Part shown: positions 1 through 58,861 of the stretch, piece after piece | Position numbering within the stretch: position 1 is the stretch's first letter | Layout: each line of letters starts with the position of its first letter | Origin: Myxococcota bacterium | GTDB taxonomy: Bacteria; Myxococcota_A; UBA9160; PR03 | Reading direction: 5' to 3' | DNA: 58,861 nucleotides | Assembly (NCBI GenBank): GCA_028284525.1 | Contig: JANQRO010000273.1 | Coordinates: 1 to 58,861 of the forward strand | The notes under the pieces: generated by a model | What the model was told of the DNA's origin: nothing | The model's input: only the letters and a program-made list of their open reading frames with translations | Database searches by the model: none | Position numbers and translations under genes: made by a program

Positions 1-248
1 CCGACCGCCACGTGAAGCGCTTCTGGGTCGTTCCCCTGGGGCTCCAGGATGCGCCGCTCGTGGTGCACCTCGACGTGCGCCTCGACGCCTCGGGGGCGCT
101 CCGAGGAGAGCCCCGCATCACGAAGCGCTCGGGGAACCCGTGGTTCGACGAGGGCGCCGTGCGCGCCGTCGAGAAGGCCGCGCCGCTCCCCGCGCCGCCC
201 GAGGCGGGCACCTGGCCCTTCGTCTTTCGCCCGGAGGATCTCGACTGA
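1..248 (+). CDS. TolA/TonB-type C-terminal domain protein, 5' end cut by the window edge
   Basis: The translation ends ...KRSGNPWFDEGAVRAVEKAAPLPAPP, which is typical of a TolA/TonB C-terminal domain. It lies immediately upstream of tolB and its stop overlaps the tolB ATG by 1 nt. Confidence 0.6.
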   Translation, partial: DRHVKRFWVVPLGLQDAPLVVHLDVRLDASGALRGEPRITKRSGNPWFDEGAVRAVEKAAPLPAPPEAGTWPFVFRPEDLD

Positions 249-1597
249 TGGGGCATGCCCCGCATCGCAGGACCCGTCGACGCGTGTGGGCCCTGGGCCT
301 CGCGGCAGCCGCGCTCTGCGCGGGCCCGGTTTCGTCGGCCCGCGCCCAGAACCCCTCGGTGATCGTCACCAACCCCGACGCCCGGGCCTTCCGCGCCGCG
401 GTGCAGCGCTTCGCCGTGGCGCGCGACGACGTCGACGCCACCGCGTTTCGCGAGAAGCTCTCCGCCGCCCTCGAGTTCTCGAGCGTCTTCACCCCGATCG
501 ACGAGGGCGCCTTTCTCGGGCCGCTGCAGAGCGAGGGGCTCTCCGCCACGACCCCGCGCTGTGTCGACTGGACGCCGATCGGCGCCGACGCGCTGGTGGA
601 GGGCCAGTTCGAGGGCGCCACGGGCGGCGAGTTTGCCGTCGAGTTCCGCGCCATCGACGTGGTGCGCTGTCGCTCGGCGCTCCGCAAGCGCTACACGGGC
701 CGCGTCGCCGACGCCGACCTGATCGCCCGCAAGATCGCCGACGACATCGTTGGCGCGTTCACCGGCACGCCCGGCGTCTCGTCCACCGAGCTGACCTTCC
801 TCTCCGACCGCGGGGGCCACACCGAGGTCTTCGTGATGGAGGTCGACGGCACCCGGGCTCGCGCCGTCACCCGCGACCGCGCGCTCAAGGGTTTTCCCAA
901 TTGGTCGGTCGACGGCTCGTCCATCGTGTACATGTCGTACCAGTACCGCCGTCTGCCCCAGCTCTTCCGCATCGTGCGGCGGGGCAACGCGAAGGCCGGC
1001 CGCATCCTCCAGGGGCTGCGGCCCGGCACCGCGGTGTACCGGGGTGTGCACGCCCCCGACGGCGATTCGCTGGCCGTGGTGGTGAGCATCGACGGGGTGC
1101 CGGATCTGTTCCGCACCGATCTCACCGGCAACCGGCCCCAGCGCCTCACCCGCAACCCCGCCATCGACGTCTCGCCAAGCTGGTCTCCCGACGGCGGCCA
1201 GCTCGTCTTCGTGTCCGACCGCACCGGATCGCCCCAGCTCTACATCATGAACGCCGACGGCTCGGGCACACGCCGGCTCACCTTCGACGGCGGGTACAAT
1301 TCCGCGCCCGCGTGGTCGCCCGACGGGCGCTGGATCGCCTACGAAGCACGTCTCCAGGGCCAGTTCGACATCTGGCTGATCGACCCGATGGGCCAGGTCA
1401 ACGTGCCGCTCGTCGACCACCCCCGCAGCGACGAGTCGCCCGCCTGGTCGCCGGACAGCCGCAAGCTCGCCTTCCACTCGACGCGCCGGGGTCGCCCCGA
1501 CATCTACGCCGTCGATGTCGACGGGCGCAATCTGGTGCGGTTGACCCAGGGGGAAGGGGCCAACAAACAGCCTCACTGGGGACCGCGACCCCAGTGA
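248..1597 (+). CDS. tolB: Tol-Pal system beta-propeller protein TolB
   Basis: Internal ATG at 248 of ORF 140..1597 gives a signal peptide (RRRVWALGLAAAALCAGPVSSARA). Repeated PxWSPDG propeller motifs follow (SPSWSPDGGQLVF, APAWSPDGRWIAY, SPAWSPDSRKLAF). Confidence 0.9.
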   Translation: MGHAPHRRTRRRVWALGLAAAALCAGPVSSARAQNPSVIVTNPDARAFRAAVQRFAVARDDVDATAFREKLSAALEFSSVFTPIDEGAFLGPLQSEGLSATTPRCVDWTPIGADALVEGQFEGATGGEFAVEFRAIDVVRCRSALRKRYTGRVADADLIARKIADDIVGAFTGTPGVSSTELTFLSDRGGHTEVFVMEVDGTRARAVTRDRALKGFPNWSVDGSSIVYMSYQYRRLPQLFRIVRRGNAKAGRILQGLRPGTAVYRGVHAPDGDSLAVVVSIDGVPDLFRTDLTGNRPQRLTRNPAIDVSPSWSPDGGQLVFVSDRTGSPQLYIMNADGSGTRRLTFDGGYNSAPAWSPDGRWIAYEARLQGQFDIWLIDPMGQVNVPLVDHPRSDESPAWSPDSRKLAFHSTRRGRPDIYAVDVDGRNLVRLTQGEGANKQPHWGPRPQ

Positions 1598-1641
1598 TAG
1601 ACTCTCGCGCCCGCGCCGCCGGGGGCGAGCCGGAGGAGAGG

Positions 1642-2478
1642 ATGGGGAAGAGCGACCAGCACGCGAGGCGGCGGGTCGAAACGAAGCGGAGGGCCGCCCT
1701 CGGGGTGTGCACGGCTCTTCTGGTGTTGGCCGGCGGCTGCGTGTCGGTCGCGGAGCACCGCAAGCTCGAGGAGCGCGTGCTCTCGCAGCAGCGCAGTCCC
1801 TCCGGCGAGTCGCGCCGGGTCGTCGCCGACCTCCGCGCCGAGCTGCGCCGTCTCGAAGAGCGCGTGAACCAGCTGGAAGGCCGGCTCGAGAGCGCCGAGC
1901 ACGAGACCCGCCGCGCCCAGGAGGAGGCGCGCCGGGCGCGCCAGGAGGCCGCGCGTGTCGGATCGGGCACAGCACCGGGCACGTCCCCGCCCCCCGGCGA
2001 TGGATCGACGCCGACCGGCAACGCGGCGGCAGCTCCGCCCGACGAGCCGAGCGCGCCGGCCGCCGTCGACGGTCGTCCTCCCCCCGCGCCGAGCTCCGAG
2101 GTGAGCGCCTACCGCAACGCCCGCACCGATTGGCGGGAGGGACGCTGGGACGATTGCATTGACCGCTTCGGGAGCTTCTTGCAAACTTACCCGGCTTCGG
2201 GCTACGCCGACGATGCCGCGTTCTGGCTCGCGGACTGCCACTTCAAGCGGGGGGACTACAAGACGGCGGTGGTCCGATTCGACGACGTCGTGGTGCGCTA
2301 TCCCGAGGGAGAGCGGTCCGCCGACGCGCTCTACCGCCAAGGAGAAGCCCTGCTTCGGCTCGGACCCGGATACAGCAAGGCCGCGAGTCGCGCCTTCGAG
2401 CGCGTGATGAAGGAGTATCCCTCGTCGCCGCGGGCGCAGGAAGCGAAGAGACAGCTCGAACTGCTCAGGCCGCGTTGA
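1642..2478 (+). CDS. cpoB: CpoB/YbgF-like Tol-Pal associated protein (lipobox, coiled coil, Pro/Ala linker, TPR)
   Basis: ATG at 1642 is preceded by GGAGGAGAG. The protein has the lipobox LVLAGGC, a coiled-coil segment (ELRRLEERVNQLEGRLESAEHE) and a C-terminal YbgF-type TPR region (FLQTYPASGYADDAAFWLADCHFKRGDY...). The upstream part of ORF 49..2478 is an alternate-frame artefact over tolB. Confidence 0.8.
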   Translation: MGKSDQHARRRVETKRRAALGVCTALLVLAGGCVSVAEHRKLEERVLSQQRSPSGESRRVVADLRAELRRLEERVNQLEGRLESAEHETRRAQEEARRARQEAARVGSGTAPGTSPPPGDGSTPTGNAAAAPPDEPSAPAAVDGRPPPAPSSEVSAYRNARTDWREGRWDDCIDRFGSFLQTYPASGYADDAAFWLADCHFKRGDYKTAVVRFDDVVVRYPEGERSADALYRQGEALLRLGPGYSKAASRAFERVMKEYPSSPRAQEAKRQLELLRPR

Positions 2479-2491
2479 AGGAACAACGAAG

Positions 2492-2854
2492 GTGAGAAAG
2501 CGCGAACTCGAACGCTTGCGGAAGCTCCTGGAAGGGCAGCGCGAACAGCTGGTGGGCAACGCCAAGCGCGCTCTCACCGGCGACATCCACCTCGACCCCG
2601 ACGACTTTCCCGACGAGATGGACGCGGCCTCCTCGGAGATCAGCCTCGCCTTCACGGGGCGGCTTCGCGAACGCGAGCGACACCTGCTGGCCAAGGTCGA
2701 CCAGGCCCTCGCCAAGATCGACGCCGGGGAATACGGCCTCTGCGAAGCCTGCGGCGAGGAGATCGGGATCAAGCGCCTCGAGGCGCGCCCGGTGGCCGAG
2801 CTCTGCATCGACTGCAAGGCCGAGCAAGAGCGCCTCGAACGCAACATCGGCTAG
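2492..2854 (+). CDS. DksA/TraR family C4-type zinc-finger protein
   Basis: The 120-aa product has a coiled-coil N-terminal part and the zinc-finger motif CEACGEEI...CIDC. Confidence 0.85.
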   Translation: MRKRELERLRKLLEGQREQLVGNAKRALTGDIHLDPDDFPDEMDAASSEISLAFTGRLRERERHLLAKVDQALAKIDAGEYGLCEACGEEIGIKRLEARPVAELCIDCKAEQERLERNIG

Positions 2855-2908
2855 GGGCTGACTCTGCCCGCTGCCTCCTCCCTCGACGCCGACACCCTGG
2901 TCCTCGGG

Positions 2909-3895
2909 GTGGAGAGCTCCTGTGACGAGATGGCCGCCGCGATCGTGCGCGGAGGTCGCGATGTCGTGGCGAGCGTGGTGCACCACCAGGTCGAGGTGCA
3001 CGCGCCCTACGGCGGGGTGGTGCCCGAGCTGGCCTCTCGCGACCACGCGCGCGCCGTGTCCCAGGTGGTCGACGCGGCTCTCGAGCGCGCGGGGGTCGGG
3101 CCACGCGGCCTCGGCGGGGTGGCGGTCACCGCGGGTCCCGGTCTCCTGGGCTCGCTGCTCGTGGGCCTCTGCTTTGCCAAGGCCTTTGCGTACCGCTTCG
3201 GGCTGCCGCTGGTCGGGGTGCATCACCTCTCGGGGCATCTCGCCTCCGCCGAGATCGCCGACCCCGCGTTGCGCGCGCCCTACCTCGGGCTCGTCGTCTC
3301 GGGGGGCCACACGGCGCTCTACCGGATCGAAGACGAGGCGGCGCCGCGGCTCCTGGGCGAGACCCGGGACGACGCCGTCGGCGAAGCCTTCGACAAGGTC
3401 GCGAAGCTCCTGGGCTTGCCGTATCCCGGGGGTCCCGCCCTCGCGGCGTTGGCCGAGGAGGGCGACGAGACCGCGATCGACTTTCCCCGCCCGATGGCGG
3501 GACGGCCGGGCTACGAGTTCTCGTACAGCGGGCTGAAGACCGCCGTCGCCCTCGAGGTGGAGGCGCGCTCGCCCCTCCGCGACGGGGAGCGGGCCGACAT
3601 CGCCGCGTCGTTCCAGGCTGCGGCCACCGATGTGCTGGTCGCGAAATCGCAGCGCGCCCTCGGCGACGAGGGGCTCGACCAGCTCGCGGTGGTGGGGGGT
3701 GTCGCGGCCAACGCGCGGCTGCGCGAACGCCTCGTAGACGCGGCGGCGCGCGAAGGCTTTCGCGCCGTGTTCCCGCCGCTGGCGCTCTGCACCGACAACG
3801 CCGCGATGATCGCTTCGGCGGGCTACGCGGGGCTCGCTCGGGGCGAGCGGGCGGAGCTCTCCCTCGGCGCCTTCGCCCGCGCACCGCTCGGGTGA
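2909..3895 (+). CDS. tsaD: tRNA N6-adenosine threonylcarbamoyltransferase TsaD
   Basis: Shows VESSCDEMAAAIV, HHLSGH and other Kae1/TsaD motifs. The GTG at 2909 is the first canonical start. The conserved N-terminus (LVLGVESSCDE) continues upstream with only CTG codons (2858, 2864, 2897), so the true start is uncertain. Confidence 0.88.
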   Translation: MESSCDEMAAAIVRGGRDVVASVVHHQVEVHAPYGGVVPELASRDHARAVSQVVDAALERAGVGPRGLGGVAVTAGPGLLGSLLVGLCFAKAFAYRFGLPLVGVHHLSGHLASAEIADPALRAPYLGLVVSGGHTALYRIEDEAAPRLLGETRDDAVGEAFDKVAKLLGLPYPGGPALAALAEEGDETAIDFPRPMAGRPGYEFSYSGLKTAVALEVEARSPLRDGERADIAASFQAAATDVLVAKSQRALGDEGLDQLAVVGGVAANARLRERLVDAAAREGFRAVFPPLALCTDNAAMIASAGYAGLARGERAELSLGAFARAPLG

Positions 3896-4761
3896 GCCCG
3901 TCGCAACGCCGGGAGGTGCGCGACACCTTCGCGCGCCGCGGACTGCGCCCCCACAAATCCCGCGGTCAGAACTTCCTGGTCGATCCCCGCGTCGCCGAAC
4001 GCATCGTCGCGGGCGCGCGACTCGGGCCAGGCGACGCCGTGATCGAGGTCGGGCCCGGGCTCGGCATCCTCACGCGGGCCCTCGCGGCGCGAGCCGAACG
4101 GGTGGTGGCCATCGAGATCGATCGCGGCCTCGTCGAGACCCTGCGCAGCGAGGGCGAGCTCCCGGGTCACGTCGCCCTGCGTCACGACGACGCGCTCGGG
4201 ATCGACCTCTCCGCGTTGGTCGCGGAGCTCGGCCGGCGCACCCACGTCGTCGCGAATCTCCCCTACGCGATCTCGGCCCCGCTGCTCCGTTGGCTCCTCG
4301 GCGCCCGCGAGGCACTCGCGAGCTGGGTGGTGATGCTCCAGCGCGAGGTCGCCGAACGTCTCGTGGCGCCGGTGGGCGCGCGCCAGTACGGGTCGCTCTC
4401 GGTGCTCACCCAGACGCTCTGCGAGGTGGAGCGTCTCTTTGCGGTGCCCAACGCCGCCTTCGATCCGGTGCCCCAGGTGGAGTCGGTGGTGGTGCGCGCG
4501 CTGCCCCGCGCGCCCTCGCCCCTGGACGACGACGCGATGGTCGAGTTCGAACGGGTGGTGCGGGCCTGCTTCAGCGCCCGTCGCAAGACCCTGGTGAACG
4601 CCCTGCGCGGCCAATGGCCCTGGGGTATCGCCCCCGAGCGGTCGCGGCTCGAGGGTCATCTCGAAGCCCAGGGGATCGCCGTCGACGCCCGCGCCGAGAC
4701 CCTGAGCCCCGGCGAGTTCGCCGCCCTGGTGACGTCCCTCCGGGGCGATTTTGTCGCTTGA
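3892..4761 (+). CDS. rsmA: 16S rRNA (adenine1518/1519-N6)-dimethyltransferase RsmA/KsgA
   Basis: Contains KSRGQNFLVD, VIEVGPGLGILT and NLPYAISAPLL motifs. The GTG start overlaps the tsaD stop (GTGA). Confidence 0.9.
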   Translation: MSPSQRREVRDTFARRGLRPHKSRGQNFLVDPRVAERIVAGARLGPGDAVIEVGPGLGILTRALAARAERVVAIEIDRGLVETLRSEGELPGHVALRHDDALGIDLSALVAELGRRTHVVANLPYAISAPLLRWLLGAREALASWVVMLQREVAERLVAPVGARQYGSLSVLTQTLCEVERLFAVPNAAFDPVPQVESVVVRALPRAPSPLDDDAMVEFERVVRACFSARRKTLVNALRGQWPWGIAPERSRLEGHLEAQGIAVDARAETLSPGEFAALVTSLRGDFVA

Positions 4762-5000
4762 CACCCCGAAACGGGCGCTCATATCCTCTCGGCGTTCGAG
4801 GGGAATCGCACGGTGCGATCTTCATCGGACGACAAACCGGCCCGGACGACCCCCGCGTCGAGCCGAGCAATCGAGACGAGCCCGACACGCGAACCACGCT
4901 CAGATCTGCCGAGCAGACTGAGACGGAGGGGAGCCACGCGGGAATCGCGGAGACGGCGCGGCCGTCTCGGCGAAGGGCAGCTGCCCCGCTGCGTTGGATC

Positions 5001-5038
5001 GCGCCTCCAGTTCCCTGGACGGCGCGTTTTTGTTGTTT
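5001..5038 (+). terminator. Intrinsic-terminator-like hairpin plus U-tract in the panB leader
   Basis: gcgcctccag-ttcc-ctgga(c)ggcgc forms a 10-bp stem with one bulge. It is followed by gtttttgttgttt. It ends 40 nt before the panB ATG and lies 240 nt after the rsmA stop. Confidence 0.5.
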
Positions 5039-5078
5039 GGAGCCCTCGACGACGGAGACCGGGCCTCCGGAGGACGCC

Positions 5079-5918
5079 ATGTCCACAGTCTCGGTCGCCA
5101 CGGCGCGCGAACACTGCGTCACCACCCGCACCCTCGCCACCCGCAAACGCCGCGGTGAACGCATCACGATGCTCACCGCCTACGACTTCGCCTTCGCCCG
5201 GATCTTCGACCAGGCCGGGATCGACTGTCTCCTGGTGGGGGACAGCCTGGGCAACGTGGTGCAGGGGGAGAGCACGACCCTTCCCGTGACCCTCGAGGAG
5301 ATGATCTACCACACGCGTCTCGTGACCCGCGCGGCGCAGCGGGCCCTGGTGATCGCGGACATGCCCTTCGGCTCCTACCAGGCCTCTCCCGAGGACGGGG
5401 TACGCAGCGCGATCCGCCTGCTCAAAGAGTCCGGGGCCCAGGCCGTGAAGCTCGAGGGCGGCACCCAGGTCGCGGCCACCGTCGAACGCATCACCGCCGC
5501 CGACATCCCCGTGATGGGCCACGTCGGGCTCACCCCGCAGTCCATCCACAAGATGGGCGGCTTCCGGGTGCAGGGGCGGAGCGAGGGCTCCCGACAGCGC
5601 GTGCTCGACGACGCCCGCGCCGTGCAGGAGGCCGGCGCCTTCTCGGTGGTGCTCGAGGGCATGCCCGCGGATCCCGCCGGCGAGATCACGGCGACCCTCG
5701 AGATCCCCACGATCGGCATCGGCGCCGGCCCGGGCTGCGACGGCCAGGTGCTGGTGATGCACGACATGCTCGGCATGAACGACTGGACGCCGAGCTTCGT
5801 GAAGCAATACGCCAACCTCGGCGCCGCGGCCGCGACTGCGGCCCGCGTCTTTGCCGACGAGGTGCGCGAGCAGAAGTTCCCCGCCGAAGAGCACTGCTAC
5901 AAGGGGAAGGGCCAGTGA
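5079..5918 (+). CDS. panB: 3-methyl-2-oxobutanoate hydroxymethyltransferase
   Basis: Internal ATG at 5079 with GGAGGA upstream. Translation reads ITMLTAYDFAFARIFDQAGIDCLLVGDSLGNVVQG...MGHVGLTPQS. Confidence 0.9.
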   Translation: MSTVSVATAREHCVTTRTLATRKRRGERITMLTAYDFAFARIFDQAGIDCLLVGDSLGNVVQGESTTLPVTLEEMIYHTRLVTRAAQRALVIADMPFGSYQASPEDGVRSAIRLLKESGAQAVKLEGGTQVAATVERITAADIPVMGHVGLTPQSIHKMGGFRVQGRSEGSRQRVLDDARAVQEAGAFSVVLEGMPADPAGEITATLEIPTIGIGAGPGCDGQVLVMHDMLGMNDWTPSFVKQYANLGAAAATAARVFADEVREQKFPAEEHCYKGKGQ

Positions 5919-6799
5919 AGCTCCTGCGCAGCGTCGACGAGCTCCGCGCCTACAGCGACGCCGAGCGGGCGGCGGGTCGCCGCATCGCCCTCGTACCGAC
6001 GATGGGGGCGCTCCACGCCGGTCACCTCTCGCTGGTCGCGGAGGGGCATCGCCACGCCGATACGGTCGTGGTCACGATCTTCGTGAACCCCACCCAGTTC
6101 GCGCCGGGGGAGGATTTCGACGCCTACCCCCGCGGTCTCGAGGCCGACCTCGCGCAGTGTCGGGCGGCCGGCGTGGCGGCGGTCTTCGCGCCCCCACCCG
6201 ACGAGATGTACCCGGACGGGCCCGAGGGCGGGAAGACCTGGGTCGCGGTCGAAGACATCACGGCGCCGCTCTGCGGGGCCTCCCGGCCCACCTTCTTCCG
6301 CGGGGTCGCCACCGTCGTGACGAAGCTCCTGGTGGTGGCCCGCCCCGACGTCGCGGTGTTCGGGGAGAAGGACTACCAGCAGCTCCAGGTCGTGAAGCGT
6401 CTGGCGCGGGATCTCCTGCTCGGGGTCGAGATCCTCGGCGCGCCGATCCACCGGGAAGAGGACGGCCTCGCGATGTCGAGTCGCAACGTCTACCTCGACG
6501 CCGGGATGCGCGCCGAGGCGCTCGTGCTCTCCCGCGCCCTCGACGCAGCCGAGGCCGCGGTGCGTCACGGCGAGCGCTCCCGGGACGCGCTCCTCGAGCG
6601 CGCGACCAAGGAGATCGCGACGGCGTCCCACGCGGCCATCGACTATGTCGAGCTCCGCGACCCCGAGAGCCTGGAGCCCGTGGGCGGGACCCTCGAGGGC
6701 CCGGCGCTGCTGGCGCTGGCGGTGCACTTCCCCCAGCGCGTGGGCGCCGACGAGGTGGTGCGGCTGATCGACAACCGCGTGCTGCGCCCCGGCGTCTAG
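5915..6799 (+). CDS. panC: pantoate--beta-alanine ligase
   Basis: Contains the LVPTMGALHAGHLSLV motif. The start overlaps the panB stop (GTGA). Confidence 0.9.
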   Translation: MKLLRSVDELRAYSDAERAAGRRIALVPTMGALHAGHLSLVAEGHRHADTVVVTIFVNPTQFAPGEDFDAYPRGLEADLAQCRAAGVAAVFAPPPDEMYPDGPEGGKTWVAVEDITAPLCGASRPTFFRGVATVVTKLLVVARPDVAVFGEKDYQQLQVVKRLARDLLLGVEILGAPIHREEDGLAMSSRNVYLDAGMRAEALVLSRALDAAEAAVRHGERSRDALLERATKEIATASHAAIDYVELRDPESLEPVGGTLEGPALLALAVHFPQRVGADEVVRLIDNRVLRPGV

Positions 6800-6807
6800 C
6801 CGGATCC

Positions 6808-6840
6808 CGCGGCGGCGACCCCGCGCGGGTCGTCGCCGCG
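6808..6840 (+). terminator. GC-rich hairpin after panC (no U-tract)
   Basis: cgcggcggcgacc-ccgcgcg-ggtcgtcgccgcg forms a 13-bp stem with one G.U pair. It begins 9 nt after the panC stop. Confidence 0.3.
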
Positions 6841-6881
6841 CGTATCCCCTCCGCGCGGCCCTGGCCTACCCTCCCGGCGCG

Positions 6882-7349
6882 ATGGGGGACGACGGGCGCC
6901 AGGTCATCGCGCGCAACCGCCGCGCGGGCTTCGACTACGAGATCCTCGACACTGTCGAGGCGGGGCTCGTCCTGCAGGGTCCCGAGGTGAAGTCGCTGCG
7001 CGCCGGCAAGGCCAACCTCTCGGACGCCTACGCGACGATCCGATCGGGGGAGGCCTATCTCGTGAACGCGCACATCTCCCCCTACAAGGAGGCGGGACGC
7101 GAGAACGCCGACCCGCGGCGCGAGCGCAAGCTGCTGCTCCACAAGTCCGAGATCCAGCGCTGGAAGGGCAAGGTCGCCGAGCGCGGCCTGACCCTCGTCC
7201 CCCTCGAGCTCTACTTCAAGGACGGTCGCGCGAAGGTCGAGATCGGCCTCGCCCGGGGCAAACGCAAAGGGGACAAACGCCAGGCGATCCGCGAACGCGA
7301 GGTGAAGCGCGAGATGGACCGCGCGCTGCGCGAGGAGCGGCGCCGGTGA
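6882..7349 (+). CDS. smpB: SsrA-binding protein SmpB
   Basis: Translation reads IARNRRAGFDYEILDTVEAGLVLQGPEVKSLR...LLLHKSEI. The partner tmRNA gene lies 3.4 kb downstream. Confidence 0.95.
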   Translation: MGDDGRQVIARNRRAGFDYEILDTVEAGLVLQGPEVKSLRAGKANLSDAYATIRSGEAYLVNAHISPYKEAGRENADPRRERKLLLHKSEIQRWKGKVAERGLTLVPLELYFKDGRAKVEIGLARGKRKGDKRQAIREREVKREMDRALREERRR

Positions 7350-8740
7350 AGCGCGAGGCCTGGCGGCCCGGACGCGCGAGCCGGCCCCGGGTGTCGAGAG
7401 ACGCGCTGGCGGCCGCCGTGCTCTTCGTGTTCGCCTGCGTGGGGGACGCGCCGGCGCCATCGCCTCCGCGCCCGCCGGCGCCGGTTCCGCCGGCGGCGGC
7501 GTCGGCCGGGACGCTGCGGCCCTCGCGCGCGCCCTTCCTCCCCTCGCGCGGCGACTACGCGGCGTTTCGCGCCGGGAGCGACGTGGAGATCGCGGACCCC
7601 AACTACCTGCCCTTCATGACCCACCGCTTCGAGGAGGCCGGGAACGCCGAGGACTGGATCGTCTTCTGCCGCTGGCCCGATTCGCGGCTGCCGCTCTCGA
7701 TCTACGTCGAGGCCCCGGAGATCGCCGACGAGCTCCAGGACGACGGCGAGTTCCACCAGCCCGAGGCCTACCTGCGCGCCGCCGAGCGCGCCTTCGCCAC
7801 CTGGGAGCAGGCGCTCCCGAACCTGATCCGCTTCGTGCGGGCCGAGCGCCCCGAGGACGCCGATCTGCGCATGCGACTGCTCGGCGGCCGCGGTCCCTCC
7901 CACGGACGGCAGGCGCAGGTGCTCGGGAGCACGCCGATCCTGCGCGCCTGTCGGATCACCGGGGGCGATCCCCGCGACGGCATCGTGGAGGTCGACTTCG
8001 AGGTGCCCTGGGTGGAGGTCTACGTCGCCGACCGCTACGGCCTGCTCGAGCCCAACCAGGTCGGGCGGGTCGCGCTCCACGAGATCGGACACGCCCTGGG
8101 GATGCGCGGCCACAGCCCGATCCCCGCCCATCTGATGTTCGGAGAGACCCGCGGCCGCCCCGTCGACGAGCTCTCGCCCTCGGACGTCCACTCCTTCCGG
8201 GCGCTCTACGCGATTCCCAACGGCACCGTCTACACCCGGACGCCGCGGGGGCGGCCAGCGCGGGCGCCCCGGGTCGGTCCCGGGGTCGAGCCGCCGGTGC
8301 TCGCCGCGGACGCGGTGGTCGACCGGAGTCACGGATTCTCGCTGCGCGTCCCGGAGGGGTGGCAGGTGGTGCGCGAGCCACAGGGTCTCGTGGCGATCGA
8401 CGGCGTCGTGTGGGACTACGAGGCGTCGTTCTCGGTGACGGCGCGGGGCTACCAGAGTGTCGACGGCTATCTGGAGCGCAACCGCGCCCGGCACATCGCG
8501 GGTGGCGTGGTGCAGGGGAGCGGAACGATCGAGGTCGGTGGCTATCCCGCCCAGGTGATGCGTGTGTACCAACCTCGCGCCCACCTGGTCCAGCGACAGA
8601 TCTTCGTCGAGACCGGCGACGGTCGCGTGCTGATCCTCGTGGCGGAGGCACCCGCGGAGGCGAGCGCCGCCTTCGAGCGCTGGTTCGCGGCCATCCTCGA
8701 GAGCTTCGAAGTGCGCAACGCCGAGCCGCGGCGCGGCTAG
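7346..8740 (+). CDS. Putative secreted or lipoprotein metzincin-type zinc metalloprotease
   Basis: Contains the HEIGHALGMRGH (HExxHxxGxxH) motif. The N-terminal hydrophobic segment ends in FAC. The GTG start overlaps the smpB stop. Confidence 0.7.
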   Translation: MKREAWRPGRASRPRVSRDALAAAVLFVFACVGDAPAPSPPRPPAPVPPAAASAGTLRPSRAPFLPSRGDYAAFRAGSDVEIADPNYLPFMTHRFEEAGNAEDWIVFCRWPDSRLPLSIYVEAPEIADELQDDGEFHQPEAYLRAAERAFATWEQALPNLIRFVRAERPEDADLRMRLLGGRGPSHGRQAQVLGSTPILRACRITGGDPRDGIVEVDFEVPWVEVYVADRYGLLEPNQVGRVALHEIGHALGMRGHSPIPAHLMFGETRGRPVDELSPSDVHSFRALYAIPNGTVYTRTPRGRPARAPRVGPGVEPPVLAADAVVDRSHGFSLRVPEGWQVVREPQGLVAIDGVVWDYEASFSVTARGYQSVDGYLERNRARHIAGGVVQGSGTIEVGGYPAQVMRVYQPRAHLVQRQIFVETGDGRVLILVAEAPAEASAAFERWFAAILESFEVRNAEPRRG

Positions 8741-8901
8741 CGTCTGCCGAATCGCCCACCGCTCGCGGCGCCGATCGGTCGCCCGCCAGGCAGCGGGCGC
8801 CCGGCGGCTCCCCACGTGTTGGGATGGCCGCGACCCGTCGAGGCGCCGCACCGTGTCGGGCCCGGACCCGGTGCCATCTCCCCCGGCGGGCGCCGAAGCG
8901 C

Positions 8902-9450
8902 TCAGGGGGAATAGACCGGGCAGTGCTCGCGCATCGCGGCGAGGGGCAGGGCGTCGCCGTCGCGCTCGGAGAGGATCGGGGTCTTCACGGGCCAGGCGAT
9001 CCCGATCTCCGGGTCGTTCCAGGCGATCCCGATCTCGTCGTCCGGGGCGTAGACCGCGCTGCACTTGTACTCGATCTCGGCGATCTCGCTGGTCACCACG
9101 AAGCCGTGGGCGAAGCCCGCCGGGATGAAGAGCTGCTGGAAGTTGTCCTCCGAGAGCGTCACCGCGACGTGTCGGCCGAAGCGGGGCGACCCCACTCGGA
9201 TGTCCACCGCGACGTCGAGGACGCTCCCCCGCACCGCGCGCACCAGCTTCGCCATCCCGGTCTGCGCGTGGAGCCCGCGCAGGGTGCCGCGCCCCGAGCG
9301 CGAGTGGTTGTCCTGGACGAAGGCGGTCGCGATGCCGTGCTCGCGGTAGCGCTCCGCGCGGTAGGTCTCGAGAAAGAAGCCGCGCTCGTCGCGGAACACC
9401 TGGGGCTCGACCCGCAGCACCTCGGGGAGCTCGGTGGGCGTCACCTTCAT
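8902..9450 (-). CDS. rfbC: dTDP-4-dehydrorhamnose 3,5-epimerase
   Basis: Internal ATG at 9450 gives MKVTPTELPEVLRVEPQVFRDERGFFLETY...LRGLHAQ. It overlaps the rfbB stop (ATGA). Confidence 0.9.
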   Translation of the reverse strand: MKVTPTELPEVLRVEPQVFRDERGFFLETYRAERYREHGIATAFVQDNHSRSGRGTLRGLHAQTGMAKLVRAVRGSVLDVAVDIRVGSPRFGRHVAVTLSEDNFQQLFIPAGFAHGFVVTSEIAEIEYKCSAVYAPDDEIGIAWNDPEIGIAWPVKTPILSERDGDALPLAAMREHCPVYSP

Positions 9451-10529
9451 CGCGCGGACCCGAGGCCGAGCCGCTCGCGGGCGTGGCCCACCGCTTCGCA
9501 CCAGTCTCGATGCTCGAGGTACCAGCGCACGGTCTCGCGCAGCCCCTCCCGGAGGTCGTGGCGGGGACTCCAGCCGAGCTCGGCGCGGATCTTCGAGGCG
9601 TCGATCGCGTAGCGGCGATCGTGGCCGGGCCGGTCCGGCACGAAGGTCTTGAGCTCGCCGTAACGCGACGCGCCCCGCGCCGTCATCGCCGGGTTGTCCT
9701 CGGCCGGCGCCAGCTCGTCGAGCATCTCGCAGAGCAGATCGACGAGGGCCAGGTTGGTGCTCTCGCTGTCGCCGCCGAGGTTGTACTTCTCACCCGGGCG
9801 CCCCTCGCGGAGCACGCGGAGGAGGCCGGCACAGTGGTCCTCGACGTAGAGCCAGTCGCGGACGTTGCGCCCGTCGCCGTAGATCGGGAGATCCTTGGCC
9901 TCGAGTGCGTTCAGCAGCATCAGCGGGATCAGCTTCTCGGGAAACTGATAGGGCCCGTAGTTGTTCGAGCAGTTGGTGATCAGCACCGGCACCCCAAAGG
10001 TGCGGTGGTAGGCGCGGGCGATGTGGTCGGCACCGGCCTTCGAGGCGGCGTAGGGCGAGTTCGGGGCGTAGGCCGTGGTCTCGGCGAAGAGCCCCTGGTC
10101 GCCGAGCGACCCGTAGACCTCGTCGGTGGAGACGTGGAGGAGGCGGAAGCGCTCGCGCTCGGCCGGCGCGAGCTCGGCCAGATGGTGACGGGCGCCCTCG
10201 AGGAGCTCGAAGGTCCCGACCACGTTGGTCTCGAGGAAGGAGCGCGGGTCGTCGATCGAGCGGTCGACGTGGGATTCGGCGGCGAAGTTGAGGACCGCGG
10301 TGGGCCGGTGCTCGCGGTAGACGCGGGTCACCGTCTCCCGGTCGGCGATATCCCCCTCGACGAAGACGAAGCGCGGCCCGCCCTCGAGATCCTCGAAGTT
10401 CTCCCGTCGCCCGGCGTAGGTGAGCTTGTCCAGCACGACGATGCGCGCCTCGCTCTCGGCGAGGGCGTGCCGGACGAAGTTCGAGCCGATGAAGCCGGCC
10501 CCCCCGGTGACGATCCAGGTCTCGCTCAC
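9447..10529 (-). CDS. rfbB: dTDP-glucose 4,6-dehydratase
   Basis: Shows VTGGAGFIGSNF, YAASKAGADH and a full-length RmlB pattern. Confidence 0.95.
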   Translation of the reverse strand: MSETWIVTGGAGFIGSNFVRHALAESEARIVVLDKLTYAGRRENFEDLEGGPRFVFVEGDIADRETVTRVYREHRPTAVLNFAAESHVDRSIDDPRSFLETNVVGTFELLEGARHHLAELAPAERERFRLLHVSTDEVYGSLGDQGLFAETTAYAPNSPYAASKAGADHIARAYHRTFGVPVLITNCSNNYGPYQFPEKLIPLMLLNALEAKDLPIYGDGRNVRDWLYVEDHCAGLLRVLREGRPGEKYNLGGDSESTNLALVDLLCEMLDELAPAEDNPAMTARGASRYGELKTFVPDRPGHDRRYAIDASKIRAELGWSPRHDLREGLRETVRWYLEHRDWCEAVGHARERLGLGSAR

Positions 10530-10754
10530 GGCTCGCTCGGCTCCTCTCGGGGCTGCGGGTTGGGGGGCGGGTTCTTGCTCCCTCGGCAGCGCGTCGGCGC
10601 AACCTTACCACTCGCGAAGAAGTGGCCCCGGGCCGCCCCGACGGCACGGCCTTTTCGCGGCGTTGGGCCCTTCTGCGGCCACGTTGCGGGTCGGCTGCCG
10701 GCCCGCCGCCGACCGGAACGGGTCCGCCCTTTCGCCCCCACCCCGGCCTCGAAA

Positions 10755-10782
10755 TTGACACCGGGGTTCCGGGCCGTAGGCT
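10755..10782 (+). promoter_or_regulatory. Candidate sigma70-type promoter of ssrA
   Basis: TTGACA (10755-10760), a 16-nt spacer, then TAGGCT (10777-10782). This lies 9 nt upstream of the predicted mature tmRNA 5' end. Confidence 0.4.
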
Positions 10783-10791
10783 TTCGGAACA

Positions 10792-11156
10792 GGGGGCGAT
10801 CGGCTTCGACGGGTGGTCGAAGGCGAGCGCTGCGTGCCGAGATGGTCGCGCTCTCGTTAATCAGACGGCATTGTTGGTAGTTCATACCTGCCGACGACAA
10901 CTACGCACTCGCTGCTTAGCTAAACCCTGAGCTAGCGACGCCCGTCCCCGACGTCTCCTAGGGGGTCGCGGGCGTCATCAGGAGACTGGTCCCCGGCCGC
11001 TGGCAGACCGCATCCGGGGACGAGAGCCAAGTCTGCCTGGGTAGCGCTTCTCCCGGCGCCGCGACTGGCGCTACCGAGATCGGGCGGCACCTACGCACGT
11101 AGACGCGCTGGCTGGACGCCATTCGGACGCGGGTTCGATTCCCGCCGCCTCCACCA
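10792..11156 (+). ncRNA. ssrA: tmRNA (transfer-messenger RNA, one-piece)
   Basis: The 5' GGGGGCG pairs with the 3' CGCCTCC-ACCA, giving a G3:U pair. The T-arm is GCGGG-TTCGATT-CCCGC. The tag ORF gcc gac gac aac tac gca ctc gct gct tag (10890-10919) encodes ADDNYALAA. Length is 365 nt. Confidence 0.9.
11130..11156 (+). repeat. att core copy 1 (the functional 3' end of tmRNA)
   Basis: cgggttcgattcccgccgcctccacca. It is identical to 35862-35888. Confidence 0.85.
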
Positions 11157-11719
11157 ATTTATCCTTCTATTTCAGATGGTTAGAGAGATCGATTTTCGCT
11201 TGCGCCCACTCCGCGCCCAAAGTGGGTCGCTAGGGCTCGCGGAGACGAGGCCTCAAGACGTCGACGACTGCTTCTTGCAGATAGAAGCGTCCGTCCCGTT
11301 CAAACGCGGCTCTCGACCTCCTTCGCGAGATCCGAAGCAGACATGGAGAGCACCCCGGCGCACCTCCGGGCGCAGTGTTGGTGAGGTCCGCCGTGCTAGG
11401 GGTGCCGGCTCGAGGGGGTCCCGCCCCCCTCTCGTCGAGGCGCTGTTGGTCCATCGATTCGATGGATGAGTAGGTGTTAGGCGATCGCCTTCCAGTTGAT
11501 CTCGGTCCTCGCCCACGATCACGGCTCGATCGACTGCGCCTACTTCCTGCACAAAGAGGAGGACGTGGAGCATCGCGTGCATGCTGGCCCGATTTCGAGG
11601 ACGAACGCCGCGCGATCCATGACGTGGGGTAGCCGTTCCGCAGTGAGGCGTGCGACGCGCTGGAGGGTATGACACGCGGTCCCGTGAATCGCGCGTCACC
11701 CCGGGCCCGCAAGATCCCG

Positions 11720-12331
11720 TCACGCGCCGCCATCTTGGCGTTCGACCAGCGGTCTGAGGATTTCCTCGTACATGATTCGCTGAATCTTCGATCCACGCTC
11801 GTCGGCCCAATTCGTCGCGAGCTCTGCCATGAACTGGTTGGTCGACGTGATCGATACCCCGGCCTTCTCCATGCGTCGCACCGCGATGTCGTCCGCCGCT
11901 TGGGTGGGAGAACCACCGGCATCCACGACGACTTGGACGTCGTATCCCGCTTCGAAAGCGCTGATGGCGGGGAACACGACGCACACGTCGTTCGTTAGTC
12001 CGGCGATCACGAGCTGCTTTCGTTCGGTCGCTTGAACGGCGCTTGAGAAGTCCTCGTGCATCCACGCATCGACGATGCCCGGGCGTTTGATCCGCTGGTC
12101 GTAGGCTTTGGGCGCGATTTCCTTCAGGTCGTCGAGCAGCGGACCCTGGAACTGGTCCTCCTGGCTCGACGTCAAGACCAGCGGCATGCCCGTCTCAACT
12201 GCAGTTCGGGCCAGGGCCCGGGTGTTCTGCACGATCTCTTCGCGCGGGATGTTCCGAGCGAGCTTGATCGTTCCGACTTGGTGGTCGATGAGAAGCATTG
12301 CGGTGCTGTCCGGGGTGAACAAGTTCTTCAT
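11720..12331 (-). CDS. Isochorismatase-family cysteine hydrolase
   Basis: ATG at 12331 is preceded by AGGAGG. Translation reads MKNLFTPDSTAMLLIDHQ...VIAGLTNDVCVVFPA (catalytic Cys context). Confidence 0.8.
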   Translation of the reverse strand: MKNLFTPDSTAMLLIDHQVGTIKLARNIPREEIVQNTRALARTAVETGMPLVLTSSQEDQFQGPLLDDLKEIAPKAYDQRIKRPGIVDAWMHEDFSSAVQATERKQLVIAGLTNDVCVVFPAISAFEAGYDVQVVVDAGGSPTQAADDIAVRRMEKAGVSITSTNQFMAELATNWADERGSKIQRIMYEEILRPLVERQDGGA

Positions 12332-12615
12332 CGAAAGACCTCCTGGGTGTTCGATTTGCCGACTCATGAGACCACGCTACTCAAGGAGCGTACAAGGAGG
12401 GGCGCCTCGCTGGATCTTCCAACCAACCGATTGGAGCCATTGCCCCTCTCCTCCGACGACTGCTGTCTACGACAGGTCGACTCGTGGTCCTGGGTGTAGT
12501 TGGGAACGGCTTGTGTACCAAAGGACCTACCCCTGGCGAGGAACCGGTGCGCACGTTCCGCACCAACGAGGGCCTTGCCGAACTCGCGACTACGGCGCCG
12601 CAACGCCGCGAATCG

Positions 12616-13695
12616 TCAACGACCAACGATAGTACCGGCCCCGGTGGGGGAAGCGTCGGCCGCGTCCGTTGCCGGCGGTTTCTGTTCGGTGCGAAATCGC
12701 GGGAGGCATTCGGGATGGGAGGCCTGGAGATACGCGACGAGCTTTTCGCGGACTTCGCAGCGAAGCGCCCAGGCCACATCGGCGTTCGGCGCCGACACGA
12801 GGACACGGAGGCGCATCGTCAGTGGGCCCGCCTCCACCACCTGGAGGTTCCAGAACTCTCCGTCGAACTCCTGGCACTCGCTCAGGATCGACCCGACGGC
12901 GGCGCGGACCGTGGCGACAGGGGTTCGGTAGTCCACCTCGACGGTGAGAGCGCCGAGCAGGGCCGCGTCTCTCCGAGTCCAATTCTGGAAGGGCTCGGTG
13001 AGGAGAACGTGGAGCGGTACGATCAAGCGCCGGAGGTCCCAGAGCCGAACGACGATGTAGGTAGCCTCGATCTCCTCCACACGGCCCCACTCACCCTGGA
13101 TGACGACGACGTCGTCGAGCCGGACGGGCTGCGTCCACGCCAGCTGGACGCCGGCCATGAAGGCCTCCACGGTGGGCCGTGCGGCGATCCCGATGATGAT
13201 CCCCACGATTCCGGCTGAAGCCAAAAGACCGGCCCCCAGTGCGCGCATGCCCGGGAACGTCATCAGCGCCGCTGCGCCGCAGATCCCTATCGTTCCCACA
13301 ACGCCGAGGCGTCGGAGGACTTGGATGCGGGTTTGGACCTTACGCGCAAGGAGGTTGTCCGAGACATCCGTCGGGAACTGCTCTGAGACGAACGAGTCTG
13401 CGAAATTGAGCAGACCCACAAGACTCCACCCGACCGCTGAGATAAGAGCGAGCACCAGAGCACGACGCGCGACGTCAACCGCGGGGCCCGGCGAATCCCA
13501 GGCCAAGGGGAACGCGGAGCGAATGGCCAGGAGCGGCCCGAGCACAAGGAGCGCGCGGCCAATCGTGCGTACCAGCACGGTCGCGCTCTCCGGACGCTGG
13601 CGGCGCAGGGCCAACCAGAGGACCGCCACCACAAGGCCGGCGAGGGCGAGCCCGACTGCCGCCGCTGCTGCGAGCGTCGCGAACGCGTTGTCCAT
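12616..13695 (-). CDS. MscS-family mechanosensitive ion channel
   Basis: Shows the TM3 plus beta-domain pattern GIVGIIIGIAARPTVEAFMAGVQLAWTQPVRLDDVVVIQGEWGRVEEI. The start is set at ATG 13695 (GGGAG upstream). In-frame alternatives are 13707 and 13722. Confidence 0.8.
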   Translation of the reverse strand: MDNAFATLAAAAAVGLALAGLVVAVLWLALRRQRPESATVLVRTIGRALLVLGPLLAIRSAFPLAWDSPGPAVDVARRALVLALISAVGWSLVGLLNFADSFVSEQFPTDVSDNLLARKVQTRIQVLRRLGVVGTIGICGAAALMTFPGMRALGAGLLASAGIVGIIIGIAARPTVEAFMAGVQLAWTQPVRLDDVVVIQGEWGRVEEIEATYIVVRLWDLRRLIVPLHVLLTEPFQNWTRRDAALLGALTVEVDYRTPVATVRAAVGSILSECQEFDGEFWNLQVVEAGPLTMRLRVLVSAPNADVAWALRCEVREKLVAYLQASHPECLPRFRTEQKPPATDAADASPTGAGTIVGR

Positions 13696-13795
13696 CAGGG
13701 CTCCCATCGCGCCACCGGTCACTAGGCCGCGGCCCCCGACTCGGACCTAGCGTCCGGCCGCCCGGACCGTCTGGGCATTCTTCCGGTGGTCTAGA

Positions 13796-13989
13796 TCGTT
13801 TCAGCGAACCGAGCGCACCCAAATCGTTTCACTCGACAATCGCGTGCTTATCTATGTGCCTCCAAGTACAGTCAACGTCAACTCAGTGCGCTACGGGCGC
13901 GACGCAGAGAGAAGCCTGACCCCCACCAACGCTTCAGAGGTGGACTTCACAGGTCGCGCAGCGTGCTGTGATCTATCAAGCTAGCGTGC
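13796..13989 (+). pseudogene. 5'-truncated paralog of the 114-aa gene at 33657-34001
   Basis: The frame gives ...SFQRTERTQIVSLDNRVLIYVPPSTVNVNSVRYGRDAERSLTPTN... The full-length gene has ...TFSRKPELRTRIVSLDNRVVVNVLPSSVDVNSVRYARDSDGNLTLTD... There is no start codon and no N-terminal half. Confidence 0.6.
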
Positions 13990-14046
13990 GGGCTCGCCTC
14001 GACCCGACGCAACCGTGGGGACCGTATCGCTAGCTCACGCCGGCGT

Positions 14047-14322
14047 TCATGCGTATTCGAGCGTATGCCCAGAGGCCGTCGGTCGCGACGGAATCGAGAG
14101 TTCGAGCCAGCCCGATTCGCGTTCACGCCGAACCCGTACGACGACGACGGTTGCATCCCGATCGGTAAACCGACGGTGGGCCGCGCTGACGATGCGGCTC
14201 GCGAGCATCCGCGCGCCCACTTCCCCCGCCGATCGTACGATCGATGGCTCCTGGACGACATCCTCGGCCCCGTCGCTGCAGAGCACGAGCGTGTCCCCGG
14301 GTCAGAGTTCGAGGGTGAAGAT
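14047..14322 (-). pseudogene. PP2C-type Ser/Thr phosphatase C-terminal relic
   Basis: Reads IFTLEL*PGDTLVLCSDGAEDV...DRDATVVVVRV, which matches the PP2C C-terminal signature. There is an in-frame TGA at 14302-14304 and a TAA at 14323-14325. The N-terminal two-thirds are absent. Confidence 0.55.
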
Positions 14323-14366
14323 TTAGAAGGGCGTGTCGGCGAAATCCCCATTGAACGGGCGTTGTT

Positions 14367-14621
14367 TTAGGCCCCCACGGCTCCGCCGGCGAGCGCCCCG
14401 ATGCCCGCGCCGATCGCGGCGCATTTAGCGCGGTCGCGGCCGGTGAGGGCACCCACCGCGGCGCCGCCCGCGGCCCCAAGCGTGGCGCCCGTCGCGGTCT
14501 TTGAGAGCTGTGGCCGTCCTGTGTAGGGATGGGCCGTGCATGCGTTCGTGAAGAGCATTGCCGTGGCGATTCCACTACAGGCTCTCCGCCGCAACCACTG
14601 GTACCGCGTTTCCGTCTCCAT
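14367..14621 (-). CDS. Small glycine-zipper lipoprotein
   Basis: Has the lipobox-like sequence AMLFTNAC. The C-terminal half is a Gly/Ala zipper (GATLGAAGGAAVGALTG...AAIGAGIGALAGGAVGA). Confidence 0.5.
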   Translation of the reverse strand: METETRYQWLRRRACSGIATAMLFTNACTAHPYTGRPQLSKTATGATLGAAGGAAVGALTGRDRAKCAAIGAGIGALAGGAVGA

Positions 14622-14772
14622 CCGGTCTCCTCACCAACCGGTGCCTTCGCCTCAAGGTGTAGTGGCGGGACGTCCGGTGGTCGAGCGGGCCCGAAGCGAC
14701 GCGCCTGGCGCCCGAGCCAGGCGCCCGAGGGGATGCGCGCTCGTCGCCTTGGAGGAGAACTCGACCCGACGT

Positions 14773-15654
14773 CTAGGTAGCGGGGCGTTCAAGCTCGAGA
14801 ACGGATCTCCCGTTGTCGAAGAGTGTGACCGTTCCGGAGGATTCAGAGATGGCAAAGGCGATGGCGTCCGTCACCCGCGTGATCGCGGCGGCGGCGGCGT
14901 GTCGGGCGCCGAGTCCGCGTCGCAGTCGCACGTTCTTGGTGGGCGCATCGAGATACGTACCGACGGACTCCACTACACCGTCTCGGTTGACGACCACGGC
15001 GCCGTCGAGCGCGCAGAATTCCCGCAGCGACTCTGCGAACTCCGGACTGTGGATGCTGCGCACGCGGCGCGCGTGTCCTTTGCACGGGTTGAGGATGAGC
15101 TGACGCAGGAAGGGCTCGAGCTGCTCCTTCGCGCCAAGGACGAAGATCGCACCGATGGGCTTGCCTTCGCGGCCCTGCGCGGCAAAGCGCAGCGCGAGCT
15201 CCAGCAGACGCCCGAATTCCTTGGGGCCCACCAGCCCCTTCGTGCGATCCAGGTCTTGGTTGCGAAGCCACGGGAAGTCGCGGTTGGGCTTCGTGACGAG
15301 CATCAGATCGAGCTGACCCGAACCCGCGATGCCGGACAGGCACATGACGGTTTCGTCGAGCTCGATGTAGCCGCGGAGGGTGGCCGAATAGAGTCCCAGA
15401 TTGATCTGACTCATTCGAGTGAGGTTGGCGCTGGGAATCGGGAGCACGAGGTCCCTCAGGCGACCGCTCGGGGTTTCTCCCTCGTCCCGAACGAGCCAGA
15501 TCAGCCGCTCGGGCACCCGATGGGCAAGCAGGAGCTGACTTTGCACTTCGTCGGCGAGGACGAGCGCCGTATGGATTCGCAGAGCCTCCGCGAGGGCGAA
15601 CGCGTGCGAGTTGAACGCCGCCGCTTCTTCTCGTCTCGACCGGACAAGCGCCAC
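14773..15654 (-). CDS. Soluble diadenylate cyclase (DAC/DisA_N domain) with an N-terminal regulatory domain, CdaZ/DacZ-like architecture
   Basis: The C-terminal half carries DAC motifs: GAIFVLG, DGAVVVNRDG, GLGARHAAAAAITRVTDAIAFAISESSGTVTLFDNG. There is no TM segment. About 150 aa precede the DAC domain. Confidence 0.75.
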   Translation of the reverse strand: MALVRSRREEAAAFNSHAFALAEALRIHTALVLADEVQSQLLLAHRVPERLIWLVRDEGETPSGRLRDLVLPIPSANLTRMSQINLGLYSATLRGYIELDETVMCLSGIAGSGQLDLMLVTKPNRDFPWLRNQDLDRTKGLVGPKEFGRLLELALRFAAQGREGKPIGAIFVLGAKEQLEPFLRQLILNPCKGHARRVRSIHSPEFAESLREFCALDGAVVVNRDGVVESVGTYLDAPTKNVRLRRGLGARHAAAAAITRVTDAIAFAISESSGTVTLFDNGRSVLELERPAT

Positions 15655-16128
15655 AGCGCCGCTCTACACTTCGGCCCGGCGCCGGATCGCAAAGGATGGT
15701 CGGGAAACGATTTGGAGGAACGTCGGGGAACCACGCGTCCTATCTGATGGTTAGGGACAATGCAATCGTAGGCCGTCCCGCGCGCTCGTACGAGGACGCC
15801 GCGGGAGGCCTAGCCATGGCGTCGGCGGCGTCGCGGTGCTCCCGCGAGGGCCATGGGGTTGATGTCCCCCTCGAGTGCGCGTGGATACGCGTCTCCGCTC
15901 CCACCATGCGCCCACTCCGCTCGACCGTCGGCGCGGTACGCTCCCTGCCGAAGAGGCTGTCGCATGAGCAGCATGGAACTCGGGGCGATTGGGGAGTTGA
16001 CCGGAGGTGTCGCCTTCTGGCGCTGCGGCAAGAACTTCATTGCATGCGACGGCACGGGGCCTACCAGCGCGCCCCGAAGCGTATCCTCTCACGCAGAAGG
16101 CTACTACGAGGGTCGGCCTTTGAAGAAT

Positions 16129-16323
16129 GTGAAACTCGTCCTCTGCGCCGTCCTTTTGGGCGTCCTGGTGATCTTCAGCGCGCAAAACCACGAGGTTGTT
16201 CGCGTTCAGTTCCTCTTTTGGTATGTCGAGATGTCAAGGGCCGTATTGCTTTTTCTCGTCCTCGCGATCGGATTTGTGATCGGTTGGACCTTCGAGAAGC
16301 TCTTACGTCGTCGGGCCAGGTAG
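16129..16323 (+). CDS. LapA/DUF1049-like small membrane protein
   Basis: GTG at 16129. Translation is VKLVLCAVLLGVLVIFSAQNHEVVRVQFLFWYVEMSRAVLLFLVLAIGFVIGW, a two-TM pattern. Confidence 0.45.
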   Translation: MKLVLCAVLLGVLVIFSAQNHEVVRVQFLFWYVEMSRAVLLFLVLAIGFVIGWTFEKLLRRRAR

Positions 16324-16331
16324 CTCGCAGA

Positions 16332-17996
16332 TCAACTTCCTCCGGACGCGGCGCCGGAGCTGGTGCCCTCCGCGACCCCCAGGTGGCCGCTCACCTGGAT
16401 CGACGCGAGGAAGCGGGCGCCGCGCTCGATCTGCTCAGCGACCCGCCGGACGTTGCTGAGCCAGTCGAGCAGCGTCACGAGGTCGTGCACCGGGACGGTA
16501 CCGTCGGACCCCGCCTTGAGAAGTGTTGCCTTGAGCTCTTGGTAGCGTTGCTGGAGGTCAGCCAACTCACCGGCCATGTTTCCCGCCGAGTACTCATCTA
16601 GATCGACACCGGCTCGCTCGACAATCGTCCGTGCCTCAGCGACGAACGCTTCTACGCTTTCGCTCAACGTGGCGCTCTTCAAGGGCCCCTGATCGGCTCG
16701 GCCAGAAACCACCATACTGGAAAGTTCAGCTGCCTCCGTGTAATAGCGCGAGACTCGAAACGCGGTCGGGAGGTGCAGCGCGATCTCCTCCGACAGACGC
16801 GTGCGCTGGAGCTGCTGGGCATAGCCTCCGACCGCTTCGACGAGCGCCGAAAGCGATTGCTGGCCCGCATTGACGGCTTCTCTCGCGCCTCTACCGCCGC
16901 TCAAGGCGACGCCCGCTAGGCGGCGCGCTATCTGCCCGACACGGGCGAGTTCGAGTCCGACGGCGTCCAGCGCCAACGCCGGCGTCGCGATGACGTTACG
17001 ATCGAGAAATCGCGGGGTCGCTTCGTCTTCTTCCAGGGTCCGAAAACGTCCCTCGAGAAACTTGAGGAGCCGACTTGTGAATGGCCATAGCACGGCGACT
17101 CCCAATAGGTTGAATACTGTATGGAAGCCGGCCAAGACGGCCGCCGGTTCGGCGTCGAGATTCAGCATCTGACGCCCGCGCACAATTGCGACCAAGAGGG
17201 CGGGTAGGAGCACCAACGCAACAGTCCCAGTGACAACGTTGAACACGACGTGTCCCGCCGCGACGCGTTTCGCATTCGGCGTCGCTCCGATTACGGCGAG
17301 CGCAGCAGTTGATGTCGTCCCAACATTCGCACCGATCACCAGAGCGGCCCCAGCACCCAGGGGCACGACTCCGCCACCGGTCGCCGTCAAGATTATCGCG
17401 ATGGCGGCACTCGAGGATTGCATGAGAACCGTCAAGCCAAAACCGATCGCCACAAACAGAACCGCTCGGAAGACTCCAGCGCCAACGAGCGCACCTAACT
17501 CGACGTGGCCGCTGAGGCCGTCGAACGCCAGCCGCAGAGCGTCGATCCCTAGAAAGAAGACACCAAAACCCGCGAGCGCTTCGCCAAGCGGCCCGAGGCG
17601 GGGGCCCCGAGAGAGAAGACGCAGCGCCATTCCAATTCCCACGAGGGGAAGCGCGAACGCCCGAACGTTCACGTGAAAGCCCACTGCAGCGACGAGCCAA
17701 CCCGTCGTGGTGGTCCCGATGTTGCTTCCGTAGGTGACCGCGATCGCTTGACTCAATGTCAACAAGCCCGCGTTCACAAAGCCGATCGTCGCCACGGTGA
17801 TCGCACTCGACGATTGCACAAAAGAGGTTACGAAGAACCCGGAGGCGACACCCCGCATTTGGGTGCGGGTCGACCGCACGAGCACCTCTCGCAACCCGCG
17901 CCCCGCCGCGACCTTAAGGCCCTCCGTCATGAGCCGCATACCCAGCAGAAAGAGACCAATCCCGCCGAGCAAACGCGCGCCAAGCTCCCAGGTCAC
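16332..17996 (-). CDS. Na/Pi cotransporter family protein with PhoU-like C-terminal domain
   Basis: Shows GGIGLFLLGMRLMTEGL...QSSSAITVATIGFV and the second repeat QSSSAAIAIILT. The GTG at 17996 has GGAG upstream. The track ORF starts at a TTG at 18044. Confidence 0.85.
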   Translation of the reverse strand: MTWELGARLLGGIGLFLLGMRLMTEGLKVAAGRGLREVLVRSTRTQMRGVASGFFVTSFVQSSSAITVATIGFVNAGLLTLSQAIAVTYGSNIGTTTTGWLVAAVGFHVNVRAFALPLVGIGMALRLLSRGPRLGPLGEALAGFGVFFLGIDALRLAFDGLSGHVELGALVGAGVFRAVLFVAIGFGLTVLMQSSSAAIAIILTATGGGVVPLGAGAALVIGANVGTTSTAALAVIGATPNAKRVAAGHVVFNVVTGTVALVLLPALLVAIVRGRQMLNLDAEPAAVLAGFHTVFNLLGVAVLWPFTSRLLKFLEGRFRTLEEDEATPRFLDRNVIATPALALDAVGLELARVGQIARRLAGVALSGGRGAREAVNAGQQSLSALVEAVGGYAQQLQRTRLSEEIALHLPTAFRVSRYYTEAAELSSMVVSGRADQGPLKSATLSESVEAFVAEARTIVERAGVDLDEYSAGNMAGELADLQQRYQELKATLLKAGSDGTVPVHDLVTLLDWLSNVRRVAEQIERGARFLASIQVSGHLGVAEGTSSGAASGGS

Positions 17997-18182
17997 GGCC
18001 GCTCCGATTTGCTTCTCACGCCCTCTGCAGGGAGGATACCTCAATCATGGGCGCGGCCGAGATCGGGCGCGGCCGTGTGGTCGTCTCGCCGAACTGGAAA
18101 CCTCTTCTTTTTGACCAGCGCGTTATCCGAGCGTGCGTACGAAGCGTTCCGGGCGCCATGCGAGACCTTGGAGTGGCGCGGT

Positions 18183-19205
18183 CTAAACTCCACCCGAGAA
18201 CTCGTAGGCGACGATGAGGCTGACTGCGTACAAGCCGATCAGCACGAACGAAACGAACCCAATGCGCCAGAATCGATGCGTGCTCCGTACCGCGATCGCG
18301 CCGAGCACGATCGCCTGCATAACAATCGCAGTCGCGGCCATAAAGATCGCCGACAACGCCTCGGCTCGTCCGGCGGCGTAGAAGAGCGCACCCCCAAGGA
18401 AGAACAGGTCCGCGACGCCGAGTAGCGGCAACAAGAACGCGTTGGCCCCGAGGACGTTCCCCAGCACCAGGTCGAGCTGACCACGGCGCGTCGACGCGAT
18501 GCCATTCGTGACCTCGGGCAGGCTCGTCACGATGCCGAGCATCGTTGCCCCGGCGAATGTCGCGCCCAGCGAGTAGCGTTCGGCAATGGCTTCTACGGTC
18601 ACGCCGAGCTGAAAAGCCGAGATGACGATGGCGCTTCCGACGGCAGCGAAGGCCCCGACCAAGACGACCGTCGACTTCGTTTCCCAGAAACCCGAAATGC
18701 TCGACTCCGTTGGAACGAAGCTCTGTTGGGCGAGCTTGTAGACGATGTATTGCCCGACGCAGTAAAGCAGCAGTATTGCGAGCGCCGTGATGCCGAGTGG
18801 ACCGATGCGAGGTCCCGTTGGTCCGAACAGTGCGACGTGGCCGAGGCCGATACCGTTGATGGCGAGCGCAAGCATCGCGATGCCGAGTAGGCCGGTGGCG
18901 ATATGGTTGGCGGAGAGCCGATCGTAAACCGCTTTTGGGCTCAGAACATCCATGATGACGAGGATGAATAGATTGAAAATGCAACTACCGAAGATGTTGC
19001 CGAGCGCGATGCCGACCGCGCCGCGGCCGGCGACCGTGGTCGTCGTAACCATTTCCGGAAGCGTCGTCGCCACCGAGAGCAGCACTGTACCCGCCCACGC
19101 CTGTCCGAGCTGAAGCCGGTCCCCGAGCACGCCGACGATGCGTCCGACGACCACGCCCGCAGCGATGACGACGATGGACCACAAAACGAAGGCAAGCCAA
19201 ATCAT
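18183..19205 (-). CDS. CaCA-family cation/Ca2+ exchanger (YrbG-like)
   Basis: Alpha-repeat motifs LSVATTLPEMVTT...GNIFGSCIFNL and GIVTSLPEVTNG...GNVLGANAF. GAGGAA precedes the ATG. Confidence 0.85.
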   Translation of the reverse strand: MIWLAFVLWSIVVIAAGVVVGRIVGVLGDRLQLGQAWAGTVLLSVATTLPEMVTTTTVAGRGAVGIALGNIFGSCIFNLFILVIMDVLSPKAVYDRLSANHIATGLLGIAMLALAINGIGLGHVALFGPTGPRIGPLGITALAILLLYCVGQYIVYKLAQQSFVPTESSISGFWETKSTVVLVGAFAAVGSAIVISAFQLGVTVEAIAERYSLGATFAGATMLGIVTSLPEVTNGIASTRRGQLDLVLGNVLGANAFLLPLLGVADLFFLGGALFYAAGRAEALSAIFMAATAIVMQAIVLGAIAVRSTHRFWRIGFVSFVLIGLYAVSLIVAYEFSGGV

Positions 19206-19958
19206 GGAGTTTCCTCAACTGCTTTCGTGCGATGCCCATAGTGGATATGCGACATGCATAGGTCGCGACGGAGCGTCGCCGGGCATCACTATCGTCCTCC
19301 GCGGCCCAGGTGGTCTCAGTTGCCCATCGACACTCCTAACCAAGTGGCCGACTGTCCGAAGGTGAGAGGTAAGTTACTCTGCCACAAGATCGCCAACTCC
19401 CAGACGCAGACCTTCGCAGACCTCTCCATCCAACCTGTCGAGCGCCAGGCACGACTTACCGCGATTGCGACGAGTACCTGGTACCGACTGCCCAGCCGCC
19501 GTTGCGTAGTGAATCGATGAAGCGGGTACCAACCCTGTTAGGGCCTCGGAACTTCGCGGTGTCGTGGTAGAGGCACGTTTCCCGATGCGGGGCATCGGCG
19601 CTTCGAAGCGATCGATGTCGCTGGCAACCGCTGTGGGAGCCCTCGATCTTGGCCGAGGCCAGGAGGTGCCCCGGGATGCTGTGGGCGCTGGGTTCTCGTT
19701 GAGCTCACACGTGCCTGATGGCCACGAGCAGGGCGATGCTCGGGAAGAGTCTGAGCATCCGGCTCGGGCAGCGGCGTTGCGCTATGAAGCACGAGGAGCG
19801 CGCCGCGGGTGGAACCTCCGCGATCATCCCGCGGGTTACCGCCGCGATCTCGGGACTGCCGTCGGAATCTAAGTCGCGTCTCGAGCGGTCGTTTCGGGCG
19901 CTCTCGGAGTGAGCCTACCTACCGGCGGGGCGACGCTATCCTACCTAGGAGTCGACCT

Positions 19959-20990
19959 GTGTTCGAATCCCTTGGCGCTAGCATCGTCGGCTTCGGCGTC
20001 GCCGCTGCGGTCATTTCGCTATGTGGCGTCGGGCTCACGCGGGTCGCTGACCGGCTCGCGGACCGTACCGGTTGGGGTGAAGCCCTGCTCGGCGGCCTGT
20101 TCCTGGCTGGCGTGACCTCTCTCCCCGACTTCGCGGCGACGCTGACGGCCGCGGCGAGCGGTCTCCCGGAACTCGCCCTCGGCAATTCGTTGGGTAGCGT
20201 CGCCGTCAACCTCGCCTTCCTTGGGGTGGGGGATCTGGCCTACCGCAAGGCGAACCTCGAGCATGCGGCGGCATCGTCGAGCAATCTGATCAACGCAACG
20301 CTTTCGATCGTGTTGCTGCTGTTTCCCCTGCTCGCAATGGTGACGCCGATGTTCGATGTTTGGGGCGTTCACCCCGTGAGCGCGGTGCTCCTTGCGGCCT
20401 ACGTGTTCGGCAATCGCCTGATCCGGGAGGACCGGCTTCGACCGATGTGGCGGCCGCGGCGAACGGCGCAAACCGTGAGTGACGAGCCTGAAACGGTCAC
20501 GCGCCGAGGCGAGACGACCCTCGCCGGGCTGTGGCTTCGCTTTGCAGCACTGGCAGCGGCCACCGCGCTTGCCGGCTGGGGGATGATGAACGCCGCTGAA
20601 ACTATCGTCGCCGAGACGGCTCTGTCGGAGACCGTCGTCGGCACGCTCTTCACTGCGTTCTTCACGTCGACGCCCGAGCTGGTGACGACGATCGCGGCGA
20701 TCAGATTCGGAGCGCTGACGCTCGCCGTGAGTAACATCGTGGGCACCAACGCTCTGACGGCGGTGGTGATTGCCGTCGCCGACTTCGTTTACGTCAGCGG
20801 CTCGATATACCACGCGGTGGCGGCAGCGCAACAGCTCTGGCTCGTGGTGGCGCTACTCATGACGGCGATCTTGTTACTCGGACTCCTGCGCCGGGAGCGC
20901 TACGGGATCGGTCGGATCGGCTTCGAGAGCTTCCTGATTCTGCTGATCTACCTGGCCGCCACGGCCAGCCTCCCGCTTATCGGCGATTGA
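19959..20990 (+). CDS. CaCA-family cation/Ca2+ exchanger, second paralog
   Basis: GTG at 19959 with AGGAG 7 nt upstream. Motifs are GVTSLPDFAATL...GNSLGSVAVNL and FFTSTPELVTT...SNIVGTNAL. Confidence 0.8.
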   Translation: MFESLGASIVGFGVAAAVISLCGVGLTRVADRLADRTGWGEALLGGLFLAGVTSLPDFAATLTAAASGLPELALGNSLGSVAVNLAFLGVGDLAYRKANLEHAAASSSNLINATLSIVLLLFPLLAMVTPMFDVWGVHPVSAVLLAAYVFGNRLIREDRLRPMWRPRRTAQTVSDEPETVTRRGETTLAGLWLRFAALAAATALAGWGMMNAAETIVAETALSETVVGTLFTAFFTSTPELVTTIAAIRFGALTLAVSNIVGTNALTAVVIAVADFVYVSGSIYHAVAAAQQLWLVVALLMTAILLLGLLRRERYGIGRIGFESFLILLIYLAATASLPLIGD

Positions 20991-21111
20991 CCGGGCTTCG
21001 TATCCGGATTCCAGTACGCGGGCGGCCGGAGACCCATAGAGACGTTCTGGGTTGCAGAGACCGGATCAGCGCTGACTGCCTCATCGCCTCCCGGAACCGT
21101 CTCGACTGGCA

Positions 21112-21782
21112 TGGCCTGCGTTTGACCTGAAGAAGGGCCTCGAGCACGGCAAGCAGCGCTGCATCGCTCTGCTCGAGAGCCTGCGCTTCGGTCACCCTCT
21201 CGCGGTCGAGAATCCGGATGATCGCTACCCCGACCTGGACTTCGGGCCGGTGATCAGCGCGGAGAAGGCCGAGGAGCTGCACGGGTGCTACGAGGAAGGG
21301 GTGCGCTTGGGCGGAATCCCGTTGGCCCACCGCGCACTACAGGACGGACGCTTCCTGCCGAATCAGGACGAATCGGCGTACGTCGCTCCCGCAACAATCC
21401 TTGGGCCGCCGTCGTCCTGGTCGCTGCACCGTCGCGAACCCTTCGGCCCGCTTGACTCGATCGTCGTCGTCGGCTCCGAGCCTGAGCTCATTGCGGCCAT
21501 GAACGCCTCGAACGGCGCGTGAGTGTCGTCGATCGCCACAGACGACGAGGCGCTCGCACACCGCGTCGCAGAGGAGCTGCAAGCCAACGGACCGCGCTCG
21601 CGCGGCGACCGCGACGAGGTCTTCGGCGGCAAGGGAGCTTCTTGGAAAGGGGCTTCGTGGGGGGCGACCTGCTCGTGCAAGCGGTCACCCGCCCTGCAAA
21701 CGGCTCGAGCTACACCCTCTTCGGCAACTTCCCGACGTACTCCCTCTATCCGGCGGGCGCGGGTCTAGCGGCAGGCGCATGA
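21112..21782 (+). pseudogene. Aldehyde dehydrogenase C-terminal relic
   Basis: Reads ...DFGPVISAEKAEELH...REPFGPLDSIVVVGSEPELIAAMNASNGA*VSSIATDDEALAHRVAEELQA...EVFGGKGASWKG/FVGGD. There is an in-frame TGA at 21520-21522 and a frameshift near 21650. The N-terminal half of an ALDH is missing. Confidence 0.7.
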
Positions 21783-21833
21783 ACCGTTGAGGACGGTCGC
21801 TCAGGGGAAGGCGGAGCGCGGCGATCCCGCGGG

Positions 21834-23069
21834 CTACTCCGCCGGCTCCTCCGGACGGACCGCGACCCGCGGAATTCGCGTTCCGGACACCTCCAGCACA
21901 GTGAGAAGGTAGGCGCCGGCCGAGACGTGGTCGTCTTTGAGCGGCGCGCGACCCAAGGCGTTGAAGACAAGTCCGGCCATGGTGTCACCTGGTTCTGCCG
22001 GGATCTCATAACCCGTCGCCCGGTTGAAGTCGAGTACGGAGACGCGTCCCAGGCACTCGTAGCCGCTGGCTGTGCGCCGGATCGCCTGGAGCTCCTCGCG
22101 GTCGAATTCGTCGCGGATCTCCCCGACGATCTCCTCCAAGATATCCTCCTGCGTCAGCATTCCCCGGGTCAAACCGTTCTCATCCTTCACGATCGCCATG
22201 TGGATAAAGCTTTTTTGCATGTCGGCAAGAAGCTGCAGGATCGGTTTGCGCTCCGGCACCCGGAGCACCGGCTTGATGATGTCGCTGAGTGAGTGTCCAC
22301 CCGAACGGACGAGCTTGGTGAGGTCTTTCAGATGAACGAGACCGGCGATCCGATCGATCGTGTCCTGGTACACCGGAACGCGGGTGTACCGCTCTTCCAG
22401 CAGGTTCTCGAGGAGCTCTTCAGGAGGCGTGTCGAGCGAGAAGGTCACGATCTCCGGGCGCGATACCATGATCTCCCCCGCCGTTCGCTCCGACGCGGTC
22501 GCGGCTGCTCCCATAATGGCTAGAGGGTTGCCGTCGCCGAGCTCGAGCCGCGCGCTTCGCGCCATCCGAAGGATCTCCTCCACGGAGGTGCTCTCGTCCG
22601 CGTGTCCGGCGACGCGTTCGACCAGGGGATCCACAACCCGGTCAAAGAGGTAGTGCACCGGTCGCAGAGATTGGTGGAGCAGGTAGAGCGGAATCCCAAC
22701 GATGCGCGACACACCCGATGGGTGGGCGGCGGCGACTGCTTTGGGAAGGATTTCGCAGAACACCAACACCACCACGGTCATCGCAACGGTCGAGACCGCG
22801 ATTCCGAGTTCCGGGCCGAGGGTCGCGACAGCGGTGGCCGACGCCAACGAAGCGGCGAGGATATTGACCACGTTGTTGCCAAGGAGGATCGTGACGAGCA
22901 GACGAGACGTGGAGGCGAGGAGCTCGCGAATCGCGGCTGTCGCCGGCCCCGGCCGATCCGGGTCGTCCGGTGTGAGATCGGCCTCGCGGAGACGAAGAAG
23001 GGCGGTCTCGCTCCCAGAGAAGAACGCTGAGAGCACGAGACAGCCCGCGACGATGGTGATCGAAATCAA
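21834..23069 (-). CDS. CorC/HlyC (CNNM) family transporter: DUF21, CBS pair, CorC_HlyC
   Basis: Shows LSAFFSGSETAL, a CBS pair (IMVSRPEIVTF...MAIVKDENGLTRGMLTQEDILEEIVGEI) and the C-terminal transporter-associated domain. The TTG at 23069 (GGAGA upstream) is chosen as start. The N-terminal 87 aa of the track ORF are Arg-rich and improbable. Confidence 0.8.
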   Translation of the reverse strand: MISITIVAGCLVLSAFFSGSETALLRLREADLTPDDPDRPGPATAAIRELLASTSRLLVTILLGNNVVNILAASLASATAVATLGPELGIAVSTVAMTVVVLVFCEILPKAVAAAHPSGVSRIVGIPLYLLHQSLRPVHYLFDRVVDPLVERVAGHADESTSVEEILRMARSARLELGDGNPLAIMGAAATASERTAGEIMVSRPEIVTFSLDTPPEELLENLLEERYTRVPVYQDTIDRIAGLVHLKDLTKLVRSGGHSLSDIIKPVLRVPERKPILQLLADMQKSFIHMAIVKDENGLTRGMLTQEDILEEIVGEIRDEFDREELQAIRRTASGYECLGRVSVLDFNRATGYEIPAEPGDTMAGLVFNALGRAPLKDDHVSAGAYLLTVLEVSGTRIPRVAVRPEEPAE

Positions 23070-23395
23070 GTCTTCTCCGATCGAGTGAAGAGCGGCGCGG
23101 GCTCGACGGAGAACGAGCGCCAGTCTGGCACGCCCACGTCGATCGACGCTTCTCGATTCGCAGCGAGCCGTTGGCGTTGTCGGAGCTCGCGAGCCCGATC
23201 TTAGCGCGGGCCATTTCGGTACCGGTCGCGCGCGCATCCACGGGTGGAAGACAGCAGCGGTCCTGTGCGAAGGGCAGGCTTCTCTGACGCGCACCGATGC
23301 CCCAGCTTGAGGCGTGTTGCCTCCGGGCACCCGCCGAAGAAGACACCTCCCCGAAGGAGTGGGGCGAAGACTGGCACCGATCTTGCGAAGCTAAG

Positions 23396-24838
23396 ATGCG
23401 CTTGAGCTGGAGTCACCGAAGGGCGAGAGCAAAGCGCCGATATCGAACGGAGCCGGAGGTAGCCTTGGCACGACCGCACCCTCTGGAGCGGATCCGACTC
23501 GCGTCGCTCCGGCGCTTGACCGGCTCGCTCGAGCATCTTGTCGAGACTCACCTCTGGGCGCGCGTGCTCGTGGGAATGGTGCTGGGTGTAGCCGTGGGGG
23601 TCTTCTTGGGCCCCTCCGTCGGGCTGGTGCCAACCACCGTCGCGGCGCCGCTGGTGAGCTGGGTGGCCCTACCGGGTGCGCTCTTTCTCGCGCTGGTCCA
23701 GATGATCGTAGTCCCGCTGGTGTTCTCCTCGGTGGTCCGCGGTCTGGCGGCCGGAGAAAACGTCCAGCAACTCCGGCAACTCGGCTTGGGAGGAGGGGCG
23801 TTCTTCGTCGTGACTACCGCGGTTGCGACGATGGTCGGCTTGGGGTTGGCCCTGCTGATCCGACCTGGCGCGTTTCTCGATGCCTCGGTGATCCGGGCAG
23901 CGATGGTGAACGAAGTCACGCTCCCGTCCGAGGTTCCTCTCCGCCCGGGCTTCACCCAGCTCCCGGAGTTGATGATCGGTCTCCTGCCGTCGAATCCACT
24001 CGCGTCGATGGTGGGAGGCGAGATGCTACAAGTGATCCTGTTCGCGATCGTGATCGGGATCGCCCTGGTCAACCTTGCCCCCGAGAAGTCGGCCCCGCTC
24101 TTCGACCTACTGGGTTCTCTACAAGAAGTGTGTATGACGGTTGTCGCGTGGGCGATGCGCCTGGCACCGTTTGCCGTATTCGGGTTGATCGCGCGTCTCA
24201 CGGCGACCGTCGGGATCGAGGTGCTGGGCGGGATGGCCGTCTACGTCCTCACCGTCCTCCTGGGTCTAGCGCTCATGATGGCCCTCTTCGTGGTGTTGGC
24301 CGTCGCGCTGGGCGGGGTACGCCCGACGTCGTTTCTCGGATCCGTGCGTGAAGTCGTCCTGCTCGCCTTCTCGACGTCGAGCTCCGCCGCCGTCATGCCG
24401 TTGTCGATCCAGACCGCCGAAGAGAAGCTCGGTGTGCGGCCGTCGATCGCCCGGTTTCTCGTGCCCTTGGGTGCGACGGTCAACATGAACGGCACAGCTC
24501 TCTACCAAGGCGTCGCCACGGTCTTCTTGGCGCAGGTGTTCGAGGTGCCGCTCGGCGTGTTCGGACTGCTGCTGGTCGTGGTCACGGCCGTCTCGGCGTC
24601 GATCGGATCCCCCGCGACCCCGGGCGCGGGAATCGTCATTCTCGCGATGGTTCTCGAGGGAGCTGGAATCCCGACGGCTGGGCTCGCGCTCATCCTGGGT
24701 GTCGACCGAATTCTCGACATGAGCCGCACGGCCGTCAACGTGACGGGTGATCTCACCGCCTGCGTGGTCGTGCATCGCTGGGCCGGCGAGGCCCCACGCG
24801 AGGCGCCGGAGGTCGCTTCGGACCCGGACGTCGAGTGA
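23396..24838 (+). CDS. Dicarboxylate/amino acid:cation symporter (DAACS, GltP-like)
   Basis: Shows QMIVVPLVFSSVV, SSAAVMPL and LGATVNMNGTALYQG motifs. The start is uncertain: ATG 23396 or TTG 23516. Confidence 0.85.
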   Translation: MRLSWSHRRARAKRRYRTEPEVALARPHPLERIRLASLRRLTGSLEHLVETHLWARVLVGMVLGVAVGVFLGPSVGLVPTTVAAPLVSWVALPGALFLALVQMIVVPLVFSSVVRGLAAGENVQQLRQLGLGGGAFFVVTTAVATMVGLGLALLIRPGAFLDASVIRAAMVNEVTLPSEVPLRPGFTQLPELMIGLLPSNPLASMVGGEMLQVILFAIVIGIALVNLAPEKSAPLFDLLGSLQEVCMTVVAWAMRLAPFAVFGLIARLTATVGIEVLGGMAVYVLTVLLGLALMMALFVVLAVALGGVRPTSFLGSVREVVLLAFSTSSSAAVMPLSIQTAEEKLGVRPSIARFLVPLGATVNMNGTALYQGVATVFLAQVFEVPLGVFGLLLVVVTAVSASIGSPATPGAGIVILAMVLEGAGIPTAGLALILGVDRILDMSRTAVNVTGDLTACVVVHRWAGEAPREAPEVASDPDVE

Positions 24839-25090
24839 CTGGAACCGAGGCCGGCCGCCGGGGTCAGCGCCGGCTCCGTGCCACCCGCGCGTCGTCGATC
24901 GCGCACGCTCTGTCCCTCCGATGGGCGCGCGCGGCGCGCCGAGACAACGCTTCTAGAAGTCGCGTCGCCAAAACAGGCCGACACCCGATTCCCCGCTCGA
25001 GCGCTGCTCGCCAACTGGCGGATGGGTTCCGCCCTGGAGAAGCGCCATACCGAGCGCCAGAAGCGCTGCCCGGACACCTTCTCTAGAGTG

Positions 25091-26399
25091 CTAGAGCGAG
25101 GTCATCAGCATCGTGGCGATGCCGAGGAAGCTGAAGAATCCGACGATATCCGTGACGGTGGTGAGAATGATCGAGGACGATTGTGCGGGATCCTGCCTCA
25201 GGAGCGTCAGGACCATCGGGATCGCTGCCCCGGAGATGCCGGCCAAGGTCATGGACAGCACCATCGAGATCCCGATCACCAGTGCGAGTCCGAGCGAGCG
25301 ACTCCACGCGTAGACGGCCAGGGCCGTGGTGAGCGCGACCGCAACCCCGTTCCCCGCACCCGCAAAGCCCTCCTTCACCACGACACGCGCCCAGTGACGC
25401 AGCCGTACTTCCCGTAGCGCGAGCCCGCGCATCGTGACAGCGAGCGCTTGGGCGCCTGTATTCCCCGATTGTCCAGCGACCACCGGGAGGAGGACCGCGA
25501 GCGCGGTGACGCTTGCGATGGTGTCCTCGAAGAGGCCGACCACGGACGCAGCGAGGAACGCCGTCAAGAGATTGATCTGCAACCAAGGAAGCCGTTTGCG
25601 GATCGCGAAGAAAGGGGGGGGAGAGCGCGCGCTCCTGTTCACTCGCGCCAACCATCGTGACGGCTCCAGCGGTCGCTTCCGCCTGGGCCGCTTGGATCAG
25701 TTCTCGTTGGCGCAACACACCTTGGAGACATCCTTCGTGATCCACCACCGGCAAACTCGCGACGCGGTGGCTCTCGAACACCTCGAGAATCTCCTCGCGG
25801 GACGCGATCGTCTGCACTGAGACCGGTGCAGTGGAGACCAGAGTGCTGAGCTGTGCCTTGGCGTCTGCCGCGATGACCGAATCAAGAGGGACGGTCCCCA
25901 CGAGCCGGGTCTCTTCGTCGACGAGAAACACATCCTGGATGTGGCGACCGCGATAGCGACGAAGCGCACGCACGACGTCGCGGATCACCGCATCGGGGCG
26001 AAAACTTGTGGCCCGCGGGTCCATCAGCGCACCGGCCGTGTCTCCAGGATACTCCATCAGCTCGCGGAACTCGCGCGCGAGCCCTGGGTCAACGAGCTCT
26101 AGGCACGCGTCGCGCTTCTCGGCGTCGACCCGCGACAGCAACGCCGCCGCGCGAGCTGGATTGAGATCGCGAAGAACGGATGCCGCGCGATCCGCAGGCA
26201 GTGCCGCCAGAGTATCCGCTGCCGTGTCGGGTGTGAAGCGTCGGAACGCCGCGACGGTGATCGCGAGCGGTTGCGCGCCGAGAAACATCGCGATCTCTTG
26301 CCCGTTCGCCGATTCCATAAGCGAAACCGCTTCGTCGGGGGACTCCCGGAGCAAAAGGTTGGCGAGGTCGCGATCGATGCTCGAGTTCTTACGCGCCAT
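25091..26399 (-). pseudogene. mgtE: Mg2+ transporter MgtE, interrupted by a +1 frameshift in a C8 homopolymer
   Basis: The N-domain and CBS pair are in the frame of ORF 25083..26399 up to ...ERALSPP. The TM domain (FFAIRKRLPWLQINLL...PVVAGQSGNTGAQALAVTMRG...) is in the frame of ORF 25091..25651. Removing one C from the run restores a 435-aa MgtE. Confidence 0.8.
25614..25621. repeat. G8/C8 homopolymer at the mgtE frameshift
   Basis: aaa-gggggggg-agag on the + strand. This is exactly where the reading frame switches. Confidence 0.9.
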
Positions 26400-27219
26400 G
26401 GTTCCCGTCCTCGCGGTCGGCCCCTCGGATCGCCTCGAGCACGGCAGCCGCGCCCACCGTCAACAGCGTTCCCAAAGCCGCCCCGGTGTCGTCGTCTCGC
26501 CGTTTCGGAAGGATCTCGTTCTCCAGCTCGCGCAGCGTTCGATACCGGACCGCTCCCAGGTATCGCCCGTCGTCGTCGACGACCGGGAGAGACGCGACGC
26601 GCTGCCAGGCCGGGTGGGCGAGGAGGGTGGCACGGTCGGCGGCGGCGGTGATCCGCATCGGATCGCGGACCATCAACTCCGAGAGCAAGTCGCCCGCACG
26701 CGCTCGCAGGAGCTCCCGGAGATTCAGAACCCCGACCAGGCGTTGTTCGCGATCGACGACATAGAGGTTGTAGCGCGCGAACGAGGCGGCCTCGCGAACA
26801 CGCTGAAGCGCCGAGCGCGCCGTAAGGTCGCTCGGGAGTGCAAGGACTTCCGGATCCATGACCGCACCTGCGCTGTCTGGTCGCGAGTCGAGGAGCGTTT
26901 GGAGTCGTTGAGCGGCGCGCCGATCCAGCTGGGCGAGGATAGTTTCGCGATCGTGGGGGTCGAGCGGTCGGAGGAGTCGTGCAGCTACGCTCGGCTCGAG
27001 AGCAGCCACCAGCTCGGCGCGCCGCGCGTGTGCAAGCACGCTCACAACGCGCCGAGCGATCTCTGGAGACAGGCTCATCCACACCGCGGCGGCTTTCGGC
27101 GCCGGGCCGTGGGAGAGCGCGACGGCGATCTCATCGGGCGAGCGGCGCTCCAAAGTTGCGGCTGCGCGCGATGGGTATCGCTCGAATACGTGCTCCGAGA
27201 GCCTTCTCTCCAGTGCCAC
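26389..27219 (-). CDS. Stand-alone MgtE_N plus CBS-pair protein (no membrane domain)
   Basis: GTG at 27219 with GGAGGA 8 nt upstream. Shows MgtE-N-like helices and a CBS pair (AVMDPEVLALPSD...YVVDREQRLVGVLNLRELL...LPVVDDDGRYLGAVRY). The stop overlaps the mgtE start. Confidence 0.7.
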   Translation of the reverse strand: MALERRLSEHVFERYPSRAAATLERRSPDEIAVALSHGPAPKAAAVWMSLSPEIARRVVSVLAHARRAELVAALEPSVAARLLRPLDPHDRETILAQLDRRAAQRLQTLLDSRPDSAGAVMDPEVLALPSDLTARSALQRVREAASFARYNLYVVDREQRLVGVLNLRELLRARAGDLLSELMVRDPMRITAAADRATLLAHPAWQRVASLPVVDDDGRYLGAVRYRTLRELENEILPKRRDDDTGAALGTLLTVGAAAVLEAIRGADREDGNHGA

Positions 27220-27312
27220 GAGCTCGATCCTCCACGCAGGCGGGCAATGATACGCTATCGCCCGCGCGGGAAGTCGATCCTGACTCCGCGGCGAGCGAGA
27301 GAAACATACACG

Positions 27313-28143
27313 ATGGACCAAATGTTCGATCTGGCCACATGGCGCGAGGTAGTGGTTCGTTCCTTGTCCGAGCTCGGAGTGAGCCTCGCAACGTTTCTTC
27401 CCAGCCTGGTAGGTGCTCTGACTCTATTGGCTGTTGGGTGGCTGGTGGCGCGTCTGCTGGAGGTGGTCGCGAGAAGGGGACTAAGCGCCGTAGGCATCGA
27501 CCGTGCGGCGGCGCGGCTCAGGCTCGACCAAGGTCTCGAGCGTGCGGAGGTTGGTCTTAGCGTCTCCCAGCTCATATCCCGGCTAGTGTTCTGGCTGGTT
27601 TTTCTCGTCTTCCTGCTTTCAGGCATCGAAGCGCTGGGTTTGAGTGCCGTTACGGCGACGCTCGATCGTCTCATCTCCTTCATCCCAAACGTGATCGCCG
27701 CGTTTCTCATCGCTATCGGTGGCCTCGGCCTGGGTCGATTCGTCGCGACGCTGATCACGTCGAGTTCAGCCGCGTTCGGTTTCGCGAGCGCACAGCGATT
27801 GGGCGTCGCGGCCCAGGTCCTCGTCGCGGGCCTCGCGATTTCGATCGCTCTCGAGCAACTCGGGATCGACACCGACTTGCTCTTGGTTCCTTTCACGGTT
27901 CTCCTCGCCACCGCGGGTTTCGCGATGGGACTCTCCTTCGCACTAGGCGCTCGGCCCTTGGTCACGCACATTCTCGCCGGGCATTTTTTGAAGCAATCGC
28001 TTCCGCGAGACCGTGTGGTAGAGATCGATGGACGAAGAGGCTTTGTCGAACGAGTGGGAGCAATCGACACCTTGCTCCGCGATGGCGAACAACGATGGAG
28101 CGTCCCGAACGGCGAGATTCTCGAACGCGTTGTGGTTCGATGA
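27313..28143 (+). CDS. Mechanosensitive-channel-like membrane protein (TM-helix repeats plus a short beta domain)
   Basis: ATG at 27313. Several TM helices are followed by LPRDRVVEIDGRRGFVERVGAIDTLLRDGEQRWSVPNGEI, which resembles the start of the MscS beta domain. The rest of track ORF 26008..28143 is the antisense of the MgtE_N-CBS gene (26389-27219) and of the mgtE 5' end. Confidence 0.65.
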   Translation: MDQMFDLATWREVVVRSLSELGVSLATFLPSLVGALTLLAVGWLVARLLEVVARRGLSAVGIDRAAARLRLDQGLERAEVGLSVSQLISRLVFWLVFLVFLLSGIEALGLSAVTATLDRLISFIPNVIAAFLIAIGGLGLGRFVATLITSSSAAFGFASAQRLGVAAQVLVAGLAISIALEQLGIDTDLLLVPFTVLLATAGFAMGLSFALGARPLVTHILAGHFLKQSLPRDRVVEIDGRRGFVERVGAIDTLLRDGEQRWSVPNGEILERVVVR

Positions 28144-28188
28144 TAGTCGCGTCCGCTCTACGACGATCTCGCGACCGCGGCCGGCGTG

Positions 28189-28710
28189 CTACTCGACATC
28201 CTCGGGTCTGTCCGGTCGCAACCACGGCAATGTGTCTGAGACGGGCGGAGGGGACTCGCCGGGATCCACCAGATGAATGTCGAGGTGGCTCCTGGTTTCA
28301 TCATCGAAGAATCGCTGAGCGTACCGCCACCACTCCAGGCCGCCTGGCTCCTTGAGGAGTGCCAAGCAGAACGCTCCGCGGCGGTTCAATTCGATTCGAC
28401 TCTCCAGACCCCGTTGATGCATTTCCAACGTTTGTTCATAGTCCTCTACCAAGTGGGAGAGAATGATGCCAAACACCATCTTGTCTTGACTTCGAAGCTG
28501 GCTGAAATCGGCAAGTCCGGTTTGAACCACGGCCGGGTAGCGGGCGAGGCGATCGAGGTTTCGTTGAAAGGTGAGCCGGCCGTATTGGTGGATAAGGCCA
28601 AGGGCCAGCTCGCGGCCCCTTCGGATCTGCAGAGCGACGCAGAAGATTCCGACCGCCGCGGCGAAACCGCCGACACCGAACCCGAGAATGGCGAATTCCG
28701 AGGCGTTCAT
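28189..28710 (-). CDS. Hypothetical membrane-anchored protein
   Basis: ATG at 28710 with GAGGA upstream. There is one N-terminal TM helix (FAILGFGVGGFAAAVGIFCVAL). GC content is lower and the composition is protein-like. No family was recognised. Confidence 0.45.
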   Translation of the reverse strand: MNASEFAILGFGVGGFAAAVGIFCVALQIRRGRELALGLIHQYGRLTFQRNLDRLARYPAVVQTGLADFSQLRSQDKMVFGIILSHLVEDYEQTLEMHQRGLESRIELNRRGAFCLALLKEPGGLEWWRYAQRFFDDETRSHLDIHLVDPGESPPPVSDTLPWLRPDRPEDVE

Positions 28711-29187
28711 CGTTGAGTCCTCTCGATGGCGGAGAAATGTGTTGTCGCAGTGCGGCAGGCTGCCGCCGTCTCGCGAGAGCATCCGCCTCAGGCGCGGGAG
28801 CGCAAGCTCGGTCGACTCGTTGTCCGTGCCCCACACTTCTCGAGCCGCCCCGTTCGGGGTGGCTGTCGAAAGAGGCGCGATCGATTGCGGCCGGCTCCGA
28901 GACTCGATGCCCGACGGAAGCGGAAGTGGATGAGTCCGGTCGGGACCTCGCAGGCACGGTCGATCGTCTCGAGGAGGTCTGCGCCACCGCGGTCCACGCT
29001 TCGGCCCCCGAGCGAGCGTGGCTCGAGGACGGCGACCGGGCCTGGATGCCGCAGCGGGGGATGACGAGACAAAGCGCCACCCTGGGGCGGGCCGGCTTTG
29101 CACACGGGACCCGCTCCCGGAGCACCGAGGGCGAGTTCTACATCAGCCCCGACGGCCACGCCGCTGGCCGTTGTGAGGAGCGGTTTC

Positions 29188-30351
29188 GTGCCTAGCTGGG
29201 TCTCTGTTGCGGGGTGGCTCGACGCGCTCGATATCGCGCTCGTGGCCAGCTTCGTCTGGTTGGCGATCCGCTATTTCCGCCGTACACGCAGCCGCGCAGC
29301 CGCCGTCGGGCTCGCCTTGATCGCCGGCATCTACCTCGTGGCTCGAGCTCTCGACCTTGAGCTCACCGCTTCGATCTTGCAGGGGTTCTTCGCGGCGCTC
29401 GTACTCGTAGTCGTGGTGGTCTTTCAGGACGATCTTCGTCGCCTGTTCGAACAGCTCGGATCGTGGTGGCGTGGTCGCGAAACAGGAACCGCCGAGACGG
29501 AGACGCTGGATCAATTGGTTCGCGCCGTCGCGAGACTCGCCGGGTCGCGCACCGGCGCATTGATTGTGCTTGCCGGACAAGAACCGCTCGACCGCCACAC
29601 CGAAGGAGGCGTGGTGCTCGGCGGCCGGGTGAGCGAACCGCTCCTGTTGTCTCTCTTCGACGCTAGTTCTCCGGGTCACGACGGGGCGGTGGTTCTCGAC
29701 GGCCAGGACGTCGAACGCTTCGCGGTCCACCTCCCGCTGTCCGCCAACCGCGCGGCGCTCGGTCCTGGCGGCACCCGCCATGCGGCAGCTCTCGGACTCG
29801 CGGAGCGCTCGGACGCGATCTGCATCGCCGTCTCCGAGGAGCGGGGAACGGTCTCCGTCGCGCAGGACGGGGTGATCCGCACTCTCTCCCGCCCGGAGGA
29901 CCTGATCATCGAGTTGCGCGCGGCGTTTCGGGAAGAGCCGGAGAACCGGCAATGGTGGCAGGGCGGCATCGGTCTGGACGCCGCGGCGGCTATTCTCGTG
30001 GCTTTGCTCCTATGGGTCGTCTTCGTCCCCGGATCAGACCTGGACGAGGAGACCCTTTCGGTACCGGTCACCGTCTCGAACCTCCCGGATGATCTGGAGC
30101 TTGAGTCGGTGGAACCGGCGGCGCTCGATGTGACCTTCCGGGGGCTGCGCCGGGACCTGCTAGTCGCGCAACGCGGCGGGGTTTCGGTCCACATCGATGC
30201 CTATTTGGCGCGTCTGGGACGCCGTACCTTCACCGTCTCGGCACAGGATGTGAGAAAGCCCGAGTCGATTGCGGTGGTGACGGTGACACCGGAGAAAGTG
30301 CGCCTTTCCCTACGCGCTGCCAAGGGTGGCGACGGGGCGACACCTGAGTGA
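29188..30351 (+). CDS. cdaA: Membrane diadenylate cyclase CdaA fused to a YbbR (CdaR-like) domain
   Basis: GTG at 29188. N-terminal TM helices (WLDALDIALVASFVWLAIRYF...) precede the DAC motifs GALIVLAG, HDGAVVLDG and GTRHAAALGLAERSDAICIAVSEERGTVSVAQDG. An extra TM helix (AAAAILVALLLWVVFV) and a YbbR-like repeat (LSVPVTVSNLPDDLELESVEPAALDVTFRG...) follow. Confidence 0.8.
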   Translation: MPSWVSVAGWLDALDIALVASFVWLAIRYFRRTRSRAAAVGLALIAGIYLVARALDLELTASILQGFFAALVLVVVVVFQDDLRRLFEQLGSWWRGRETGTAETETLDQLVRAVARLAGSRTGALIVLAGQEPLDRHTEGGVVLGGRVSEPLLLSLFDASSPGHDGAVVLDGQDVERFAVHLPLSANRAALGPGGTRHAAALGLAERSDAICIAVSEERGTVSVAQDGVIRTLSRPEDLIIELRAAFREEPENRQWWQGGIGLDAAAAILVALLLWVVFVPGSDLDEETLSVPVTVSNLPDDLELESVEPAALDVTFRGLRRDLLVAQRGGVSVHIDAYLARLGRRTFTVSAQDVRKPESIAVVTVTPEKVRLSLRAAKGGDGATPE

Positions 30352-30451
30352 GGCGGACGAGACGAGCCTCGCGCGATCCGGACGGCTCATGGAAGGCCAA
30401 CCCATTGATCGCACCTCGTGACCGGCCAGATCCAGATCTCGAATCGTTCGC

Positions 30452-31477
30452 CTAGTTCAAAGCGTTGTCAGCGTCCGCAAGAACGCCTTGGAAATCTTCG
30501 ACGGAACTCGCGACCCTTCGAGGCGAATCGAACGCCGCGATGTGGAACAATCCGTCTCCCTCGTTGACAAGGGGAAGCTCGGTCCGTCCGATGATGACGC
30601 CATTGTGCGAAGCGACGACGGCCGATTCGTCCGCGCCGAGCGGGTCGCCGACCACACCGAGTTCGTCCCCGGTCTTGACGGGGGCTCCCAGTCGAGCCCG
30701 CCGCCGGAGAATCCCGCTCTCTGGTGCGCGCACCCAATGGCTGGACTGCGCGATGAACGGTTCGACGGAACGACGAGAGCGACCGGGATTGATCATTCCC
30801 AAGGCGCCCATCACCCGAAGCGTCCCCCGAACACCCGCCTGGATCGCTTCCTCGTCGAAACGAAGTGCCTCGCCGCCTTCGTACAAGAGCATTGGGATCC
30901 CTCGCTCCAGCACGGCCTGTCGAAGAGAGTTGTCGCGGAGGTTGGAGTTCACGATGACCGGCACACCAAACGCCCGAGCGAGACGTTCGGTTTCGGGGTC
31001 TTCGAGATAAGCCCGTAGCTGCGGAAGATTGGACCGATGGACCGCCGCGGTGTGGAGATCGACCCCGTGCGTCGCGTTCTCGACGACTTCCGAGATGAAT
31101 AGGTGTGCGAGCCTCGACGCGAGCGAACCTGTAGCGGAGCCTGGGAAAGAGCGATTGAGGTCCCGCCGATCGGGCAGGTAGCGCGAGAGCCCCACGAATC
31201 CGTACAGGTTCACGATTGGAACCGCGATCAGCGTCCCGCGGAGCCGGTCTAGGCTCCGGTGCGCCAGGACACGTCGAATGATCTCGACACCCGCGATTTC
31301 GTCGCCGTGAACCGCGGCGCAAACAAAGAGGCGAGGGCCTTCCAGCTTTCCGTTGACGACTTCGATCGGCAGGGCGATTTCGTTTCCACTCACGCGCTTT
31401 CCGAGCGGGATCTGGATCCGATGCCGTTCCCCACGCGGAACGGCGTTCCCAGCGATCACAACCTCGCCGTCAGCCAC
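30452..31477 (-). CDS. Succinylglutamate desuccinylase/aspartoacylase (AstE/AspA) family metallo-carboxypeptidase-like protein
   Basis: Shows AAVHGDEIAG, DLNRSFPG and VDLHTA zinc-ligand contexts. The start overlaps the stop of the upstream protease gene by 8 nt. Confidence 0.85.
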   Translation of the reverse strand: MADGEVVIAGNAVPRGERHRIQIPLGKRVSGNEIALPIEVVNGKLEGPRLFVCAAVHGDEIAGVEIIRRVLAHRSLDRLRGTLIAVPIVNLYGFVGLSRYLPDRRDLNRSFPGSATGSLASRLAHLFISEVVENATHGVDLHTAAVHRSNLPQLRAYLEDPETERLARAFGVPVIVNSNLRDNSLRQAVLERGIPMLLYEGGEALRFDEEAIQAGVRGTLRVMGALGMINPGRSRRSVEPFIAQSSHWVRAPESGILRRRARLGAPVKTGDELGVVGDPLGADESAVVASHNGVIIGRTELPLVNEGDGLFHIAAFDSPRRVASSVEDFQGVLADADNALN

Positions 31478-31937
31478 GGCTTGTCTTCTTGCGGGTCTTC
31501 TTCTTTCTCTTTTTCGGAGACTGGACCATGCGACGATCGGGATCGATCATGAAGGGCCCGGACAGTGCCGTTCGGCCCAAGAGCATCCGATGGATCATCC
31601 GGCCGCGATCGACCAGGCTGAGCTCAACCTTTCTTTCGACGCGGCCCAGCTTCATCGAGGTTTTGACGAAATAGCGTGTCTCGGTCTCGCCGTTGCTCGA
31701 GCGGACCCGGGAACGACGATGGATTGGCGCCACGACCCGGATTCGACGGTCTCGTTTCTCGCGGTGCAGCACGACGTCGAACCGGAGCCGCTTCCGCGGC
31801 AGCTCGACAATATTCTCCACGTGAAGCGCGCTCGTCCGCGCGCCGGTATCCACCTTCGCACGGAGACGGCGAACTCCCCAGTCGGGAAGGTCCACATACT
31901 CGGTCCAGCCGATGAGAACGGGCTCCTCGCGTACCAC
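31470..31937 (-). CDS. RimB-like retropepsin-fold 'ATP-dependent zinc protease' (PF05618-like)
   Basis: Reads IGWTEYVDLPDWGV.RLRAKVDTGARTSALH...LGRTAL. It has a strongly basic tail (KKRKKKTRKK). The start overlaps the rimK stop by 1 nt. Confidence 0.8.
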   Translation of the reverse strand: MVREEPVLIGWTEYVDLPDWGVRRLRAKVDTGARTSALHVENIVELPRKRLRFDVVLHREKRDRRIRVVAPIHRRSRVRSSNGETETRYFVKTSMKLGRVERKVELSLVDRGRMIHRMLLGRTALSGPFMIDPDRRMVQSPKKRKKKTRKKTSRG

Positions 31938-33172
31938 TATTCGCTCGGTACCGGATCAGCACCTTCGACGACGGGAAGGTCCGCTTTTCGGCGCTTTCTG
32001 CGCTTACGGCGCGGCGGGGCAAGACTCCGGAGGGTGAGCATCTTGCCAAAACAAAGCAGAATGTCGCCTGCGAGGATTTCACGGTCGTTGCGTGGGTTTG
32101 GGATCGAAACGCTATCGCGTTGGATCGTGAGGATGATTACATCCCGCTCGCGCAAGCCGGAACTCCGCACGGTCTTGCCGCACAGCTCCGATCGCTCGTC
32201 AACGGGCACCTCCATGACACCGTAGCCGCTTTGCAAGGTGAGACGCTGGCGAAGATCGATGTCGGGAAACAGCACCTCCTCCTCGATGAGGGCGATGATC
32301 TCACCCGCCACGTCGATTCCGGTTGCGCTCTCGATTCCTTCCAGCCCCGGCGAGGAGTTCACCTCCATGAGGACGGGCCCGTCCTTTCCCTCCAGCATGT
32401 CGACGCCGGCGACCCGGAGCCCCATAATTTGGGCGGCGTGGACGGCTACACGTTGGTATTCGTTGTCGAGATCGACGATCTCAGCCGACCCACCGCGGTG
32501 GATGTTGCTTCTAAACTCGTCCTCTTTCGCAGTGCGGCGCATCGCCGCGACGACGCGGGATCCCACCACGAACGCGCGAATGTCGCGGCCCTTGCTCTCT
32601 TTGACGAAGCGCTGCAACAACACGCTCATCTTCGCGGGCCCGGAGAGAGTCTCGATGATGGCTTCCGCGACATTGGTCGTGTCGGCAAGGATTACGCCGA
32701 CGCCCTGGGTGCCTTCCAGAAGCTTGATGACAACCGGTGTCCCGCCCATCCGTTCGATACCGGGGAGGATTTCGGACGTGTGACGGACGAAGAGCGTGGT
32801 AGGCATACCCACTCGATGGCGGCTCAGCGCCTGCAACGCGCGGAGTTTGTCTCGAGAGACTGAGATCGCGTGCGATGGATTGACACAAAAGACACCCATC
32901 TGCTCGAACTGGCGAACGACCGCCGTCCCGAACGACGTGATGGACGCGCCGATGCGGGGAATGACGGCGTCGTACTGCGTGAGCTTTTTGTTCTTGAAGT
33001 AGAGGCGAGGCGATCCGCTTTCCACTTCGATCGAGAAGGACAGGGTGTTCAGCACCTTGGCATCGTGCCCGCGCGCGGTTGCTGCCTCCCGCAGTCGCCG
33101 AGTGCTGTAAAGCCGCGGGCCACGCGAAAGGATCGCGATCTTTAGGGACTGGGCACTGCGAGGATCGTTCAT
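31937..33172 (-). CDS. rimK: RimK-type ATP-grasp alpha-L-glutamate ligase fused to a C-terminal TrkA_C (RCK_C) domain
   Basis: The ATP-grasp core reads VVIKLLEGTQGVGV...EVNSSPGLEGIE. About 110 extra residues follow (YGVMEVPVDERSELCGKTVRSSGLRERDVIILTIQRDSVSIPNPRNDREILAGDILLCFG), matching the RCK_C pattern. It ends in a basic tail RRKRRKRRK. Confidence 0.88.
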   Translation of the reverse strand: MNDPRSAQSLKIAILSRGPRLYSTRRLREAATARGHDAKVLNTLSFSIEVESGSPRLYFKNKKLTQYDAVIPRIGASITSFGTAVVRQFEQMGVFCVNPSHAISVSRDKLRALQALSRHRVGMPTTLFVRHTSEILPGIERMGGTPVVIKLLEGTQGVGVILADTTNVAEAIIETLSGPAKMSVLLQRFVKESKGRDIRAFVVGSRVVAAMRRTAKEDEFRSNIHRGGSAEIVDLDNEYQRVAVHAAQIMGLRVAGVDMLEGKDGPVLMEVNSSPGLEGIESATGIDVAGEIIALIEEEVLFPDIDLRQRLTLQSGYGVMEVPVDERSELCGKTVRSSGLRERDVIILTIQRDSVSIPNPRNDREILAGDILLCFGKMLTLRSLAPPRRKRRKRRKADLPVVEGADPVPSE

Positions 33173-33256
33173 CGCTTCCGCCTCGGCGCGCTCAAGGCGC
33201 GGTGGGACCCCGAGGATCGCGAAGCCCCTCTCTCGCGGACCAATCTGTCCGCTCGC

Positions 33257-33285
33257 TTGTCTATTACAGATACGTTTTCTATCAT
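33257..33285 (+). promoter_or_regulatory. Candidate sigma70 promoter giving a near-leaderless XRE transcript
   Basis: TTGTCT (33257-33262), a 17-nt spacer, then TATCAT (33280-33285). The ATG at 33300 has no Shine-Dalgarno sequence. Confidence 0.4.
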
Positions 33286-33299
33286 ATTACGCTTCAGTC

Positions 33300-33653
33300 A
33301 TGCTAGATGATTCGAAACATCTCGCCATCTTCCCCAAGCGGCTCCGTGCTGCTCGAGAGTTGAGGGAACTCAGCCAGATGGACCTCGCCGAGCGGGCGAG
33401 GTTGCAGCAGACGGCCGTGTCACTCTACGAGAGCGGGGCCCGCCGGCCGTCCTTGAGGAACCTGCGCAGGCTCTCTGAGGCGCTTGAGGTTACGACGGAC
33501 TACTTGGTGGGACGATCCGCGAGCCCGGGGGCGCTCCCGTCACCCGATGAGCGGCTCTTTAGGGACTTCGAGCGACTCACGACCGCGGATCGCGAGCTCG
33601 CCCGCGAGCTCGTCGCTCAGCTAGCGCGTCGGTCTGGTCCCGGAGGAGTTTGA
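33300..33653 (+). CDS. XRE-family helix-turn-helix transcriptional regulator
   Basis: LRAARELRELSQMDLAERARLQQTAVSLYESGARRPSLRNLRRLSEALEVTTDYLVG is a canonical HTH_3 domain. It carries a 45-aa C-terminal extension. Confidence 0.85.
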   Translation: MLDDSKHLAIFPKRLRAARELRELSQMDLAERARLQQTAVSLYESGARRPSLRNLRRLSEALEVTTDYLVGRSASPGALPSPDERLFRDFERLTTADRELARELVAQLARRSGPGGV

Positions 33654-33656
33654 CGC

Positions 33657-34001
33657 TTGGAAGTTGTACGCACCGGCGAGGCGATTCATATCATCGAGCG
33701 CCGACTGTTCTCCGAAGCCGTGCGGCGCCATTTTGTGGGAGAGGTGCTCGCTACGTCCGACCGGCCACTTCGCGTGCGCGGGTACCTGTTCGTTTACGAC
33801 ACGAGCGCCAGCACGTTCTCGAGAAAACCGGAACTCCGTACCCGAATCGTCTCCTTGGACAACCGTGTAGTCGTCAACGTTCTACCGAGCAGCGTCGACG
33901 TGAACTCCGTCCGCTACGCGCGGGATTCGGACGGAAACCTCACCCTCACCGACAACTTCGAGCTCGACCTCGATATCAGCGAGTTCAGCACAAGGGAGTA
34001 G
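33657..34001 (+). CDS. Hypothetical 114-aa protein coupled to the XRE gene
   Basis: TTG start 9 nt after GGAGGA and 3 nt after the XRE stop. The paralog relic at 13796-13989 differs mainly at synonymous positions (IVSLDNRV is encoded by atc gtc tcc ttg gac aac cgt gta versus atc gtt tca ctc gac aat cgc gtg). This supports a real coding gene. Confidence 0.6.
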   Translation: MEVVRTGEAIHIIERRLFSEAVRRHFVGEVLATSDRPLRVRGYLFVYDTSASTFSRKPELRTRIVSLDNRVVVNVLPSSVDVNSVRYARDSDGNLTLTDNFELDLDISEFSTRE

Positions 34002-34046
34002 CGGCCTCTCCGACGTCCGGGGCGCCAATACCAGGAACTCGGCGCG

Positions 34047-35012
34047 CTACTCGATCACATGGACAGGGGTTGGGCCTGAGGCACGACGTTGCGGCGACAC
34101 GTGCCCGATAGGCCCCCCGTTGCGCCCCGTCGCATGGTGGCTCGGACGCGCCATGTCTTCGGGTAGCGCTGGGCCAGACGCCTCGCGCTCCAGATCTTCG
34201 ATCCAGGCCTCGTCCTCAAACCAGAACTCGCGAATCTTCTCGAGGCCGCCGTTGAGGTGAAGCGCCTCGAGGTAGTTCTCGAGGAGGTTCGCGAGCAATG
34301 TGTCCTCGGGTGGTATTGCGATGCCCATTGGCTCGACCGTGAGTGTCTCTTCCAGGTGCTCGAGATCTGCGTCGGGGTGTTGGAGGCGGGCCAGGGCGCA
34401 GGTCTGATAATCGGCAATGACCGCGTCGACCCGATCGGACAGCAGCATCGCGATCGCTTCGCGAAGGCGCTCGGGTCGCTCCAGCTTCGCTCTGGGTGCG
34501 ACGTTCTCCACGAACTCTTCGCTCGTGGAACCCGCGAGCGCCGCAAGCCGGACCTCGGGTCGATTGAGGTCGGCGATTCCGCGCAGCCGCCCGATCGCGG
34601 CGTGTTTCGCAAGAATCGATTTGCCCGAGACAAAATAGGGCCCGATAAACGCCGCTCGCTGGTTGCGACGCGCATTGATCGTCATCCCCGACATCACTAC
34701 ATCCACTTCGCCGGCCGCCAGTGCGTCCAGAAGGCGAAAGAACGGACGCTCCACGATCTCGGCTCGGACGCGTAGGTTCTTCGCCAGAACGTTTACCACC
34801 GCGACCTCGAAGCCCAGCCACTCGCCTTCCTCCGTGAGAAAATTCAAAGGCGGCTGGTCGCCGCTCATCCCGACACGCAACACACCCGAGGAAGCCACGC
34901 GCGGCAACCCACGCGTCTCGGGAGGATCGCTCTCTATCGAGGTGCGCGATGCCTGACAGCCTGCAAAAACCACGACGATCGCGAGCCCGAGGCCAACTAC
35001 CAACGGATTCAC
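34047..35012 (-). CDS. Family-3 (amino-acid type) ABC transporter substrate-binding lipoprotein, orphan
   Basis: GTG at 35012 gives the signal VNPLVVGLGLAIVVVFAGC. The SBP_bac_3 pattern reads LRVGMSGDQPPLNF...VDVVMSGMTINARRN...AVIADYQT. No permease or ATPase gene is adjacent. Confidence 0.75.
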   Translation of the reverse strand: MNPLVVGLGLAIVVVFAGCQASRTSIESDPPETRGLPRVASSGVLRVGMSGDQPPLNFLTEEGEWLGFEVAVVNVLAKNLRVRAEIVERPFFRLLDALAAGEVDVVMSGMTINARRNQRAAFIGPYFVSGKSILAKHAAIGRLRGIADLNRPEVRLAALAGSTSEEFVENVAPRAKLERPERLREAIAMLLSDRVDAVIADYQTCALARLQHPDADLEHLEETLTVEPMGIAIPPEDTLLANLLENYLEALHLNGGLEKIREFWFEDEAWIEDLEREASGPALPEDMARPSHHATGRNGGPIGHVSPQRRASGPTPVHVIE

Positions 35013-35861
35013 GCACGTCGCGCTGTCGACCGTGGAACCACGGGTACGCGAGGAAGAGGAACCGAGAATCTGATCCAAGTCAACGCCCCGTTGCGATCGC
35101 GGACAGTGGAAAGGAGTAGCGCTGATCGATTGGTGGGTCCACGTCGGCCTAAGATCCCGACCTTGCGATGACGTCACTCAACAAGTGAGGAATCAATAGG
35201 TCCAGAGCCGATCTCTCAAGAAATCGATCGGCCGCGAATCGCACTCAAATCGGAATTCTCGCCGGCGAGGTCATCGCCGATCGGCGAGTATGGAACGACA
35301 AACCGATCGCGCTGACCACGGGCGCTGCGTCCGTGCAGGTCCGTGCCGATCGGAAACGAACGCTCGCTTCGTTCCTCCATTCCGCGATCCGCGCTCACCT
35401 GGCGAGACTGAGGGGACATCGAGGCTCGAGCGGAGTTATGTCGCCGATCACAGTGACGCCGGTCGCCAGCGGAGCCGGCTCTCGTAGGTTGAGCAGCTGA
35501 GATGGTTCAACTGCGCGGCGACCCCTTTTGCGAAGCGCTTCGACGCGGCTCGTTCTCCCTACGGCAGGCGTTCTCGTTGCGCGGTCGCGGCGGCCTCGCC
35601 AGATTCGACATTGCTTCTGCTCCGAGAGAAACGCTTCCAAGCCTCGATCTCAAGTAGTCGTCCGACGCTCCGCCAGGTCGGTGAGGCGAACAGCTGGTTT
35701 TGCTCGCTGGGCTGCCACGGTTGGGGCGGCTTCATGTAGAACGCAATCGTGCGTAGCCACCCGGAGGGCGCTCGGCGGCCTCGTTCGAGCGTGCGCCCAC
35801 TCCACGCCCACATCTCCGGAAAGAAAATTGAACCGAATCGATTACTTAGAGGATTGACCGC

Positions 35862-35888
35862 CGGGTTCGATTCCCGCCGCCTCCACCA
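35862..35888 (+). repeat. att core copy 2 (displaced tmRNA 3' end), perfect
   Basis: 27/27 identity to 11130-11156. It is followed by a T-rich flank similar to that after ssrA. Confidence 0.85.
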
Positions 35889-36031
35889 TTTTTTCCCTTT
35901 CGATTCAGGCGCTTGTGATCGGCCGTTTCGGTCAACAGGGTCGCCACAGGTAGACGCGCCAACGCGCTCCGCTGCCTCATGTCGATCCGAACGGTCGAGC
36001 GTATCCACCTGCGGCGGCGTGCGTCTCCCCC

Positions 36032-37471
36032 TCAGAAGGAGACGTCCCACTGCAGGCGAACGCGGTGACCATCCGTGTCGTCGTTCGCGAACCCGTCGTC
36101 GAGCGTCAGGTACGAGTAGTCCAGCGTCACCTTGTTGTTGTGGCCGGCGATGAACCAGTTCGCGGCGACCGAGTGCTCCTGGCGCTTGTTGTCGAAGCTG
36201 CGGTCGGTCCCGTTCGGCTCCTCGAGCCAGGCATACCGATACGCGAGCTCGAGCGGCTCGGGGAACCAGTCGAAGATCTCGTTGAAGAAGTAGCCAGACT
36301 GGGCGTAGACCCCGTAGAGATTGTTCGTCGAGTCGGCCGGGCCACGATCCTCGACGCGCTTCCAGTGGAACTCCTGCTGGGCCGAGAAGCCCCGCCACTT
36401 GAAGGCGAAGCCCTGTTGCGCCTGGTCGATCCGAAACTGGCCGTCGCTCGCGGCCGCTGGGCTCGTGAAGCCGTCCAGGTTGCCGCATCCGCTCGACGAC
36501 CAGCGCGTGCAGCGACCTTTCGTGGTCGAGGCCGCCACGCTCAGGCTGCCGGTGGGCTTCTCCGTGCGCTCGACGTCGGTCTGTCGCAGCGCGAGGTCGC
36601 GGCCGAGGAAGTTCCACTGGAGGCGCCCGACGTACATCATGTTGTCGTCGTCGTTGGTCACGCCGCGCCCCTGTCCGTTGAACACCCCCGCGTAGTAGCG
36701 GAGGTCCGCGGGCGTCCCCTCGAACAGGTGTCCGCGTAGCTGAACGCCCATCTGCCGGTCGATCGTGAAGATGCGGTTGATGATCGAGCGCTCGACGAAC
36801 TGCTGGCGACCCGAGGAGTCGACGCGCTCGCGGTTGTAGTCGATCTTCCACTGTCCCACGCGCAGCCCGATCGCCTCGTACTTCGCGATATCCGCACGCC
36901 AGTCGATCACGCGGGTGCTCGCCGTGGCAGAGCTGTCGTCTGCGTCCCGCAGCGGCATGAGATCCACCTCGAAGTAGTACTTGAGCCAGGGGCGGTAGCC
37001 GTGACCGCCGATCTTCATTCGGAGCCGTCGCGCTTGGAAGCTCGTGCCGTCCTCGTCGCGGAAGGAGGTCAGTGAGCGGGGATCACCCTGATACGGACGG
37101 GTCACACGGAGCTGGGCCCGCCACTGCAGGTTCGTCTGCCAGTTGCCATCGCGCGTCTCGAGACGAAACCCCTTGCTCCCGTAGCTGGCCTTGACCGGGA
37201 ACTCCTTGTTTAGTTTCTCGTCGACGGCCTGGGCGATCTCTTCGCGGATGACCGGATCGGCCGCATCCACCCGCGAATCCGCCACTTCCGTTTCGGGCGC
37301 AGGATCGGGCTCGCGGTACCTGAGGTGGTCGTACTGCTCCTGGGTAATGGACCCGTTGCTGAGCAGGATGTCGAGCAGCTCCTCGTCGGTGGCGCGCGCG
37401 CCCCCGGACGAGGCAAGGAACAAAATGAACGCGGCGACGACGCCGCGTCTCCATGCGAGGCAAACGTTCAC
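36032..37471 (-). CDS. Phosphate-selective porin O/P family outer-membrane protein
   Basis: GTG at 37471 with GGAGAAGGAG upstream. The signal peptide is ...AAFILFLASSGGARA. The beta-barrel pattern includes RLRMKIGGHGY...WLKYYFEVD and ends ...VRLQWDVSF. Confidence 0.8.
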   Translation of the reverse strand: MNVCLAWRRGVVAAFILFLASSGGARATDEELLDILLSNGSITQEQYDHLRYREPDPAPETEVADSRVDAADPVIREEIAQAVDEKLNKEFPVKASYGSKGFRLETRDGNWQTNLQWRAQLRVTRPYQGDPRSLTSFRDEDGTSFQARRLRMKIGGHGYRPWLKYYFEVDLMPLRDADDSSATASTRVIDWRADIAKYEAIGLRVGQWKIDYNRERVDSSGRQQFVERSIINRIFTIDRQMGVQLRGHLFEGTPADLRYYAGVFNGQGRGVTNDDDNMMYVGRLQWNFLGRDLALRQTDVERTEKPTGSLSVAASTTKGRCTRWSSSGCGNLDGFTSPAAASDGQFRIDQAQQGFAFKWRGFSAQQEFHWKRVEDRGPADSTNNLYGVYAQSGYFFNEIFDWFPEPLELAYRYAWLEEPNGTDRSFDNKRQEHSVAANWFIAGHNNKVTLDYSYLTLDDGFANDDTDGHRVRLQWDVSF

Positions 37472-37549
37472 GAAAGGCTCCTTCTCCGCATGAGCCGGCG
37501 GAAATCGGCTTGGATTCTCGAGGGCGGGACGGTCGAAGCGAACTGTGAC

Positions 37550-37607
37550 GTTCACGTGAACATCAGGTGGCAATCCGGCGAAAGGTGAACATCGGGTGGC
37601 AATCCGG
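37550..37607. promoter_or_regulatory. Palindrome plus two 23-bp direct repeats upstream of the porin gene
   Basis: The palindrome GTTCACGTGAAC lies at 37550-37561. The repeats gtgaacatcaggtggcaatccgg (37556-37578) and gtgaacatcgggtggcaatccgg (37585-37607) match 22/23 and their starts are 29 bp apart. They sit 80-135 bp upstream of the porin start. Confidence 0.4.
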
Positions 37608-37930
37608 AGACATTCTGCCGAAGTCGTCTCGGCTGGAACGCCGTTTGCGTCCTGAGAGTCGCCTGGCAGCGTGGTGTCTTGAGCGACCACGGCGCCCGCC
37701 ACAGTGGCTTCTGGATCGCAGATGTCCGCTGCAAGGACATCCGTCTGATGGCTCGGTTGCACGGTCGGGCGGCGACCGTGGCGGGCTCTCACTGTGGCGT
37801 GGGCAGGGGTTGCGCTACCTCGCCAGCTTGTGGCTCTGATCTATCGATCACAGCGGGCAGACTCTCGGTACTTGGCGAGGGTGGGCGAGAAGACGGACAC
37901 ATCCCGCGACGCAACGGCGACTCACGAACT

Positions 37931-38624
37931 CTAAGCAGAGAACGTTCGACCTTCCGCGCGGTGAGGCACCTGCGGACGCAGGTTCGATTCCCGCCGCCAC
38001 CACAATTTCCTTCCTATTGTCAGCAAGTTACGAGAGCGGGGTTTCGTCGGAAACTCATTGGAGACTCCAAGCCGCGCGAGCGCGCTTCCCACCGCGGTGG
38101 GCCGGACCTTCGAGTAGGGCAGCACACTGCGCACGTCGGTGTGGCCGAAGAGCGCTGCGATCACCCGGTCATCGACCCCCTCATCCTTGAGCGCGGTGCC
38201 GAGGGGGTGTTTGGTCCCCTCGTAGACACCGACCCGCTCGACTCCCGCGGCGTCGCAGGCCGCGTACCAAGTCCGGCGGAGAGCGGTCTCACTCCACCAG
38301 CCACCGGCGTTGTAGGCGTCCGGGTTCACGAACGGCGGTCCGTCTGGATCTGAGAGGCGTCGCTCGGCGGGCACGTAGCCACTGGAAGCGTGAAAGCCGG
38401 CGAAGACGTTCTTGTGTCTTGCCGCCCAGCCCCTGTTCCGCAAGCCAGTAGCTCCAAGCCTCGAGATTGACTGTGGTGATGTCGAAGATCGTGCGGTCCC
38501 ACCACCACCGGAAGTAATCGTATCGGGCTTGCTTGCAGGAGCCTACCCAGCGGGTGTAGTCACGCAGCGTGCGCGGGGCGCGGTCATGCGCCGCAACCTT
38601 CTTTGCGAAGAGCTCGAGAGGTTC
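37931..38624 (-). pseudogene. Tyrosine recombinase (phage integrase) relic: N-terminally truncated, frameshifted, internally deleted
   Basis: One frame gives the SAM-like core-binding part (PRTLRDYTRWVGS...ITTVNLEAWSYWLAEQGLGGKTQ). A second frame gives the catalytic C-terminus (GTKHPLGTALKDEGVDDRVIAALFGHTDVRSVLPYSKV). The box I region is absent. The 3' end runs into att copy 3. Confidence 0.7.
37973..38008 (+). repeat. att core copy 3 (degraded tmRNA 3' end)
   Basis: cggacgcAggttcgattcccgccgccAccac-aattt compared with tmRNA cggacgcGggttcgattcccgccgccTccacCaattt (11124-11160). Confidence 0.75.
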
Positions 38625-38648
38625 TCAGAATCTCGACAACGGCGTTGG

Positions 38649-39101
38649 TCAGCGCGTCCACTCCCAGAAAGTGATCCTCACCCACGGAGCAATGTACAGA
38701 GTGATCACCCACGGCGCGGCGACAACGGCCGCCCAGATCGCGACTGGCACACCGAAGCGAAAGGCCCAATGGCGCGACCGCATGAAGGACAGCCAAGCGC
38801 CCACGCTCGCGTAGAACGCGGCGTTGCTGCTTATGATGAGCGTCCTCAGCAAGTACGGGTGCTCGCGAATCCACTCGACAGGCGCCCACCAGAGCACCCG
38901 CAAGCCCAGCGGGACAAGGACCAAGTACGCGAAGTCGATGGGAGTGAGTACGGCCTCCCTGGCAACGTGAGGGTAAAAAGAGATCCAGGCCAGGTAGAAG
39001 ATCGTGCCGATGGCGGCAAACACCAGCGCGTAGCGGATCGTCTGCACCAACACAGCATGCCGCAAGGAGGTGCCCCCATCCTCCCTGGCGACGAGCCACA
39101 C
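38649..39101 (-). CDS. Hypothetical polytopic membrane protein
   Basis: The 150-aa product has about 4 hydrophobic helices (YALVFAAIGTIFYLAWISF, FAYLVLVPLGLRVLWW, AAFYASVGAWLSF, VAIWAAVVAAPWVITLYIA). It is A/T-richer than its surroundings. Confidence 0.5.
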   Translation of the reverse strand: MWLVAREDGGTSLRHAVLVQTIRYALVFAAIGTIFYLAWISFYPHVAREAVLTPIDFAYLVLVPLGLRVLWWAPVEWIREHPYLLRTLIISSNAAFYASVGAWLSFMRSRHWAFRFGVPVAIWAAVVAAPWVITLYIAPWVRITFWEWTR

Positions 39102-39296
39102 CCCTTGGCGCGAGAGTTGGGTTCGCCACCGAGCTCTCCAGCGCCCGGACTCGTCCCGTAAACAAGTGGTTTTGGGCCAAGTCCGGATCGACCTAAGTGC
39201 CGGTGGCTGACGTGCTCTAAGGTCACGACAGCCCTCCTACGGAGTGCAGCGCGGAGGGTTAGCGGGACGACATCCACGCGGAAGGAGCGGCAGTTC

Positions 39297-39623
39297 TTGG
39301 GACTGCTTGACCACTACATCCCAGACCCGGCGCTGTCCTGTCCCGTGTGCGGCCGGGAGCTGCACGATTGGACTGGAACGGACGGACCCTGCGGCCTGAT
39401 GGTGTGGAAGCAAGGAGTAGCCAGCCCCATCGACCAGCCGATCGACGACGACGCCAGATTCGGCGAATCCGAGTTTTCCAGTTTTCGTCTTCCGGACAAC
39501 TTCGTGATCCGGGCCGCGTGCTGCGATCCTCGCTTCTTGGCTGAGGCCCCGATCTGGGTCGGAGCGGCTGCGGAAGAAGGGCGAGATTTCCTCCGGCTTG
39601 AGCACAGTTCACTCTCGGTGTGA
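39297..39623 (+). CDS. Hypothetical small Cys-containing protein
   Basis: TTG start. It has a CPVCGRELHDW zinc-ribbon-like knuckle and a normal amino-acid composition. No family was recognised. Confidence 0.35.
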   Translation: MGLLDHYIPDPALSCPVCGRELHDWTGTDGPCGLMVWKQGVASPIDQPIDDDARFGESEFSSFRLPDNFVIRAACCDPRFLAEAPIWVGAAAEEGRDFLRLEHSSLSV

Positions 39624-39795
39624 AGCCAATTGATGTCGATGGAGAACTGGAGAAGGAACGTCCATCGCGGAGGAGCTGGAAAAGCGAGAGATCTTCATCG
39701 CCCGCCTGGACGAGTGGAACGACCCGATGGACGGTCTGCACCGCGCCCGCGGCTCCAGGGCTGCCCGGCGGAAACCAGTCCGGCGCCGACCTTCG

Positions 39796-40491
39796 CTATC
39801 CGAGCGCCCAGTCGAAGGCGCGCTCGACCGTGCGGCGCGCCTCGTCGGTGATGCACGTGCCGTGCGCGATCGCGACGCGGTCGAAGTCCCAGCGGAGGAC
39901 CGCCTCTGCGCTCGCGCGGGCCGCGGTGCGGTCGCGGAAGGTGCTCCGCAGGTCCCGGGCCGTTCCGCCCGAAGGACCGAGCACGCCCACGGCGCCCTTG
40001 ACGAGACGCCAGAACCGCGATTCCCCGGCCGGGTCGTGGCGCTGGATGAGATCGGTGAGGATCAAGGTCCGGGAGCGCACGTGGAAGAACACGACCTCGT
40101 CGAGGAAGCTGCTTCCGCCGAAGCACAACGACTCGATCCGACCGCTCCACGCCGGCGGCGCCTCCGCTCCGAGGACGTGATCGGCCGGGGCTCCCGGGTG
40201 CCGCTCCCGGAAGCGGGGAGAGACCCAGACCTCGGCGGACGGGTACCGCTCCTTCCACAGCCCGACGCCGAGGCTGTGGATCTTGTTCGGCGCGACAACG
40301 AACCGGACGGCGCCCAGTGCGTCGACGGCCTCCTGGATCTCCGGGCTCGGCTCGAAGGGCGAGTGGACCCAGAGGCTCCCGGGCTCGAGCTCGACGAGGG
40401 TCATCCGCGTCGCGAACGGAATCGTCATCATCCGAACGCGGGGTCCGTCGCAGATCCAGATCCCCTCGCCGAAGGATTGGAGCGCGCTCAT
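39796..40491 (-). CDS. DUF4336-family protein
   Basis: Shows GIWICDGP.VRMMTIPFATRMT, VVAPNKIHSL, LILTDLI and FDRVAIAHG, a pattern typical of DUF4336. Confidence 0.7.
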   Translation of the reverse strand: MSALQSFGEGIWICDGPRVRMMTIPFATRMTLVELEPGSLWVHSPFEPSPEIQEAVDALGAVRFVVAPNKIHSLGVGLWKERYPSAEVWVSPRFRERHPGAPADHVLGAEAPPAWSGRIESLCFGGSSFLDEVVFFHVRSRTLILTDLIQRHDPAGESRFWRLVKGAVGVLGPSGGTARDLRSTFRDRTAARASAEAVLRWDFDRVAIAHGTCITDEARRTVERAFDWALG

Positions 40492-41069
40492 GGGACACCC
40501 CCGAGTCCGTCGTTCGCACGTCGGGGCCGCGAGCTCCGATGCGTCTCAGGAGCCGTCGACGGCCAGCGGTCTTCGGGCTTGGGGGAGGCTACCGCCGGAG
40601 GGAGCTCGCGGCTCCTTCCAGCTCTCCCTCGCTGCGGCCGCGGTGCGAACAGGAAGAAGAAGCCCGGTGTTCGGCTCCAGGTCCGAGAACTCCACGCTCC
40701 GTCGATCAGGGAACCGAAGGGTTCAGGCCCCGCCGCGGGCTCGGGCTTCGTCCACGGCTCCGTGGCGGCATGGAAACTAGCTCGCCCGAGACGAGGCGTC
40801 GAAAACGTGGACTGAATTCAACTTCGACCTGGCTGGGCGTGTCGCGCACGATCGGAGCCTCGCCGAAACGTGGACGCGCGGCGAAGACCACTACAGCGAG
40901 CTCGTCGTCGGTCAACAACGCATGGTTCTCTAGCGATAGCCTCGCTTTCGCCGCCTCCACCGTTCTCACAACAAAACAAGTTGTGCCCCGTCGAGAACCC
41001 GCAGCCACCCGTTCGAAATCTCGCAGGTCCGGCTACTGGCGGTTGCCGCTAGCAGAGGCGGACACCTCT

Positions 41070-41846
41070 TCAGCCGATGAAGGCTCCCCCGTTCACGTCG
41101 AGCACCGCGCCGGTGACATAGCTCGCGTCGTCGGATGCCAGGAAGGCGATGGCGGACGCCAGCTCGTCGGGATGGGCGCCGCGACGCAGGGGAATCTCCG
41201 AGAGGCGCTGCTCCAGAAAGCCTTCAGGAGCGCGGCTGAGCCCATCCATCACGAACTCGGTCTCGACAAAGCCAGGGGCAACGACGTTGGCGGTGACGCC
41301 GTACTTGCCGACCTCGAAGGCGAGTTTGCGCGTGAAGCCGATTACTCCCGCCTTTGCGGAGGAGTAGGACAGGCCCGTCCACACGCTCGCCGTGCGACCC
41401 GAGGTCGAGGAGATGGTCACGATCCGTCCGTATCGCCGTTCGCGCATCGACGGGAGCACCGCTCGGGTGACGAGAAACGGGTTCGTGAGATTGATCGCGA
41501 GAAAGCGCTGCCATTCGGAAAGCGTGATCTCGTCCAACCTCTTGACGGCTTGGCTGAGGCCCGCGACGGCGATGAGAGCATCCACTGCGCCTCGCTCTGC
41601 AAGCACTTCGTCCACCGCGTCTTTCACGGGCTCTTCTTCGGTGAGATCGAGGCTGTGATATGCGAATCGGTTCGAAGATCCGCCCGCCAGTTCGGCGAGG
41701 GTCTTCGCGGGTTGACTGTCTCGGGCTTCCTTGTCGAAGACGGCAACATGCGCGCCTTCCTTCAGGAGCCGCAGAACCGTGGCCCTTCCGATGCCATTGG
41801 CACCGCCTGTGACGATCGCTGTCCTTCCTTCGAATCGCGGTTCCAT
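41070..41846 (-). CDS. SDR-family oxidoreductase (FabG-like)
   Basis: Contains TGGANGIGRA, NAG-equivalent region, and YSSAKAGVIGFTRKLA (YxxxK). Confidence 0.9.
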   Translation of the reverse strand: MEPRFEGRTAIVTGGANGIGRATVLRLLKEGAHVAVFDKEARDSQPAKTLAELAGGSSNRFAYHSLDLTEEEPVKDAVDEVLAERGAVDALIAVAGLSQAVKRLDEITLSEWQRFLAINLTNPFLVTRAVLPSMRERRYGRIVTISSTSGRTASVWTGLSYSSAKAGVIGFTRKLAFEVGKYGVTANVVAPGFVETEFVMDGLSRAPEGFLEQRLSEIPLRRGAHPDELASAIAFLASDDASYVTGAVLDVNGGAFIG

Positions 41847-42311
41847 ACGGACGCTCCTTCAACCACTCGGCAGCAGCCTCGCGTAACTCTGCCGTCCCGG
41901 GCAACTCGTCGCACGCAGTACCTCGGACTCGCCTGCTGTCCCTGTCGCAACGCACAGATAGTTCCTCAGAGCCGGTGTTCCGAGGTCGCTACGCCGAGCG
42001 GGGGATCGCTCCCCTCGCCGCACGCCAGCCGCACCGCCCACTCTGGACGGGTCCAAGTGCTCGAATTTGCGTTGCTTGGTCCGGGCAGGCTGATTGGGTG
42101 CAGGGGCGTTACTCGGCGACCTACCCCAAGCGGTGTCGCGTCCGAGAACCCCTCGCAAGTCGGTGGGTTGCCTGGATAGACCTGGGGCCTAGCTACCGGG
42201 GATCGCGTTCCCAAGGAGCCATCGACCGCGTGCGCACGCGGGTGAGACGGATCCGGCCGGGCGAGTGCAGAGCGAAGCGCGGGGATTCCCGCCTGCAGTA
42301 CCGTGCGGGGT

Positions 42312-43349
42312 ATGACCTGCGGCCGCTTTTTCATTGCGATTGCCGCCTTGGCGTTCCTTGGGCCGTTTGCGGCCGCGGCGGACGAGCCCACCCTCAGCGA
42401 CCGCTATCCCGGTGACGAGGGTATCGGGGAAGACGCCGCGGTTCTTTTTTTTGACGATTTCGAGGCGGGTTGGGGACGCTGGGACGCGCCGCACCGCGAC
42501 ACCGAGACCCTGTTTCTCGAGATCGATCCGCAGAGAGCGCACAGCGGCAGCGCTTTCCTGCGATCCTCCGTCACCCGGGCCCAGTTGGAGGCGGCCGGGA
42601 CGATTGGCTCTGCGACCGCGGTCCGCTTCGAGCGGCGTGTCGATCGTCTCTTTGTCCGCTTCTACGCGCGCTTCCCGGAGGTCTCGCCCGCTCCCCACCA
42701 CTGGGTCCGCGTCGAGGCCGGCGATGATCGCTACGCGGGCAGCGGGTTGGCCAACACGGTTCCGAATGGTGACGAGGGGTTCTGGTTCAACTTGGACGCC
42801 GACGACGCGGGCCTCTTCGCGTTCTACGTCTATTGGCACCGGATGCGCTCGGGCCGGTGCAACGATGGAAGCGCGATCCCGGGCTGCGCCGGCGACCAAG
42901 GTTCGACCTATTTCTTCGGAAACCGGTTTCGCCCACGCAACCAGCGCCCGTTCCCGCGCGATCAGTGGATTTGCATCGAGCTGCGCGCGGAGGCCAACGA
43001 TCCGGGGCACTCGAACGGAAGCCTCGCGCTGTGGATCGACGAACGTCTGGTCGGCGACTACGCCCCCCAAACAGTCACCGGGACATGGCTCCGCGGCGCC
43101 TTTCACGAGGGCGGTTGCGAGTTTCGGGCCTGCGGACCGCCGCAGCCCTTCGCGGGCTTCGACTTCCGCACCGATCTCCGCGTCGGCTTCAAGCGCATCT
43201 TTCTCTCCGCGTACTACCAGGTCGACACCACGCGGCGACGCAGCGAGGAGCTCGCTCGGGGTGGCCTTGATGTGGGCCGCGTGCAAACGGTTCTCTACGA
43301 CGACGTCGTCGCGGCGACCACGCGAATCGGATGCCGGCGCAGTCCCTAG
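42312..43349 (+). CDS. Secreted hypothetical protein
   Basis: The signal peptide is MTCGRFFIAIAALAFLGPFAAAADE. The body has a Trp/Phe/Asp-rich beta-type composition. The family is not recognised; it may be a lectin- or lyase-like fold. An in-frame GTG at 42303 is an alternative start. Confidence 0.6.
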   Translation: MTCGRFFIAIAALAFLGPFAAAADEPTLSDRYPGDEGIGEDAAVLFFDDFEAGWGRWDAPHRDTETLFLEIDPQRAHSGSAFLRSSVTRAQLEAAGTIGSATAVRFERRVDRLFVRFYARFPEVSPAPHHWVRVEAGDDRYAGSGLANTVPNGDEGFWFNLDADDAGLFAFYVYWHRMRSGRCNDGSAIPGCAGDQGSTYFFGNRFRPRNQRPFPRDQWICIELRAEANDPGHSNGSLALWIDERLVGDYAPQTVTGTWLRGAFHEGGCEFRACGPPQPFAGFDFRTDLRVGFKRIFLSAYYQVDTTRRRSEELARGGLDVGRVQTVLYDDVVAATTRIGCRRSP

Positions 43350-43368
43350 CGCGGGGTCGGGCCGCTCG

Positions 43369-44166
43369 ATGGATCGGGAAGTCGCGACGCGGAAGAACTC
43401 GACGAGGTCGATCGCGCTCGATTCCTCGGCCTTGCCCAGTGCTACCCTTCGATCTTGCGGTCCTTCCGCGAGATCAGCTGCGGATCCCGATTTGTCCCAA
43501 CGAAGACGAGTGGTCGTGTCTTGGAGTAGCGGAAAAGACAGCGCATGGGCCCTCCATGTGCTCCGAGCCGATCGTTCGATCGAAGTCGTTGGACTACTCG
43601 TGGTTGTCGACGACGCCGTGAAGAAGGTTCCACACCATGCGACGCCGGAGGCCCTCGTTCAACTTCAATCGGAGCAGCTTTCTCTACCCGCTCATTTCGT
43701 CAGGGTCCCGTCTATGGTCGGTGTGACCGAATACGGACAGCTCATGAGCACGGCGATCCGGGACTTGACAAGAGATAGCGTCACCCACATTGCCTTCGGA
43801 GATCTGTTTCTTGAAGAGCTGAGGGCCTCCAGGGAAGAGAAGATGAGGGGCACGGGAATCGAGCTGTTGTTCCCGCTTTGGAAGCGAGACACCTGCTCCT
43901 TGGCCCGCGAGATGATCGAAGGCGGCCTCCGCGCCAGGATTTCGTCGGTGTCGTTGAACAAACTAACAGGCGAGTTCCTCGGTAGAGAATTCGACAGGAG
44001 CTTCTTGAAGGATCTTCCGCGCGACGTGGATCCCTGCGGCGAGCTCGGGGAGTTTCATTCCTTCGTGTACGACGGACCGATGTTCGAGAATCCGATCCCT
44101 ATCGAGAGCGGAGCTGTAACCGAGACCCACGGCAACTTGCAGCTCGACATCAGAGCTCGCAGCTGA
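43369..44166 (+). CDS. PP-loop ATP pyrophosphatase, Dph6/MJ0570 (DUF71)-like
   Basis: Shows VVVSWSSGKDSAWAL (SGGKDS-type PP-loop), FGDLFLEELR and GEFHSFVYDGPMF. The start is uncertain: ATG 43369, TTG 43492 or GTG 43510. Confidence 0.7.
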   Translation: MDREVATRKNSTRSIALDSSALPSATLRSCGPSARSAADPDLSQRRRVVVSWSSGKDSAWALHVLRADRSIEVVGLLVVVDDAVKKVPHHATPEALVQLQSEQLSLPAHFVRVPSMVGVTEYGQLMSTAIRDLTRDSVTHIAFGDLFLEELRASREEKMRGTGIELLFPLWKRDTCSLAREMIEGGLRARISSVSLNKLTGEFLGREFDRSFLKDLPRDVDPCGELGEFHSFVYDGPMFENPIPIESGAVTETHGNLQLDIRARS

Positions 44167-44188
44167 GGGGCACGCTCCGACACGACGT

Positions 44189-46495
<2,307 letters not shown>

Positions 46496-46567
46496 GGGCG
46501 CTGCGAATCCGCCGCGCTCTGGCGAGGGAGGCGCGAGGAGGGTGGCGACGGGGAGCGACGCCACGCG

Positions 46568-46987
46568 TCACCGCAAGTTGATCTCCAACGCCATCGGATC
46601 GTCGCCCAGGGAGAACCTCATCTCCTCGAAGCGGGGCGGACCAAAGCGCCCCCGGGCGTCGTTGCTGAAGCCGTAGGGTTCTCTCGGCGCGCCGACGAGA
46701 TTGCGATCGAGGAGCCCGTTGCCGTTCTCGTCGTGAAACACCGAGACGGCGTAGTTTCCGCGCGGAAGCCCACCCAGTGCGATCGACAGACCGTCGGGGT
46801 TGGCGGGCAGGAACACGCCGGCCAGCGGTTCACCGGCCTCGAAGGAGACCTCATCCGCAAAGAGCGCGAGGCGCAGCTCTCCTTCCGCTGAGTTCAATCC
46901 GTTCACCCGGACCTCGAGCTCCGCGGCGGAACCAACCGTGGCAACGAGAGTCGCACACAGCCCGATCGCGACATTTCTCATTTTCAC
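46568..46987 (-). CDS. DUF2141-family secreted protein
   Basis: A signal peptide is followed by VFHDENGNGLLDRNLVGAPREPYGFSND, the DUF2141 signature. Confidence 0.75.
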   Translation of the reverse strand: MKMRNVAIGLCATLVATVGSAAELEVRVNGLNSAEGELRLALFADEVSFEAGEPLAGVFLPANPDGLSIALGGLPRGNYAVSVFHDENGNGLLDRNLVGAPREPYGFSNDARGRFGPPRFEEMRFSLGDDPMALEINLR

Positions 46988-47254
46988 AACCCCCGATAAA
47001 TCGGCGACATCGAACGCCTACACCGGCGACGCAACCCGGTGGTGCCTGACTGCTGGAGAACGCCGACTTTCTCTCGCACCGTGAATGGTACAACGGAGAT
47101 CTCGGCGCCTAGCGTTGCGAGGTCGCTCGGCTGGGCCGCTTCGCGGAGTCTCGATTCCTCCAACGATGCCACGGGGGAACGCGGGAAGGAGGCAACGCCG
47201 TCGTTGATCGGAAGCCGACCCGATCCAGAGGCTCGTAGCTCTCGCCAGCGTGCT

Positions 47255-47830
47255 CTATCGGCTCCCACATCCGCGCAAGAAGGATCGCGTCGCGAGACGC
47301 GCGGCTTCTTCGCTCGTCGTCGCCCCGCTCTCGAGGTACGACCAGGCCGCGTACAAGGTCATCGAAAAGAACCGGGCCAGCCACTCCGAAGGCAGGTCCG
47401 GATCGATCTCACCCTCGGACTTGGCGTAGTCGATCAGCGCCCGTGTATCCCGACTGGATTCATCCATCCGCCGCGCGATGAGCGGATCGGCCTCGACTTC
47501 GGTCCATAGGCTCGACAGGAATCGATAGCGATCGGCCACCGGCAAGAGGGCCTCGAACGTAGCTGCAATCGCCCGACGACCGGTGGATGCGTAGAGCGGC
47601 CGCAGCGCGGCATCGAGCTCATCCATGCAGTGAAGCGTGATCGCCCGAATCAGCGCTTCACGAGATTCGTAGTGACGGTAGAGCGTGGTGCGGCCCACCC
47701 CCGATGCCAGGGCGACCTCCGACATCCCCGCGGACGGGTTGTCGAGCAGGGTCTTGATCCCCGCCTTGATGATCGCGGCCTCCGACTGGACGAGGCGCTG
47801 GTCTCGCTTCGCTTCCTTCATATCACGCAA
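47255..47830 (-). CDS. TetR/AcrR-family transcriptional regulator
   Basis: IIKAGIKTLLDNPSAGMSEVALASGVGRTTLYRHYESREALI is the TetR HTH. Confidence 0.85.
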   Translation of the reverse strand: MRDMKEAKRDQRLVQSEAAIIKAGIKTLLDNPSAGMSEVALASGVGRTTLYRHYESREALIRAITLHCMDELDAALRPLYASTGRRAIAATFEALLPVADRYRFLSSLWTEVEADPLIARRMDESSRDTRALIDYAKSEGEIDPDLPSEWLARFFSMTLYAAWSYLESGATTSEEAARLATRSFLRGCGSR

Positions 47831-47973
47831 CCATCCGCGCCGGTCGGTGCCGAGAACGGCCCTCCTCCCCTGGGGGGTCGCATAGCGATCGGCGTATATG
47901 AAACACTATTGTACTATAAAATTAGATACGGTACAGATGTGTTCCGAAACACCACTTGGCGGAGGTAGCCCTC

Positions 47974-49137
47974 ATGGTGCTGAACGAAGTGCGACGAATC
48001 GCCGCGCAACCCCCGGGTCGGGCGGATGCCTTGCCCTTCGATGCCTATCGAGACCCCGACTATTTCGAGGTCGAGCAGCGAGAGGTCTTCGGCCGCGATT
48101 GGGTCTTCGTGTGCATGGACGCCGATCTTCCCCAGCCCGGCGACTATCACGCCCTGAAGATCGCCGATGAGCACGTGGTGGTTCTACGCGGCGCCGACGG
48201 CGAACTCCGCGCGTTGTCCAACGTGTGTCGGCACCGCGGCGCCGTCCTGCTCGAGCACAGCGGCAACATCAAGAACAACGTGGTCTGCCCCTACCACGCC
48301 TGGACGTACACGGATACGGGCTTGCTCAGGGGCGTCCCGTTCTCGGGCGATGTCGATGTCGACAAACGGGAACACTGTCTCCCCGAGTTCCGACTGGGTA
48401 CATGGTGCGGGCTGGTCTTCGTCAGCCTGAACGATGAAGCGCCGCCCCTCGAGGAGCGCTTTCGAGGCTTGGAACGCTACTTCTCGCGGTACCAGGTCGA
48501 ATCGTACGAATACACGACACCGATCGGCATCGAGCACTGGCAGGCCAACTGGAAGCTGGCCATGGAGAACTTCGTCGAGGGGTATCACTTTTTCGCAGTC
48601 CATCAGAAGACCGTCGAGACAGCCGCCTCCACCCGAGATTGCTTCTACGTCGAGGGGCGCGCAGACTGGTCGGTCACTGGTGGCATCCAGCTGGACTACA
48701 CCAACACGCTGATCGGCTGGGTGAAGCCCAAGCCTCGAAGGATCCGTTATCTCTCGATCTGCCTCCCACCCAATCTGGTGGTGAACCTGTACGAAGGCTA
48801 CATGGGTTGGGTCCGAGTCCTGCCGACCGGGCCAACGACCTGCGAAACCGCCACAGGGTTCTGTGCGGTCCAAGGTGGCATTCCGTTGGCATACAAGCTC
48901 TATCAGTGGTTCAGCGACTTCGACAAGAGGACCTTTGCGGAAGACCGTGCGATCTGCGAAAGCGTGCAGCGAGGTGCGACCAGCCGGCGTTCGAAGGGAG
49001 GGCGACTGCTCGAGCTCGAACGGGCCGTCGTCGACTTTCATCAGTATCTCGGCAAGCAGCTCTTCGACGAAGACCACAGCACCCACTATCGCACCCATCA
49101 AGCCGAGCGCTTCGACGGAACCCGCCGGGCGTCCTGA
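47974..49137 (+). CDS. Rieske [2Fe-2S] aromatic-ring-hydroxylating oxygenase alpha subunit
   Basis: CRHRGAVLL-x17-CPYHAWTY is the Rieske motif. The ATG at 47974 has GGAGG 9 nt upstream. It is divergent from the TetR gene. Confidence 0.85.
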   Translation: MVLNEVRRIAAQPPGRADALPFDAYRDPDYFEVEQREVFGRDWVFVCMDADLPQPGDYHALKIADEHVVVLRGADGELRALSNVCRHRGAVLLEHSGNIKNNVVCPYHAWTYTDTGLLRGVPFSGDVDVDKREHCLPEFRLGTWCGLVFVSLNDEAPPLEERFRGLERYFSRYQVESYEYTTPIGIEHWQANWKLAMENFVEGYHFFAVHQKTVETAASTRDCFYVEGRADWSVTGGIQLDYTNTLIGWVKPKPRRIRYLSICLPPNLVVNLYEGYMGWVRVLPTGPTTCETATGFCAVQGGIPLAYKLYQWFSDFDKRTFAEDRAICESVQRGATSRRSKGGRLLELERAVVDFHQYLGKQLFDEDHSTHYRTHQAERFDGTRRAS

Positions 49138-49456
49138 CCCACGGTGCACTCCAGTGGTCTTCTCTCCGATTCCGCTCAACACTCTCCGTCGAACAGGCCC
49201 ACGAAGTGCTCCCCGAAGGATCGGTGCCTCGATCCCTCCGCGAAGCACGCCGCGCGAAACGCCGGTGCCGCGGTGGAGCGCGGCGCCTCGACCCGCCGGG
49301 TAGGGCTACGGGCGACCTCCATGGGATCGGAGCCGTGGCTCGTGTTCGGAGTTTGCGGGGGTCGGACTCTTCCCTCCAAGCGCCTCGATCGCTTGCCGGC
49401 AGCAGGTCGGTCTGGCAGTCGCGTACTCGTAGAGCGCGCGTGGTAGCATTCGTTCG

Positions 49457-50332
49457 ATGGATCTCTCACCCCTCGTGAGCACCGCATGGCTCGGCGACCA
49501 TCTGGATGCTCCCGATCTGCGGGTGTTCGACACGACCGTCCACTTGGATGTCGTGCCGGCCGGCTTCGAGATCCGAAGCGGCCGCACCGAATACGACGCG
49601 AAGCACATCCCCGGGGCGGGCTTTCTCGACATCGTGGCAGACCTCTCCGATCCGGCCTCCGAGCTCGCCTTCACACGCCTTGCCCCCGACAGGATCGCGC
49701 GGGTGCTCTCCCGATCCGGCGTCTCCAACGAGAGCCACGTGGTGCTCTACAGCGCGGGCGAGGTGATGTGGGCGACGCGCGCGTGGTGGCTGTTCCGGTC
49801 GGTTGGCCTGGAGACGGTCTCCGTACTCGACGGGGGTCTTGCGAAGTGGGAAGCCGAGGGCCGGCCGGTCTCCCGCGAGCCCTGCGCCTATCGCGAAGCG
49901 GTGTTCGACGCCCAGCCGATCGAGACCCTCTGGGCCACGAAGGAGGAGGTGCGACAGGCGACCGAACACGGTGGCGCGTGCACGCTCAACGCCTTGCCAC
50001 ATCCGATGCACACCGGCGCCGCAGGGCTCGGCTACCGCCGGCCGGGCCGAATCGCCGGCAGCGAGAACGTCCCCTTCTCCGACCTCCTGGACCCATCCGA
50101 CGGCACCTTCCTCGCGCCCGCGGAGCTGCGCGATCACTTCAAGACGGCCGGAGCGCTCGAGAAGGACCGTGTGATCTGCTACTGCGGCGGCGGCATCGCG
50201 GCGACGCAGAACGCGGTCGCCCTCCTGCTCGTCGGCCATCCGAGCGTGGCGGTCTACGATGGCGGTCTGGACGAGTGGTCCCGGGATCCCGAGCTCCCGA
50301 TGGAGGCGGACGAGGCCGGCTCGAGCGGGTAG
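49457..50332 (+). CDS. Tandem-rhodanese sulfurtransferase (thiosulfate/3-mercaptopyruvate type)
   Basis: Starts LVSTAWLGDHL and has two rhodanese domains. The active-site loop is CYCGGGIAAT. Confidence 0.85.
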   Translation: MDLSPLVSTAWLGDHLDAPDLRVFDTTVHLDVVPAGFEIRSGRTEYDAKHIPGAGFLDIVADLSDPASELAFTRLAPDRIARVLSRSGVSNESHVVLYSAGEVMWATRAWWLFRSVGLETVSVLDGGLAKWEAEGRPVSREPCAYREAVFDAQPIETLWATKEEVRQATEHGGACTLNALPHPMHTGAAGLGYRRPGRIAGSENVPFSDLLDPSDGTFLAPAELRDHFKTAGALEKDRVICYCGGGIAATQNAVALLLVGHPSVAVYDGGLDEWSRDPELPMEADEAGSSG

Positions 50333-50735
50333 TCCGTCGAGCTTCCGGGTGCCCTGTCTTGTCATCGCCCGGGGCCGCGGGATCAGCGCCGAGGCCTGGG
50401 GCTCTTACAGTCGACACTTCGACACGCTCCGGTATATGCCGGGCGTGGTCACGTGGTGGCATCAGGCGAAGCCCGTGTTCGAACCGCGATTCGCACAGTA
50501 CTTCGAAGCGAAGCTGTTGGCCGAACGCGACGCTACCCACACGGAGGCCTAGCCACGGACCTCTCTCGACTCGCCAACCTCGGAGAGTTCATCGGTAGCC
50601 CCTGTGGGCCTTCGATCTGATGGTCAGTGCCGTGATGACGGCGGCCTCCCCGGGGCGGGCTTGGCGGATCGTCACGACGCCCATCGAGGAGGGACTGCGG
50701 AGGACGCTACCATGGCCCCACCCGGAGGCACGGTC

Positions 50736-51686
50736 ATGGAGTTCACCTTCGAGAAAGGGTTGCACGATCTCGGGAACGGGGCCTACGCCTGGCTGGCCCA
50801 GGATGCGAGCTGGGGCTGGAGCAACGCCGGGCTGGTCGTCGACGGGGATCAGTCGCTGCTGGTCGACACGCTCTTCGACCTGCGCACGACGCGAGAGATG
50901 CTGGACGCGATGCGCGGCGCGGAACCCGTGGCGGCGGCGAACATCGGGACGCTGGTCAACACGCACGCCAACGGCGACCACTGCCACGGCAACCAGCTCG
51001 TCGAGGGTGCGGAGATCATCGCCTCGACCGCCTCCGCCCAGGAGATGACCGAGCTGCCCCCCGAGGCCCTGGCGGCCATGATGACGCAACTCGCGGACGA
51101 CCCGAGCCCGACGGCCCGTTTCATCTGCGACATCTTCGAGCCCTTCGAGTTTCGGGGCATCCGCCACACCCCACCGACGCGGACCTTCGACCGCGAATTG
51201 ACCGTGCGCGTGGGCGGCAAGGAGGTGCGGCTGATCCAGGTCGGTCCGGCGCACACGAAGGGGGACGTGCTCGTGCACGTCCCCGCCGACGGCACGGTCT
51301 ACACCGGCGACATCCTCTTCATCGGCGGCACGCCGATCATGTGGGAGGGTCCGGTCCAGCGCTGGATCGACGCCTGCACGTTGATCGAAGAGATGGACGT
51401 CGAGACGGTCGTTCCCGGGCACGGGCCGATCACCGACCGGCGCGGCGCGGCGCTCGTGCGCGGGTACCTCGAGTACGTGCGCGATGAGGCGCGCGCCCGC
51501 TTCGATGCGGGGCTCGACGCTGCGGATGCCGCCCGGGACATCGCGCTTGCCGACTGGGAGTCGTGGGGCGACAGCGAGCGGATCGTTGTCAACGTCGACC
51601 GGCTCTACGCGGAGTTCTCGGGGAAGCCGCCGACCGCGGACGTGCTCGCGCTCTTCGGTCTCATGGCCGAGCTCCGGAAACGATAG
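50736..51686 (+). CDS. MBL-fold metallo-hydrolase
   Basis: ATG at 50736 with GGAGG upstream. Shows the VNTHANGDHCHGN (HxHxDH-type) motif and downstream His/Asp ligands. Confidence 0.8.
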   Translation: MEFTFEKGLHDLGNGAYAWLAQDASWGWSNAGLVVDGDQSLLVDTLFDLRTTREMLDAMRGAEPVAAANIGTLVNTHANGDHCHGNQLVEGAEIIASTASAQEMTELPPEALAAMMTQLADDPSPTARFICDIFEPFEFRGIRHTPPTRTFDRELTVRVGGKEVRLIQVGPAHTKGDVLVHVPADGTVYTGDILFIGGTPIMWEGPVQRWIDACTLIEEMDVETVVPGHGPITDRRGAALVRGYLEYVRDEARARFDAGLDAADAARDIALADWESWGDSERIVVNVDRLYAEFSGKPPTADVLALFGLMAELRKR

Positions 51687-51710
51687 ACGTGGAGAGCGTA
51701 TGCGCGGGGT

Positions 51711-54197
51711 CTATCCCTCTCGCGTCCAGGTGAAGTCGCGGTAGGCAAAGATGGCCTTCTCCTCGTCGTCGATCTGAAAGAGGTGGAGCCAGCCGTTCGT
51801 CACGAGGGAGAGAACCTGGTCGTGCTTGCCGAGGACCTGGTCGATGGCGGCCCGCGGCGCTTCGATGAAGACGCTGAGCCGGAGCGGATCGTGCACCCAC
51901 GTCTCGCCGTCGTGCAACGATTGCAGCGGTAGCCCGATACGCAGATCGCCTCCGTTGCCTTCGAACACACCGAGATGACCGCCGACGACGTTGTGGAGCA
52001 CCTTGTTTCCACTTCCGTAGTGTCGATTGTCGACCGTCGAAGCGTAGTACTGAAAGTTGATCCAGTGGGTGACCACCATGGGTGCGGTCATGAGCAGCTC
52101 GAGGATGCTCAGGTCCTCGTCGTCGCGGTAGCGGTAGTCGTGCAGGAAGGAACGGCCGCCGAGGTCGAGATGCCGGGTGTGCTCGCGGGGGGCGATGATG
52201 AAGGCGGCGTTGTTGGTGAGACCCCATTCCGGTCGTACCTGCGCCCAGTCACGGGTGCGCTCTCGGATCGCCGCGCCCAACCCCTCGGCACTGGGCTCCG
52301 CGATCCCGAGCAGCGGTGCGCGCTCGCTCCTCGCCCGTTTGCTGGCGTTCGCCAGCCAGGTCTTGAGCTCACCCAGGGCGCCGAGGTGCGACGTCGGGAT
52401 CTCCTCCTCGTCGAAGATCGCGACTTCGTCGGTGGTCGTGTTGTGGAGACCCGCGACGAAGTGTGTCGACTCGGGAACCTCGATGCCGCGCTCGACGAGT
52501 CTGCGTCGAACCTCGACGTCGTTGAGCAGGGCCGCTGCGGCGCGGGCATTCACTTCCCCCGTCTGGCCACAACACGCGCCACAGTCGAGGCCCGCGGCGT
52601 GGGGGTTGTTCCGGGTCTCGCTGCCATGCCCGGCGAGCAAAACCAGCGGCGCGAATTCACGGGTGACGCTCATCGCCCGCAGGATGCCCGCGGCCAGGTC
52701 ACAGCGCGCGTCGGCGTCGATCGGCGCGCCGTCGACCGTTTCGGTCAGACGCGGTTTGCGACGCCCGGCCGTATCCGCCGAGAATCCGGCGAGGTCGATC
52801 CGGGTCGGGGCGACGCGGCTGAAGCCGTCCGCGAGGAGTTTCGCGGCGTAGTGGAGACCCATGGCTTCGACGAACACGAAGGTCGAGACCGCTCCCGATT
52901 TGAGCGCCTTCCACGCCCGGGCCGCCTCGAGCTCGCCAGCACGCCCCTCGGCATCGGCGGCATCGACCCCGGTATCCGTCACCCGAAGCTGGGGTCCGAG
53001 GAGTCCCGGCAGCTGGGGCCGCGCCTGGTCGGCGCCGAGCGGCCGATATTCGATCGGCATTCCGAAGAACCCCGCGAAGCCGATCGTCTGGATCCGGTCC
53101 GACTGCCGCTCCAGCGCGCGCCGGTAGATCTCCGAACGAACGTCGATGCAGAACGCCGCCTGCACCGCCACGGATTCCGTCGCGACACAATCGAGTCCCT
53201 GTGGAATGGCCGCGATCAAGGGCTCTTGCCAGGCGATCTCGACGGCTTCCTGCAGCAGCCAGTCCGCCGAGCGCGCCAGCCACGCATCGAGATCGACCTT
53301 CGGCCAGTTGACCACGGCCCGCCGCCAGCCCTGCGCGACGCTCGCGTCGCCACTGCGATGGAGGAGCCACTCCCACGCGATCCGCATCGCCAGGAGATCG
53401 ACCACGGCATGGTCGTCGCGTCCATCGAGCCCGGCCATCCACCGACGGTAGGCGCACCACGACGCCCAGCCGTTGAGGTCGAGAAGCAACGCGTGGAGGT
53501 AGGCGACGGTCTCCTCGTCCGGCACCTCGAGCGCGCCGAGGGCCATCTCGATCATCTCGAGGGGGCGGGTCGGCAACGCGGCGGCGAGCTCGGAGTACGA
53601 CGTCATCGTCTTGAGCAATCTCGGCCCCTTGTCGCCGGCCGCTTGTCGCCTCCAGCTCGCGTAGAGCCCGCCGTCCCGATCGGGCCCGAGCTGGGACTGT
53701 CCCTCGTCGAAGTACGAGGCGCAGAACTGGCTGAGGGAGGAAGTCACCAGCTCCCGCCACGACATCTCGTGCGCCACGTCGCCCGCCGCGTCGGCGACGT
53801 CCACGACCAGCAGGCGTCGGGGGGCTTCCGGCTCGTCGCGGTCGAGCATGGCCGACAGCTCCGAGACCGTGATCGGAGAGCCGGCGCGATCGAGTGCTGC
53901 CTGCAGGTGTTCGTCACGTACGGTGCCGGCTTCGTACGCCTCCCGATACCAGCTGCGCGGCATCAGCAGGCGAGCTCCGGAGCGCGAGCGAAGGAGCGCG
54001 TCGACGTCGGCGACCGAGCGATCCGTCATGCCCCAGAACGGGTTGACCGCGATGAAGCGGTCCAGCGGCCACGTGGGCGCGATGCACGCGGCGGCCGCTT
54101 CGACGGCGGATGCGATGGGTTTCGGGGACACGCGATCCCCCTCGTCGATGGCCTCGCGCACCGGCGTGTCGGTCGGGGTGTTTGTTCGCGTACTCAT
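51711..54197 (-). CDS. dabA: DabA (DUF2309/PF10070) inorganic-carbon pump subunit
   Basis: ATG at 54197. Shows WPLDRFIAVNPFWG, AAFCIDVRSE, GFAGFFG and LLAGHGSETRNNPHAAGLDCGACCG. These give beta-carbonic-anhydrase-like Cys/Asp/His/Cys positions. Confidence 0.85.
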   Translation of the reverse strand: MSTRTNTPTDTPVREAIDEGDRVSPKPIASAVEAAAACIAPTWPLDRFIAVNPFWGMTDRSVADVDALLRSRSGARLLMPRSWYREAYEAGTVRDEHLQAALDRAGSPITVSELSAMLDRDEPEAPRRLLVVDVADAAGDVAHEMSWRELVTSSLSQFCASYFDEGQSQLGPDRDGGLYASWRRQAAGDKGPRLLKTMTSYSELAAALPTRPLEMIEMALGALEVPDEETVAYLHALLLDLNGWASWCAYRRWMAGLDGRDDHAVVDLLAMRIAWEWLLHRSGDASVAQGWRRAVVNWPKVDLDAWLARSADWLLQEAVEIAWQEPLIAAIPQGLDCVATESVAVQAAFCIDVRSEIYRRALERQSDRIQTIGFAGFFGMPIEYRPLGADQARPQLPGLLGPQLRVTDTGVDAADAEGRAGELEAARAWKALKSGAVSTFVFVEAMGLHYAAKLLADGFSRVAPTRIDLAGFSADTAGRRKPRLTETVDGAPIDADARCDLAAGILRAMSVTREFAPLVLLAGHGSETRNNPHAAGLDCGACCGQTGEVNARAAAALLNDVEVRRRLVERGIEVPESTHFVAGLHNTTTDEVAIFDEEEIPTSHLGALGELKTWLANASKRARSERAPLLGIAEPSAEGLGAAIRERTRDWAQVRPEWGLTNNAAFIIAPREHTRHLDLGGRSFLHDYRYRDDEDLSILELLMTAPMVVTHWINFQYYASTVDNRHYGSGNKVLHNVVGGHLGVFEGNGGDLRIGLPLQSLHDGETWVHDPLRLSVFIEAPRAAIDQVLGKHDQVLSLVTNGWLHLFQIDDEEKAIFAYRDFTWTREG

Positions 54198-54234
54198 TCT
54201 GGGAGCTCCGATGGATCGAAGGGTGTCGAGGCGT

Positions 54235-55779
54235 TCACGCCCGGGCCGGCGCCCGCGGCGGCCACAACCGGAAGGTGAGCCGGGTGAAGCGCTCGTCGAG
54301 GTAGAGCCCGGCGAAGAGCCAGCGGTGTAGCCGGTGCGCGAAGGCGCTCTCCGGCAACGCCTGCAGCGCCGCCTGGACGACGAAGAGAGCCGCGAACCCG
54401 GCGGCCACGACCGACCACGCCAGCAGCGTCGGCTGCGCGTCCGGTACGCCGAGGAGCCGTCCCACGACGAGGTGCCAGCCGAAATAGAGCGCCACGACGC
54501 CCGCGCCCTGAAGCGCGATGGTCCGGGTTGCCGCACCGCCGACGCTGAGCGCGCGCGCCCACATCGGGACGAGCGATAGCGCGGCGACGAGAGCGAACAG
54601 CCGGGTCGTTAGGTCCACCGACCCACCGATTACCGGGACCGCTTCCGCCACGAGCAATCCCACACCGAACAACCCGAGCACGATGGCCGCGACCCAGACG
54701 ATCTGCGCCAACGTTTCGGGCCGGCGAGTCGGCAGCAGGGATTCGATTCGCCAGGCTTCGACGGTGCTCCCCGAGCTCAGGAACGAATGCGCCTTGTACA
54801 ACGAATGTGCGACGAGGTGCAGGAGCGCGAGGTCCCAGGCGCCGAGACCGCACTGCACCAGCATCAAGCCCATCTGCGCACAGGTCGACCACGCGAGCGC
54901 GACCTTGATACTGACCCGGGTCGTCATGACGAGAGCACCGAGCACCACCGAGACCATTCCGACCACGACCAGGAAGGTCTGCGCGACCGGCGCCGCGGCC
55001 ATCAGGGCAGCGAGCCGGATCATCAGGAACCCGCCGATGTTCACGACGCCGGCGTGCAACAGAGCGGAAACGGGGGTCGGCGCCTCCATCACCTGGGTGA
55101 GCCAGCCGTGCAGCGGGATCTGGGCACACTTCACGCAGGCGCCGAGAGCGAAGAGGAAGGCGGCCAGGTGGACTGCAACCGGCAGGCCCTCCCGACCGGC
55201 GACCCACGCCTGGATCGCATCGAGATTCAGGCTGCCGATCGTCGAGTAGGTCAGACCCAGGCCGATGAGCAGACAGAGATCGGCAAAGCGACTCGCCAGG
55301 AATTTCTTGTGCGCCGCGACGATCGCAGCGGGCCGGTCGTAGAATGTCAGGAGCTGGTGCAGCGCGAGGCTCGTCGACGTCCAGGCGAACGCCAGCAGCA
55401 GGAGGTTGTTGGCGACCACGAGCGTCGAGACCGCCGCCAGGGTCGCCATCAGCCAACCGGCGTAGCGCTGCGCGCCGGGGTCTCCCGCGAGGTACGAGAC
55501 CGAGTAGCGGACGACGGCGACCCCCATCCCCGCCACCAGGAGCAGCATCACGCAGGTGACGAAGTCGAGACGGATCAGCGTCGCACCCGGGGCCGCTTCC
55601 GGCGAGACCAGCGTGCCGAGCGCGACCAGCACCGAGAGCCCCGCCGCCACCCACGACGCGATCGAGGCCGCACGGAACGGCGCAGTGAGCGGGCCGAGCA
55701 ACGCGGCCGAGATCATCACCATGGGAATCGCGAGCGCGAGAGAGCGCGTCAACGTCTGCCAGTCGAGGGACGGTTCCAT
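54235..55779 (-). CDS. dabB: DabB, NuoL/MnhA-like proton-translocating membrane subunit
   Basis: A polytopic protein with a MEAPTPVSALLHAGVVNIGGFL motif. It lies 37 bp upstream of dabA on the same strand. Confidence 0.85.
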   Translation of the reverse strand: MEPSLDWQTLTRSLALAIPMVMISAALLGPLTAPFRAASIASWVAAGLSVLVALGTLVSPEAAPGATLIRLDFVTCVMLLLVAGMGVAVVRYSVSYLAGDPGAQRYAGWLMATLAAVSTLVVANNLLLLAFAWTSTSLALHQLLTFYDRPAAIVAAHKKFLASRFADLCLLIGLGLTYSTIGSLNLDAIQAWVAGREGLPVAVHLAAFLFALGACVKCAQIPLHGWLTQVMEAPTPVSALLHAGVVNIGGFLMIRLAALMAAAPVAQTFLVVVGMVSVVLGALVMTTRVSIKVALAWSTCAQMGLMLVQCGLGAWDLALLHLVAHSLYKAHSFLSSGSTVEAWRIESLLPTRRPETLAQIVWVAAIVLGLFGVGLLVAEAVPVIGGSVDLTTRLFALVAALSLVPMWARALSVGGAATRTIALQGAGVVALYFGWHLVVGRLLGVPDAQPTLLAWSVVAAGFAALFVVQAALQALPESAFAHRLHRWLFAGLYLDERFTRLTFRLWPPRAPARA

Positions 55780-55863
55780 GGCGCGGCACCCTAGCTACCC
55801 TATTCGTTCTTCGAAAACATATAATCATTGACAAGATGTTCTATTTATTAGAATCTGGCCGCC

Positions 55864-56769
55864 ATGGATCGGATCAACCACCACCATCTCTTCTATTTCT
55901 GGGCGGTGGGCCATGAAGGGAACCTCACCACGGTCGCGCGGCGGCTCCACGTGTCGCAGTCGGCGGTCTCCGCGCAGATCCGGCAGCTCGAGGGCGACCT
56001 CGGGACGGAGCTCTTCTCTCGCGAGGGGCGGAGATTGGTGCTGACGGAGGCCGGACGGATCGCGCTCGGCTACGCCGACGAGATCTTCGCCCTCAGCACC
56101 GAGCTGCTCTCGACGATGCGGCAGGGTGCGTTGCGTGAGCAACGGCTTCGCGTCGGCACCGTTGCGACACTCTCTCGAAACTTCCAGGAGTCGTTTCTCA
56201 AGCCCCTCCTCGATCAACCCGATGTCCGCCTCCGTTTGATCTCCGGGAGCCTGGAGGAGCTGCTCGGGAGTCTGGCGAACCACTCGCTCGACCTGGTGCT
56301 TTCGAATCGTCGCCCGCCGGTCGTCTCCGGTCAGGCCTGGCGATGCCGCCGCGTCGCACGCCAACCAGTCAGCCTCATCGGGCATCCGCGACGCAGGGAG
56401 TTCCGTTTCCCCGACCACCTTCGCGACGTTCCGCTGATCGCGCCCGGGCCGAACAGCGACGTCCGCAGCGAGTTCGACGCACTCTGCGAGCGGCTCGGTG
56501 TGACGCTCCGAATTCAGGCCGAGGTCGACGACATGGCGACCATGCGGCTGTTGGCGCGGGACACGGAGGCGGTGGCGTTGCTTCCCTCGATCGTGGTGCG
56601 CGACGAGCTCCTCGACGGGACGCTGCACGAGTACTGTGTGGTGCCGGGCTTGTTCGAGACCTTCTACTCGATCTCCGTCGAGCGCCAGTACCAGAACCCC
56701 TTGCTCCAGGCCCTCGTCGTCCGCGACGAGGACGAGATGCTGGCGATGAACGCCGAGGACGTTGTCTAG
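55864..56769 (+). CDS. LysR-family (NhaR-like) transcriptional regulator
   Basis: Reads INHHHLFYFWAVGHEGNLTTVARRLHVSQSAVSAQIRQLE. It is divergent from dabBA across an 84-bp A/T-rich gap. Confidence 0.9.
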   Translation: MDRINHHHLFYFWAVGHEGNLTTVARRLHVSQSAVSAQIRQLEGDLGTELFSREGRRLVLTEAGRIALGYADEIFALSTELLSTMRQGALREQRLRVGTVATLSRNFQESFLKPLLDQPDVRLRLISGSLEELLGSLANHSLDLVLSNRRPPVVSGQAWRCRRVARQPVSLIGHPRRREFRFPDHLRDVPLIAPGPNSDVRSEFDALCERLGVTLRIQAEVDDMATMRLLARDTEAVALLPSIVVRDELLDGTLHEYCVVPGLFETFYSISVERQYQNPLLQALVVRDEDEMLAMNAEDVV

Positions 56770-56970
56770 ACGAATGTGTGGCGGGGCCGGCCGATCCCCG
56801 ACGACGTGCTCTCCTCCCTCCGCGCGAGAGCGGGGGCGTGGTTGCTGGAGTACTTCCACGCGGCCCGGGAGGCCGCCAGATAGGAAGCAAAGACGTGGCG
56901 ATCGCTACAATTTCGCCGAAAATGGCCCGCTCCTAGTCCCGAGACACCCGATCCCTCAGGAGAGACTCCC

Positions 56971-58689
56971 GTGAGACACGTCGTATTCTTCTTTCTCGTC
57001 GTCTTGCTCGCCCCGAGTTGTCCAGCACCGACGGGCGCAGCGGAGATCGTCCACGACGCCGAGTACTACATCCTCGAAGCGCAGAACGGCGAACGCTGGA
57101 CCGCCGAGGATCGCGAGCTGGACGCCAGGCTCGCCGAGCTGAGAGAGAAGACCGGCAGCCCCCCGAACATCGTCTACATCCTCTGGGACGACATGACCTT
57201 CGGGGCCGTCGGGTTTCCGGCCCTCCAGAACAACTTCGGGTTCACGACCCCCGGCATCAACCAGCTGGCCGAGGAGGGCATCAACTTCACGCGGATGTAT
57301 ACCGAGCCTTCCTGCACCCCCACACGGGTTGCCTTTCTGACGGGTCGACACCCGGTCCGGCACGGCATGGGCGTGGTCGGGATGCCGCACGAGATGGCGG
57401 GCCTGCGTGGGGACGAAGTGACGATCGCCGAGGTGCTCTCCGAGGCGGGCTACGCCACGGCGCACTTCGGAAAGGGACATCTCGGGGACATCGAGGAGAG
57501 CTACCCGCACAACCAGGGCTTCGACGAGGCTCTCTTCACCCCCATGAACCAGATCGTCTCGCTCTGGAACCCGATGGGGGATGCCGTCGGTGCCGCGCGC
57601 GGCTTCTCCCCGGAGAACTATCCGCCGGACCGCTACCGCCTCGACGATCCCGGCCTGATCCCGACCGGTCTCGTGATGGCGATCGAGGGTCGGAAGGGCG
57701 AGCCGGGCATGGAATGGGGCACACCGACCCTCGACTCGTACAACAAAATGGACCCCGAGAGCGAGAAGCGGACGCTGGACTTCATCCGCCGCAACGCCGA
57801 GGCGGGAAAGCCCTTCTTCGTCGAATACTGGCCGAACCTCCTGGCCCTGATACAGGCCTACCCCAAGAAGAAGACCCAGGCCGGGAGCATGGTCTCCGAG
57901 GAAATGCAGGTCCTGGATGCATTCATCGCCACGCTCATGAAGGAGCTACGCGAGCTCGGCATCGCGGAGAACACGCTCGTGGTCGCGATGGCCGACAACG
58001 GGCCGATGGTCCACAGCCCGCCGCCGCAGTTCGGAATGCTCAGTCTCATGTACCGAGGGGGCAAGGGCGACTACCTGGAAGGCGGGGTCCGCACCCCGGC
58101 GTTCGCGTGGTGGCCCGGTACGATCGAGCCCGGGCAGGCGGTCGGCGACATCATCCACGTGACCGATCTCTACACGACCTTCGCCCGCTTGGGAGGGGCG
58201 ACGCAGCACATCCCCACGGACCGTGTGATCGACGGGATCGACCAGACGGCGCTGCTCCTCAACGGAGACAGCCACAGCAGACGCGACTACGTCTTCATCT
58301 ACGCCGGACACACACTTGGCGCGACGGTCAAGGGCCGCTACAAGCGGCATTGGATCGCCGGTGGCGAGGTCGCCGCTTCGGGCATGCCCGAGGCCTACTA
58401 CGACCTCTACACGGATACGCGTGAGGAGAACCCCATGCTGGTTCCGCTGATTCACACCCAGGGTCAGTTCAACCGGATGCGTATCCGGCACGAGCTCATG
58501 AAACGCAAGTACCCCGACAAGGACAAGGCCTACGGGGTCCCGTACACCGGCCTGTCGAATGCGAGGCCGGAGACCAAGGCGATCGCCGATCAGGTGCGGC
58601 GCAACCTCGAGAACATGCCCTTCGACTTCAGGGAGTACCTCGAGCTCGAGATCCCGGGGTCCAAGGCAGACCCCGATTTCGGGAGGTAG
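56971..58689 (+). CDS. Arylsulfatase (formylglycine-dependent sulfatase family)
   Basis: A signal peptide is followed by NIVYILWDDM and SCTPTRVAFLTGR, which is the CxPxR formylglycine motif. Confidence 0.85.
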   Translation: MRHVVFFFLVVLLAPSCPAPTGAAEIVHDAEYYILEAQNGERWTAEDRELDARLAELREKTGSPPNIVYILWDDMTFGAVGFPALQNNFGFTTPGINQLAEEGINFTRMYTEPSCTPTRVAFLTGRHPVRHGMGVVGMPHEMAGLRGDEVTIAEVLSEAGYATAHFGKGHLGDIEESYPHNQGFDEALFTPMNQIVSLWNPMGDAVGAARGFSPENYPPDRYRLDDPGLIPTGLVMAIEGRKGEPGMEWGTPTLDSYNKMDPESEKRTLDFIRRNAEAGKPFFVEYWPNLLALIQAYPKKKTQAGSMVSEEMQVLDAFIATLMKELRELGIAENTLVVAMADNGPMVHSPPPQFGMLSLMYRGGKGDYLEGGVRTPAFAWWPGTIEPGQAVGDIIHVTDLYTTFARLGGATQHIPTDRVIDGIDQTALLLNGDSHSRRDYVFIYAGHTLGATVKGRYKRHWIAGGEVAASGMPEAYYDLYTDTREENPMLVPLIHTQGQFNRMRIRHELMKRKYPDKDKAYGVPYTGLSNARPETKAIADQVRRNLENMPFDFREYLELEIPGSKADPDFGR

Positions 58690-58766
58690 TGTGCGCGTCG
58701 TCGTGATGCGATCGCGGGGGCGCGGCCGGCGTGGCCAGCCCTGACTCGAACCCTGGAGGATACGGG

Positions 58767-58861
58767 ATGGCCAACGAAGACAAGCGGGAAGAGAGCGAAA
58801 CACACGCCGACGGGTCGTCCCCCACGGCGGAAACGTCTCGACGGGACCTCCTGAAGGGCAT
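58767..58861 (+). CDS. Tat-signal protein, 3' end cut by the window edge
   Basis: GGAGGA sits 6 nt before the ATG. Translation is MANEDKREESETHADGSSPTAETSRRDLLKG, a twin-arginine motif. Confidence 0.4.
   Translation, partial: MANEDKREESETHADGSSPTAETSRRDLLKG

Follow-up and report, generated by a model that had tools for sequence, protein, structure and literature searches.

The window, by which we mean the whole stretch of DNA analysed here, is an entire contig of 58861 bp from a metagenome-assembled genome (MAG). It carries a complete tmRNA gene, ssrA, recognised by both ARAGORN and Rfam (RF00023, full length, 150 bits) and encoding the tag peptide ADDNYALAA; Rfam detected no RNA other than tmRNA in the window. 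The last 27 nt of this gene, spanning the T-stem, the T-loop, the 3′ strand of the acceptor and the CCA, constitute the attL core of a first island and reappear downstream in the following arrangement.

10792-11156, + strand: intact ssrA (tmRNA gene)
11130-11156, + strand: att core copy 1, the 27-mer CGGGTTCGATTCCCGCCGCCTCCACCA at the end of ssrA
35862-35888, + strand: att core copy 2, exact 27-mer, attR of island 1 and attL of island 2
37973-38005, + strand: att core copy 3, 33 nt with three changes relative to ssrA
40949-40961, + strand: probable fourth att core, a decayed remnant, CGCCGCCTCCACC

A preliminary description of this DNA had reported a perfect recurrence of the ssrA end at copy 2 and a decayed third copy, and our searches bear out both: the 27-mer is found with 0 mismatches at copies 1 and 2 and with 3 mismatches at 37979-38005, and none is expected by chance, as 100 dinucleotide shuffles of the sequence gave no match at all. 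Copy 3 differs from ssrA exactly as claimed, by a G>A change in the T-stem, a T>A change and a 1-nt deletion within CCACCA, and it reaches further 5′, to 37973 (CGGACGC). The count of three copies stands as far as it goes, but the total is probably four, since an exact 13-nt match at 40949-40961 (blastn-short, E 0.033) is followed, 16 nt downstream, by a conserved flank (40978-41016); together they probably mark a further, badly decayed core that had escaped earlier notice. All copies are in direct orientation on the + strand and, within the window, lie only downstream of ssrA, in agreement with their having been read as displaced ssrA 3′ ends. Their decay is graded from proximal to distal, from 0 differences to 3 and then to only 13 remaining nucleotides. 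An independently assembled Logan unitig of island 1, 100% identical to 11130-14371, speaks for the same core boundary, as it terminates precisely at 11130. A repeat search with TRF added nothing relevant. The composition departs from that of the core DNA, with a step located exactly at the 3′ end of ssrA: G+C falls from 72% upstream to 64% from 11157, a contrast that belongs to the Islander definition of such islands, and third-position G+C is 0.85-0.95 in the upstream genes vs 0.72-0.82 in island 1.

The cores delimit the segments and genes listed here, with the strand given where it applies.

11157-35861: island 1, 24.7 kb, 64% G+C (Pfam, composition)
25083-26399, - strand: mgtE of island 1, split by a frameshift, with the MgtE_N and CBS domains in one frame and the MgtE membrane domain (25091-25651) in another (Pfam, translations)
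35889-37972: island 2 remnant, 2.1 kb, a single gene
about 36032-37462, - strand: phosphate-selective porin O/P of island 2 (Pfam PF07396)
38006-40948: island 3 remnant, with an integrase relic, a membrane protein and a truncated DUF4336 gene
38072-38618, - strand: tyrosine integrase relic of island 3 (tblastn, Pfam, HMM)
38649-39101: membrane protein of island 3
39796-40491: truncated DUF4336 gene of island 3
40962-58861: further accessory DNA up to the contig end, 64-67% G+C, of island or chromosome

According to Pfam, the cargo of island 1 consists of genes for ion and osmotic homeostasis and for c-di-AMP: two proteins with a diadenylate cyclase domain, two MscS-type channels, MgtE, CorC, two Na/Ca exchangers, and Na/Pi and Na/dicarboxylate transporters. 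Island 1 also encodes an isochorismatase, the best homologues of which, at 70-83% identity, are found in Planctomycetota, Cyanobacteria and Pseudomonadota; this origin of the cargo counts in favour of the integrative reading set out below. Its ORFs scanned with Pfam, which comprise all but a few short ones, contain no recombinase, relaxase or T4SS domain. More broadly, the ORFs scanned with Pfam between 11.7 and 51.7 kb encode transporters, enzymes and regulators only, with no phage structural or lysis genes and no conjugation genes, and thus nothing by which a prophage or an ICE would be recognised. No integrase was detected in 11157-37972 by tblastn, HMM or Pfam searches, nor did six-frame reading, tblastn with an E limit of 10 or an iterated HMM reveal integrase remnants in 11157-11720, 35177-35861 or 35889-36031.

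The sole integrase sequence in the array is the relic adjoining copy 3, on the - strand and thus transcribed toward that copy, as the preliminary description had it. It is homologous to an integrase of related locus L072 (tblastn, 47% identity, E 1e-18, with a second piece in another frame at E 6e-6) and to that of locus L032, and it is detected by an HMM at E 5e-23. It fails the Pfam profile PF00589, scoring 23.2 bits against a cut-off of 27.1 over profile positions 106-168 only, whereas the intact L072 homologue scores 53.9 bits, above the Phage_integrase cut-off. The relic is frameshifted and has lost the N-terminal 147 residues together with about 123 internal ones including the Arg-I box; the missing segment is aligned to L072 residues 213-335, which contain IRPSE, while the C-terminal H, GH and Y are kept. 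The island 3 integrase is dead, and islands 2 and 3 are both small deletion remnants with non-matching ends. The earlier statement that the integrases were lost or had decayed holds for islands 1 and 2, which encode none, and for island 3, which keeps a relic; as a refinement, the arm motifs of island 1 still match despite the loss.

These motifs belong to a layout shared by the junctions.

11170-11182, + strand: IHF-like motif after copy 1, TTTCAGATGGTTA, one mismatch to WATCARNNNNTTR
35903-35915, + strand: IHF-like motif after copy 2, ATTCAGGCGCTTG
38018-38030, + strand: IHF-like motif after copy 3, TGTCAGCAAGTTA
11202-11219, + strand: putative P′ arm-type sites of island 1, GCGCCCAC-TCC-GCGCCCA, two repeats with a period of 11
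35793-35810, + strand: putative P arm-type sites of island 1, GCGCCCAC-TCC-ACGCCCA
38047-38066, + strand: putative P′ arm repeats of island 3, TCGGAAACT and TTGGAGACT, period 11
40978-41016, + strand: conserved "type-2" post-core flank, AAGTTGTG-N7-GAGAACCCGCAGCCAC

Each of copies 1-3 is followed, about 13 nt past the end of the core, by an A/T-rich IHF-like motif that differs from WATCARNNNNTTR at one position; the three flanks quoted as similar in the preliminary description are present and have this motif in common. After copies 1 and 3, this motif precedes two short tandem repeats. In island 1 they form an 18-nt motif with two occurrences in the window, 46 nt beyond copy 1 and 52 nt ahead of copy 2, against a chance expectation of 0.02. 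Because no other position in the window has it, we consider 11157-35861, whose two ends it occupies, to be one element with both att arms. The island 3 repeats, identical at 7 of 9 positions, lie past the core and before the 3′ end of the integrase, an arrangement also seen in locus L072. Arm motifs differ from junction to junction, and islands 2 and 3 have none common to both ends, apart from 7-8-mers at chance level. The positions of these elements are those expected of a lambda-type attP, which suggests that the tandem repeats are arm sites of the integrase and that the A/T-rich motif may bind IHF.

Relatives display the same organisation. In 11 other loci retrieved by a tag scan, nearly all from Myxococcota MAGs, an integrase or a fragment of one ends at most about 110 nt from the ssrA core and points at it; the homology of the relic to these convergent integrases just downstream of ssrA supports the lambda-type att-int geometry claimed for copy 3. 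A second core lies 0.7-3.6 kb downstream in 11 relatives. Tandem 9-mers follow the core in 27 of 84 relatives' flanks (6.7% of controls), and an IHF-like motif occurs at +5 to +35 in 20 of the 84 (0.6% of control positions). Matching P and P′ motifs are also present in L069, L075, L092 and L014, and tandem repeats 50-75 nt upstream of the second cores of L016, L058 and L092 recall the P arm of island 1. The attP-type layout likewise follows ssrA cores in viral contigs. The island genes have no homologues, and the arm motif of island 1 no match, in 99 related loci; a scan of JGI metagenome contigs for the core plus this arm motif turned up no relative of island 1.

Among close relatives, we found no empty ssrA with the same downstream neighbour. 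A protein search combined with contig look-up did yield syntenic relatives, but their contigs, L002 and L004 being the closest, break at or inside ssrA; the neighbouring, lineage-specific M10 protease, used as a query against genome contigs, gave no relatives. When metagenomes were searched with the 43 nt that end ssrA, 12 contigs were returned, all but one of which are 76-79% identical over ssrA. The exception, L169, is 98.5% identical over the 66 nt of the gene that it contains and has DNA of 74% G+C right after the ssrA end, with no homology to the window. Logan contigs were short and did not extend the window.

The type-2 flank was the best match in the window (E 0.03) of an nhmmer profile built from relatives' post-ssrA flanks alone; its pattern occurs once in the window and, in relatives' loci, adjoins cores only. 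It contains an inverted copy of a T-stem segment of ssrA. We considered whether it could be the native chromosomal flank, and hence the end of the array, and rejected this as a firm assignment: in both L014 and L016 such a flank is itself followed by another core, and no synteny is conserved there except for katG in L092. No distal boundary of the array is visible up to the contig end at 58861.

Based on the above data, we propose that the region is very probably a tandem array of integrative-element remnants that entered site-specifically at the ssrA 3′ end by means of tyrosine integrases. Each element would have carried an attP in which the final 27-33 nt of ssrA were reproduced. Upon integration, the working gene would be rebuilt from the element's copy, and the older 3′ end, with the DNA behind it, would be pushed downstream. 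Three rounds, probably four, would leave cores at 11130, 35862, 37973 and about 40949. On the P′ side, the proposed order is core, A/T-rich IHF-like motif, two short direct repeats, probably bound by the arm domain of the integrase, and then the stop codon of an integrase gene convergent on ssrA. The preliminary description had already proposed successive integrations with the newest proximal; the graded decay of the cores fits this order, which we infer, and island 1 would accordingly be the youngest member.

The internal cores could instead record the history of a donor genome in which the elements accreted in tandem, in the manner of ICE/CIME accretion, before all or most of the array arrived here in a single step. 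Islands 1-3 and the DNA past copy 4 are indeed alike in G+C (0.64-0.67) and unlike the 0.72 upstream, and co-mobilisation of adjacent tandem ssrA islands has been proposed (PMC3146451). We nonetheless find such a one-step arrival improbable: the cores decay gradually from proximal to distal, the arm motifs differ between junctions with matched ends in island 1 only, and it requires outer att sites recognised by one integrase, with no distal end visible.

A further alternative is an artefact at the junction itself, the window being a whole MAG contig and several lineages having the final 43 nt of ssrA in identical form; the assembly could have joined two organisms through this common 3′ end, the drop in G+C then reflecting two genomes. 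The Logan unitig terminating on the very first core base would fit, and 11 of 74 contigs of relatives break off no more than 140 nt past ssrA. Such a chimera is very unlikely: the exact common stretch is only 27-66 nt, below the usual final assembly k-mers, and the far end of the contig (49-59 kb) correlates with the upstream DNA in tetranucleotide usage at r 0.85, compared with 0.87 between the upstream halves. Moreover, the downstream block holds three more ssrA-type cores, element-type flanks and an ssrA-type integrase relic of its own, so that, joined correctly or not, it is an array linked to ssrA. Least probable of all, to the point of being scarcely credible, is that the copies have nothing to do with mobile elements and are either a dispersed repeat or the outcome of local duplication of the ssrA end; the want of recombinase genes in islands 1 and 2 would fit, but the copies are confined to one strand downstream of ssrA, copies 1-3 bear the attP-type flank found beside intact integrases in relatives and viral contigs, and one adjoins the integrase relic.

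The tandem array that we favour is a known type of integration hotspot, here decayed, and leaves the understanding of island formation unchanged. Tandem islands at tmRNA genes, some without an integrase, have been described (PMC4383910, PMC3146451), and the Islander collection contains 125 tandems with 2 or more islands and 4 with 3 or more (PMC4383910). The features common to this array and the Islander tDNA islands are that the target gene is intact, with pieces of its 3′ end displaced in direct orientation, that crossover falls within the T-arm, that an integrase neighbours the intact gene and that islands come in arrays of at least 2. The present array differs in its host, an uncultured Myxococcota MAG, and in that only one of 3-4 members has integrase sequence, a dead one, where Islander expects an integrase in each island, so that most of the array would escape it; islands 1 and 2, which have no integrase, excisionase, transfer or phage genes, are therefore not callable by its criteria. 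In Dehalococcoides, multiple tandem islands likewise lie within 100 kb downstream of ssrA with a short ssrA direct repeat, and some without an integration module have been compared to cis-mobilisable elements (PMC3146451). There, the recombinase is DsiB, a large serine enzyme, and the repeat measures 20 bp (PMC3146451), in contrast to the tyrosine integrase relic, the 27-33-nt cores and the arm-type/IHF-like flank layout seen here.

The lambda attP comprises a core, the IHF H′ site and the arm sites P′1-P′3, with int transcribed toward att. The P′ side here has the same order of core, IHF-like motif, direct repeats and int 3′ end, with the same repeats on the P side; it differs in its tmRNA-gene target, its 27-33-nt identity core and its two repeats per arm, which are predicted from sequence, and lambda Int is only a remote relative of the integrases. 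A CIME is flanked by att sites and devoid of recombination and transfer modules. Island 1 has this structure, with perfect 27-nt cores and the 18-nt arm motif at both ends and no recombination or transfer function encoded, but its cargo and host differ from those of the CIMEs linked to ICESt1/ICESt3-type accretion in streptococci (referred to in PMC3146451), and our searches revealed neither a cognate integrase nor an ICE for it.

Having lost its own integrase, island 1 could at present move only with a matching one supplied in trans. It is conceivable, though we think it rather unlikely as a whole, that island 1 is a still-mobilisable satellite moved by a cognate ssrA integrase from elsewhere in the genome or community, which would account for the retention of perfect cores and matched arm-type sites, and that the type-2 flank is an undescribed functional element of recombination or RNA processing. 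A 24.7-kb module for ion homeostasis and c-di-AMP would then shuttle between marine Myxococcota.

The array documents repeated use of ssrA as an integration hotspot in an uncultured lineage of Myxococcota with high G+C, and it outlines the attP layout of the group's ssrA-specific integrases as core, IHF-like motif and variable tandem arm repeats. This layout could help island finders to detect members that have lost their integrase; callers that depend on an integrase would here overlook about 27 kb of DNA that is clearly foreign. About half of the contig is accessory DNA, including the osmotic and ion-stress gene block.

The array of ssrA core copies in this contig is real. A full-length tmRNA gene encoding the tag ADDNYALAA (ARAGORN; Rfam RF00023, 150 bits) occupies 10792-11156 of the + strand, and its last 27 nt recur with 0 mismatches at 35862-35888, as the preliminary description had stated, and with 3 mismatches at 37979-38005; dinucleotide shuffles of the window gave no match to this 27-mer. 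Alignment extends the third copy in the 5' direction to 37973 (CGGACGC) and reproduces exactly the decay described for it, namely G>A, T>A and the deletion of one C. The dead integrase said to point at this copy was likewise recovered by alignment to the integrase of a related MAG (locus L072), whose gene directly follows ssrA there:

38072-38618, - strand: tyrosine integrase relic, aligned in two frames to the L072 integrase

Residues 336-431 of the L072 protein are matched at 47% identity (E 1e-18) and residues 148-212 in a different frame (E 6e-6). The relic lacks the 123 residues between both pieces, whose L072 counterpart includes the IRPSE Arg-I box, as well as the N-terminal 147 residues. 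Of the catalytic domain, Pfam recognizes just the final third in it, at 23.2 bits and thus below the 27.1-bit cut-off; the L072 integrase, at 53.9 bits, is above it. The relic ends ~67 nt from copy 3 and is oriented towards it. An HMM built from the relatives' integrases detected no further integrase in the window, which leaves a single one, and that one is dead.

When 185,579 species genomes were screened for the sequence encoding the tag, 95 stretches were recovered, most of them from Myxococcota MAGs, and our comparison set comprises 74 loci (including two obtained before that scan) that reach the 3' end of an ssrA 70-91% identical to that of the window. An integrase or integrase fragment lies directly downstream of ssrA and convergent with it in 11 loci besides the window, ending within ~110 nt of the core or overlapping it. 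A second core is found 0.7-3.6 kb downstream in 11 loci, and short core-bounded islets such as island 2 (35889-37972) are therefore common in the group. Five loci (L069, L070, L071, L075 and L079) keep the element-type flank with an unrelated gene in the integrase position, which argues that elements have repeatedly lost the integrase while keeping the att flank. Contigs of relatives very often stop at, inside or at most 140 nt after ssrA (L002, L004 and, among the 74 ssrA loci, 11 more), which suggests assembly breaks induced by repeats or strain variation at this hotspot.

The similar flanks noted after each of the three copies prove to be part of a conserved attP-type layout, in which the CCA is followed by ~12 A/T-rich bases, an IHF-consensus motif (WATCARNNNNTTR), ~15 bases, two direct repeats of 8-11 nt each with a period of 11-12, and the integrase stop codon. 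The repeat sequence varies between elements:

GGAGGAACA: L017, L032 and L072
GGGCGCCACAT: L071
TGAGGCAC: L069, L075 and L076
ACTCGGGGCAA: L022 and L044

Tandem repeats follow the relatives' cores in 27 of 84 flanks vs 6.7% of random positions, and the IHF-like motif in 20 of 84 vs 0.6%; the motif also follows window copies 1, 2 and 3, with one mismatch each. Reading these flanks on the model of lambda attP, we infer that the repeats are putative arm-type integrase sites and the A/T motif a putative IHF site. Four IMG/VR viral contigs (L100, L120, L143 and L147) carry the identical 27-nt core and the same flank layout. As the rest of ssrA is absent from them, their core sites are attP or attR, and the attP design extends beyond Myxococcota.

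Island 1 (11157-35861) has the ends of a single element. An 18-nt motif, GCGCCCACTCC(G/A)CGCCCA, has exactly two copies in the window, both on one strand, where 0.02 occurrences are expected by chance:

11202-11219: first arm motif, 46 nt beyond core 1
35793-35810: second arm motif, 52 nt ahead of core 2

These putative arm repeats are of the GCGCCCAC type, and the 18-nt motif is absent from 99 comparison loci. Tandem repeats lie upstream of second cores at the same distance in L016, L058 and L092, and motifs match between both arms in L069, L075, L092 and L014. The shared arm motif and these parallels in relatives argue that 11157-35861 holds the complete attL and attR of one element without an integrase. 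A Logan unitig from an independent assembly (run SRR20820731) matches 11130-14371 at 100% identity and breaks off at the first core base, as expected of a true repeat, since true repeats end de Bruijn graph paths in this way. In its structure, island 1 corresponds to the definition of a cis-mobilisable element, and it might still be moved in trans, carrying an ion-homeostasis and c-di-AMP gene set. No matching ends were found on islands 2 and 3 (the latter at 38006-40948), which are taken to be deletion remnants.

The compositional difference from core DNA to be sought for such islands is present. The core genes upstream of ssrA (tolB, tsaD, rsmA, panC, smpB, an M10 protease gene, rfbC and rfbB) have a G+C content of 72% and a third-position G+C of 0.85-0.95, and from base 11157 to the contig end G+C is 61-68%. 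This being a MAG contig, the join between ssrA and island 1 could possibly be a chimera formed at the conserved ssrA end, but the downstream block itself contains three cores of the ssrA type and the relic of an ssrA-type integrase and is thus an ssrA-linked array whichever genome owns it. The farther a core lies from ssrA, the more it has decayed (first 0 differences, next 3, and finally no more than 13 recognizable nt), and matched arms are confined to the proximal island. Both observations fit a model in which each newcomer would integrate into the functional ssrA and push older material downstream, and we infer that the newest island is proximal and the older ones displaced distally. The stacking of at least three islands at the tmRNA gene put forward in the preliminary description is thus supported, with refinements.

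No empty ssrA site was found among the syntenic relatives and ssrA relatives examined. The contigs of the closest syntenic relatives (protease 76% and 66% identical) end just before or inside ssrA, and the closest ssrA (L017, 91%) has 119 nt downstream only and a different upstream context. A metagenome contig (L169, Ga0307444_1036179) is a candidate for an unoccupied site in a relative, judged on the only 66 nt of the gene that it contains, 98.5% identical to the ssrA end; the adjoining DNA has a G+C content of 74%, encodes a PEP-CTERM-like protein, lacks attP features and shows no match to the window. The window is the entire 58,861-bp contig, and the distal end of the array does not lie within it.

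A fourth core is probably present in an intergenic gap, where a sensitive search detected CGCCGCCTCCACC at 40949-40961 (E 0.033). Sixteen bases beyond it, 40978-41016 scores best in the window (E 0.03) against a profile made exclusively from post-core flanks of a second kind, type 2, in eight relatives (L094, L066, L092, L055, L016, L014, L010 and L058). By our own rough estimate, the core remnant and the type-2 flank would come together by chance, on one strand and correctly ordered, at ~1e-6. The core-to-flank spacing differs by ~15 nt from that of the relatives, so that indels must be assumed; we nevertheless regard a decayed fourth ssrA core as the probable identity of 40949-40961. The type-2 flank itself is a conserved, non-coding stretch of ~90 nt after ssrA or the last core copy in the eight relatives. 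It holds an inverted copy of an ssrA T-stem segment (GAAAACCCGCATCCGC vs GCGGACGCGGGTTC), and an integrase is never seen after it in the relatives carrying it. That it is simply the native chromosomal flank was rejected, as a further core lies downstream of it in both L014 and L016; it might possibly be a functional element.

It is established that islands integrate into the tmRNA gene, that the element regenerates this gene and that tandem arrays occur. The Islander paper (PMC4383910) describes the signature, lists 125 tandems with two or more members and 4 with three or more, and names the tmRNA gene as the most strongly enriched of the targets. In Dehalococcoides, multiple tandem ssrA islands are known, some without integration modules and likened to cis-mobilisable elements (PMC3146451). 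The window array works like both systems and adds another case to the established tandem ssrA islands, although the Dehalococcoides islands differ from it in their serine recombinase and their 20-bp repeat. Under the Islander criteria only island 3 would come near qualifying, since islands 1 and 2 have no integrase.

The gene content of the islands and of the DNA beyond them is as follows:

11720-12367, island 1: isochorismatase-family protein
14773-15654, island 1: DAC (diadenylate cyclase, c-di-AMP synthase) domain protein
25083-26399, island 1: mgtE, frameshift-split, MgtE_N and CBS in one frame and the membrane domain (25091-25651) in another
29098-30351, island 1: CdaA-like DAC domain protein
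Island 1, also: two MscS-type channels (Pfam); Na/Pi cotransporter and two Na/Ca exchangers; CNNM/CorC protein and Na:dicarboxylate symporter; RimK and its Zn-protease partner; XRE regulator and solute-binding protein
35889-37972, island 2: phosphate-selective porin gene, the sole gene
After 38005: integrase relic, membrane protein, truncated DUF4336 gene
Next, distally: SDR, truncated Dph6-like gene, katG, DUF2141 gene
Next, distally: TetR regulator, Rieske oxygenase, rhodanese, MBL-fold protein
Next, distally: DabA/DabB, LysR regulator, sulfatase (by translation only)

No phage, conjugation or transposase domains were found among the window ORFs scanned. The closest homologues of the isochorismatase encoded in island 1, at 70-83% identity, belong to Planctomycetota, Cyanobacteria and Pseudomonadota, in keeping with a foreign origin; they include Legionella, Microbulbifer and Sulfitobacter and are spread outside, rather than in, Myxococcota. 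The cargo at 12616-30351 is strikingly uniform in function (channels, DAC proteins and ion transporters) and looks like an osmotic and ion-stress module. The split in mgtE reflects a pseudogene or else an error in assembly.

Two tandem ~29-nt units (GTGAACATC(A/G)GGTGGCAATCCGG...), read by eye from the sequence where TRF gave none, lie at 37556-37610, ~100-150 nt upstream of the porin start codon, and may be a regulator-binding site. The DUF4336 gene (39796-40491) covers profile positions 13-162 of 321 and the Dph6/diphthamide-synthase-like gene (43777-44166) positions 86-214 of 219; these truncations are further signs of gene decay beyond the att copies. At 51711-56769, DabA (DUF2309) and DabB (NDH subunit 5-like) form a pair, with a divergent LysR regulator, which we take to be of the kind described as an inorganic-carbon uptake system; the corresponding 5.8 kb is present at 100% identity in a Logan contig from SRR20820731.

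What the first reader, a model, noticed from the sequence alone, without database searches (positions are those of the whole stretch)
11157..35861. Island cargo looks like a horizontally carried c-di-AMP plus ion/osmotic homeostasis module
One 24.7-kb island carries two diadenylate cyclases (14773-15654 soluble, 29188-30351 membrane-bound). Around them is a dense set of channels and transporters: two MscS-type channels, two CaCA exchangers, a Na/Pi cotransporter, CorC/CNNM, DAACS and MgtE. Several proteins carry the two domain classes known to bind c-di-AMP in Firmicutes. The first class is RCK_C/TrkA_C, here fused to RimK. The second is CBS pairs, here in CorC, MgtE and the stand-alone MgtE_N-CBS protein. 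Established knowledge is that c-di-AMP controls K+, osmolyte and possibly Mg2+ transport through RCK_C and CBS receptors. My inference is that this island is a self-contained second-messenger regulon, with cyclases and candidate effectors moving together. I am not aware of this having been described as a mobile unit. No phosphodiesterase (GdpP, PgpH or DhhP type) is seen in the island.
Basis: partly seen in the sequence, partly recalled or inferred. Interest (0 to 1): 0.8.

Follow-up and report, generated by a model that had tools for sequence, protein, structure and literature searches.

The report
tmRNA island carrying c-di-AMP/ion-homeostasis genes
A 24.7-kb foreign DNA island inserted at the tmRNA gene carries two c-di-AMP synthases packed among magnesium, calcium, phosphate and mechanosensitive channel genes; about a third of this gene set recurs as an ordinary chromosomal cluster in related bacteria, which points to an untested link between c-di-AMP, Mg2+ transport and a ribosome-modifying enzyme.

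Summary
Window 11157-35861 lies between an intact tmRNA gene and an exact 27-nt copy of its 3' end. Its codon-position-3 G+C (GC3) is 0.755, against 0.92 in the core genes to its left. It encodes a soluble DacZ-like cyclase, a membrane CdaA-like cyclase, one MscS channel, one small MscS-related protein, two CaCA exchangers, a Na/Pi cotransporter, CorC, an SDF carrier, MgtE, a stand-alone MgtE_N-CBS protein and RimK fused to TrkA_C.

- Seven island genes (rimK-TrkA_C, rimB, astE, the MscS-like gene, mgtE_N-CBS, mgtE, cdaA) form one operon-like run in a 4.5-Mb Myxococcota-like genome. Subsets recur in other relatives, and a Planctomycetota contig carries both cyclase types.
- These clusters sit in the chromosome. 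None is next to a tmRNA gene, and none lies on the 3' (integration) side of a tRNA gene.
- NaPi, SDF, isochorismatase and the solute-binding protein were not found next to the cyclases or rimK elsewhere. A CaCA exchanger was, in two places.
- The island has no integrase, no phosphodiesterase, no K+ transporter and no c-di-AMP riboswitch. It is therefore neither self-contained nor demonstrably mobile now.

A c-di-AMP link to osmotic homeostasis is known, and so is a dacZ-mscS operon. The RimK(RCK_C)-CdaA-MgtE linkage appears unreported in the literature searched. Ligand binding remains untested.

The parts
10792..11156 (+). tmRNA gene (ssrA), tag ADDNYALAA. Its last 27 nt (11130-11156) form the attL core.
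   Evidence: ARAGORN. Rfam RF00023, 150 bits, full length. Repeat search.
11720..12367 (-). Isochorismatase-family hydrolase, the first island gene. The 563-bp gap before it has no integrase trace.
   Evidence: Pfam. ORFs 11230-11922 and 11253-12065 give no family.
12616..13722 (-). MscS-family mechanosensitive channel, 368 aa.
   Evidence: PF00924, E 1.3e-11. Several TM segments.
14773..15654 (-). Soluble DacZ-like diadenylate cyclase: a DacZ_P-like N-domain plus a DAC domain.
   Evidence: PF02457, E 7e-22. NCBIfam DacZ model 100 bits, below its cut-off. PF21755 E 0.14 here, but 32.6 bits in the L036 homolog. AF2 pLDDT 85, with DAC folds on top in the PDB search. No TM.
15853..16323 (+). Small LapA_dom membrane protein next to the DacZ-like gene.
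   Evidence: PF06305. A LapA_dom gene is also near the DAC in L084 and near rimK in L168.
16332..18044 (-). Na+/Pi cotransporter family protein.
   Evidence: PF02690, E 3.5e-48, 2 stretches.
18183..19205 (-). CaCA (Na_Ca_ex) exchanger 1.
   Evidence: PF01699, 2 stretches.
19809..20990 (+). CaCA (Na_Ca_ex) exchanger 2.
   Evidence: PF01699, 2 stretches.
21076..21522 (+). Aldehyde dehydrogenase gene fragment (a remnant).
   Evidence: PF00171, profile positions 287-393 of 461 only.
21834..23330 (-). CorC/CNNM-type divalent cation transporter with a CBS pair.
   Evidence: PF01595, PF00571 x2 and PF03471.
23297..24838 (+). Sodium:dicarboxylate symporter family (DAACS) carrier.
   Evidence: PF00375, E 1e-108.
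25091..26399 (-). MgtE Mg2+ channel (MgtE_N, CBS pair, TM domain), read in two frames with the shift in a C8 run near 25613-25620.
   Evidence: Pfam. tblastn of the L168 MgtE: N-terminal part 50% identity in frame -3, TM part 84% in frame -1. Sequence read.
26389..27321 (-). Stand-alone cytosolic MgtE_N + CBS-pair protein.
   Evidence: Pfam. 46% identical to the equivalent gene of L168.
27313..28143 (+). Small MscS-related membrane protein (PF05552 TM-helix repeats only).
   Evidence: Pfam. 60% identical to the 276-aa gene of L168. The same gene lies next to MgtE_N-CBS in L173.
28189..29103 (-). ORF of unknown function. Weak coding signal, so it may not be a gene.
   Evidence: No Pfam or NCBIfam hit. 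No counterpart in any fetched locus.
29188..30351 (+). Membrane CdaA-like diadenylate cyclase: 3 TM, DAC, a fourth TM and a weak YbbR-like tail.
   Evidence: PF19293 + PF02457; YbbR E 0.19. TIGR00159 163 bits, below its cut-off of 188.8. HDGA, TRHA and SEE motifs. TM scan.
30452..31477 (-). AstE/AspA-family zinc deacylase or carboxypeptidase-like protein; third gene of the rimK operon.
   Evidence: PF24827. Found next to rimK-TrkA_C in 36 of 80 metagenome loci.
31470..31937 (-). RimB-like retropepsin-type endopeptidase.
   Evidence: PF05618. NCBIfam RimB 100.8 bits, below its cut-off. Next to rimK in 61 of 80 loci.
31937..33172 (-). RimK alpha-L-glutamate ligase fused to a C-terminal TrkA_C (RCK_C) domain.
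   Evidence: PF18030, PF08443 and PF02080, E 4e-10. NCBIfam PRK10446 333.2 bits against a cut-off of 331.
33300..34001 (+). HTH_3 (XRE-type) regulator followed by a 114-aa ORF of unknown function.
   Evidence: Pfam.
34047..35177 (-). Orphan family-3 periplasmic solute-binding protein (amino-acid type).
   Evidence: PF00497. NCBIfam amino-acid SBP models, all below cut-off.
35862..35888 (+). Exact 27-nt direct repeat of the tmRNA 3' end: the distal boundary (attR) of the island.
37979..38443 (-). Third, degenerate att copy (37979-38005, 3 mismatches), followed by a tyrosine-integrase C-terminal fragment read towards it. This is the remnant of an older element. A Porin_O_P gene (36032-37792) lies between the second and third att copies.
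   Evidence: PF00589 profile positions 106-168 of 172, E 6.6e-5, below cut-off. Sequence read.

Best explanation
**What it is.** The segment is an integrase-less genomic island, probably no longer mobile. It inserted into the 3' end of the tmRNA gene and is the member of a decayed tandem array of ssrA insertions that lies nearest the tmRNA gene, which suggests it is the youngest.

**Cargo.** The cargo is a divalent-cation and osmotic homeostasis gene set built from two pieces.

- Right half (25.1-33.2 kb). This is a rearranged copy of a gene cluster that is chromosomal in related Myxococcota-like genomes. The cluster consists of rimK(RCK_C)-rimB-astE, a small MscS-related protein, a stand-alone MgtE_N-CBS protein, MgtE, and a CdaA-type cyclase with a YbbR-like tail.
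- Left half (11.7-24.8 kb). This places a DacZ-like soluble cyclase among an MscS channel, two CaCA exchangers, a Na/Pi cotransporter, CorC and an SDF carrier.

**Proposed working (inferred, not shown).** The two cyclases make c-di-AMP in response to membrane or turgor signals and to metabolic signals. The candidate sensors are the CdaA TM/YbbR part and the DacZ_P domain. The nucleotide then acts on neighbouring proteins through their CBS pairs (MgtE, MgtE_N-CBS, CorC) and through the RCK_C tail of RimK. This would coordinate Mg2+ flux, solute release and glutamate ligation (S6 glutamylation or poly-alpha-glutamate) during osmotic shifts.

**Shown here.** The domains, the island boundaries, the compositional difference and the recurrence of the linkage.

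**Inferred.** Cyclase activity, every ligand-receptor contact and the physiological role.
For: **Island**
- The exact 27-nt att repeat occurs at 11130 and 35862, and a third copy with 3 mismatches at 37979. None is expected by chance.
- GC3 is 0.755 (0.675-0.818) in island genes and 0.92 (0.889-0.945) in core genes.
- Contig L167 is 86% identical to the window across 726-11160 (apart from a small indel near 8.8 kb) and diverges exactly at the end of the tmRNA.
- A separate (Logan) assembly of run SRR20820731 has a contig spanning window 14344-35891, ending at the att copy.

**Conserved linkage**
- L168 is a 4.54-Mb genome with GC 0.64, like the island. It carries the seven genes in one direction with small gaps. 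Identities to the window are RimK 85%, RimB 80%, AstE 76%, MscS-like 60%, MgtE TM part 84%, CdaA 63%.
- L171 has rimK-rimB-astE-cdaA with MscS and CorA upstream.
- L087 has rimK followed by cdaA.
- L173 has cdaA flanked by MgtE x2, MgtE_N-CBS, the MscS-like gene, CorC and MgtC.
- At least 10 contig lengths occur in both the RimK and the CdaA top-120 hit lists. This suggests the two genes share those contigs, and three cases are confirmed directly: the window, L168 and L171.
- Planctomycetota L036 has both cyclase types plus DHH, CorC, MscS, RimK-TrkA_C and AstE within 11 kb.
- L012 and L082 place the DacZ-like gene among MscK, CorA, CNNM, TerC and Na/H exchangers.

**Published context**
- H. 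volcanii dacZ is in an operon with mscS2, and low c-di-AMP impairs hypo-osmotic adaptation (PMC6741144).
- RCK_C domains of KtrC, CpaA and KhtT bind c-di-AMP. MgtE is listed as a binder of unknown effect (PMC10636490).
- The residues mutated as catalytic in Leptospira CdaA (D of DGA, first R of RHR, S222; PMC12974146) are present in both window cyclases.
Against: - No integrase, excisionase or transfer gene lies inside the island. No second copy of the island was found anywhere: the exact-sequence look-ups of the DacZ-like protein and RimK return only this contig (RimK) or this contig plus its Logan counterpart.
- The DacZ-like gene's neighbourhood is conserved in only about 6 of 80 genome loci.
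- Among 80 more distant rimK-TrkA_C loci, cdaA was adjacent in 1 and the DacZ-like gene in 0. CorA (9), MscS (5) and MgtE (2) were commoner. RCK_C on RimK therefore does not need a neighbouring cyclase.
- L169 and L170 carry rimK-rimB-astE without any DAC within 10 kb.
- The closest CdaA homolog (76%, L172) sits in an unrelated context.
- Both cyclases read RHA instead of RHR. The effect of that single change is unknown.
- MgtE may be a pseudogene.
- The left junction rests on one MAG contig.
Confidence: 0.35

Rival explanations
1. A plain salinity or ion-stress fitness island. The transporters and channels were collected because each helps on its own in a saline habitat. The two cyclases are passengers that feed the host's existing c-di-AMP network and have no special relation to their island neighbours.
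For: - NaPi, SDF, isochorismatase and the SBP are never linked to either cyclase or to rimK elsewhere, and a CaCA gene is linked in only two places.
- The island carries no phosphodiesterase, K+ transporter or riboswitch.
- The island carries decayed genes.
Against: Seven island genes, cdaA among them, recur together in L168. Subsets recur in L171, L173, L087 and, across phyla, in L036, with differing gene orders. That pattern is hard to obtain without selection for linkage.
Confidence: 0.25
2. The linkage is real but reflects co-regulation, not ligand-receptor pairing. The RCK_C tail of RimK and the CBS pairs sense K+, Mg2+ or ATP, as in CorC/CNNM and MgtE. cdaA is simply expressed under the same Mg2+ or osmotic regime.
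For: - rimK-TrkA_C is far more often next to CorA, MscS or MgtE than next to a cyclase.
- From my own recall, not checked here: the CBS pairs of MgtE and CorC bind Mg2+/ATP in solved systems.
- L169 and L170 lack any DAC nearby.
Against: - Two unrelated cyclase types (CdaA-like and DacZ-like) each end up beside rimK-astE in different phyla.
- RCK_C is the best-documented c-di-AMP receptor fold (PMC10636490).
Confidence: 0.3
3. Not an island. Either the contig is a metagenomic mis-join at the conserved tmRNA 3' end, or the region is native chromosome with atypical composition.
For: - The left junction is seen only in the MAG contig. The Logan contig starts at about 14344.
- L167 gives only 245 bp past the tmRNA.
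- There is no integrase in the segment.
Against: - Three ordered att copies lie on one contig, and their identity falls with distance from the tmRNA (27/27, then 24/27). An integrase remnant is read towards the third copy.
- GC3 climbs back towards core values at the right end of the contig (0.87).
- A mis-join between two ssrA loci would still leave the segment sitting at an ssrA site.
Confidence: 0.1

Closest known systems
tRNA/tmRNA-targeting genomic islands (for example CP4-57 at E. coli ssrA; recalled from memory, not tested here)
   Same: Insertion at the 3' end of ssrA. A direct repeat of the gene's 3' end at the far boundary. Deviant composition. Tandem accretion, with older and more degenerate att copies further from the gene.
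   Different: No integrase or any other mobility gene inside the 24.7-kb segment. The only integrase trace is a C-terminal fragment belonging to an older element.
Haloarchaeal dacZ-mscS2 operon and the DacZ/CdaZ cyclase class (PMC6741144)
   Same: A soluble DAC with an N-terminal DacZ_P/PK_C-like domain. Genomic association with MscS-family channels and a link to osmoregulation.
   Different: Bacterial, and only 100 bits on the NCBIfam DacZ equivalog model (cut-off 430). RHA instead of RHR. Here the MscS gene is about 1 kb away on the same strand, with a small ORF between, rather than a demonstrated operon partner. The neighbourhood is much wider (CorA/CorC/MgtE/CaCA/Na-H exchangers).
Firmicute cdaA-cdaR-glmM module and its c-di-AMP targets (KtrA/C, CpaA, KhtT, OpuCA, DarB, MgtE; PMC10636490)
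   Same: A 3-TM CdaA with HDGA. A YbbR-type regulatory element. Candidate receptors of the RCK_C and CBS classes. MgtE among the neighbours.
   Different: YbbR is a weak fused tail, not a separate cdaR gene. No glmM. No K+ or compatible-solute transporter, no PII-like DarA, no phosphodiesterase and no ydaO riboswitch in the island. TIGR00159 scores below its cut-off.
Pseudomonas rimABK system: RimK glutamylates ribosomal protein S6, RimB is a protease, and c-di-GMP stimulates RimK
   Same: rimK with an adjacent rimB-like retropepsin gene. RimK reaches the NCBIfam S6-glutamate ligase equivalog cut-off. There is a precedent for a cyclic dinucleotide controlling RimK.
   Different: No rimA (EAL) gene. 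An AstE/AspA-type gene takes its place. RimK carries an extra RCK_C domain. The neighbouring cyclase makes c-di-AMP, not c-di-GMP.

Membership tests
tmRNA-integrating genomic island | Lies immediately 3' of an intact tRNA/tmRNA gene, and the gene's 3' end is repeated at the distal boundary. | tested here: met
   The tmRNA ends at 11156. The exact 27-nt repeat is at 35862-35888, with 0 expected by chance.
tmRNA-integrating genomic island | Encodes its own tyrosine (or serine) integrase next to an att site. | tested here: not met
   No Phage_integrase hit for any ORF in 11157-35861, including the boundary gaps. Only a sub-threshold C-terminal fragment at about 38040-38443, outside the segment.
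tmRNA-integrating genomic island | Composition differs from the host core, and the segment is absent from a close relative at that site. | tested here: met
   GC3 0.755 against 0.92, with non-overlapping ranges. L167, 86% identical, diverges at window 11160, but only 245 bp of it are available beyond that point.
DacZ/CdaZ-class diadenylate cyclase | DAC domain with DGA and RHR motifs. | tested here: inconclusive
   PF02457, E 7e-22. DGA, R251 and H252 are conserved across 26 homologs. The third residue is Ala across the family, giving RHA.
DacZ/CdaZ-class diadenylate cyclase | N-terminal DacZ_P / PK_C-like sensor domain and no TM segments. | tested here: inconclusive
   PF21755 E 0.14 over residues 14-121 in the window protein, but 32.6 and 29.4 bits in homologs at 50-51% identity. 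One homolog has a weak PK_C hit. The AF2 N-domain is alpha/beta with pLDDT around 80. The fold search was dominated by the DAC domain. No TM.
DacZ/CdaZ-class diadenylate cyclase | Reaches the NCBIfam DacZ equivalog score. | tested here: not met
   100.1 bits against a cut-off of 430. It is DacZ-like in architecture, not an ortholog of haloarchaeal DacZ.
CdaA-type diadenylate cyclase | Three N-terminal TM helices (CdaA_N) plus a DAC domain with HDGA. | tested here: met
   PF19293 + PF02457. The GHDGAV motif. TM scan.
CdaA-type diadenylate cyclase | TIGR00159 equivalog score, GXRHRXA motif and cdaA-cdaR-glmM context. | tested here: not met
   163.4 bits against a cut-off of 188.8. The motif reads GTRHAAA. 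There is no glmM. YbbR is only a weak fused tail, E 0.19.
RimK (S6 alpha-L-glutamate ligase) with RimB | Rimk_N + RimK ATP-grasp reaching the equivalog score, with an adjacent rimB-like peptidase. | tested here: met
   PRK10446 333.2 bits against a cut-off of 331. PF05618 in the adjacent gene. RimB is adjacent in 61 of 80 related loci. The substrate was not tested.
c-di-AMP signalling module (cyclase + degrading enzyme + receptors) | Receptor-class domains (RCK_C, CBS pair) in neighbouring proteins. | tested here: met
   TrkA_C on RimK. CBS x2 in CorC, MgtE and the stand-alone MgtE_N-CBS protein.
c-di-AMP signalling module (cyclase + degrading enzyme + receptors) | A phosphodiesterase (GdpP, DhhP or PgpH), a c-di-AMP riboswitch, or an established target transporter (Ktr/Trk/Kdp/KimA/Opu). 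| tested here: not met
   No DHH, DHHA1 or HD hit, and no K+ or osmolyte transporter family in the island. No ydaO family hit. L036 does carry a DHH gene beside cdaA.
c-di-AMP signalling module (cyclase + degrading enzyme + receptors) | Actual c-di-AMP synthesis, and binding to the candidate receptors. | not testable with these tools
   Needs enzyme assays and DRaCALA or ITC.
MscS mechanosensitive channel | MscS beta-domain (PF00924) after the pore-lining helix. | tested here: met
   Met for 12616-13722. Not met for 27313-28143, which has PF05552 only and sub-threshold NCBIfam 'msc'.

The most novel reading that the evidence does not exclude
In Myxococcota- and Planctomycetota-like bacteria, c-di-AMP signalling is wired to Mg2+ homeostasis and to ribosome or poly-glutamate chemistry. 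The RCK_C tail of RimK and the stand-alone MgtE_N-CBS protein would be new c-di-AMP receptors. CdaA or DacZ-like output would then gate MgtE and CorC and switch RimK-dependent glutamylation during osmotic or Mg2+ stress. The whole circuit can be passed between genomes as island cargo.
Probability: 0.2. Interest if true: 0.75.

Novelty: new variant of a known kind. Interest (0 to 1): 0.5.

Why it matters
c-di-AMP biology rests almost entirely on Firmicutes, Actinobacteria and a few cyanobacteria and archaea. Its targets in diderm phyla such as Myxococcota and Planctomycetota are essentially unknown.

Cyclase genes sit repeatedly beside MgtE, a stand-alone MgtE_N-CBS protein, CorC/CorA, MscS-family proteins and an RCK_C-tagged RimK. 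That pattern yields a short, concrete list of candidate receptors that can be tested by binding assays.

It also points to Mg2+, rather than K+, as the ion most often linked to the messenger in these lineages. This would connect with the open question of what c-di-AMP binding does to MgtE.

The RimK link would parallel c-di-GMP control of RimK in Pseudomonas.

The island itself shows that such a circuit can be acquired horizontally, but only as one decayed instance.

Tried and rejected
- **GluR0-like channel.** I considered whether the SBP_bac_3 protein (34047-35177) is a glutamate-gated channel, because Pfam reported a long stretch. NCBIfam aligns it contiguously to ordinary periplasmic amino-acid binding proteins, and it has only one N-terminal hydrophobic segment. 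Rejected.
- **The 711-aa ORF 26008-28143 as a large MscS.** Rejected. Its N-terminal two-thirds run antisense to the MgtE_N-CBS gene.
- **A tRNA-SeC island in L169.** The rimK cluster lies on the 5' side of that tRNA, so it is not in an island of the usual kind.
- **Integrase remnants in the island's boundary gaps and in ORFs 38584-39741.** None found.
- **ydaO/kimA riboswitch.** None found.
- **Fold search of the full DacZ-like model.** It returned only DAC-domain hits, so it did not test the N-domain fold.
- **Sequence inspection of the RimK RCK_C against the c-di-AMP-contacting positions of KtrA, from memory.** The shared residues are general RCK_C consensus, so nothing could be concluded.
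- **Host taxon.** It could not be established. The nearest RimK and CdaA homologs that carry a name are labelled Myxococcota/Myxococcales. The nearest DacZ-like homologs carry mixed MAG labels (Planctomycetota, Deltaproteobacteria, Gemmatimonadota).
- **Pfam.** It failed on a wrong frame and was repeated.

Full report
**1. What is in the window**

The window is a whole 58,861-bp MAG contig. Positions 1-10.5 kb have 70-73% G+C. They carry core genes: TolB, PanC, a 155-aa gene whose counterpart in L167 is called SmpB, and a GDP-mannose dehydratase-like gene.

A full-length tmRNA gene lies at 10792-11156. From there G+C drops to 62-67%.

The last 27 nt of the tmRNA recur exactly at 35862-35888 and with three mismatches at 37979-38005. 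No such match is expected by chance.

A contig from a related genome (L167, GCA_905148055.1) is 86% identical to the window across 726-11160, apart from a small indel near 8.8 kb. It diverges at precisely the tmRNA end.

Third-position G+C (GC3) by region:

| Region | Genes | GC3 mean | Range |
|---|---|---|---|
| Left core (0.1-10.5 kb) | 8 | 0.92 | 0.889-0.945 |
| Island (11.7-35.2 kb) | 19 | 0.755 | 0.675-0.818 |
| 36-49 kb | 8 | 0.815 | 0.753-0.914 |
| Right end (49-59 kb) | 6 | 0.87 | 0.837-0.886 |

A separate (Logan) assembly of run SRR20820731 has a contig covering window 14344-35891. It stops at the second att copy.

So 11157-35861 is a compositionally foreign segment bounded by att repeats at ssrA.

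Beyond it lies a 2.1-kb piece with a phosphate-porin gene. Then comes the degenerate third att copy, followed by a C-terminal fragment of a tyrosine integrase read towards that copy. This is the layout expected for an older element pushed away by later insertions.

Inside the 24.7-kb segment I found no integrase or other mobility gene. This includes the 563-bp gap after the tmRNA and the gap before 35862.

**2.

Pfam confirms every item. Three corrections are needed.

- The second 'MscS-type channel' is a 276-aa protein (27313-28143). It has only the PF05552 TM-helix repeats.
- MgtE (26399 to 25091, minus strand) is split between two frames at a C8 homopolymer. It is either broken or mis-called by sequencing.
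- An aldehyde dehydrogenase fragment sits at 21076-21522.

The soluble cyclase is DacZ-like.
- NCBIfam's best model for it is DacZ, well below the equivalog cut-off.
- Homologs carry the DacZ_P sensor domain.
- The AF2 model has pLDDT 85 and a DAC fold.

The membrane cyclase has CdaA_N, DAC, a fourth TM segment and a weak YbbR-like tail.

Both cyclases keep DGA, the Arg and His of RHR, and the SE(E/S) serine. These include the positions mutated as catalytic in Leptospira CdaA (PMC12974146). Both have Ala at the third RHR position. In the DacZ-like family that Ala is conserved across homologs, so it is not a sign of decay. The only mutagenesis I read changed all three residues at once (PMC3328451), so the effect of this single change is unknown.

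The island has no phosphodiesterase, no K+ or compatible-solute transporter, no PII-like receptor and no c-di-AMP riboswitch.

**3. Does the gene set recur?**

*Starting from the DacZ-like protein.* I fetched 80 genome loci with 10-kb flanks and searched them with the island proteins.
- NaPi, SDF, MscS1, isochorismatase, the SBP and the porin were never nearby. A CaCA exchanger was nearby in L005 only.
- About six loci, all among the closer relatives, carry ion-homeostasis neighbours.
  - L036 (labelled Phycisphaerae) has DHH, CdaA-YbbR, CorC, an 845-aa MscS, RimK-TrkA_C, AstE, the DacZ-like gene, an MFS carrier and CorA.
  - L012 has a Na/H exchanger with TrkA_N, an MgtE fragment, the DacZ-like gene, AstE, RimK-TrkA_C, MscK, CorA and CorC.
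  - L082 has RimB-like, MscK, CNNM, TerC, a Na/H exchanger, the DacZ-like gene, CorA and MscK.
  - L084 has LapA_dom, CaCA, the DacZ-like gene and MgtE.

*Starting from RimK-TrkA_C.* I fetched 80 metagenome loci.
- RimB was adjacent in 61 and AstE in 36. The three genes are therefore a widespread operon.
- CorA was adjacent in 9, MscS in 5, MgtE in 2, CdaA in 1 and the DacZ-like gene in 0.

*The closest RimK homologs (78-87% identity).* Those that carry a name are labelled Myxococcota. They are more informative.
- L168 is a 4.54-Mb genome whose local G+C (0.64) matches the island. It has CNNM, then rimK-TrkA_C > rimB > astE > MscS-like > mgtE_N-CBS > mgtE > cdaA, with SDF and LapA_dom genes within 10 kb.
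- L171 has CorA and MscS, then rimK > rimB > astE > cdaA.
- L087 has rimK followed by cdaA. L088 has mgtE beside rimK. L089 has MscS, rimK and CorA.
- L169 has MscS-CorA-MscS-rimK-rimB-astE without a cyclase. L170 has the trio alone.

*Starting from CdaA.*
- At least ten contig lengths occur in both the RimK and the CdaA top-120 hit lists. This suggests shared contigs. Three cases are confirmed directly: the window, L168 and L171.
- L173 places cdaA among MgtC, two MgtE genes, MgtE_N-CBS, the MscS-like gene, CorC and a second RimK-related ATP-grasp/AstE-like set.
- The closest CdaA homolog (L172, 76%) is in an unrelated context.

*tRNA and tmRNA genes.* None of the loci scanned has a tmRNA gene. 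L169 has a tRNA-SeC, but the rimK cluster lies on its 5' side.

**4. Reading**

The right half of the island (25.1-33.2 kb) is a rearranged copy of a gene cluster that is chromosomal in relatives. The left half is a looser collection around the DacZ-like gene. It resembles some, but not most, neighbourhoods of that gene elsewhere.

The recurrent theme is divalent-cation transport (MgtE, CorA, CorC/CNNM, MgtC) plus MscS-family proteins. K+ is not the theme.

Published work supplies a frame in which the linkage makes sense.
- dacZ forms an operon with mscS2 in Haloferax, with an osmotic phenotype (PMC6741144).
- RCK_C domains are c-di-AMP receptors, and MgtE is a binder of unknown consequence (PMC10636490).

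I found no paper that links RimK to c-di-AMP. I also found none that describes a diadenylate cyclase as genomic-island cargo, among the hits that I examined.

It is unsupported for most of the rest.

'Self-contained' fails, because the island has no degrading enzyme and no established target. 'Mobile unit' holds only in the sense that this one copy arrived as island cargo. It has no means of moving now, and no second copy was found.

**5. Limits**

- The taxon of the host is not established.
- The left junction rests on one assembly.
- Adjacency counts among close relatives are not phylogenetically independent.
- tblastn with island proteins misses very divergent family members.
- No tool here can test nucleotide binding or enzyme activity.

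Noticed in passing
window 35862-41000: A decayed tandem array at ssrA. It runs: second att copy, a lone Porin_O_P gene (36032-37792), third att copy (37979-38005), an integrase C-terminal fragment (about 38040-38443, minus strand), and a possible fourth, very degenerate att trace at 40949-40964.
   Followed up: partly
window 25608-25655: The MgtE reading frame shifts inside a run of eight C. The same fragmentary MgtE gene call appears in the Logan assembly of SRR20820731. I cannot tell a pseudogene from a homopolymer error or slippage.
   Followed up: partly
window 51711-56769: A DabA/DabB-type inorganic carbon transporter pair (DabA 51711-54536; Proton_antipo_M subunit 54235-55779, minus strand) sits next to a divergent LysR regulator (55864-56769).
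   Followed up: no
window 44189-49137: A catalase-peroxidase-like gene (753 aa), DUF2141, a TetR regulator and a Rieske ring-hydroxylating oxygenase alpha subunit. The region has intermediate GC3 and may be further island material.
   Followed up: no
window 8740-8918 versus L167 2501-3909: The relative L167 has a universal stress protein (Usp) gene between the dTDP-sugar isomerase and the matrixin-like gene. The window lacks it.
   Followed up: no
L036 98-2707: In the Planctomycetota contig, a DHH-family protein (a possible DhhP-type phosphodiesterase) lies directly beside a CdaA with a clearer YbbR tail (E 6e-6). Synthesis and probable degradation are therefore linked there, unlike in the window.
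   Followed up: no
L173 12904-17908: Near cdaA and mgtE there is a second kind of glutamate-ligase set: a RimK-related ATPgrasp_ST protein, a 7TM transglutaminase-like protein and an AstE/AspA-like protein. ATP-grasp/AstE pairs of two types thus associate with cdaA.
   Followed up: no
L172 8281-11161 and L173 8328-11173: In both loci a sigma54-dependent activator gene lies immediately upstream of cdaA and divergent from it. This hints at sigma54 control of cdaA in that lineage. The window has no such gene.
   Followed up: no
window 33300-34001: An XRE-type HTH gene is followed 3 bp later by a 114-aa ORF with no family hit. It could be a regulator pair or a toxin-antitoxin-like module at the island's right end.
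   Followed up: no
L082 1-2848: Upstream of the ion-channel cluster around the DacZ-like gene lie a MATCAP (PF08014) protein, a RimB-like peptidase and a PP2C phosphatase fused to a cNMP-binding domain. No rimK is in view on that stretch.
   Followed up: no

What the first reader, a model, noticed from the sequence alone, without database searches (positions are those of the whole stretch)
29188..30351. CdaA and a CdaR-type YbbR domain fused in one polypeptide
In Firmicutes the cyclase CdaA and its YbbR-domain regulator CdaR are separate products of the cdaA-cdaR-glmM operon. Here a single ORF encodes N-terminal TM helices and a DAC domain (HDGAVVLDG, GTRHAAA). An additional TM helix (AAAAILVALLLWVVFV) follows, then one YbbR-like repeat that would lie on the other side of the membrane. 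No glmM is adjacent. The fusion implies obligate cis-regulation of the cyclase by an extracytoplasmic YbbR module.
Basis: partly seen in the sequence, partly recalled or inferred. Interest (0 to 1): 0.6.

Follow-up and report, generated by a model that had tools for sequence, protein, structure and literature searches.

The report
CdaA cyclase with fused YbbR domain
This is a real gene for a membrane-bound maker of the bacterial signal c-di-AMP, joined in one chain to a single outward-facing copy of the domain found in its usual partner CdaR; the fused design is common in uncultured Gram-negative bacteria, so it is an ordinary and still uncharacterised family member.

Summary
Observation confirmed. 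Window 29188-30351 (+) is one uninterrupted 387-aa ORF. It has three N-terminal TM helices (Pfam CdaA_N), a DAC domain, a fourth TM helix and a ~95-aa beta domain.

The window's own tail scores below the Pfam YbbR cut-off (12.5-18.4 vs 22.3 bits), but it is a YbbR domain:
- A family profile hits only solved YbbR structures (Listeria CdaR 5hqh, E 2.8e-7).
- hhalign matches domain I of this genome's own CdaR (91%).
- The seven best Foldseek PDB matches to an AlphaFold model (pLDDT 86) are all YbbR structures.

It is not an assembly artefact. Full-length homologues of the same length are numerous. The same open frame occurs in 24 of 30 related genomes and in at least a dozen differently labelled phyla.

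It is also not peculiar. The scan had already noted this fusion about 60 times on other DNA.

Points added here:
- The genome also holds a canonical cdaA-cdaR-glmM operon on another contig, so this gene is an old paralogue (40% identical), not a replacement.
- All 77 fused proteins examined read RH[A/S/T] instead of RHR, and 73 read SEERG where canonical CdaA reads SEET/S.

"Obligate cis-regulation" is plausible but untested. Verdict: new member of a known, uncharacterised kind; modest interest.

The parts
29175..29180 (+). Shine-Dalgarno-like GAGGAG, 7 nt before the GTG start
   Evidence: Read directly from the sequence.
29188..30351 (+). Whole gene, 387 codons plus stop: CdaA-type diadenylate cyclase fused to TM4 and one YbbR domain
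   Evidence: ORF. The 120 best database homologues listed are mostly 380-410 aa, with 58-76% identity. An exact copy is on record as a called protein of 387 aa (P0002).
29218..29436 (+). N-terminal three-helix membrane domain (residues 11-83; helices about 10-33, 36-54, 58-78)
   Evidence: Pfam CdaA_N PF19293, 38.4 bits against a cut-off of 23.8. Supported by hydropathy and by the AF2 helices.
29521..29874 (+). DAC (diadenylate cyclase) catalytic domain, residues 112-229
   Evidence: Pfam DAC 110.7 bits. Genome search gives the same coordinates. Foldseek of the full model: the 50 best listed matches are DAC-domain structures (CdaA/DacA/CdaM/DacM), TM-score on target about 0.9 for most. phmmer against PDB CdaA chains gives E 1e-27 to 1e-22.
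29680..29688 (+). DGA active-site motif (D165-G166-A167, inside HDGAVV)
   Evidence: HDGA in 77 of 77 fused and 31 of 31 canonical sequences. The motif is defined in PMC8573169.
29776..29784 (+). RHA in place of the canonical RHR motif (R197-H198-A199, inside GTRHAAA)
   Evidence: Aligned to GTRHRAA of solved CdaA. 0 of 77 fused-clade proteins have RHR, against 31 of 31 canonical ones.
29833..29847 (+). SEERG loop (S216-G220); Arg219 sits where canonical CdaA has Thr/Ser
   Evidence: 73 of 77 fused proteins read SEERG; canonical proteins read SEET[A/S/G/T/Q] or SEESA. Aligned to VSEETGG of solved CdaA.
29968..30030 (+). Fourth transmembrane helix (residues about 261-281), running from cytoplasm to periplasm
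   Evidence: Hydropathy peak of 2.5. AF2 helix 261-279. W276 and G282 are invariant in the family.
30040..30318 (+). Single extracytoplasmic YbbR-fold domain (residues 285-377), counterpart of CdaR domain I
   Evidence: Sequence profiles:
- Pfam YbbR on the window itself is sub-threshold, but matches 40 of 43 (at E <= 1) and 41 of 56 (at E <= 0.01) family members.
- Profile A3 against the PDB hits only YbbR structures: 5hqh 2.8e-7, 2l3u 1.4e-5, 2kq1 0.003.
- hhalign against this genome's own CdaR residues 31-123: 91%, E 1.1e-6.

Fold: AF2 pLDDT 85.9, and the seven best Foldseek matches are all YbbR structures.

Best explanation
The gene encodes a four-pass inner-membrane diadenylate cyclase of the CdaA lineage. 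Three N-terminal helices anchor a cytoplasmic DAC domain. A fourth helix then takes the chain back across the membrane and places one YbbR domain in the periplasm. That domain is homologous to the membrane-proximal domain I of the regulator CdaR.

Shown here:
- the domain order
- the folds
- the conservation of the whole frame across hundreds of species
- its coexistence with a separate canonical cdaA-cdaR-glmM operon

Inferred:
- The protein dimerises or oligomerises and condenses two ATP into c-di-AMP.
- TM4 packs against TM1-3, as the CdaR anchor is reported to contact the CdaA membrane domain. An envelope-side cue sensed by the YbbR domain would thereby alter cyclase oligomerisation or activity in cis.
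- In this organism it acts as a second c-di-AMP source that is not genetically linked to GlmM, working beside the housekeeping CdaA.

The subfamily signature RH[A/S/T] plus SEERG probably reflects a relocated phosphate-binding arginine rather than loss of catalysis.
For: - Domains.
- Topology.
- Full-length model with a confident C-terminal domain.
- DAC fold matches to CdaA/DacA structures.
- YbbR homology and fold. In one search the same profile finds the stand-alone CdaR gene directly after the canonical cdaA in nearly all of the relatives that carry it.
- Conservation and spread: one search gives 4126 homologues with E <= 0.001. One search gives 585 confirmed relatives in species genomes, and the top 80 span Myxococcota, 'Deltaproteobacteria'/Desulfobacterota, Binatia, Latescibacterota, Gemmatimonadota, Elusimicrobiota, Verrucomicrobia, Planctomycetes, Omnitrophota, Acidobacteriota and others. 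One search gives 5434 cluster representatives for the tail profile.
- Paralogy.
- Likely activity: DGA, GTRH and SEE are conserved in 77 of 77 or nearly all fused proteins. In two Latescibacterota chromosomes and one Syntrophales genome the fused type is the only CdaA-type DAC.
- Literature: CdaR contacts CdaA through the membrane region (PMC8573169 discussion, PMC8316131). CdaR's YbbR domains face outward (PMC10636490).
Against: - The second Arg of the RHR motif is missing. RHR-to-AAA abolishes ATP binding and activity in M. tuberculosis DisA (PMC3328451), although no single-residue mutant is reported there.
- The protein scores below NCBI's CdaA equivalog cut-off (163.7 against 188.8 bits).
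- No member of the fused family has been assayed in any paper I could find.
- The direction of YbbR regulation, and even its existence, is unknown. CdaR itself has no known ligand.
- Gene neighbourhood gives no consistent functional hint.
Confidence: 0.7

Rival explanations
1. The DAC domain is catalytically weakened or dead because RHR has become RHA. The protein would then act as a nucleotide-binding sensor, or as a partner that forms mixed oligomers with the canonical CdaA and modulates it, rather than as an independent cyclase.
For: - 0 of 77 fused proteins keep RHR.
- The RHR motif is needed for ATP binding in DisA (PMC3328451).
- The fused gene co-occurs with a canonical CdaA in 24 of 30 relatives and in this genome.
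- It scores below the CdaA equivalog cut-off.
Against: - DGA, GTRH and SEE are all under strong conservation.
- An Arg appears at the neighbouring SEE-R-G position in 73 of 77 fused proteins, which looks compensatory.
- In Latescibacterota and Syntrophales genomes no canonical CdaA is present. The only other DAC there is a DacZ-like protein, whose counterpart in this window also reads RHA.
Confidence: 0.15
2. The YbbR domain is not a regulator of catalysis. It would instead be a placement or anchoring module, for example tethering the cyclase to peptidoglycan or to an envelope complex, while activity is controlled elsewhere.
For: - No ligand or signal is known for any YbbR domain (PMC9259658, PMC10636490).
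- The fold resembles the RNA-binding protein L25/TL5 (PMC10636490), which is not a classical sensor fold.
- One-repeat and two-repeat versions both exist.
Against: - Genetic data for stand-alone CdaR show changes in c-di-AMP level when it is removed (PMC9259658; the review PMC10636490).
- GLRR and LGRRTF are strongly conserved in the close subfamily, but only G37, R40 and G62 remain near-invariant in the diverse set. This points to a specific binding surface, which fits either reading.
Confidence: 0.13
3. The single ORF is an assembly or sequencing artefact (lost stop or frameshift between cdaA and cdaR), or a very recent fusion of this genome's own two genes.
For: In the canonical operon, cdaA and cdaR overlap by a few bases. 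A one-base error could therefore in principle fuse such a pair.
Against: - The same frame and length recur in independent assemblies from many studies and in 24 of 30 relatives.
- The intact canonical cdaA and cdaR lie elsewhere in this genome.
- The fused protein is only 40% identical to the own CdaA.
- Its tail shows no significant pairwise similarity to the own CdaR.
Confidence: 0.01

Closest known systems
CdaA (DacA/YbbP) membrane diadenylate cyclase of Firmicutes (B. subtilis, L. monocytogenes, S. aureus; PDB 4rv7, 6hvl, 6huw, 6gyw, full-length 9g69)
   Same: - Three N-terminal TM helices followed by a cytoplasmic DAC domain.
- DGA motif, GTRH and SEE loops.
- About 35% identity and TM-score about 0.9 over the catalytic domain.
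   Different: - It carries an extra TM helix and a periplasmic YbbR domain.
- It reads RHA instead of RHR and SEERG instead of SEETG.
- It is not in an operon with cdaR or glmM.
- It scores below the TIGR00159 cut-off.
CdaR (YbbR) regulator, e.g. L. monocytogenes Lmo2119 (PDB 5hqh), and this genome's own CdaR on contig C176
   Same: - A single N-in/C-out membrane anchor followed by an extracytoplasmic YbbR fold.
- The tail aligns to the membrane-proximal domain I.
   Different: - It has one repeat only. The own CdaR has about two by length (227 aa, one Pfam hit) and the B. subtilis protein has four (PMC10636490).
- It is covalently joined to the cyclase.
- It is very divergent: about 16% identity to the own CdaR domain I, with no significant pairwise BLAST match.
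Two-repeat CdaA-YbbR fusions of Syntrophales, Desulfomonilia, Fibrobacteres and CPR bacteria (e.g. loci L054, L061, L066, L083, L084)
   Same: - They fall in the same fused clade in the tree, with the same TM4 and the same RH[S/T/A] signature.
- Pfam recognises DAC, CdaA_N and YbbR above threshold in them.
   Different: - They have a second YbbR repeat, with a tail of about 255-273 aa against about 165-180 aa here.
- A DHH/DHHA1 phosphoesterase is a neighbour in 13 of 81 loci, largely among this class. It is absent next to the window gene.

Membership tests
CdaA-type diadenylate cyclase (Pfam PF19293 + PF02457; NCBIfam TIGR00159) | N-terminal three-helix membrane domain | tested here: met
   PF19293 scores 38.4 bits against a cut-off of 23.8, at residues 11-83. 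Three hydrophobic segments and the AF2 helices agree.
CdaA-type diadenylate cyclase (Pfam PF19293 + PF02457; NCBIfam TIGR00159) | DAC domain sequence and fold | tested here: met
   PF02457 scores 110.7 bits. Foldseek matches CdaA/DacA structures with E about 1e-14 and target TM-score about 0.9.
CdaA-type diadenylate cyclase (Pfam PF19293 + PF02457; NCBIfam TIGR00159) | DGA active-site motif | tested here: met
   HDGA at residues 164-167, invariant in the family.
CdaA-type diadenylate cyclase (Pfam PF19293 + PF02457; NCBIfam TIGR00159) | RHR active-site motif | tested here: not met
   The protein reads R197-H198-A199. 0 of 77 fused-clade proteins have RHR, against 31 of 31 canonical ones.
CdaA-type diadenylate cyclase (Pfam PF19293 + PF02457; NCBIfam TIGR00159) | Score at or above the curated equivalog cut-off | tested here: not met
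   TIGR00159 gives 163.7 bits against a cut-off of 188.8. The canonical paralogue scores 223.1.
CdaA-type diadenylate cyclase (Pfam PF19293 + PF02457; NCBIfam TIGR00159) | Genomic linkage cdaA-cdaR-glmM | tested here: not met
   The neighbours are a hypothetical membrane protein and an AstE/AspA gene. The operon exists on contig C176 for the other paralogue.
CdaA-type diadenylate cyclase (Pfam PF19293 + PF02457; NCBIfam TIGR00159) | Synthesis of c-di-AMP from ATP | not testable with these tools
   This needs an enzyme assay or heterologous expression with LC-MS.
YbbR domain / CdaR-like module (Pfam PF07949) | Score at or above the Pfam gathering cut-off (22.3 bits) | tested here: not met
   The window protein scores 12.5 bits as a whole and 18.4 bits as the tail alone. 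Five of the six two-repeat relatives tested score 25.8-45.4 bits and pass.
YbbR domain / CdaR-like module (Pfam PF07949) | Profile-level homology to bona fide YbbR domains | tested here: met
   - Profile A3 against the PDB returns only YbbR structures, the best being 5hqh at 2.8e-7.
- hhalign against the own CdaR gives 91% probability.
- The profile retrieves stand-alone multi-YbbR proteins at E <= 1e-18 that score 43-109 bits in Pfam.
- It also finds the cdaR gene after the canonical cdaA in relatives.
YbbR domain / CdaR-like module (Pfam PF07949) | YbbR fold | tested here: met
   The AF2 model of the tail has pLDDT 85.9. The seven best Foldseek PDB matches are YbbR structures, followed by L25/TL5, the known structural relative.
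YbbR domain / CdaR-like module (Pfam PF07949) | Extracytoplasmic location behind a single N-in/C-out anchor | tested here: inconclusive
   Hydropathy and charge distribution predict this location. No dedicated topology predictor or reporter fusion was available.
YbbR domain / CdaR-like module (Pfam PF07949) | Several tandem YbbR repeats, as in CdaR | tested here: not met
   There is one repeat only: the tail after SEERG is about 167 aa, including linker and TM4.
YbbR domain / CdaR-like module (Pfam PF07949) | Modulates CdaA activity | not testable with these tools
   This needs genetics or biochemistry.

The most novel reading that the evidence does not exclude
The fused proteins would be a functionally distinct class of membrane diadenylate cyclase. 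They would have a rebuilt phosphate-binding site (RH[A/S/T] plus an Arg moved to the SEE-R-G loop) and a built-in periplasmic sensor. In Myxococcota-like bacteria this class would run in parallel with the housekeeping CdaA-CdaR-GlmM module, giving the cell two separately controlled c-di-AMP inputs. In phyla such as Latescibacterota and Syntrophales it would be the only CdaA-type source. On this reading the active-site change alters kinetics, substrate use or GlmM sensitivity, and is not neutral.
Probability: 0.2. Interest if true: 0.55.

Novelty: new member of a known kind. Interest (0 to 1): 0.3.

Why it matters
c-di-AMP control is understood almost only from Firmicutes, where cyclase, CdaR and GlmM are separate proteins and what CdaR senses is still unknown.

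A natural single-chain CdaA-YbbR with only one YbbR domain is a minimal system for asking how an outward-facing YbbR domain talks to the cyclase. The fixed 1:1 stoichiometry and the absence of a separate partner should make expression, structure determination and domain-swap work easier.

The clean RH[A/S/T]/SEERG signature gives a simple sequence rule for telling this subfamily from housekeeping CdaA in annotation. Current models either miss the YbbR tail (the precomputed Pfam entries list only DAC and CdaA_N) or leave the protein below the CdaA cut-off.

Beyond that, the finding is ordinary. It adds one more member to a large family that is already in the databases.

Tried and rejected
- Foldseek on the full-length model returned only DAC structures among the 50 listed. 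I therefore modelled the tail alone, from window and locus pieces.
- Pairwise BLASTP of the tail against this genome's CdaR was not significant. Only profile methods see the relationship.
- Literature searches for a description of the fusion found none in the held library. The obvious source, Galperin 2023, J Bacteriol 205:e0002323 (PMC10127676), is not held, so I cannot say whether the architecture is formally named there.
- The gene-neighbourhood comparison over 81 loci was noisy, because greedy ORF calling in GC-rich DNA picks antisense frames. It showed no universally conserved neighbour. A DHH/DHHA1 gene occurs in 13 loci, largely among the two-repeat relatives, and GlgE in 8. Neither is adjacent here.
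- RimK+TrkA_C recurs only in close relatives, so it counts as shared descent, not independent linkage.
- The Rfam scan of the whole window found no c-di-AMP riboswitch, only a tmRNA. The promoter and terminator scan around the gene gave nothing above chance.
- A DHHA1 search of the own genome found two hits, in frames of 882 and 509 aa, which I did not examine further.
25 of 30 genomes of the same family or order carry it, and the same-genus genome has it beside the same rimK cluster.
- Model coordinates are not exposed to scripts, so the Arg219-to-nucleotide distance and TM4 packing could not be measured.

Full report
**1. What is at the coordinates**

The + strand carries one open frame from TTG 29098 to the stop at 30349-30351. 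That start is supported in three ways:
- A GAGGAG box lies 7 nt upstream.
- The N-termini of 70 aligned homologues begin there, with consensus M-P-x-W-L.
- An identical 387-aa protein is on record for this contig (P0002).

Pfam finds CdaA_N at residues 11-83 (38.4 bits) and DAC at residues 112-229 (110.7 bits). It also gives a sub-threshold YbbR match of 12.5 bits (cut-off 22.3), which nevertheless spans profile positions 1-80 of 81 at residues 292-374. NCBIfam's best hit is the CdaA equivalog TIGR00159, but below its cut-off (163.7 against 188.8 bits).

Hydropathy gives four membrane segments at about residues 9-27, 37-55, 59-80 and 261-282. Charges follow the positive-inside rule for an N-out, DAC-in, tail-out topology: RYFRRTRSR lies after TM1, LDLE after TM2 and SDLDEE after TM4.

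**2. Is the tail really a YbbR domain?**

The window's own sequence does not pass Pfam's cut-off. Five independent lines say it is homologous.

(a) Taken singly, 40 of 43 close homologues' tails match Pfam YbbR at E <= 1 (best 1.5e-7). Of a more diverse set cut from genome loci, 41 of 56 match at E <= 0.01 (best 7.9e-8).

(b) Relatives that align full-length to the window protein but carry two repeats score 25.8-45.4 bits for YbbR, above the cut-off (five of six tested). In L054 the hit at residues 297-379 is the repeat that aligns with the window's tail.

(c) A profile of the tail (A3) searched against all PDB sequences returns four hits and nothing else, all YbbR structures:
- Listeria CdaR Lmo2119 (5hqh), E 2.8e-7
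- 2l3u, E 1.4e-5
- 2kq1, E 0.003
- 3lyw, E 0.91

(d) hhalign of A3 against this genome's own CdaR gives 91% probability (E 1.1e-6), onto CdaR residues 31-123. This is the first domain after the anchor. Run over 30 related genomes, the same profile finds the stand-alone cdaR gene directly downstream of the canonical cdaA in nearly all of those that carry it (E between 1e-14 and 1e-7; 6e-5 in this genome itself). Run over 1.84 billion cluster representatives, it retrieves multi-repeat stand-alone YbbR proteins whose match lies right behind the N-terminal anchor.

(e) An AlphaFold model of residues 283-387 has pLDDT 85.9. Its seven best Foldseek PDB matches are all YbbR structures (4qdy, 2kq1, 5hqh, 2kxy, 3lyw, 2l3u, 2kpu), with TM-scores up to 0.79. 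Ribosomal L25/TL5, the known structural cousin of YbbR, follows (PMC10636490).

The tail is thus a divergent single YbbR domain, equivalent to CdaR domain I.

**3. Artefact?**

No. The 120 best database homologues listed are mostly 380-410 aa (range 313-414) and cover the whole query. A scan of species genomes confirmed 585 relatives. The 80 best span residues of about 12 to 375 or more and come from many independent studies. In 24 of 30 genomes of the same family or order, the DAC hit and the YbbR hit lie about 180 bp apart in one open frame. A 25th is cut by a contig end.

**4. Place in the genome and in evolution**

The assembly (4.7 Mb, 601 contigs, 87% complete) holds three DAC genes.

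Contig C176 carries a textbook operon:
- cdaA (294 aa, RHR, 223 bits on TIGR00159)
- an overlapping cdaR (227 aa, YbbR 46 bits)
- glmM (626 bits)

The window gene is 40% identical to that CdaA over 231 residues. Across relatives the two classes separate cleanly by score. The canonical class scores 133-150 bits and is found in 29 of 30 genomes. The fused class scores 108-123 bits and is found in 25 of 30.

I built a FastTree of the TM+DAC part, rooted on the third DAC. The 77 fused proteins, from many phyla, form one clade (support 0.71). The 31 canonical proteins form another (support 0.95). The canonical sample is taxonomically narrow, so a single origin of the fusion is suggested but not proven.

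Tails come in two sizes: about 165-180 aa (one repeat) and about 255-273 aa (two repeats).

In two Latescibacterota chromosomes and a Syntrophales genome, the fused type is the only CdaA-type cyclase, accompanied by a DacZ-like soluble DAC.

**5. Active site**

The DGA motif is intact. The RHR motif (D171GA and R203HR define the site in B. subtilis CdaA, PMC8573169) reads RHA here. None of the 77 fused-clade proteins has RHR; they read RHA, RHS, RHT or RHC. All 31 canonical proteins have it.

The same clade reads SEERG in 73 of 77 proteins, where canonical enzymes read SEET/S. The alignment to solved CdaA confirms both correspondences.

Replacing all of RHR by AAA abolishes ATP binding in M. 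tuberculosis DisA (PMC3328451). No single-residue data were found. The coupled change, together with the fused type being the sole CdaA-type enzyme in some genomes, makes a relocated arginine more likely than a dead enzyme. This is inference.

**6. Mechanism**

Shown: the domain order, the folds, the predicted topology and the conservation.

Inferred from the Firmicute system:
- The DAC domains must pair to make c-di-AMP.
- CdaR contacts CdaA through the membrane region, and its YbbR domains face outward (PMC8573169, PMC8316131, PMC10636490).
- CdaR can raise or lower output depending on species (PMC10636490, PMC9259658).

In the fused protein, TM4 plus YbbR has exactly the orientation of CdaR's anchor plus domain I. 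The simplest reading is a built-in CdaR-like module acting in cis.

What it senses is unknown. Conserved GLRR and LGRRTF motifs mark a candidate binding surface in the close subfamily; only G37, R40 and G62 remain near-invariant in the diverse set.

Whether GlmM acts on this paralogue is untested.

**7. Comparison and novelty**

The closest known system is CdaA plus CdaR. The gene works like a covalent version of that pair. As a family member, it meets the fold and domain criteria of both parts. It fails the RHR motif, the curated CdaA cut-off, the Pfam YbbR cut-off for this sequence, and the operon context.

The architecture is detectable with standard models in relatives and is abundant in public data. 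Earlier agents of this scan noted it about 60 times on other genomes, and their conclusions match mine.

I found no paper describing or assaying it in the held library. The census by Galperin (2023) could not be read.

Verdict: real, correctly read, ordinary. It is a new member of a known but uncharacterised kind.

Noticed in passing
window 14776-15654 (-): A third, soluble DAC protein of 293 aa. It has an unassigned N-terminal half of about 150 aa and the motifs LDGA and GARHAAA, so it also lacks RHR. Its best NCBIfam match is the archaeal-type DacZ (100 bits, far below the 430 cut-off). A protein of similar DAC score and frame size (about 75-81 bits) sits beside the fused CdaA in G020 and in Latescibacterota and Syntrophales genomes.
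   Followed up: partly
genome contig C176 (locus L001) 148-3091: Canonical cdaA-cdaR-glmM operon of the same organism. cdaA 148-1032 has RHR, cdaR 1026-1709 overlaps the cdaA stop, and glmM is at 1727-3091.
   Followed up: yes
window 30455-33172 (-): A tightly packed rimK / Zn-protease (PF05618) / AstE-AspA operon converges on the cyclase gene. The RimK carries an extra C-terminal TrkA_C (RCK_C) domain, a domain type known from my own knowledge to bind c-di-AMP in K+ transport regulators. The cluster lies near the fused gene again in the same-genus genome and in two Myxococcota loci (L006, L039). That pattern is consistent with shared descent only.
   Followed up: partly
window 25086-27321 (-) and 27313-28143 (+): Two adjacent MgtE_N+CBS proteins lie here. 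The longer one (438 aa) lacks a Pfam hit to the MgtE membrane domain although it clusters with full-length MgtE of other loci, so mgtE may be frameshifted. A 276-aa protein with mechanosensitive-channel TM helices follows.
   Followed up: no
window 10792-11156 (+): tmRNA gene (Rfam RF00023, 150 bits). It is the only Rfam family at gathering score in the window.
   Followed up: no
loci L054, L061-L066 and others (13 of 81 loci): A DHH/DHHA1 phosphoesterase of about 350 aa lies next to the fused cyclase in 13 of 81 loci, largely among the two-repeat relatives. A GlgE maltosyltransferase is adjacent in 8 loci. Neither occurs next to the window gene.
   Followed up: partly
PDB entry 9g69 chain C: The best PDB sequence match to the window protein is a 292-aa full-length 'diadenylate cyclase' chain. 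It aligns from the membrane domain through the DAC domain (query residues 13-230). A full-length CdaA structure may therefore exist against which TM4 packing could be modelled.
   Followed up: no
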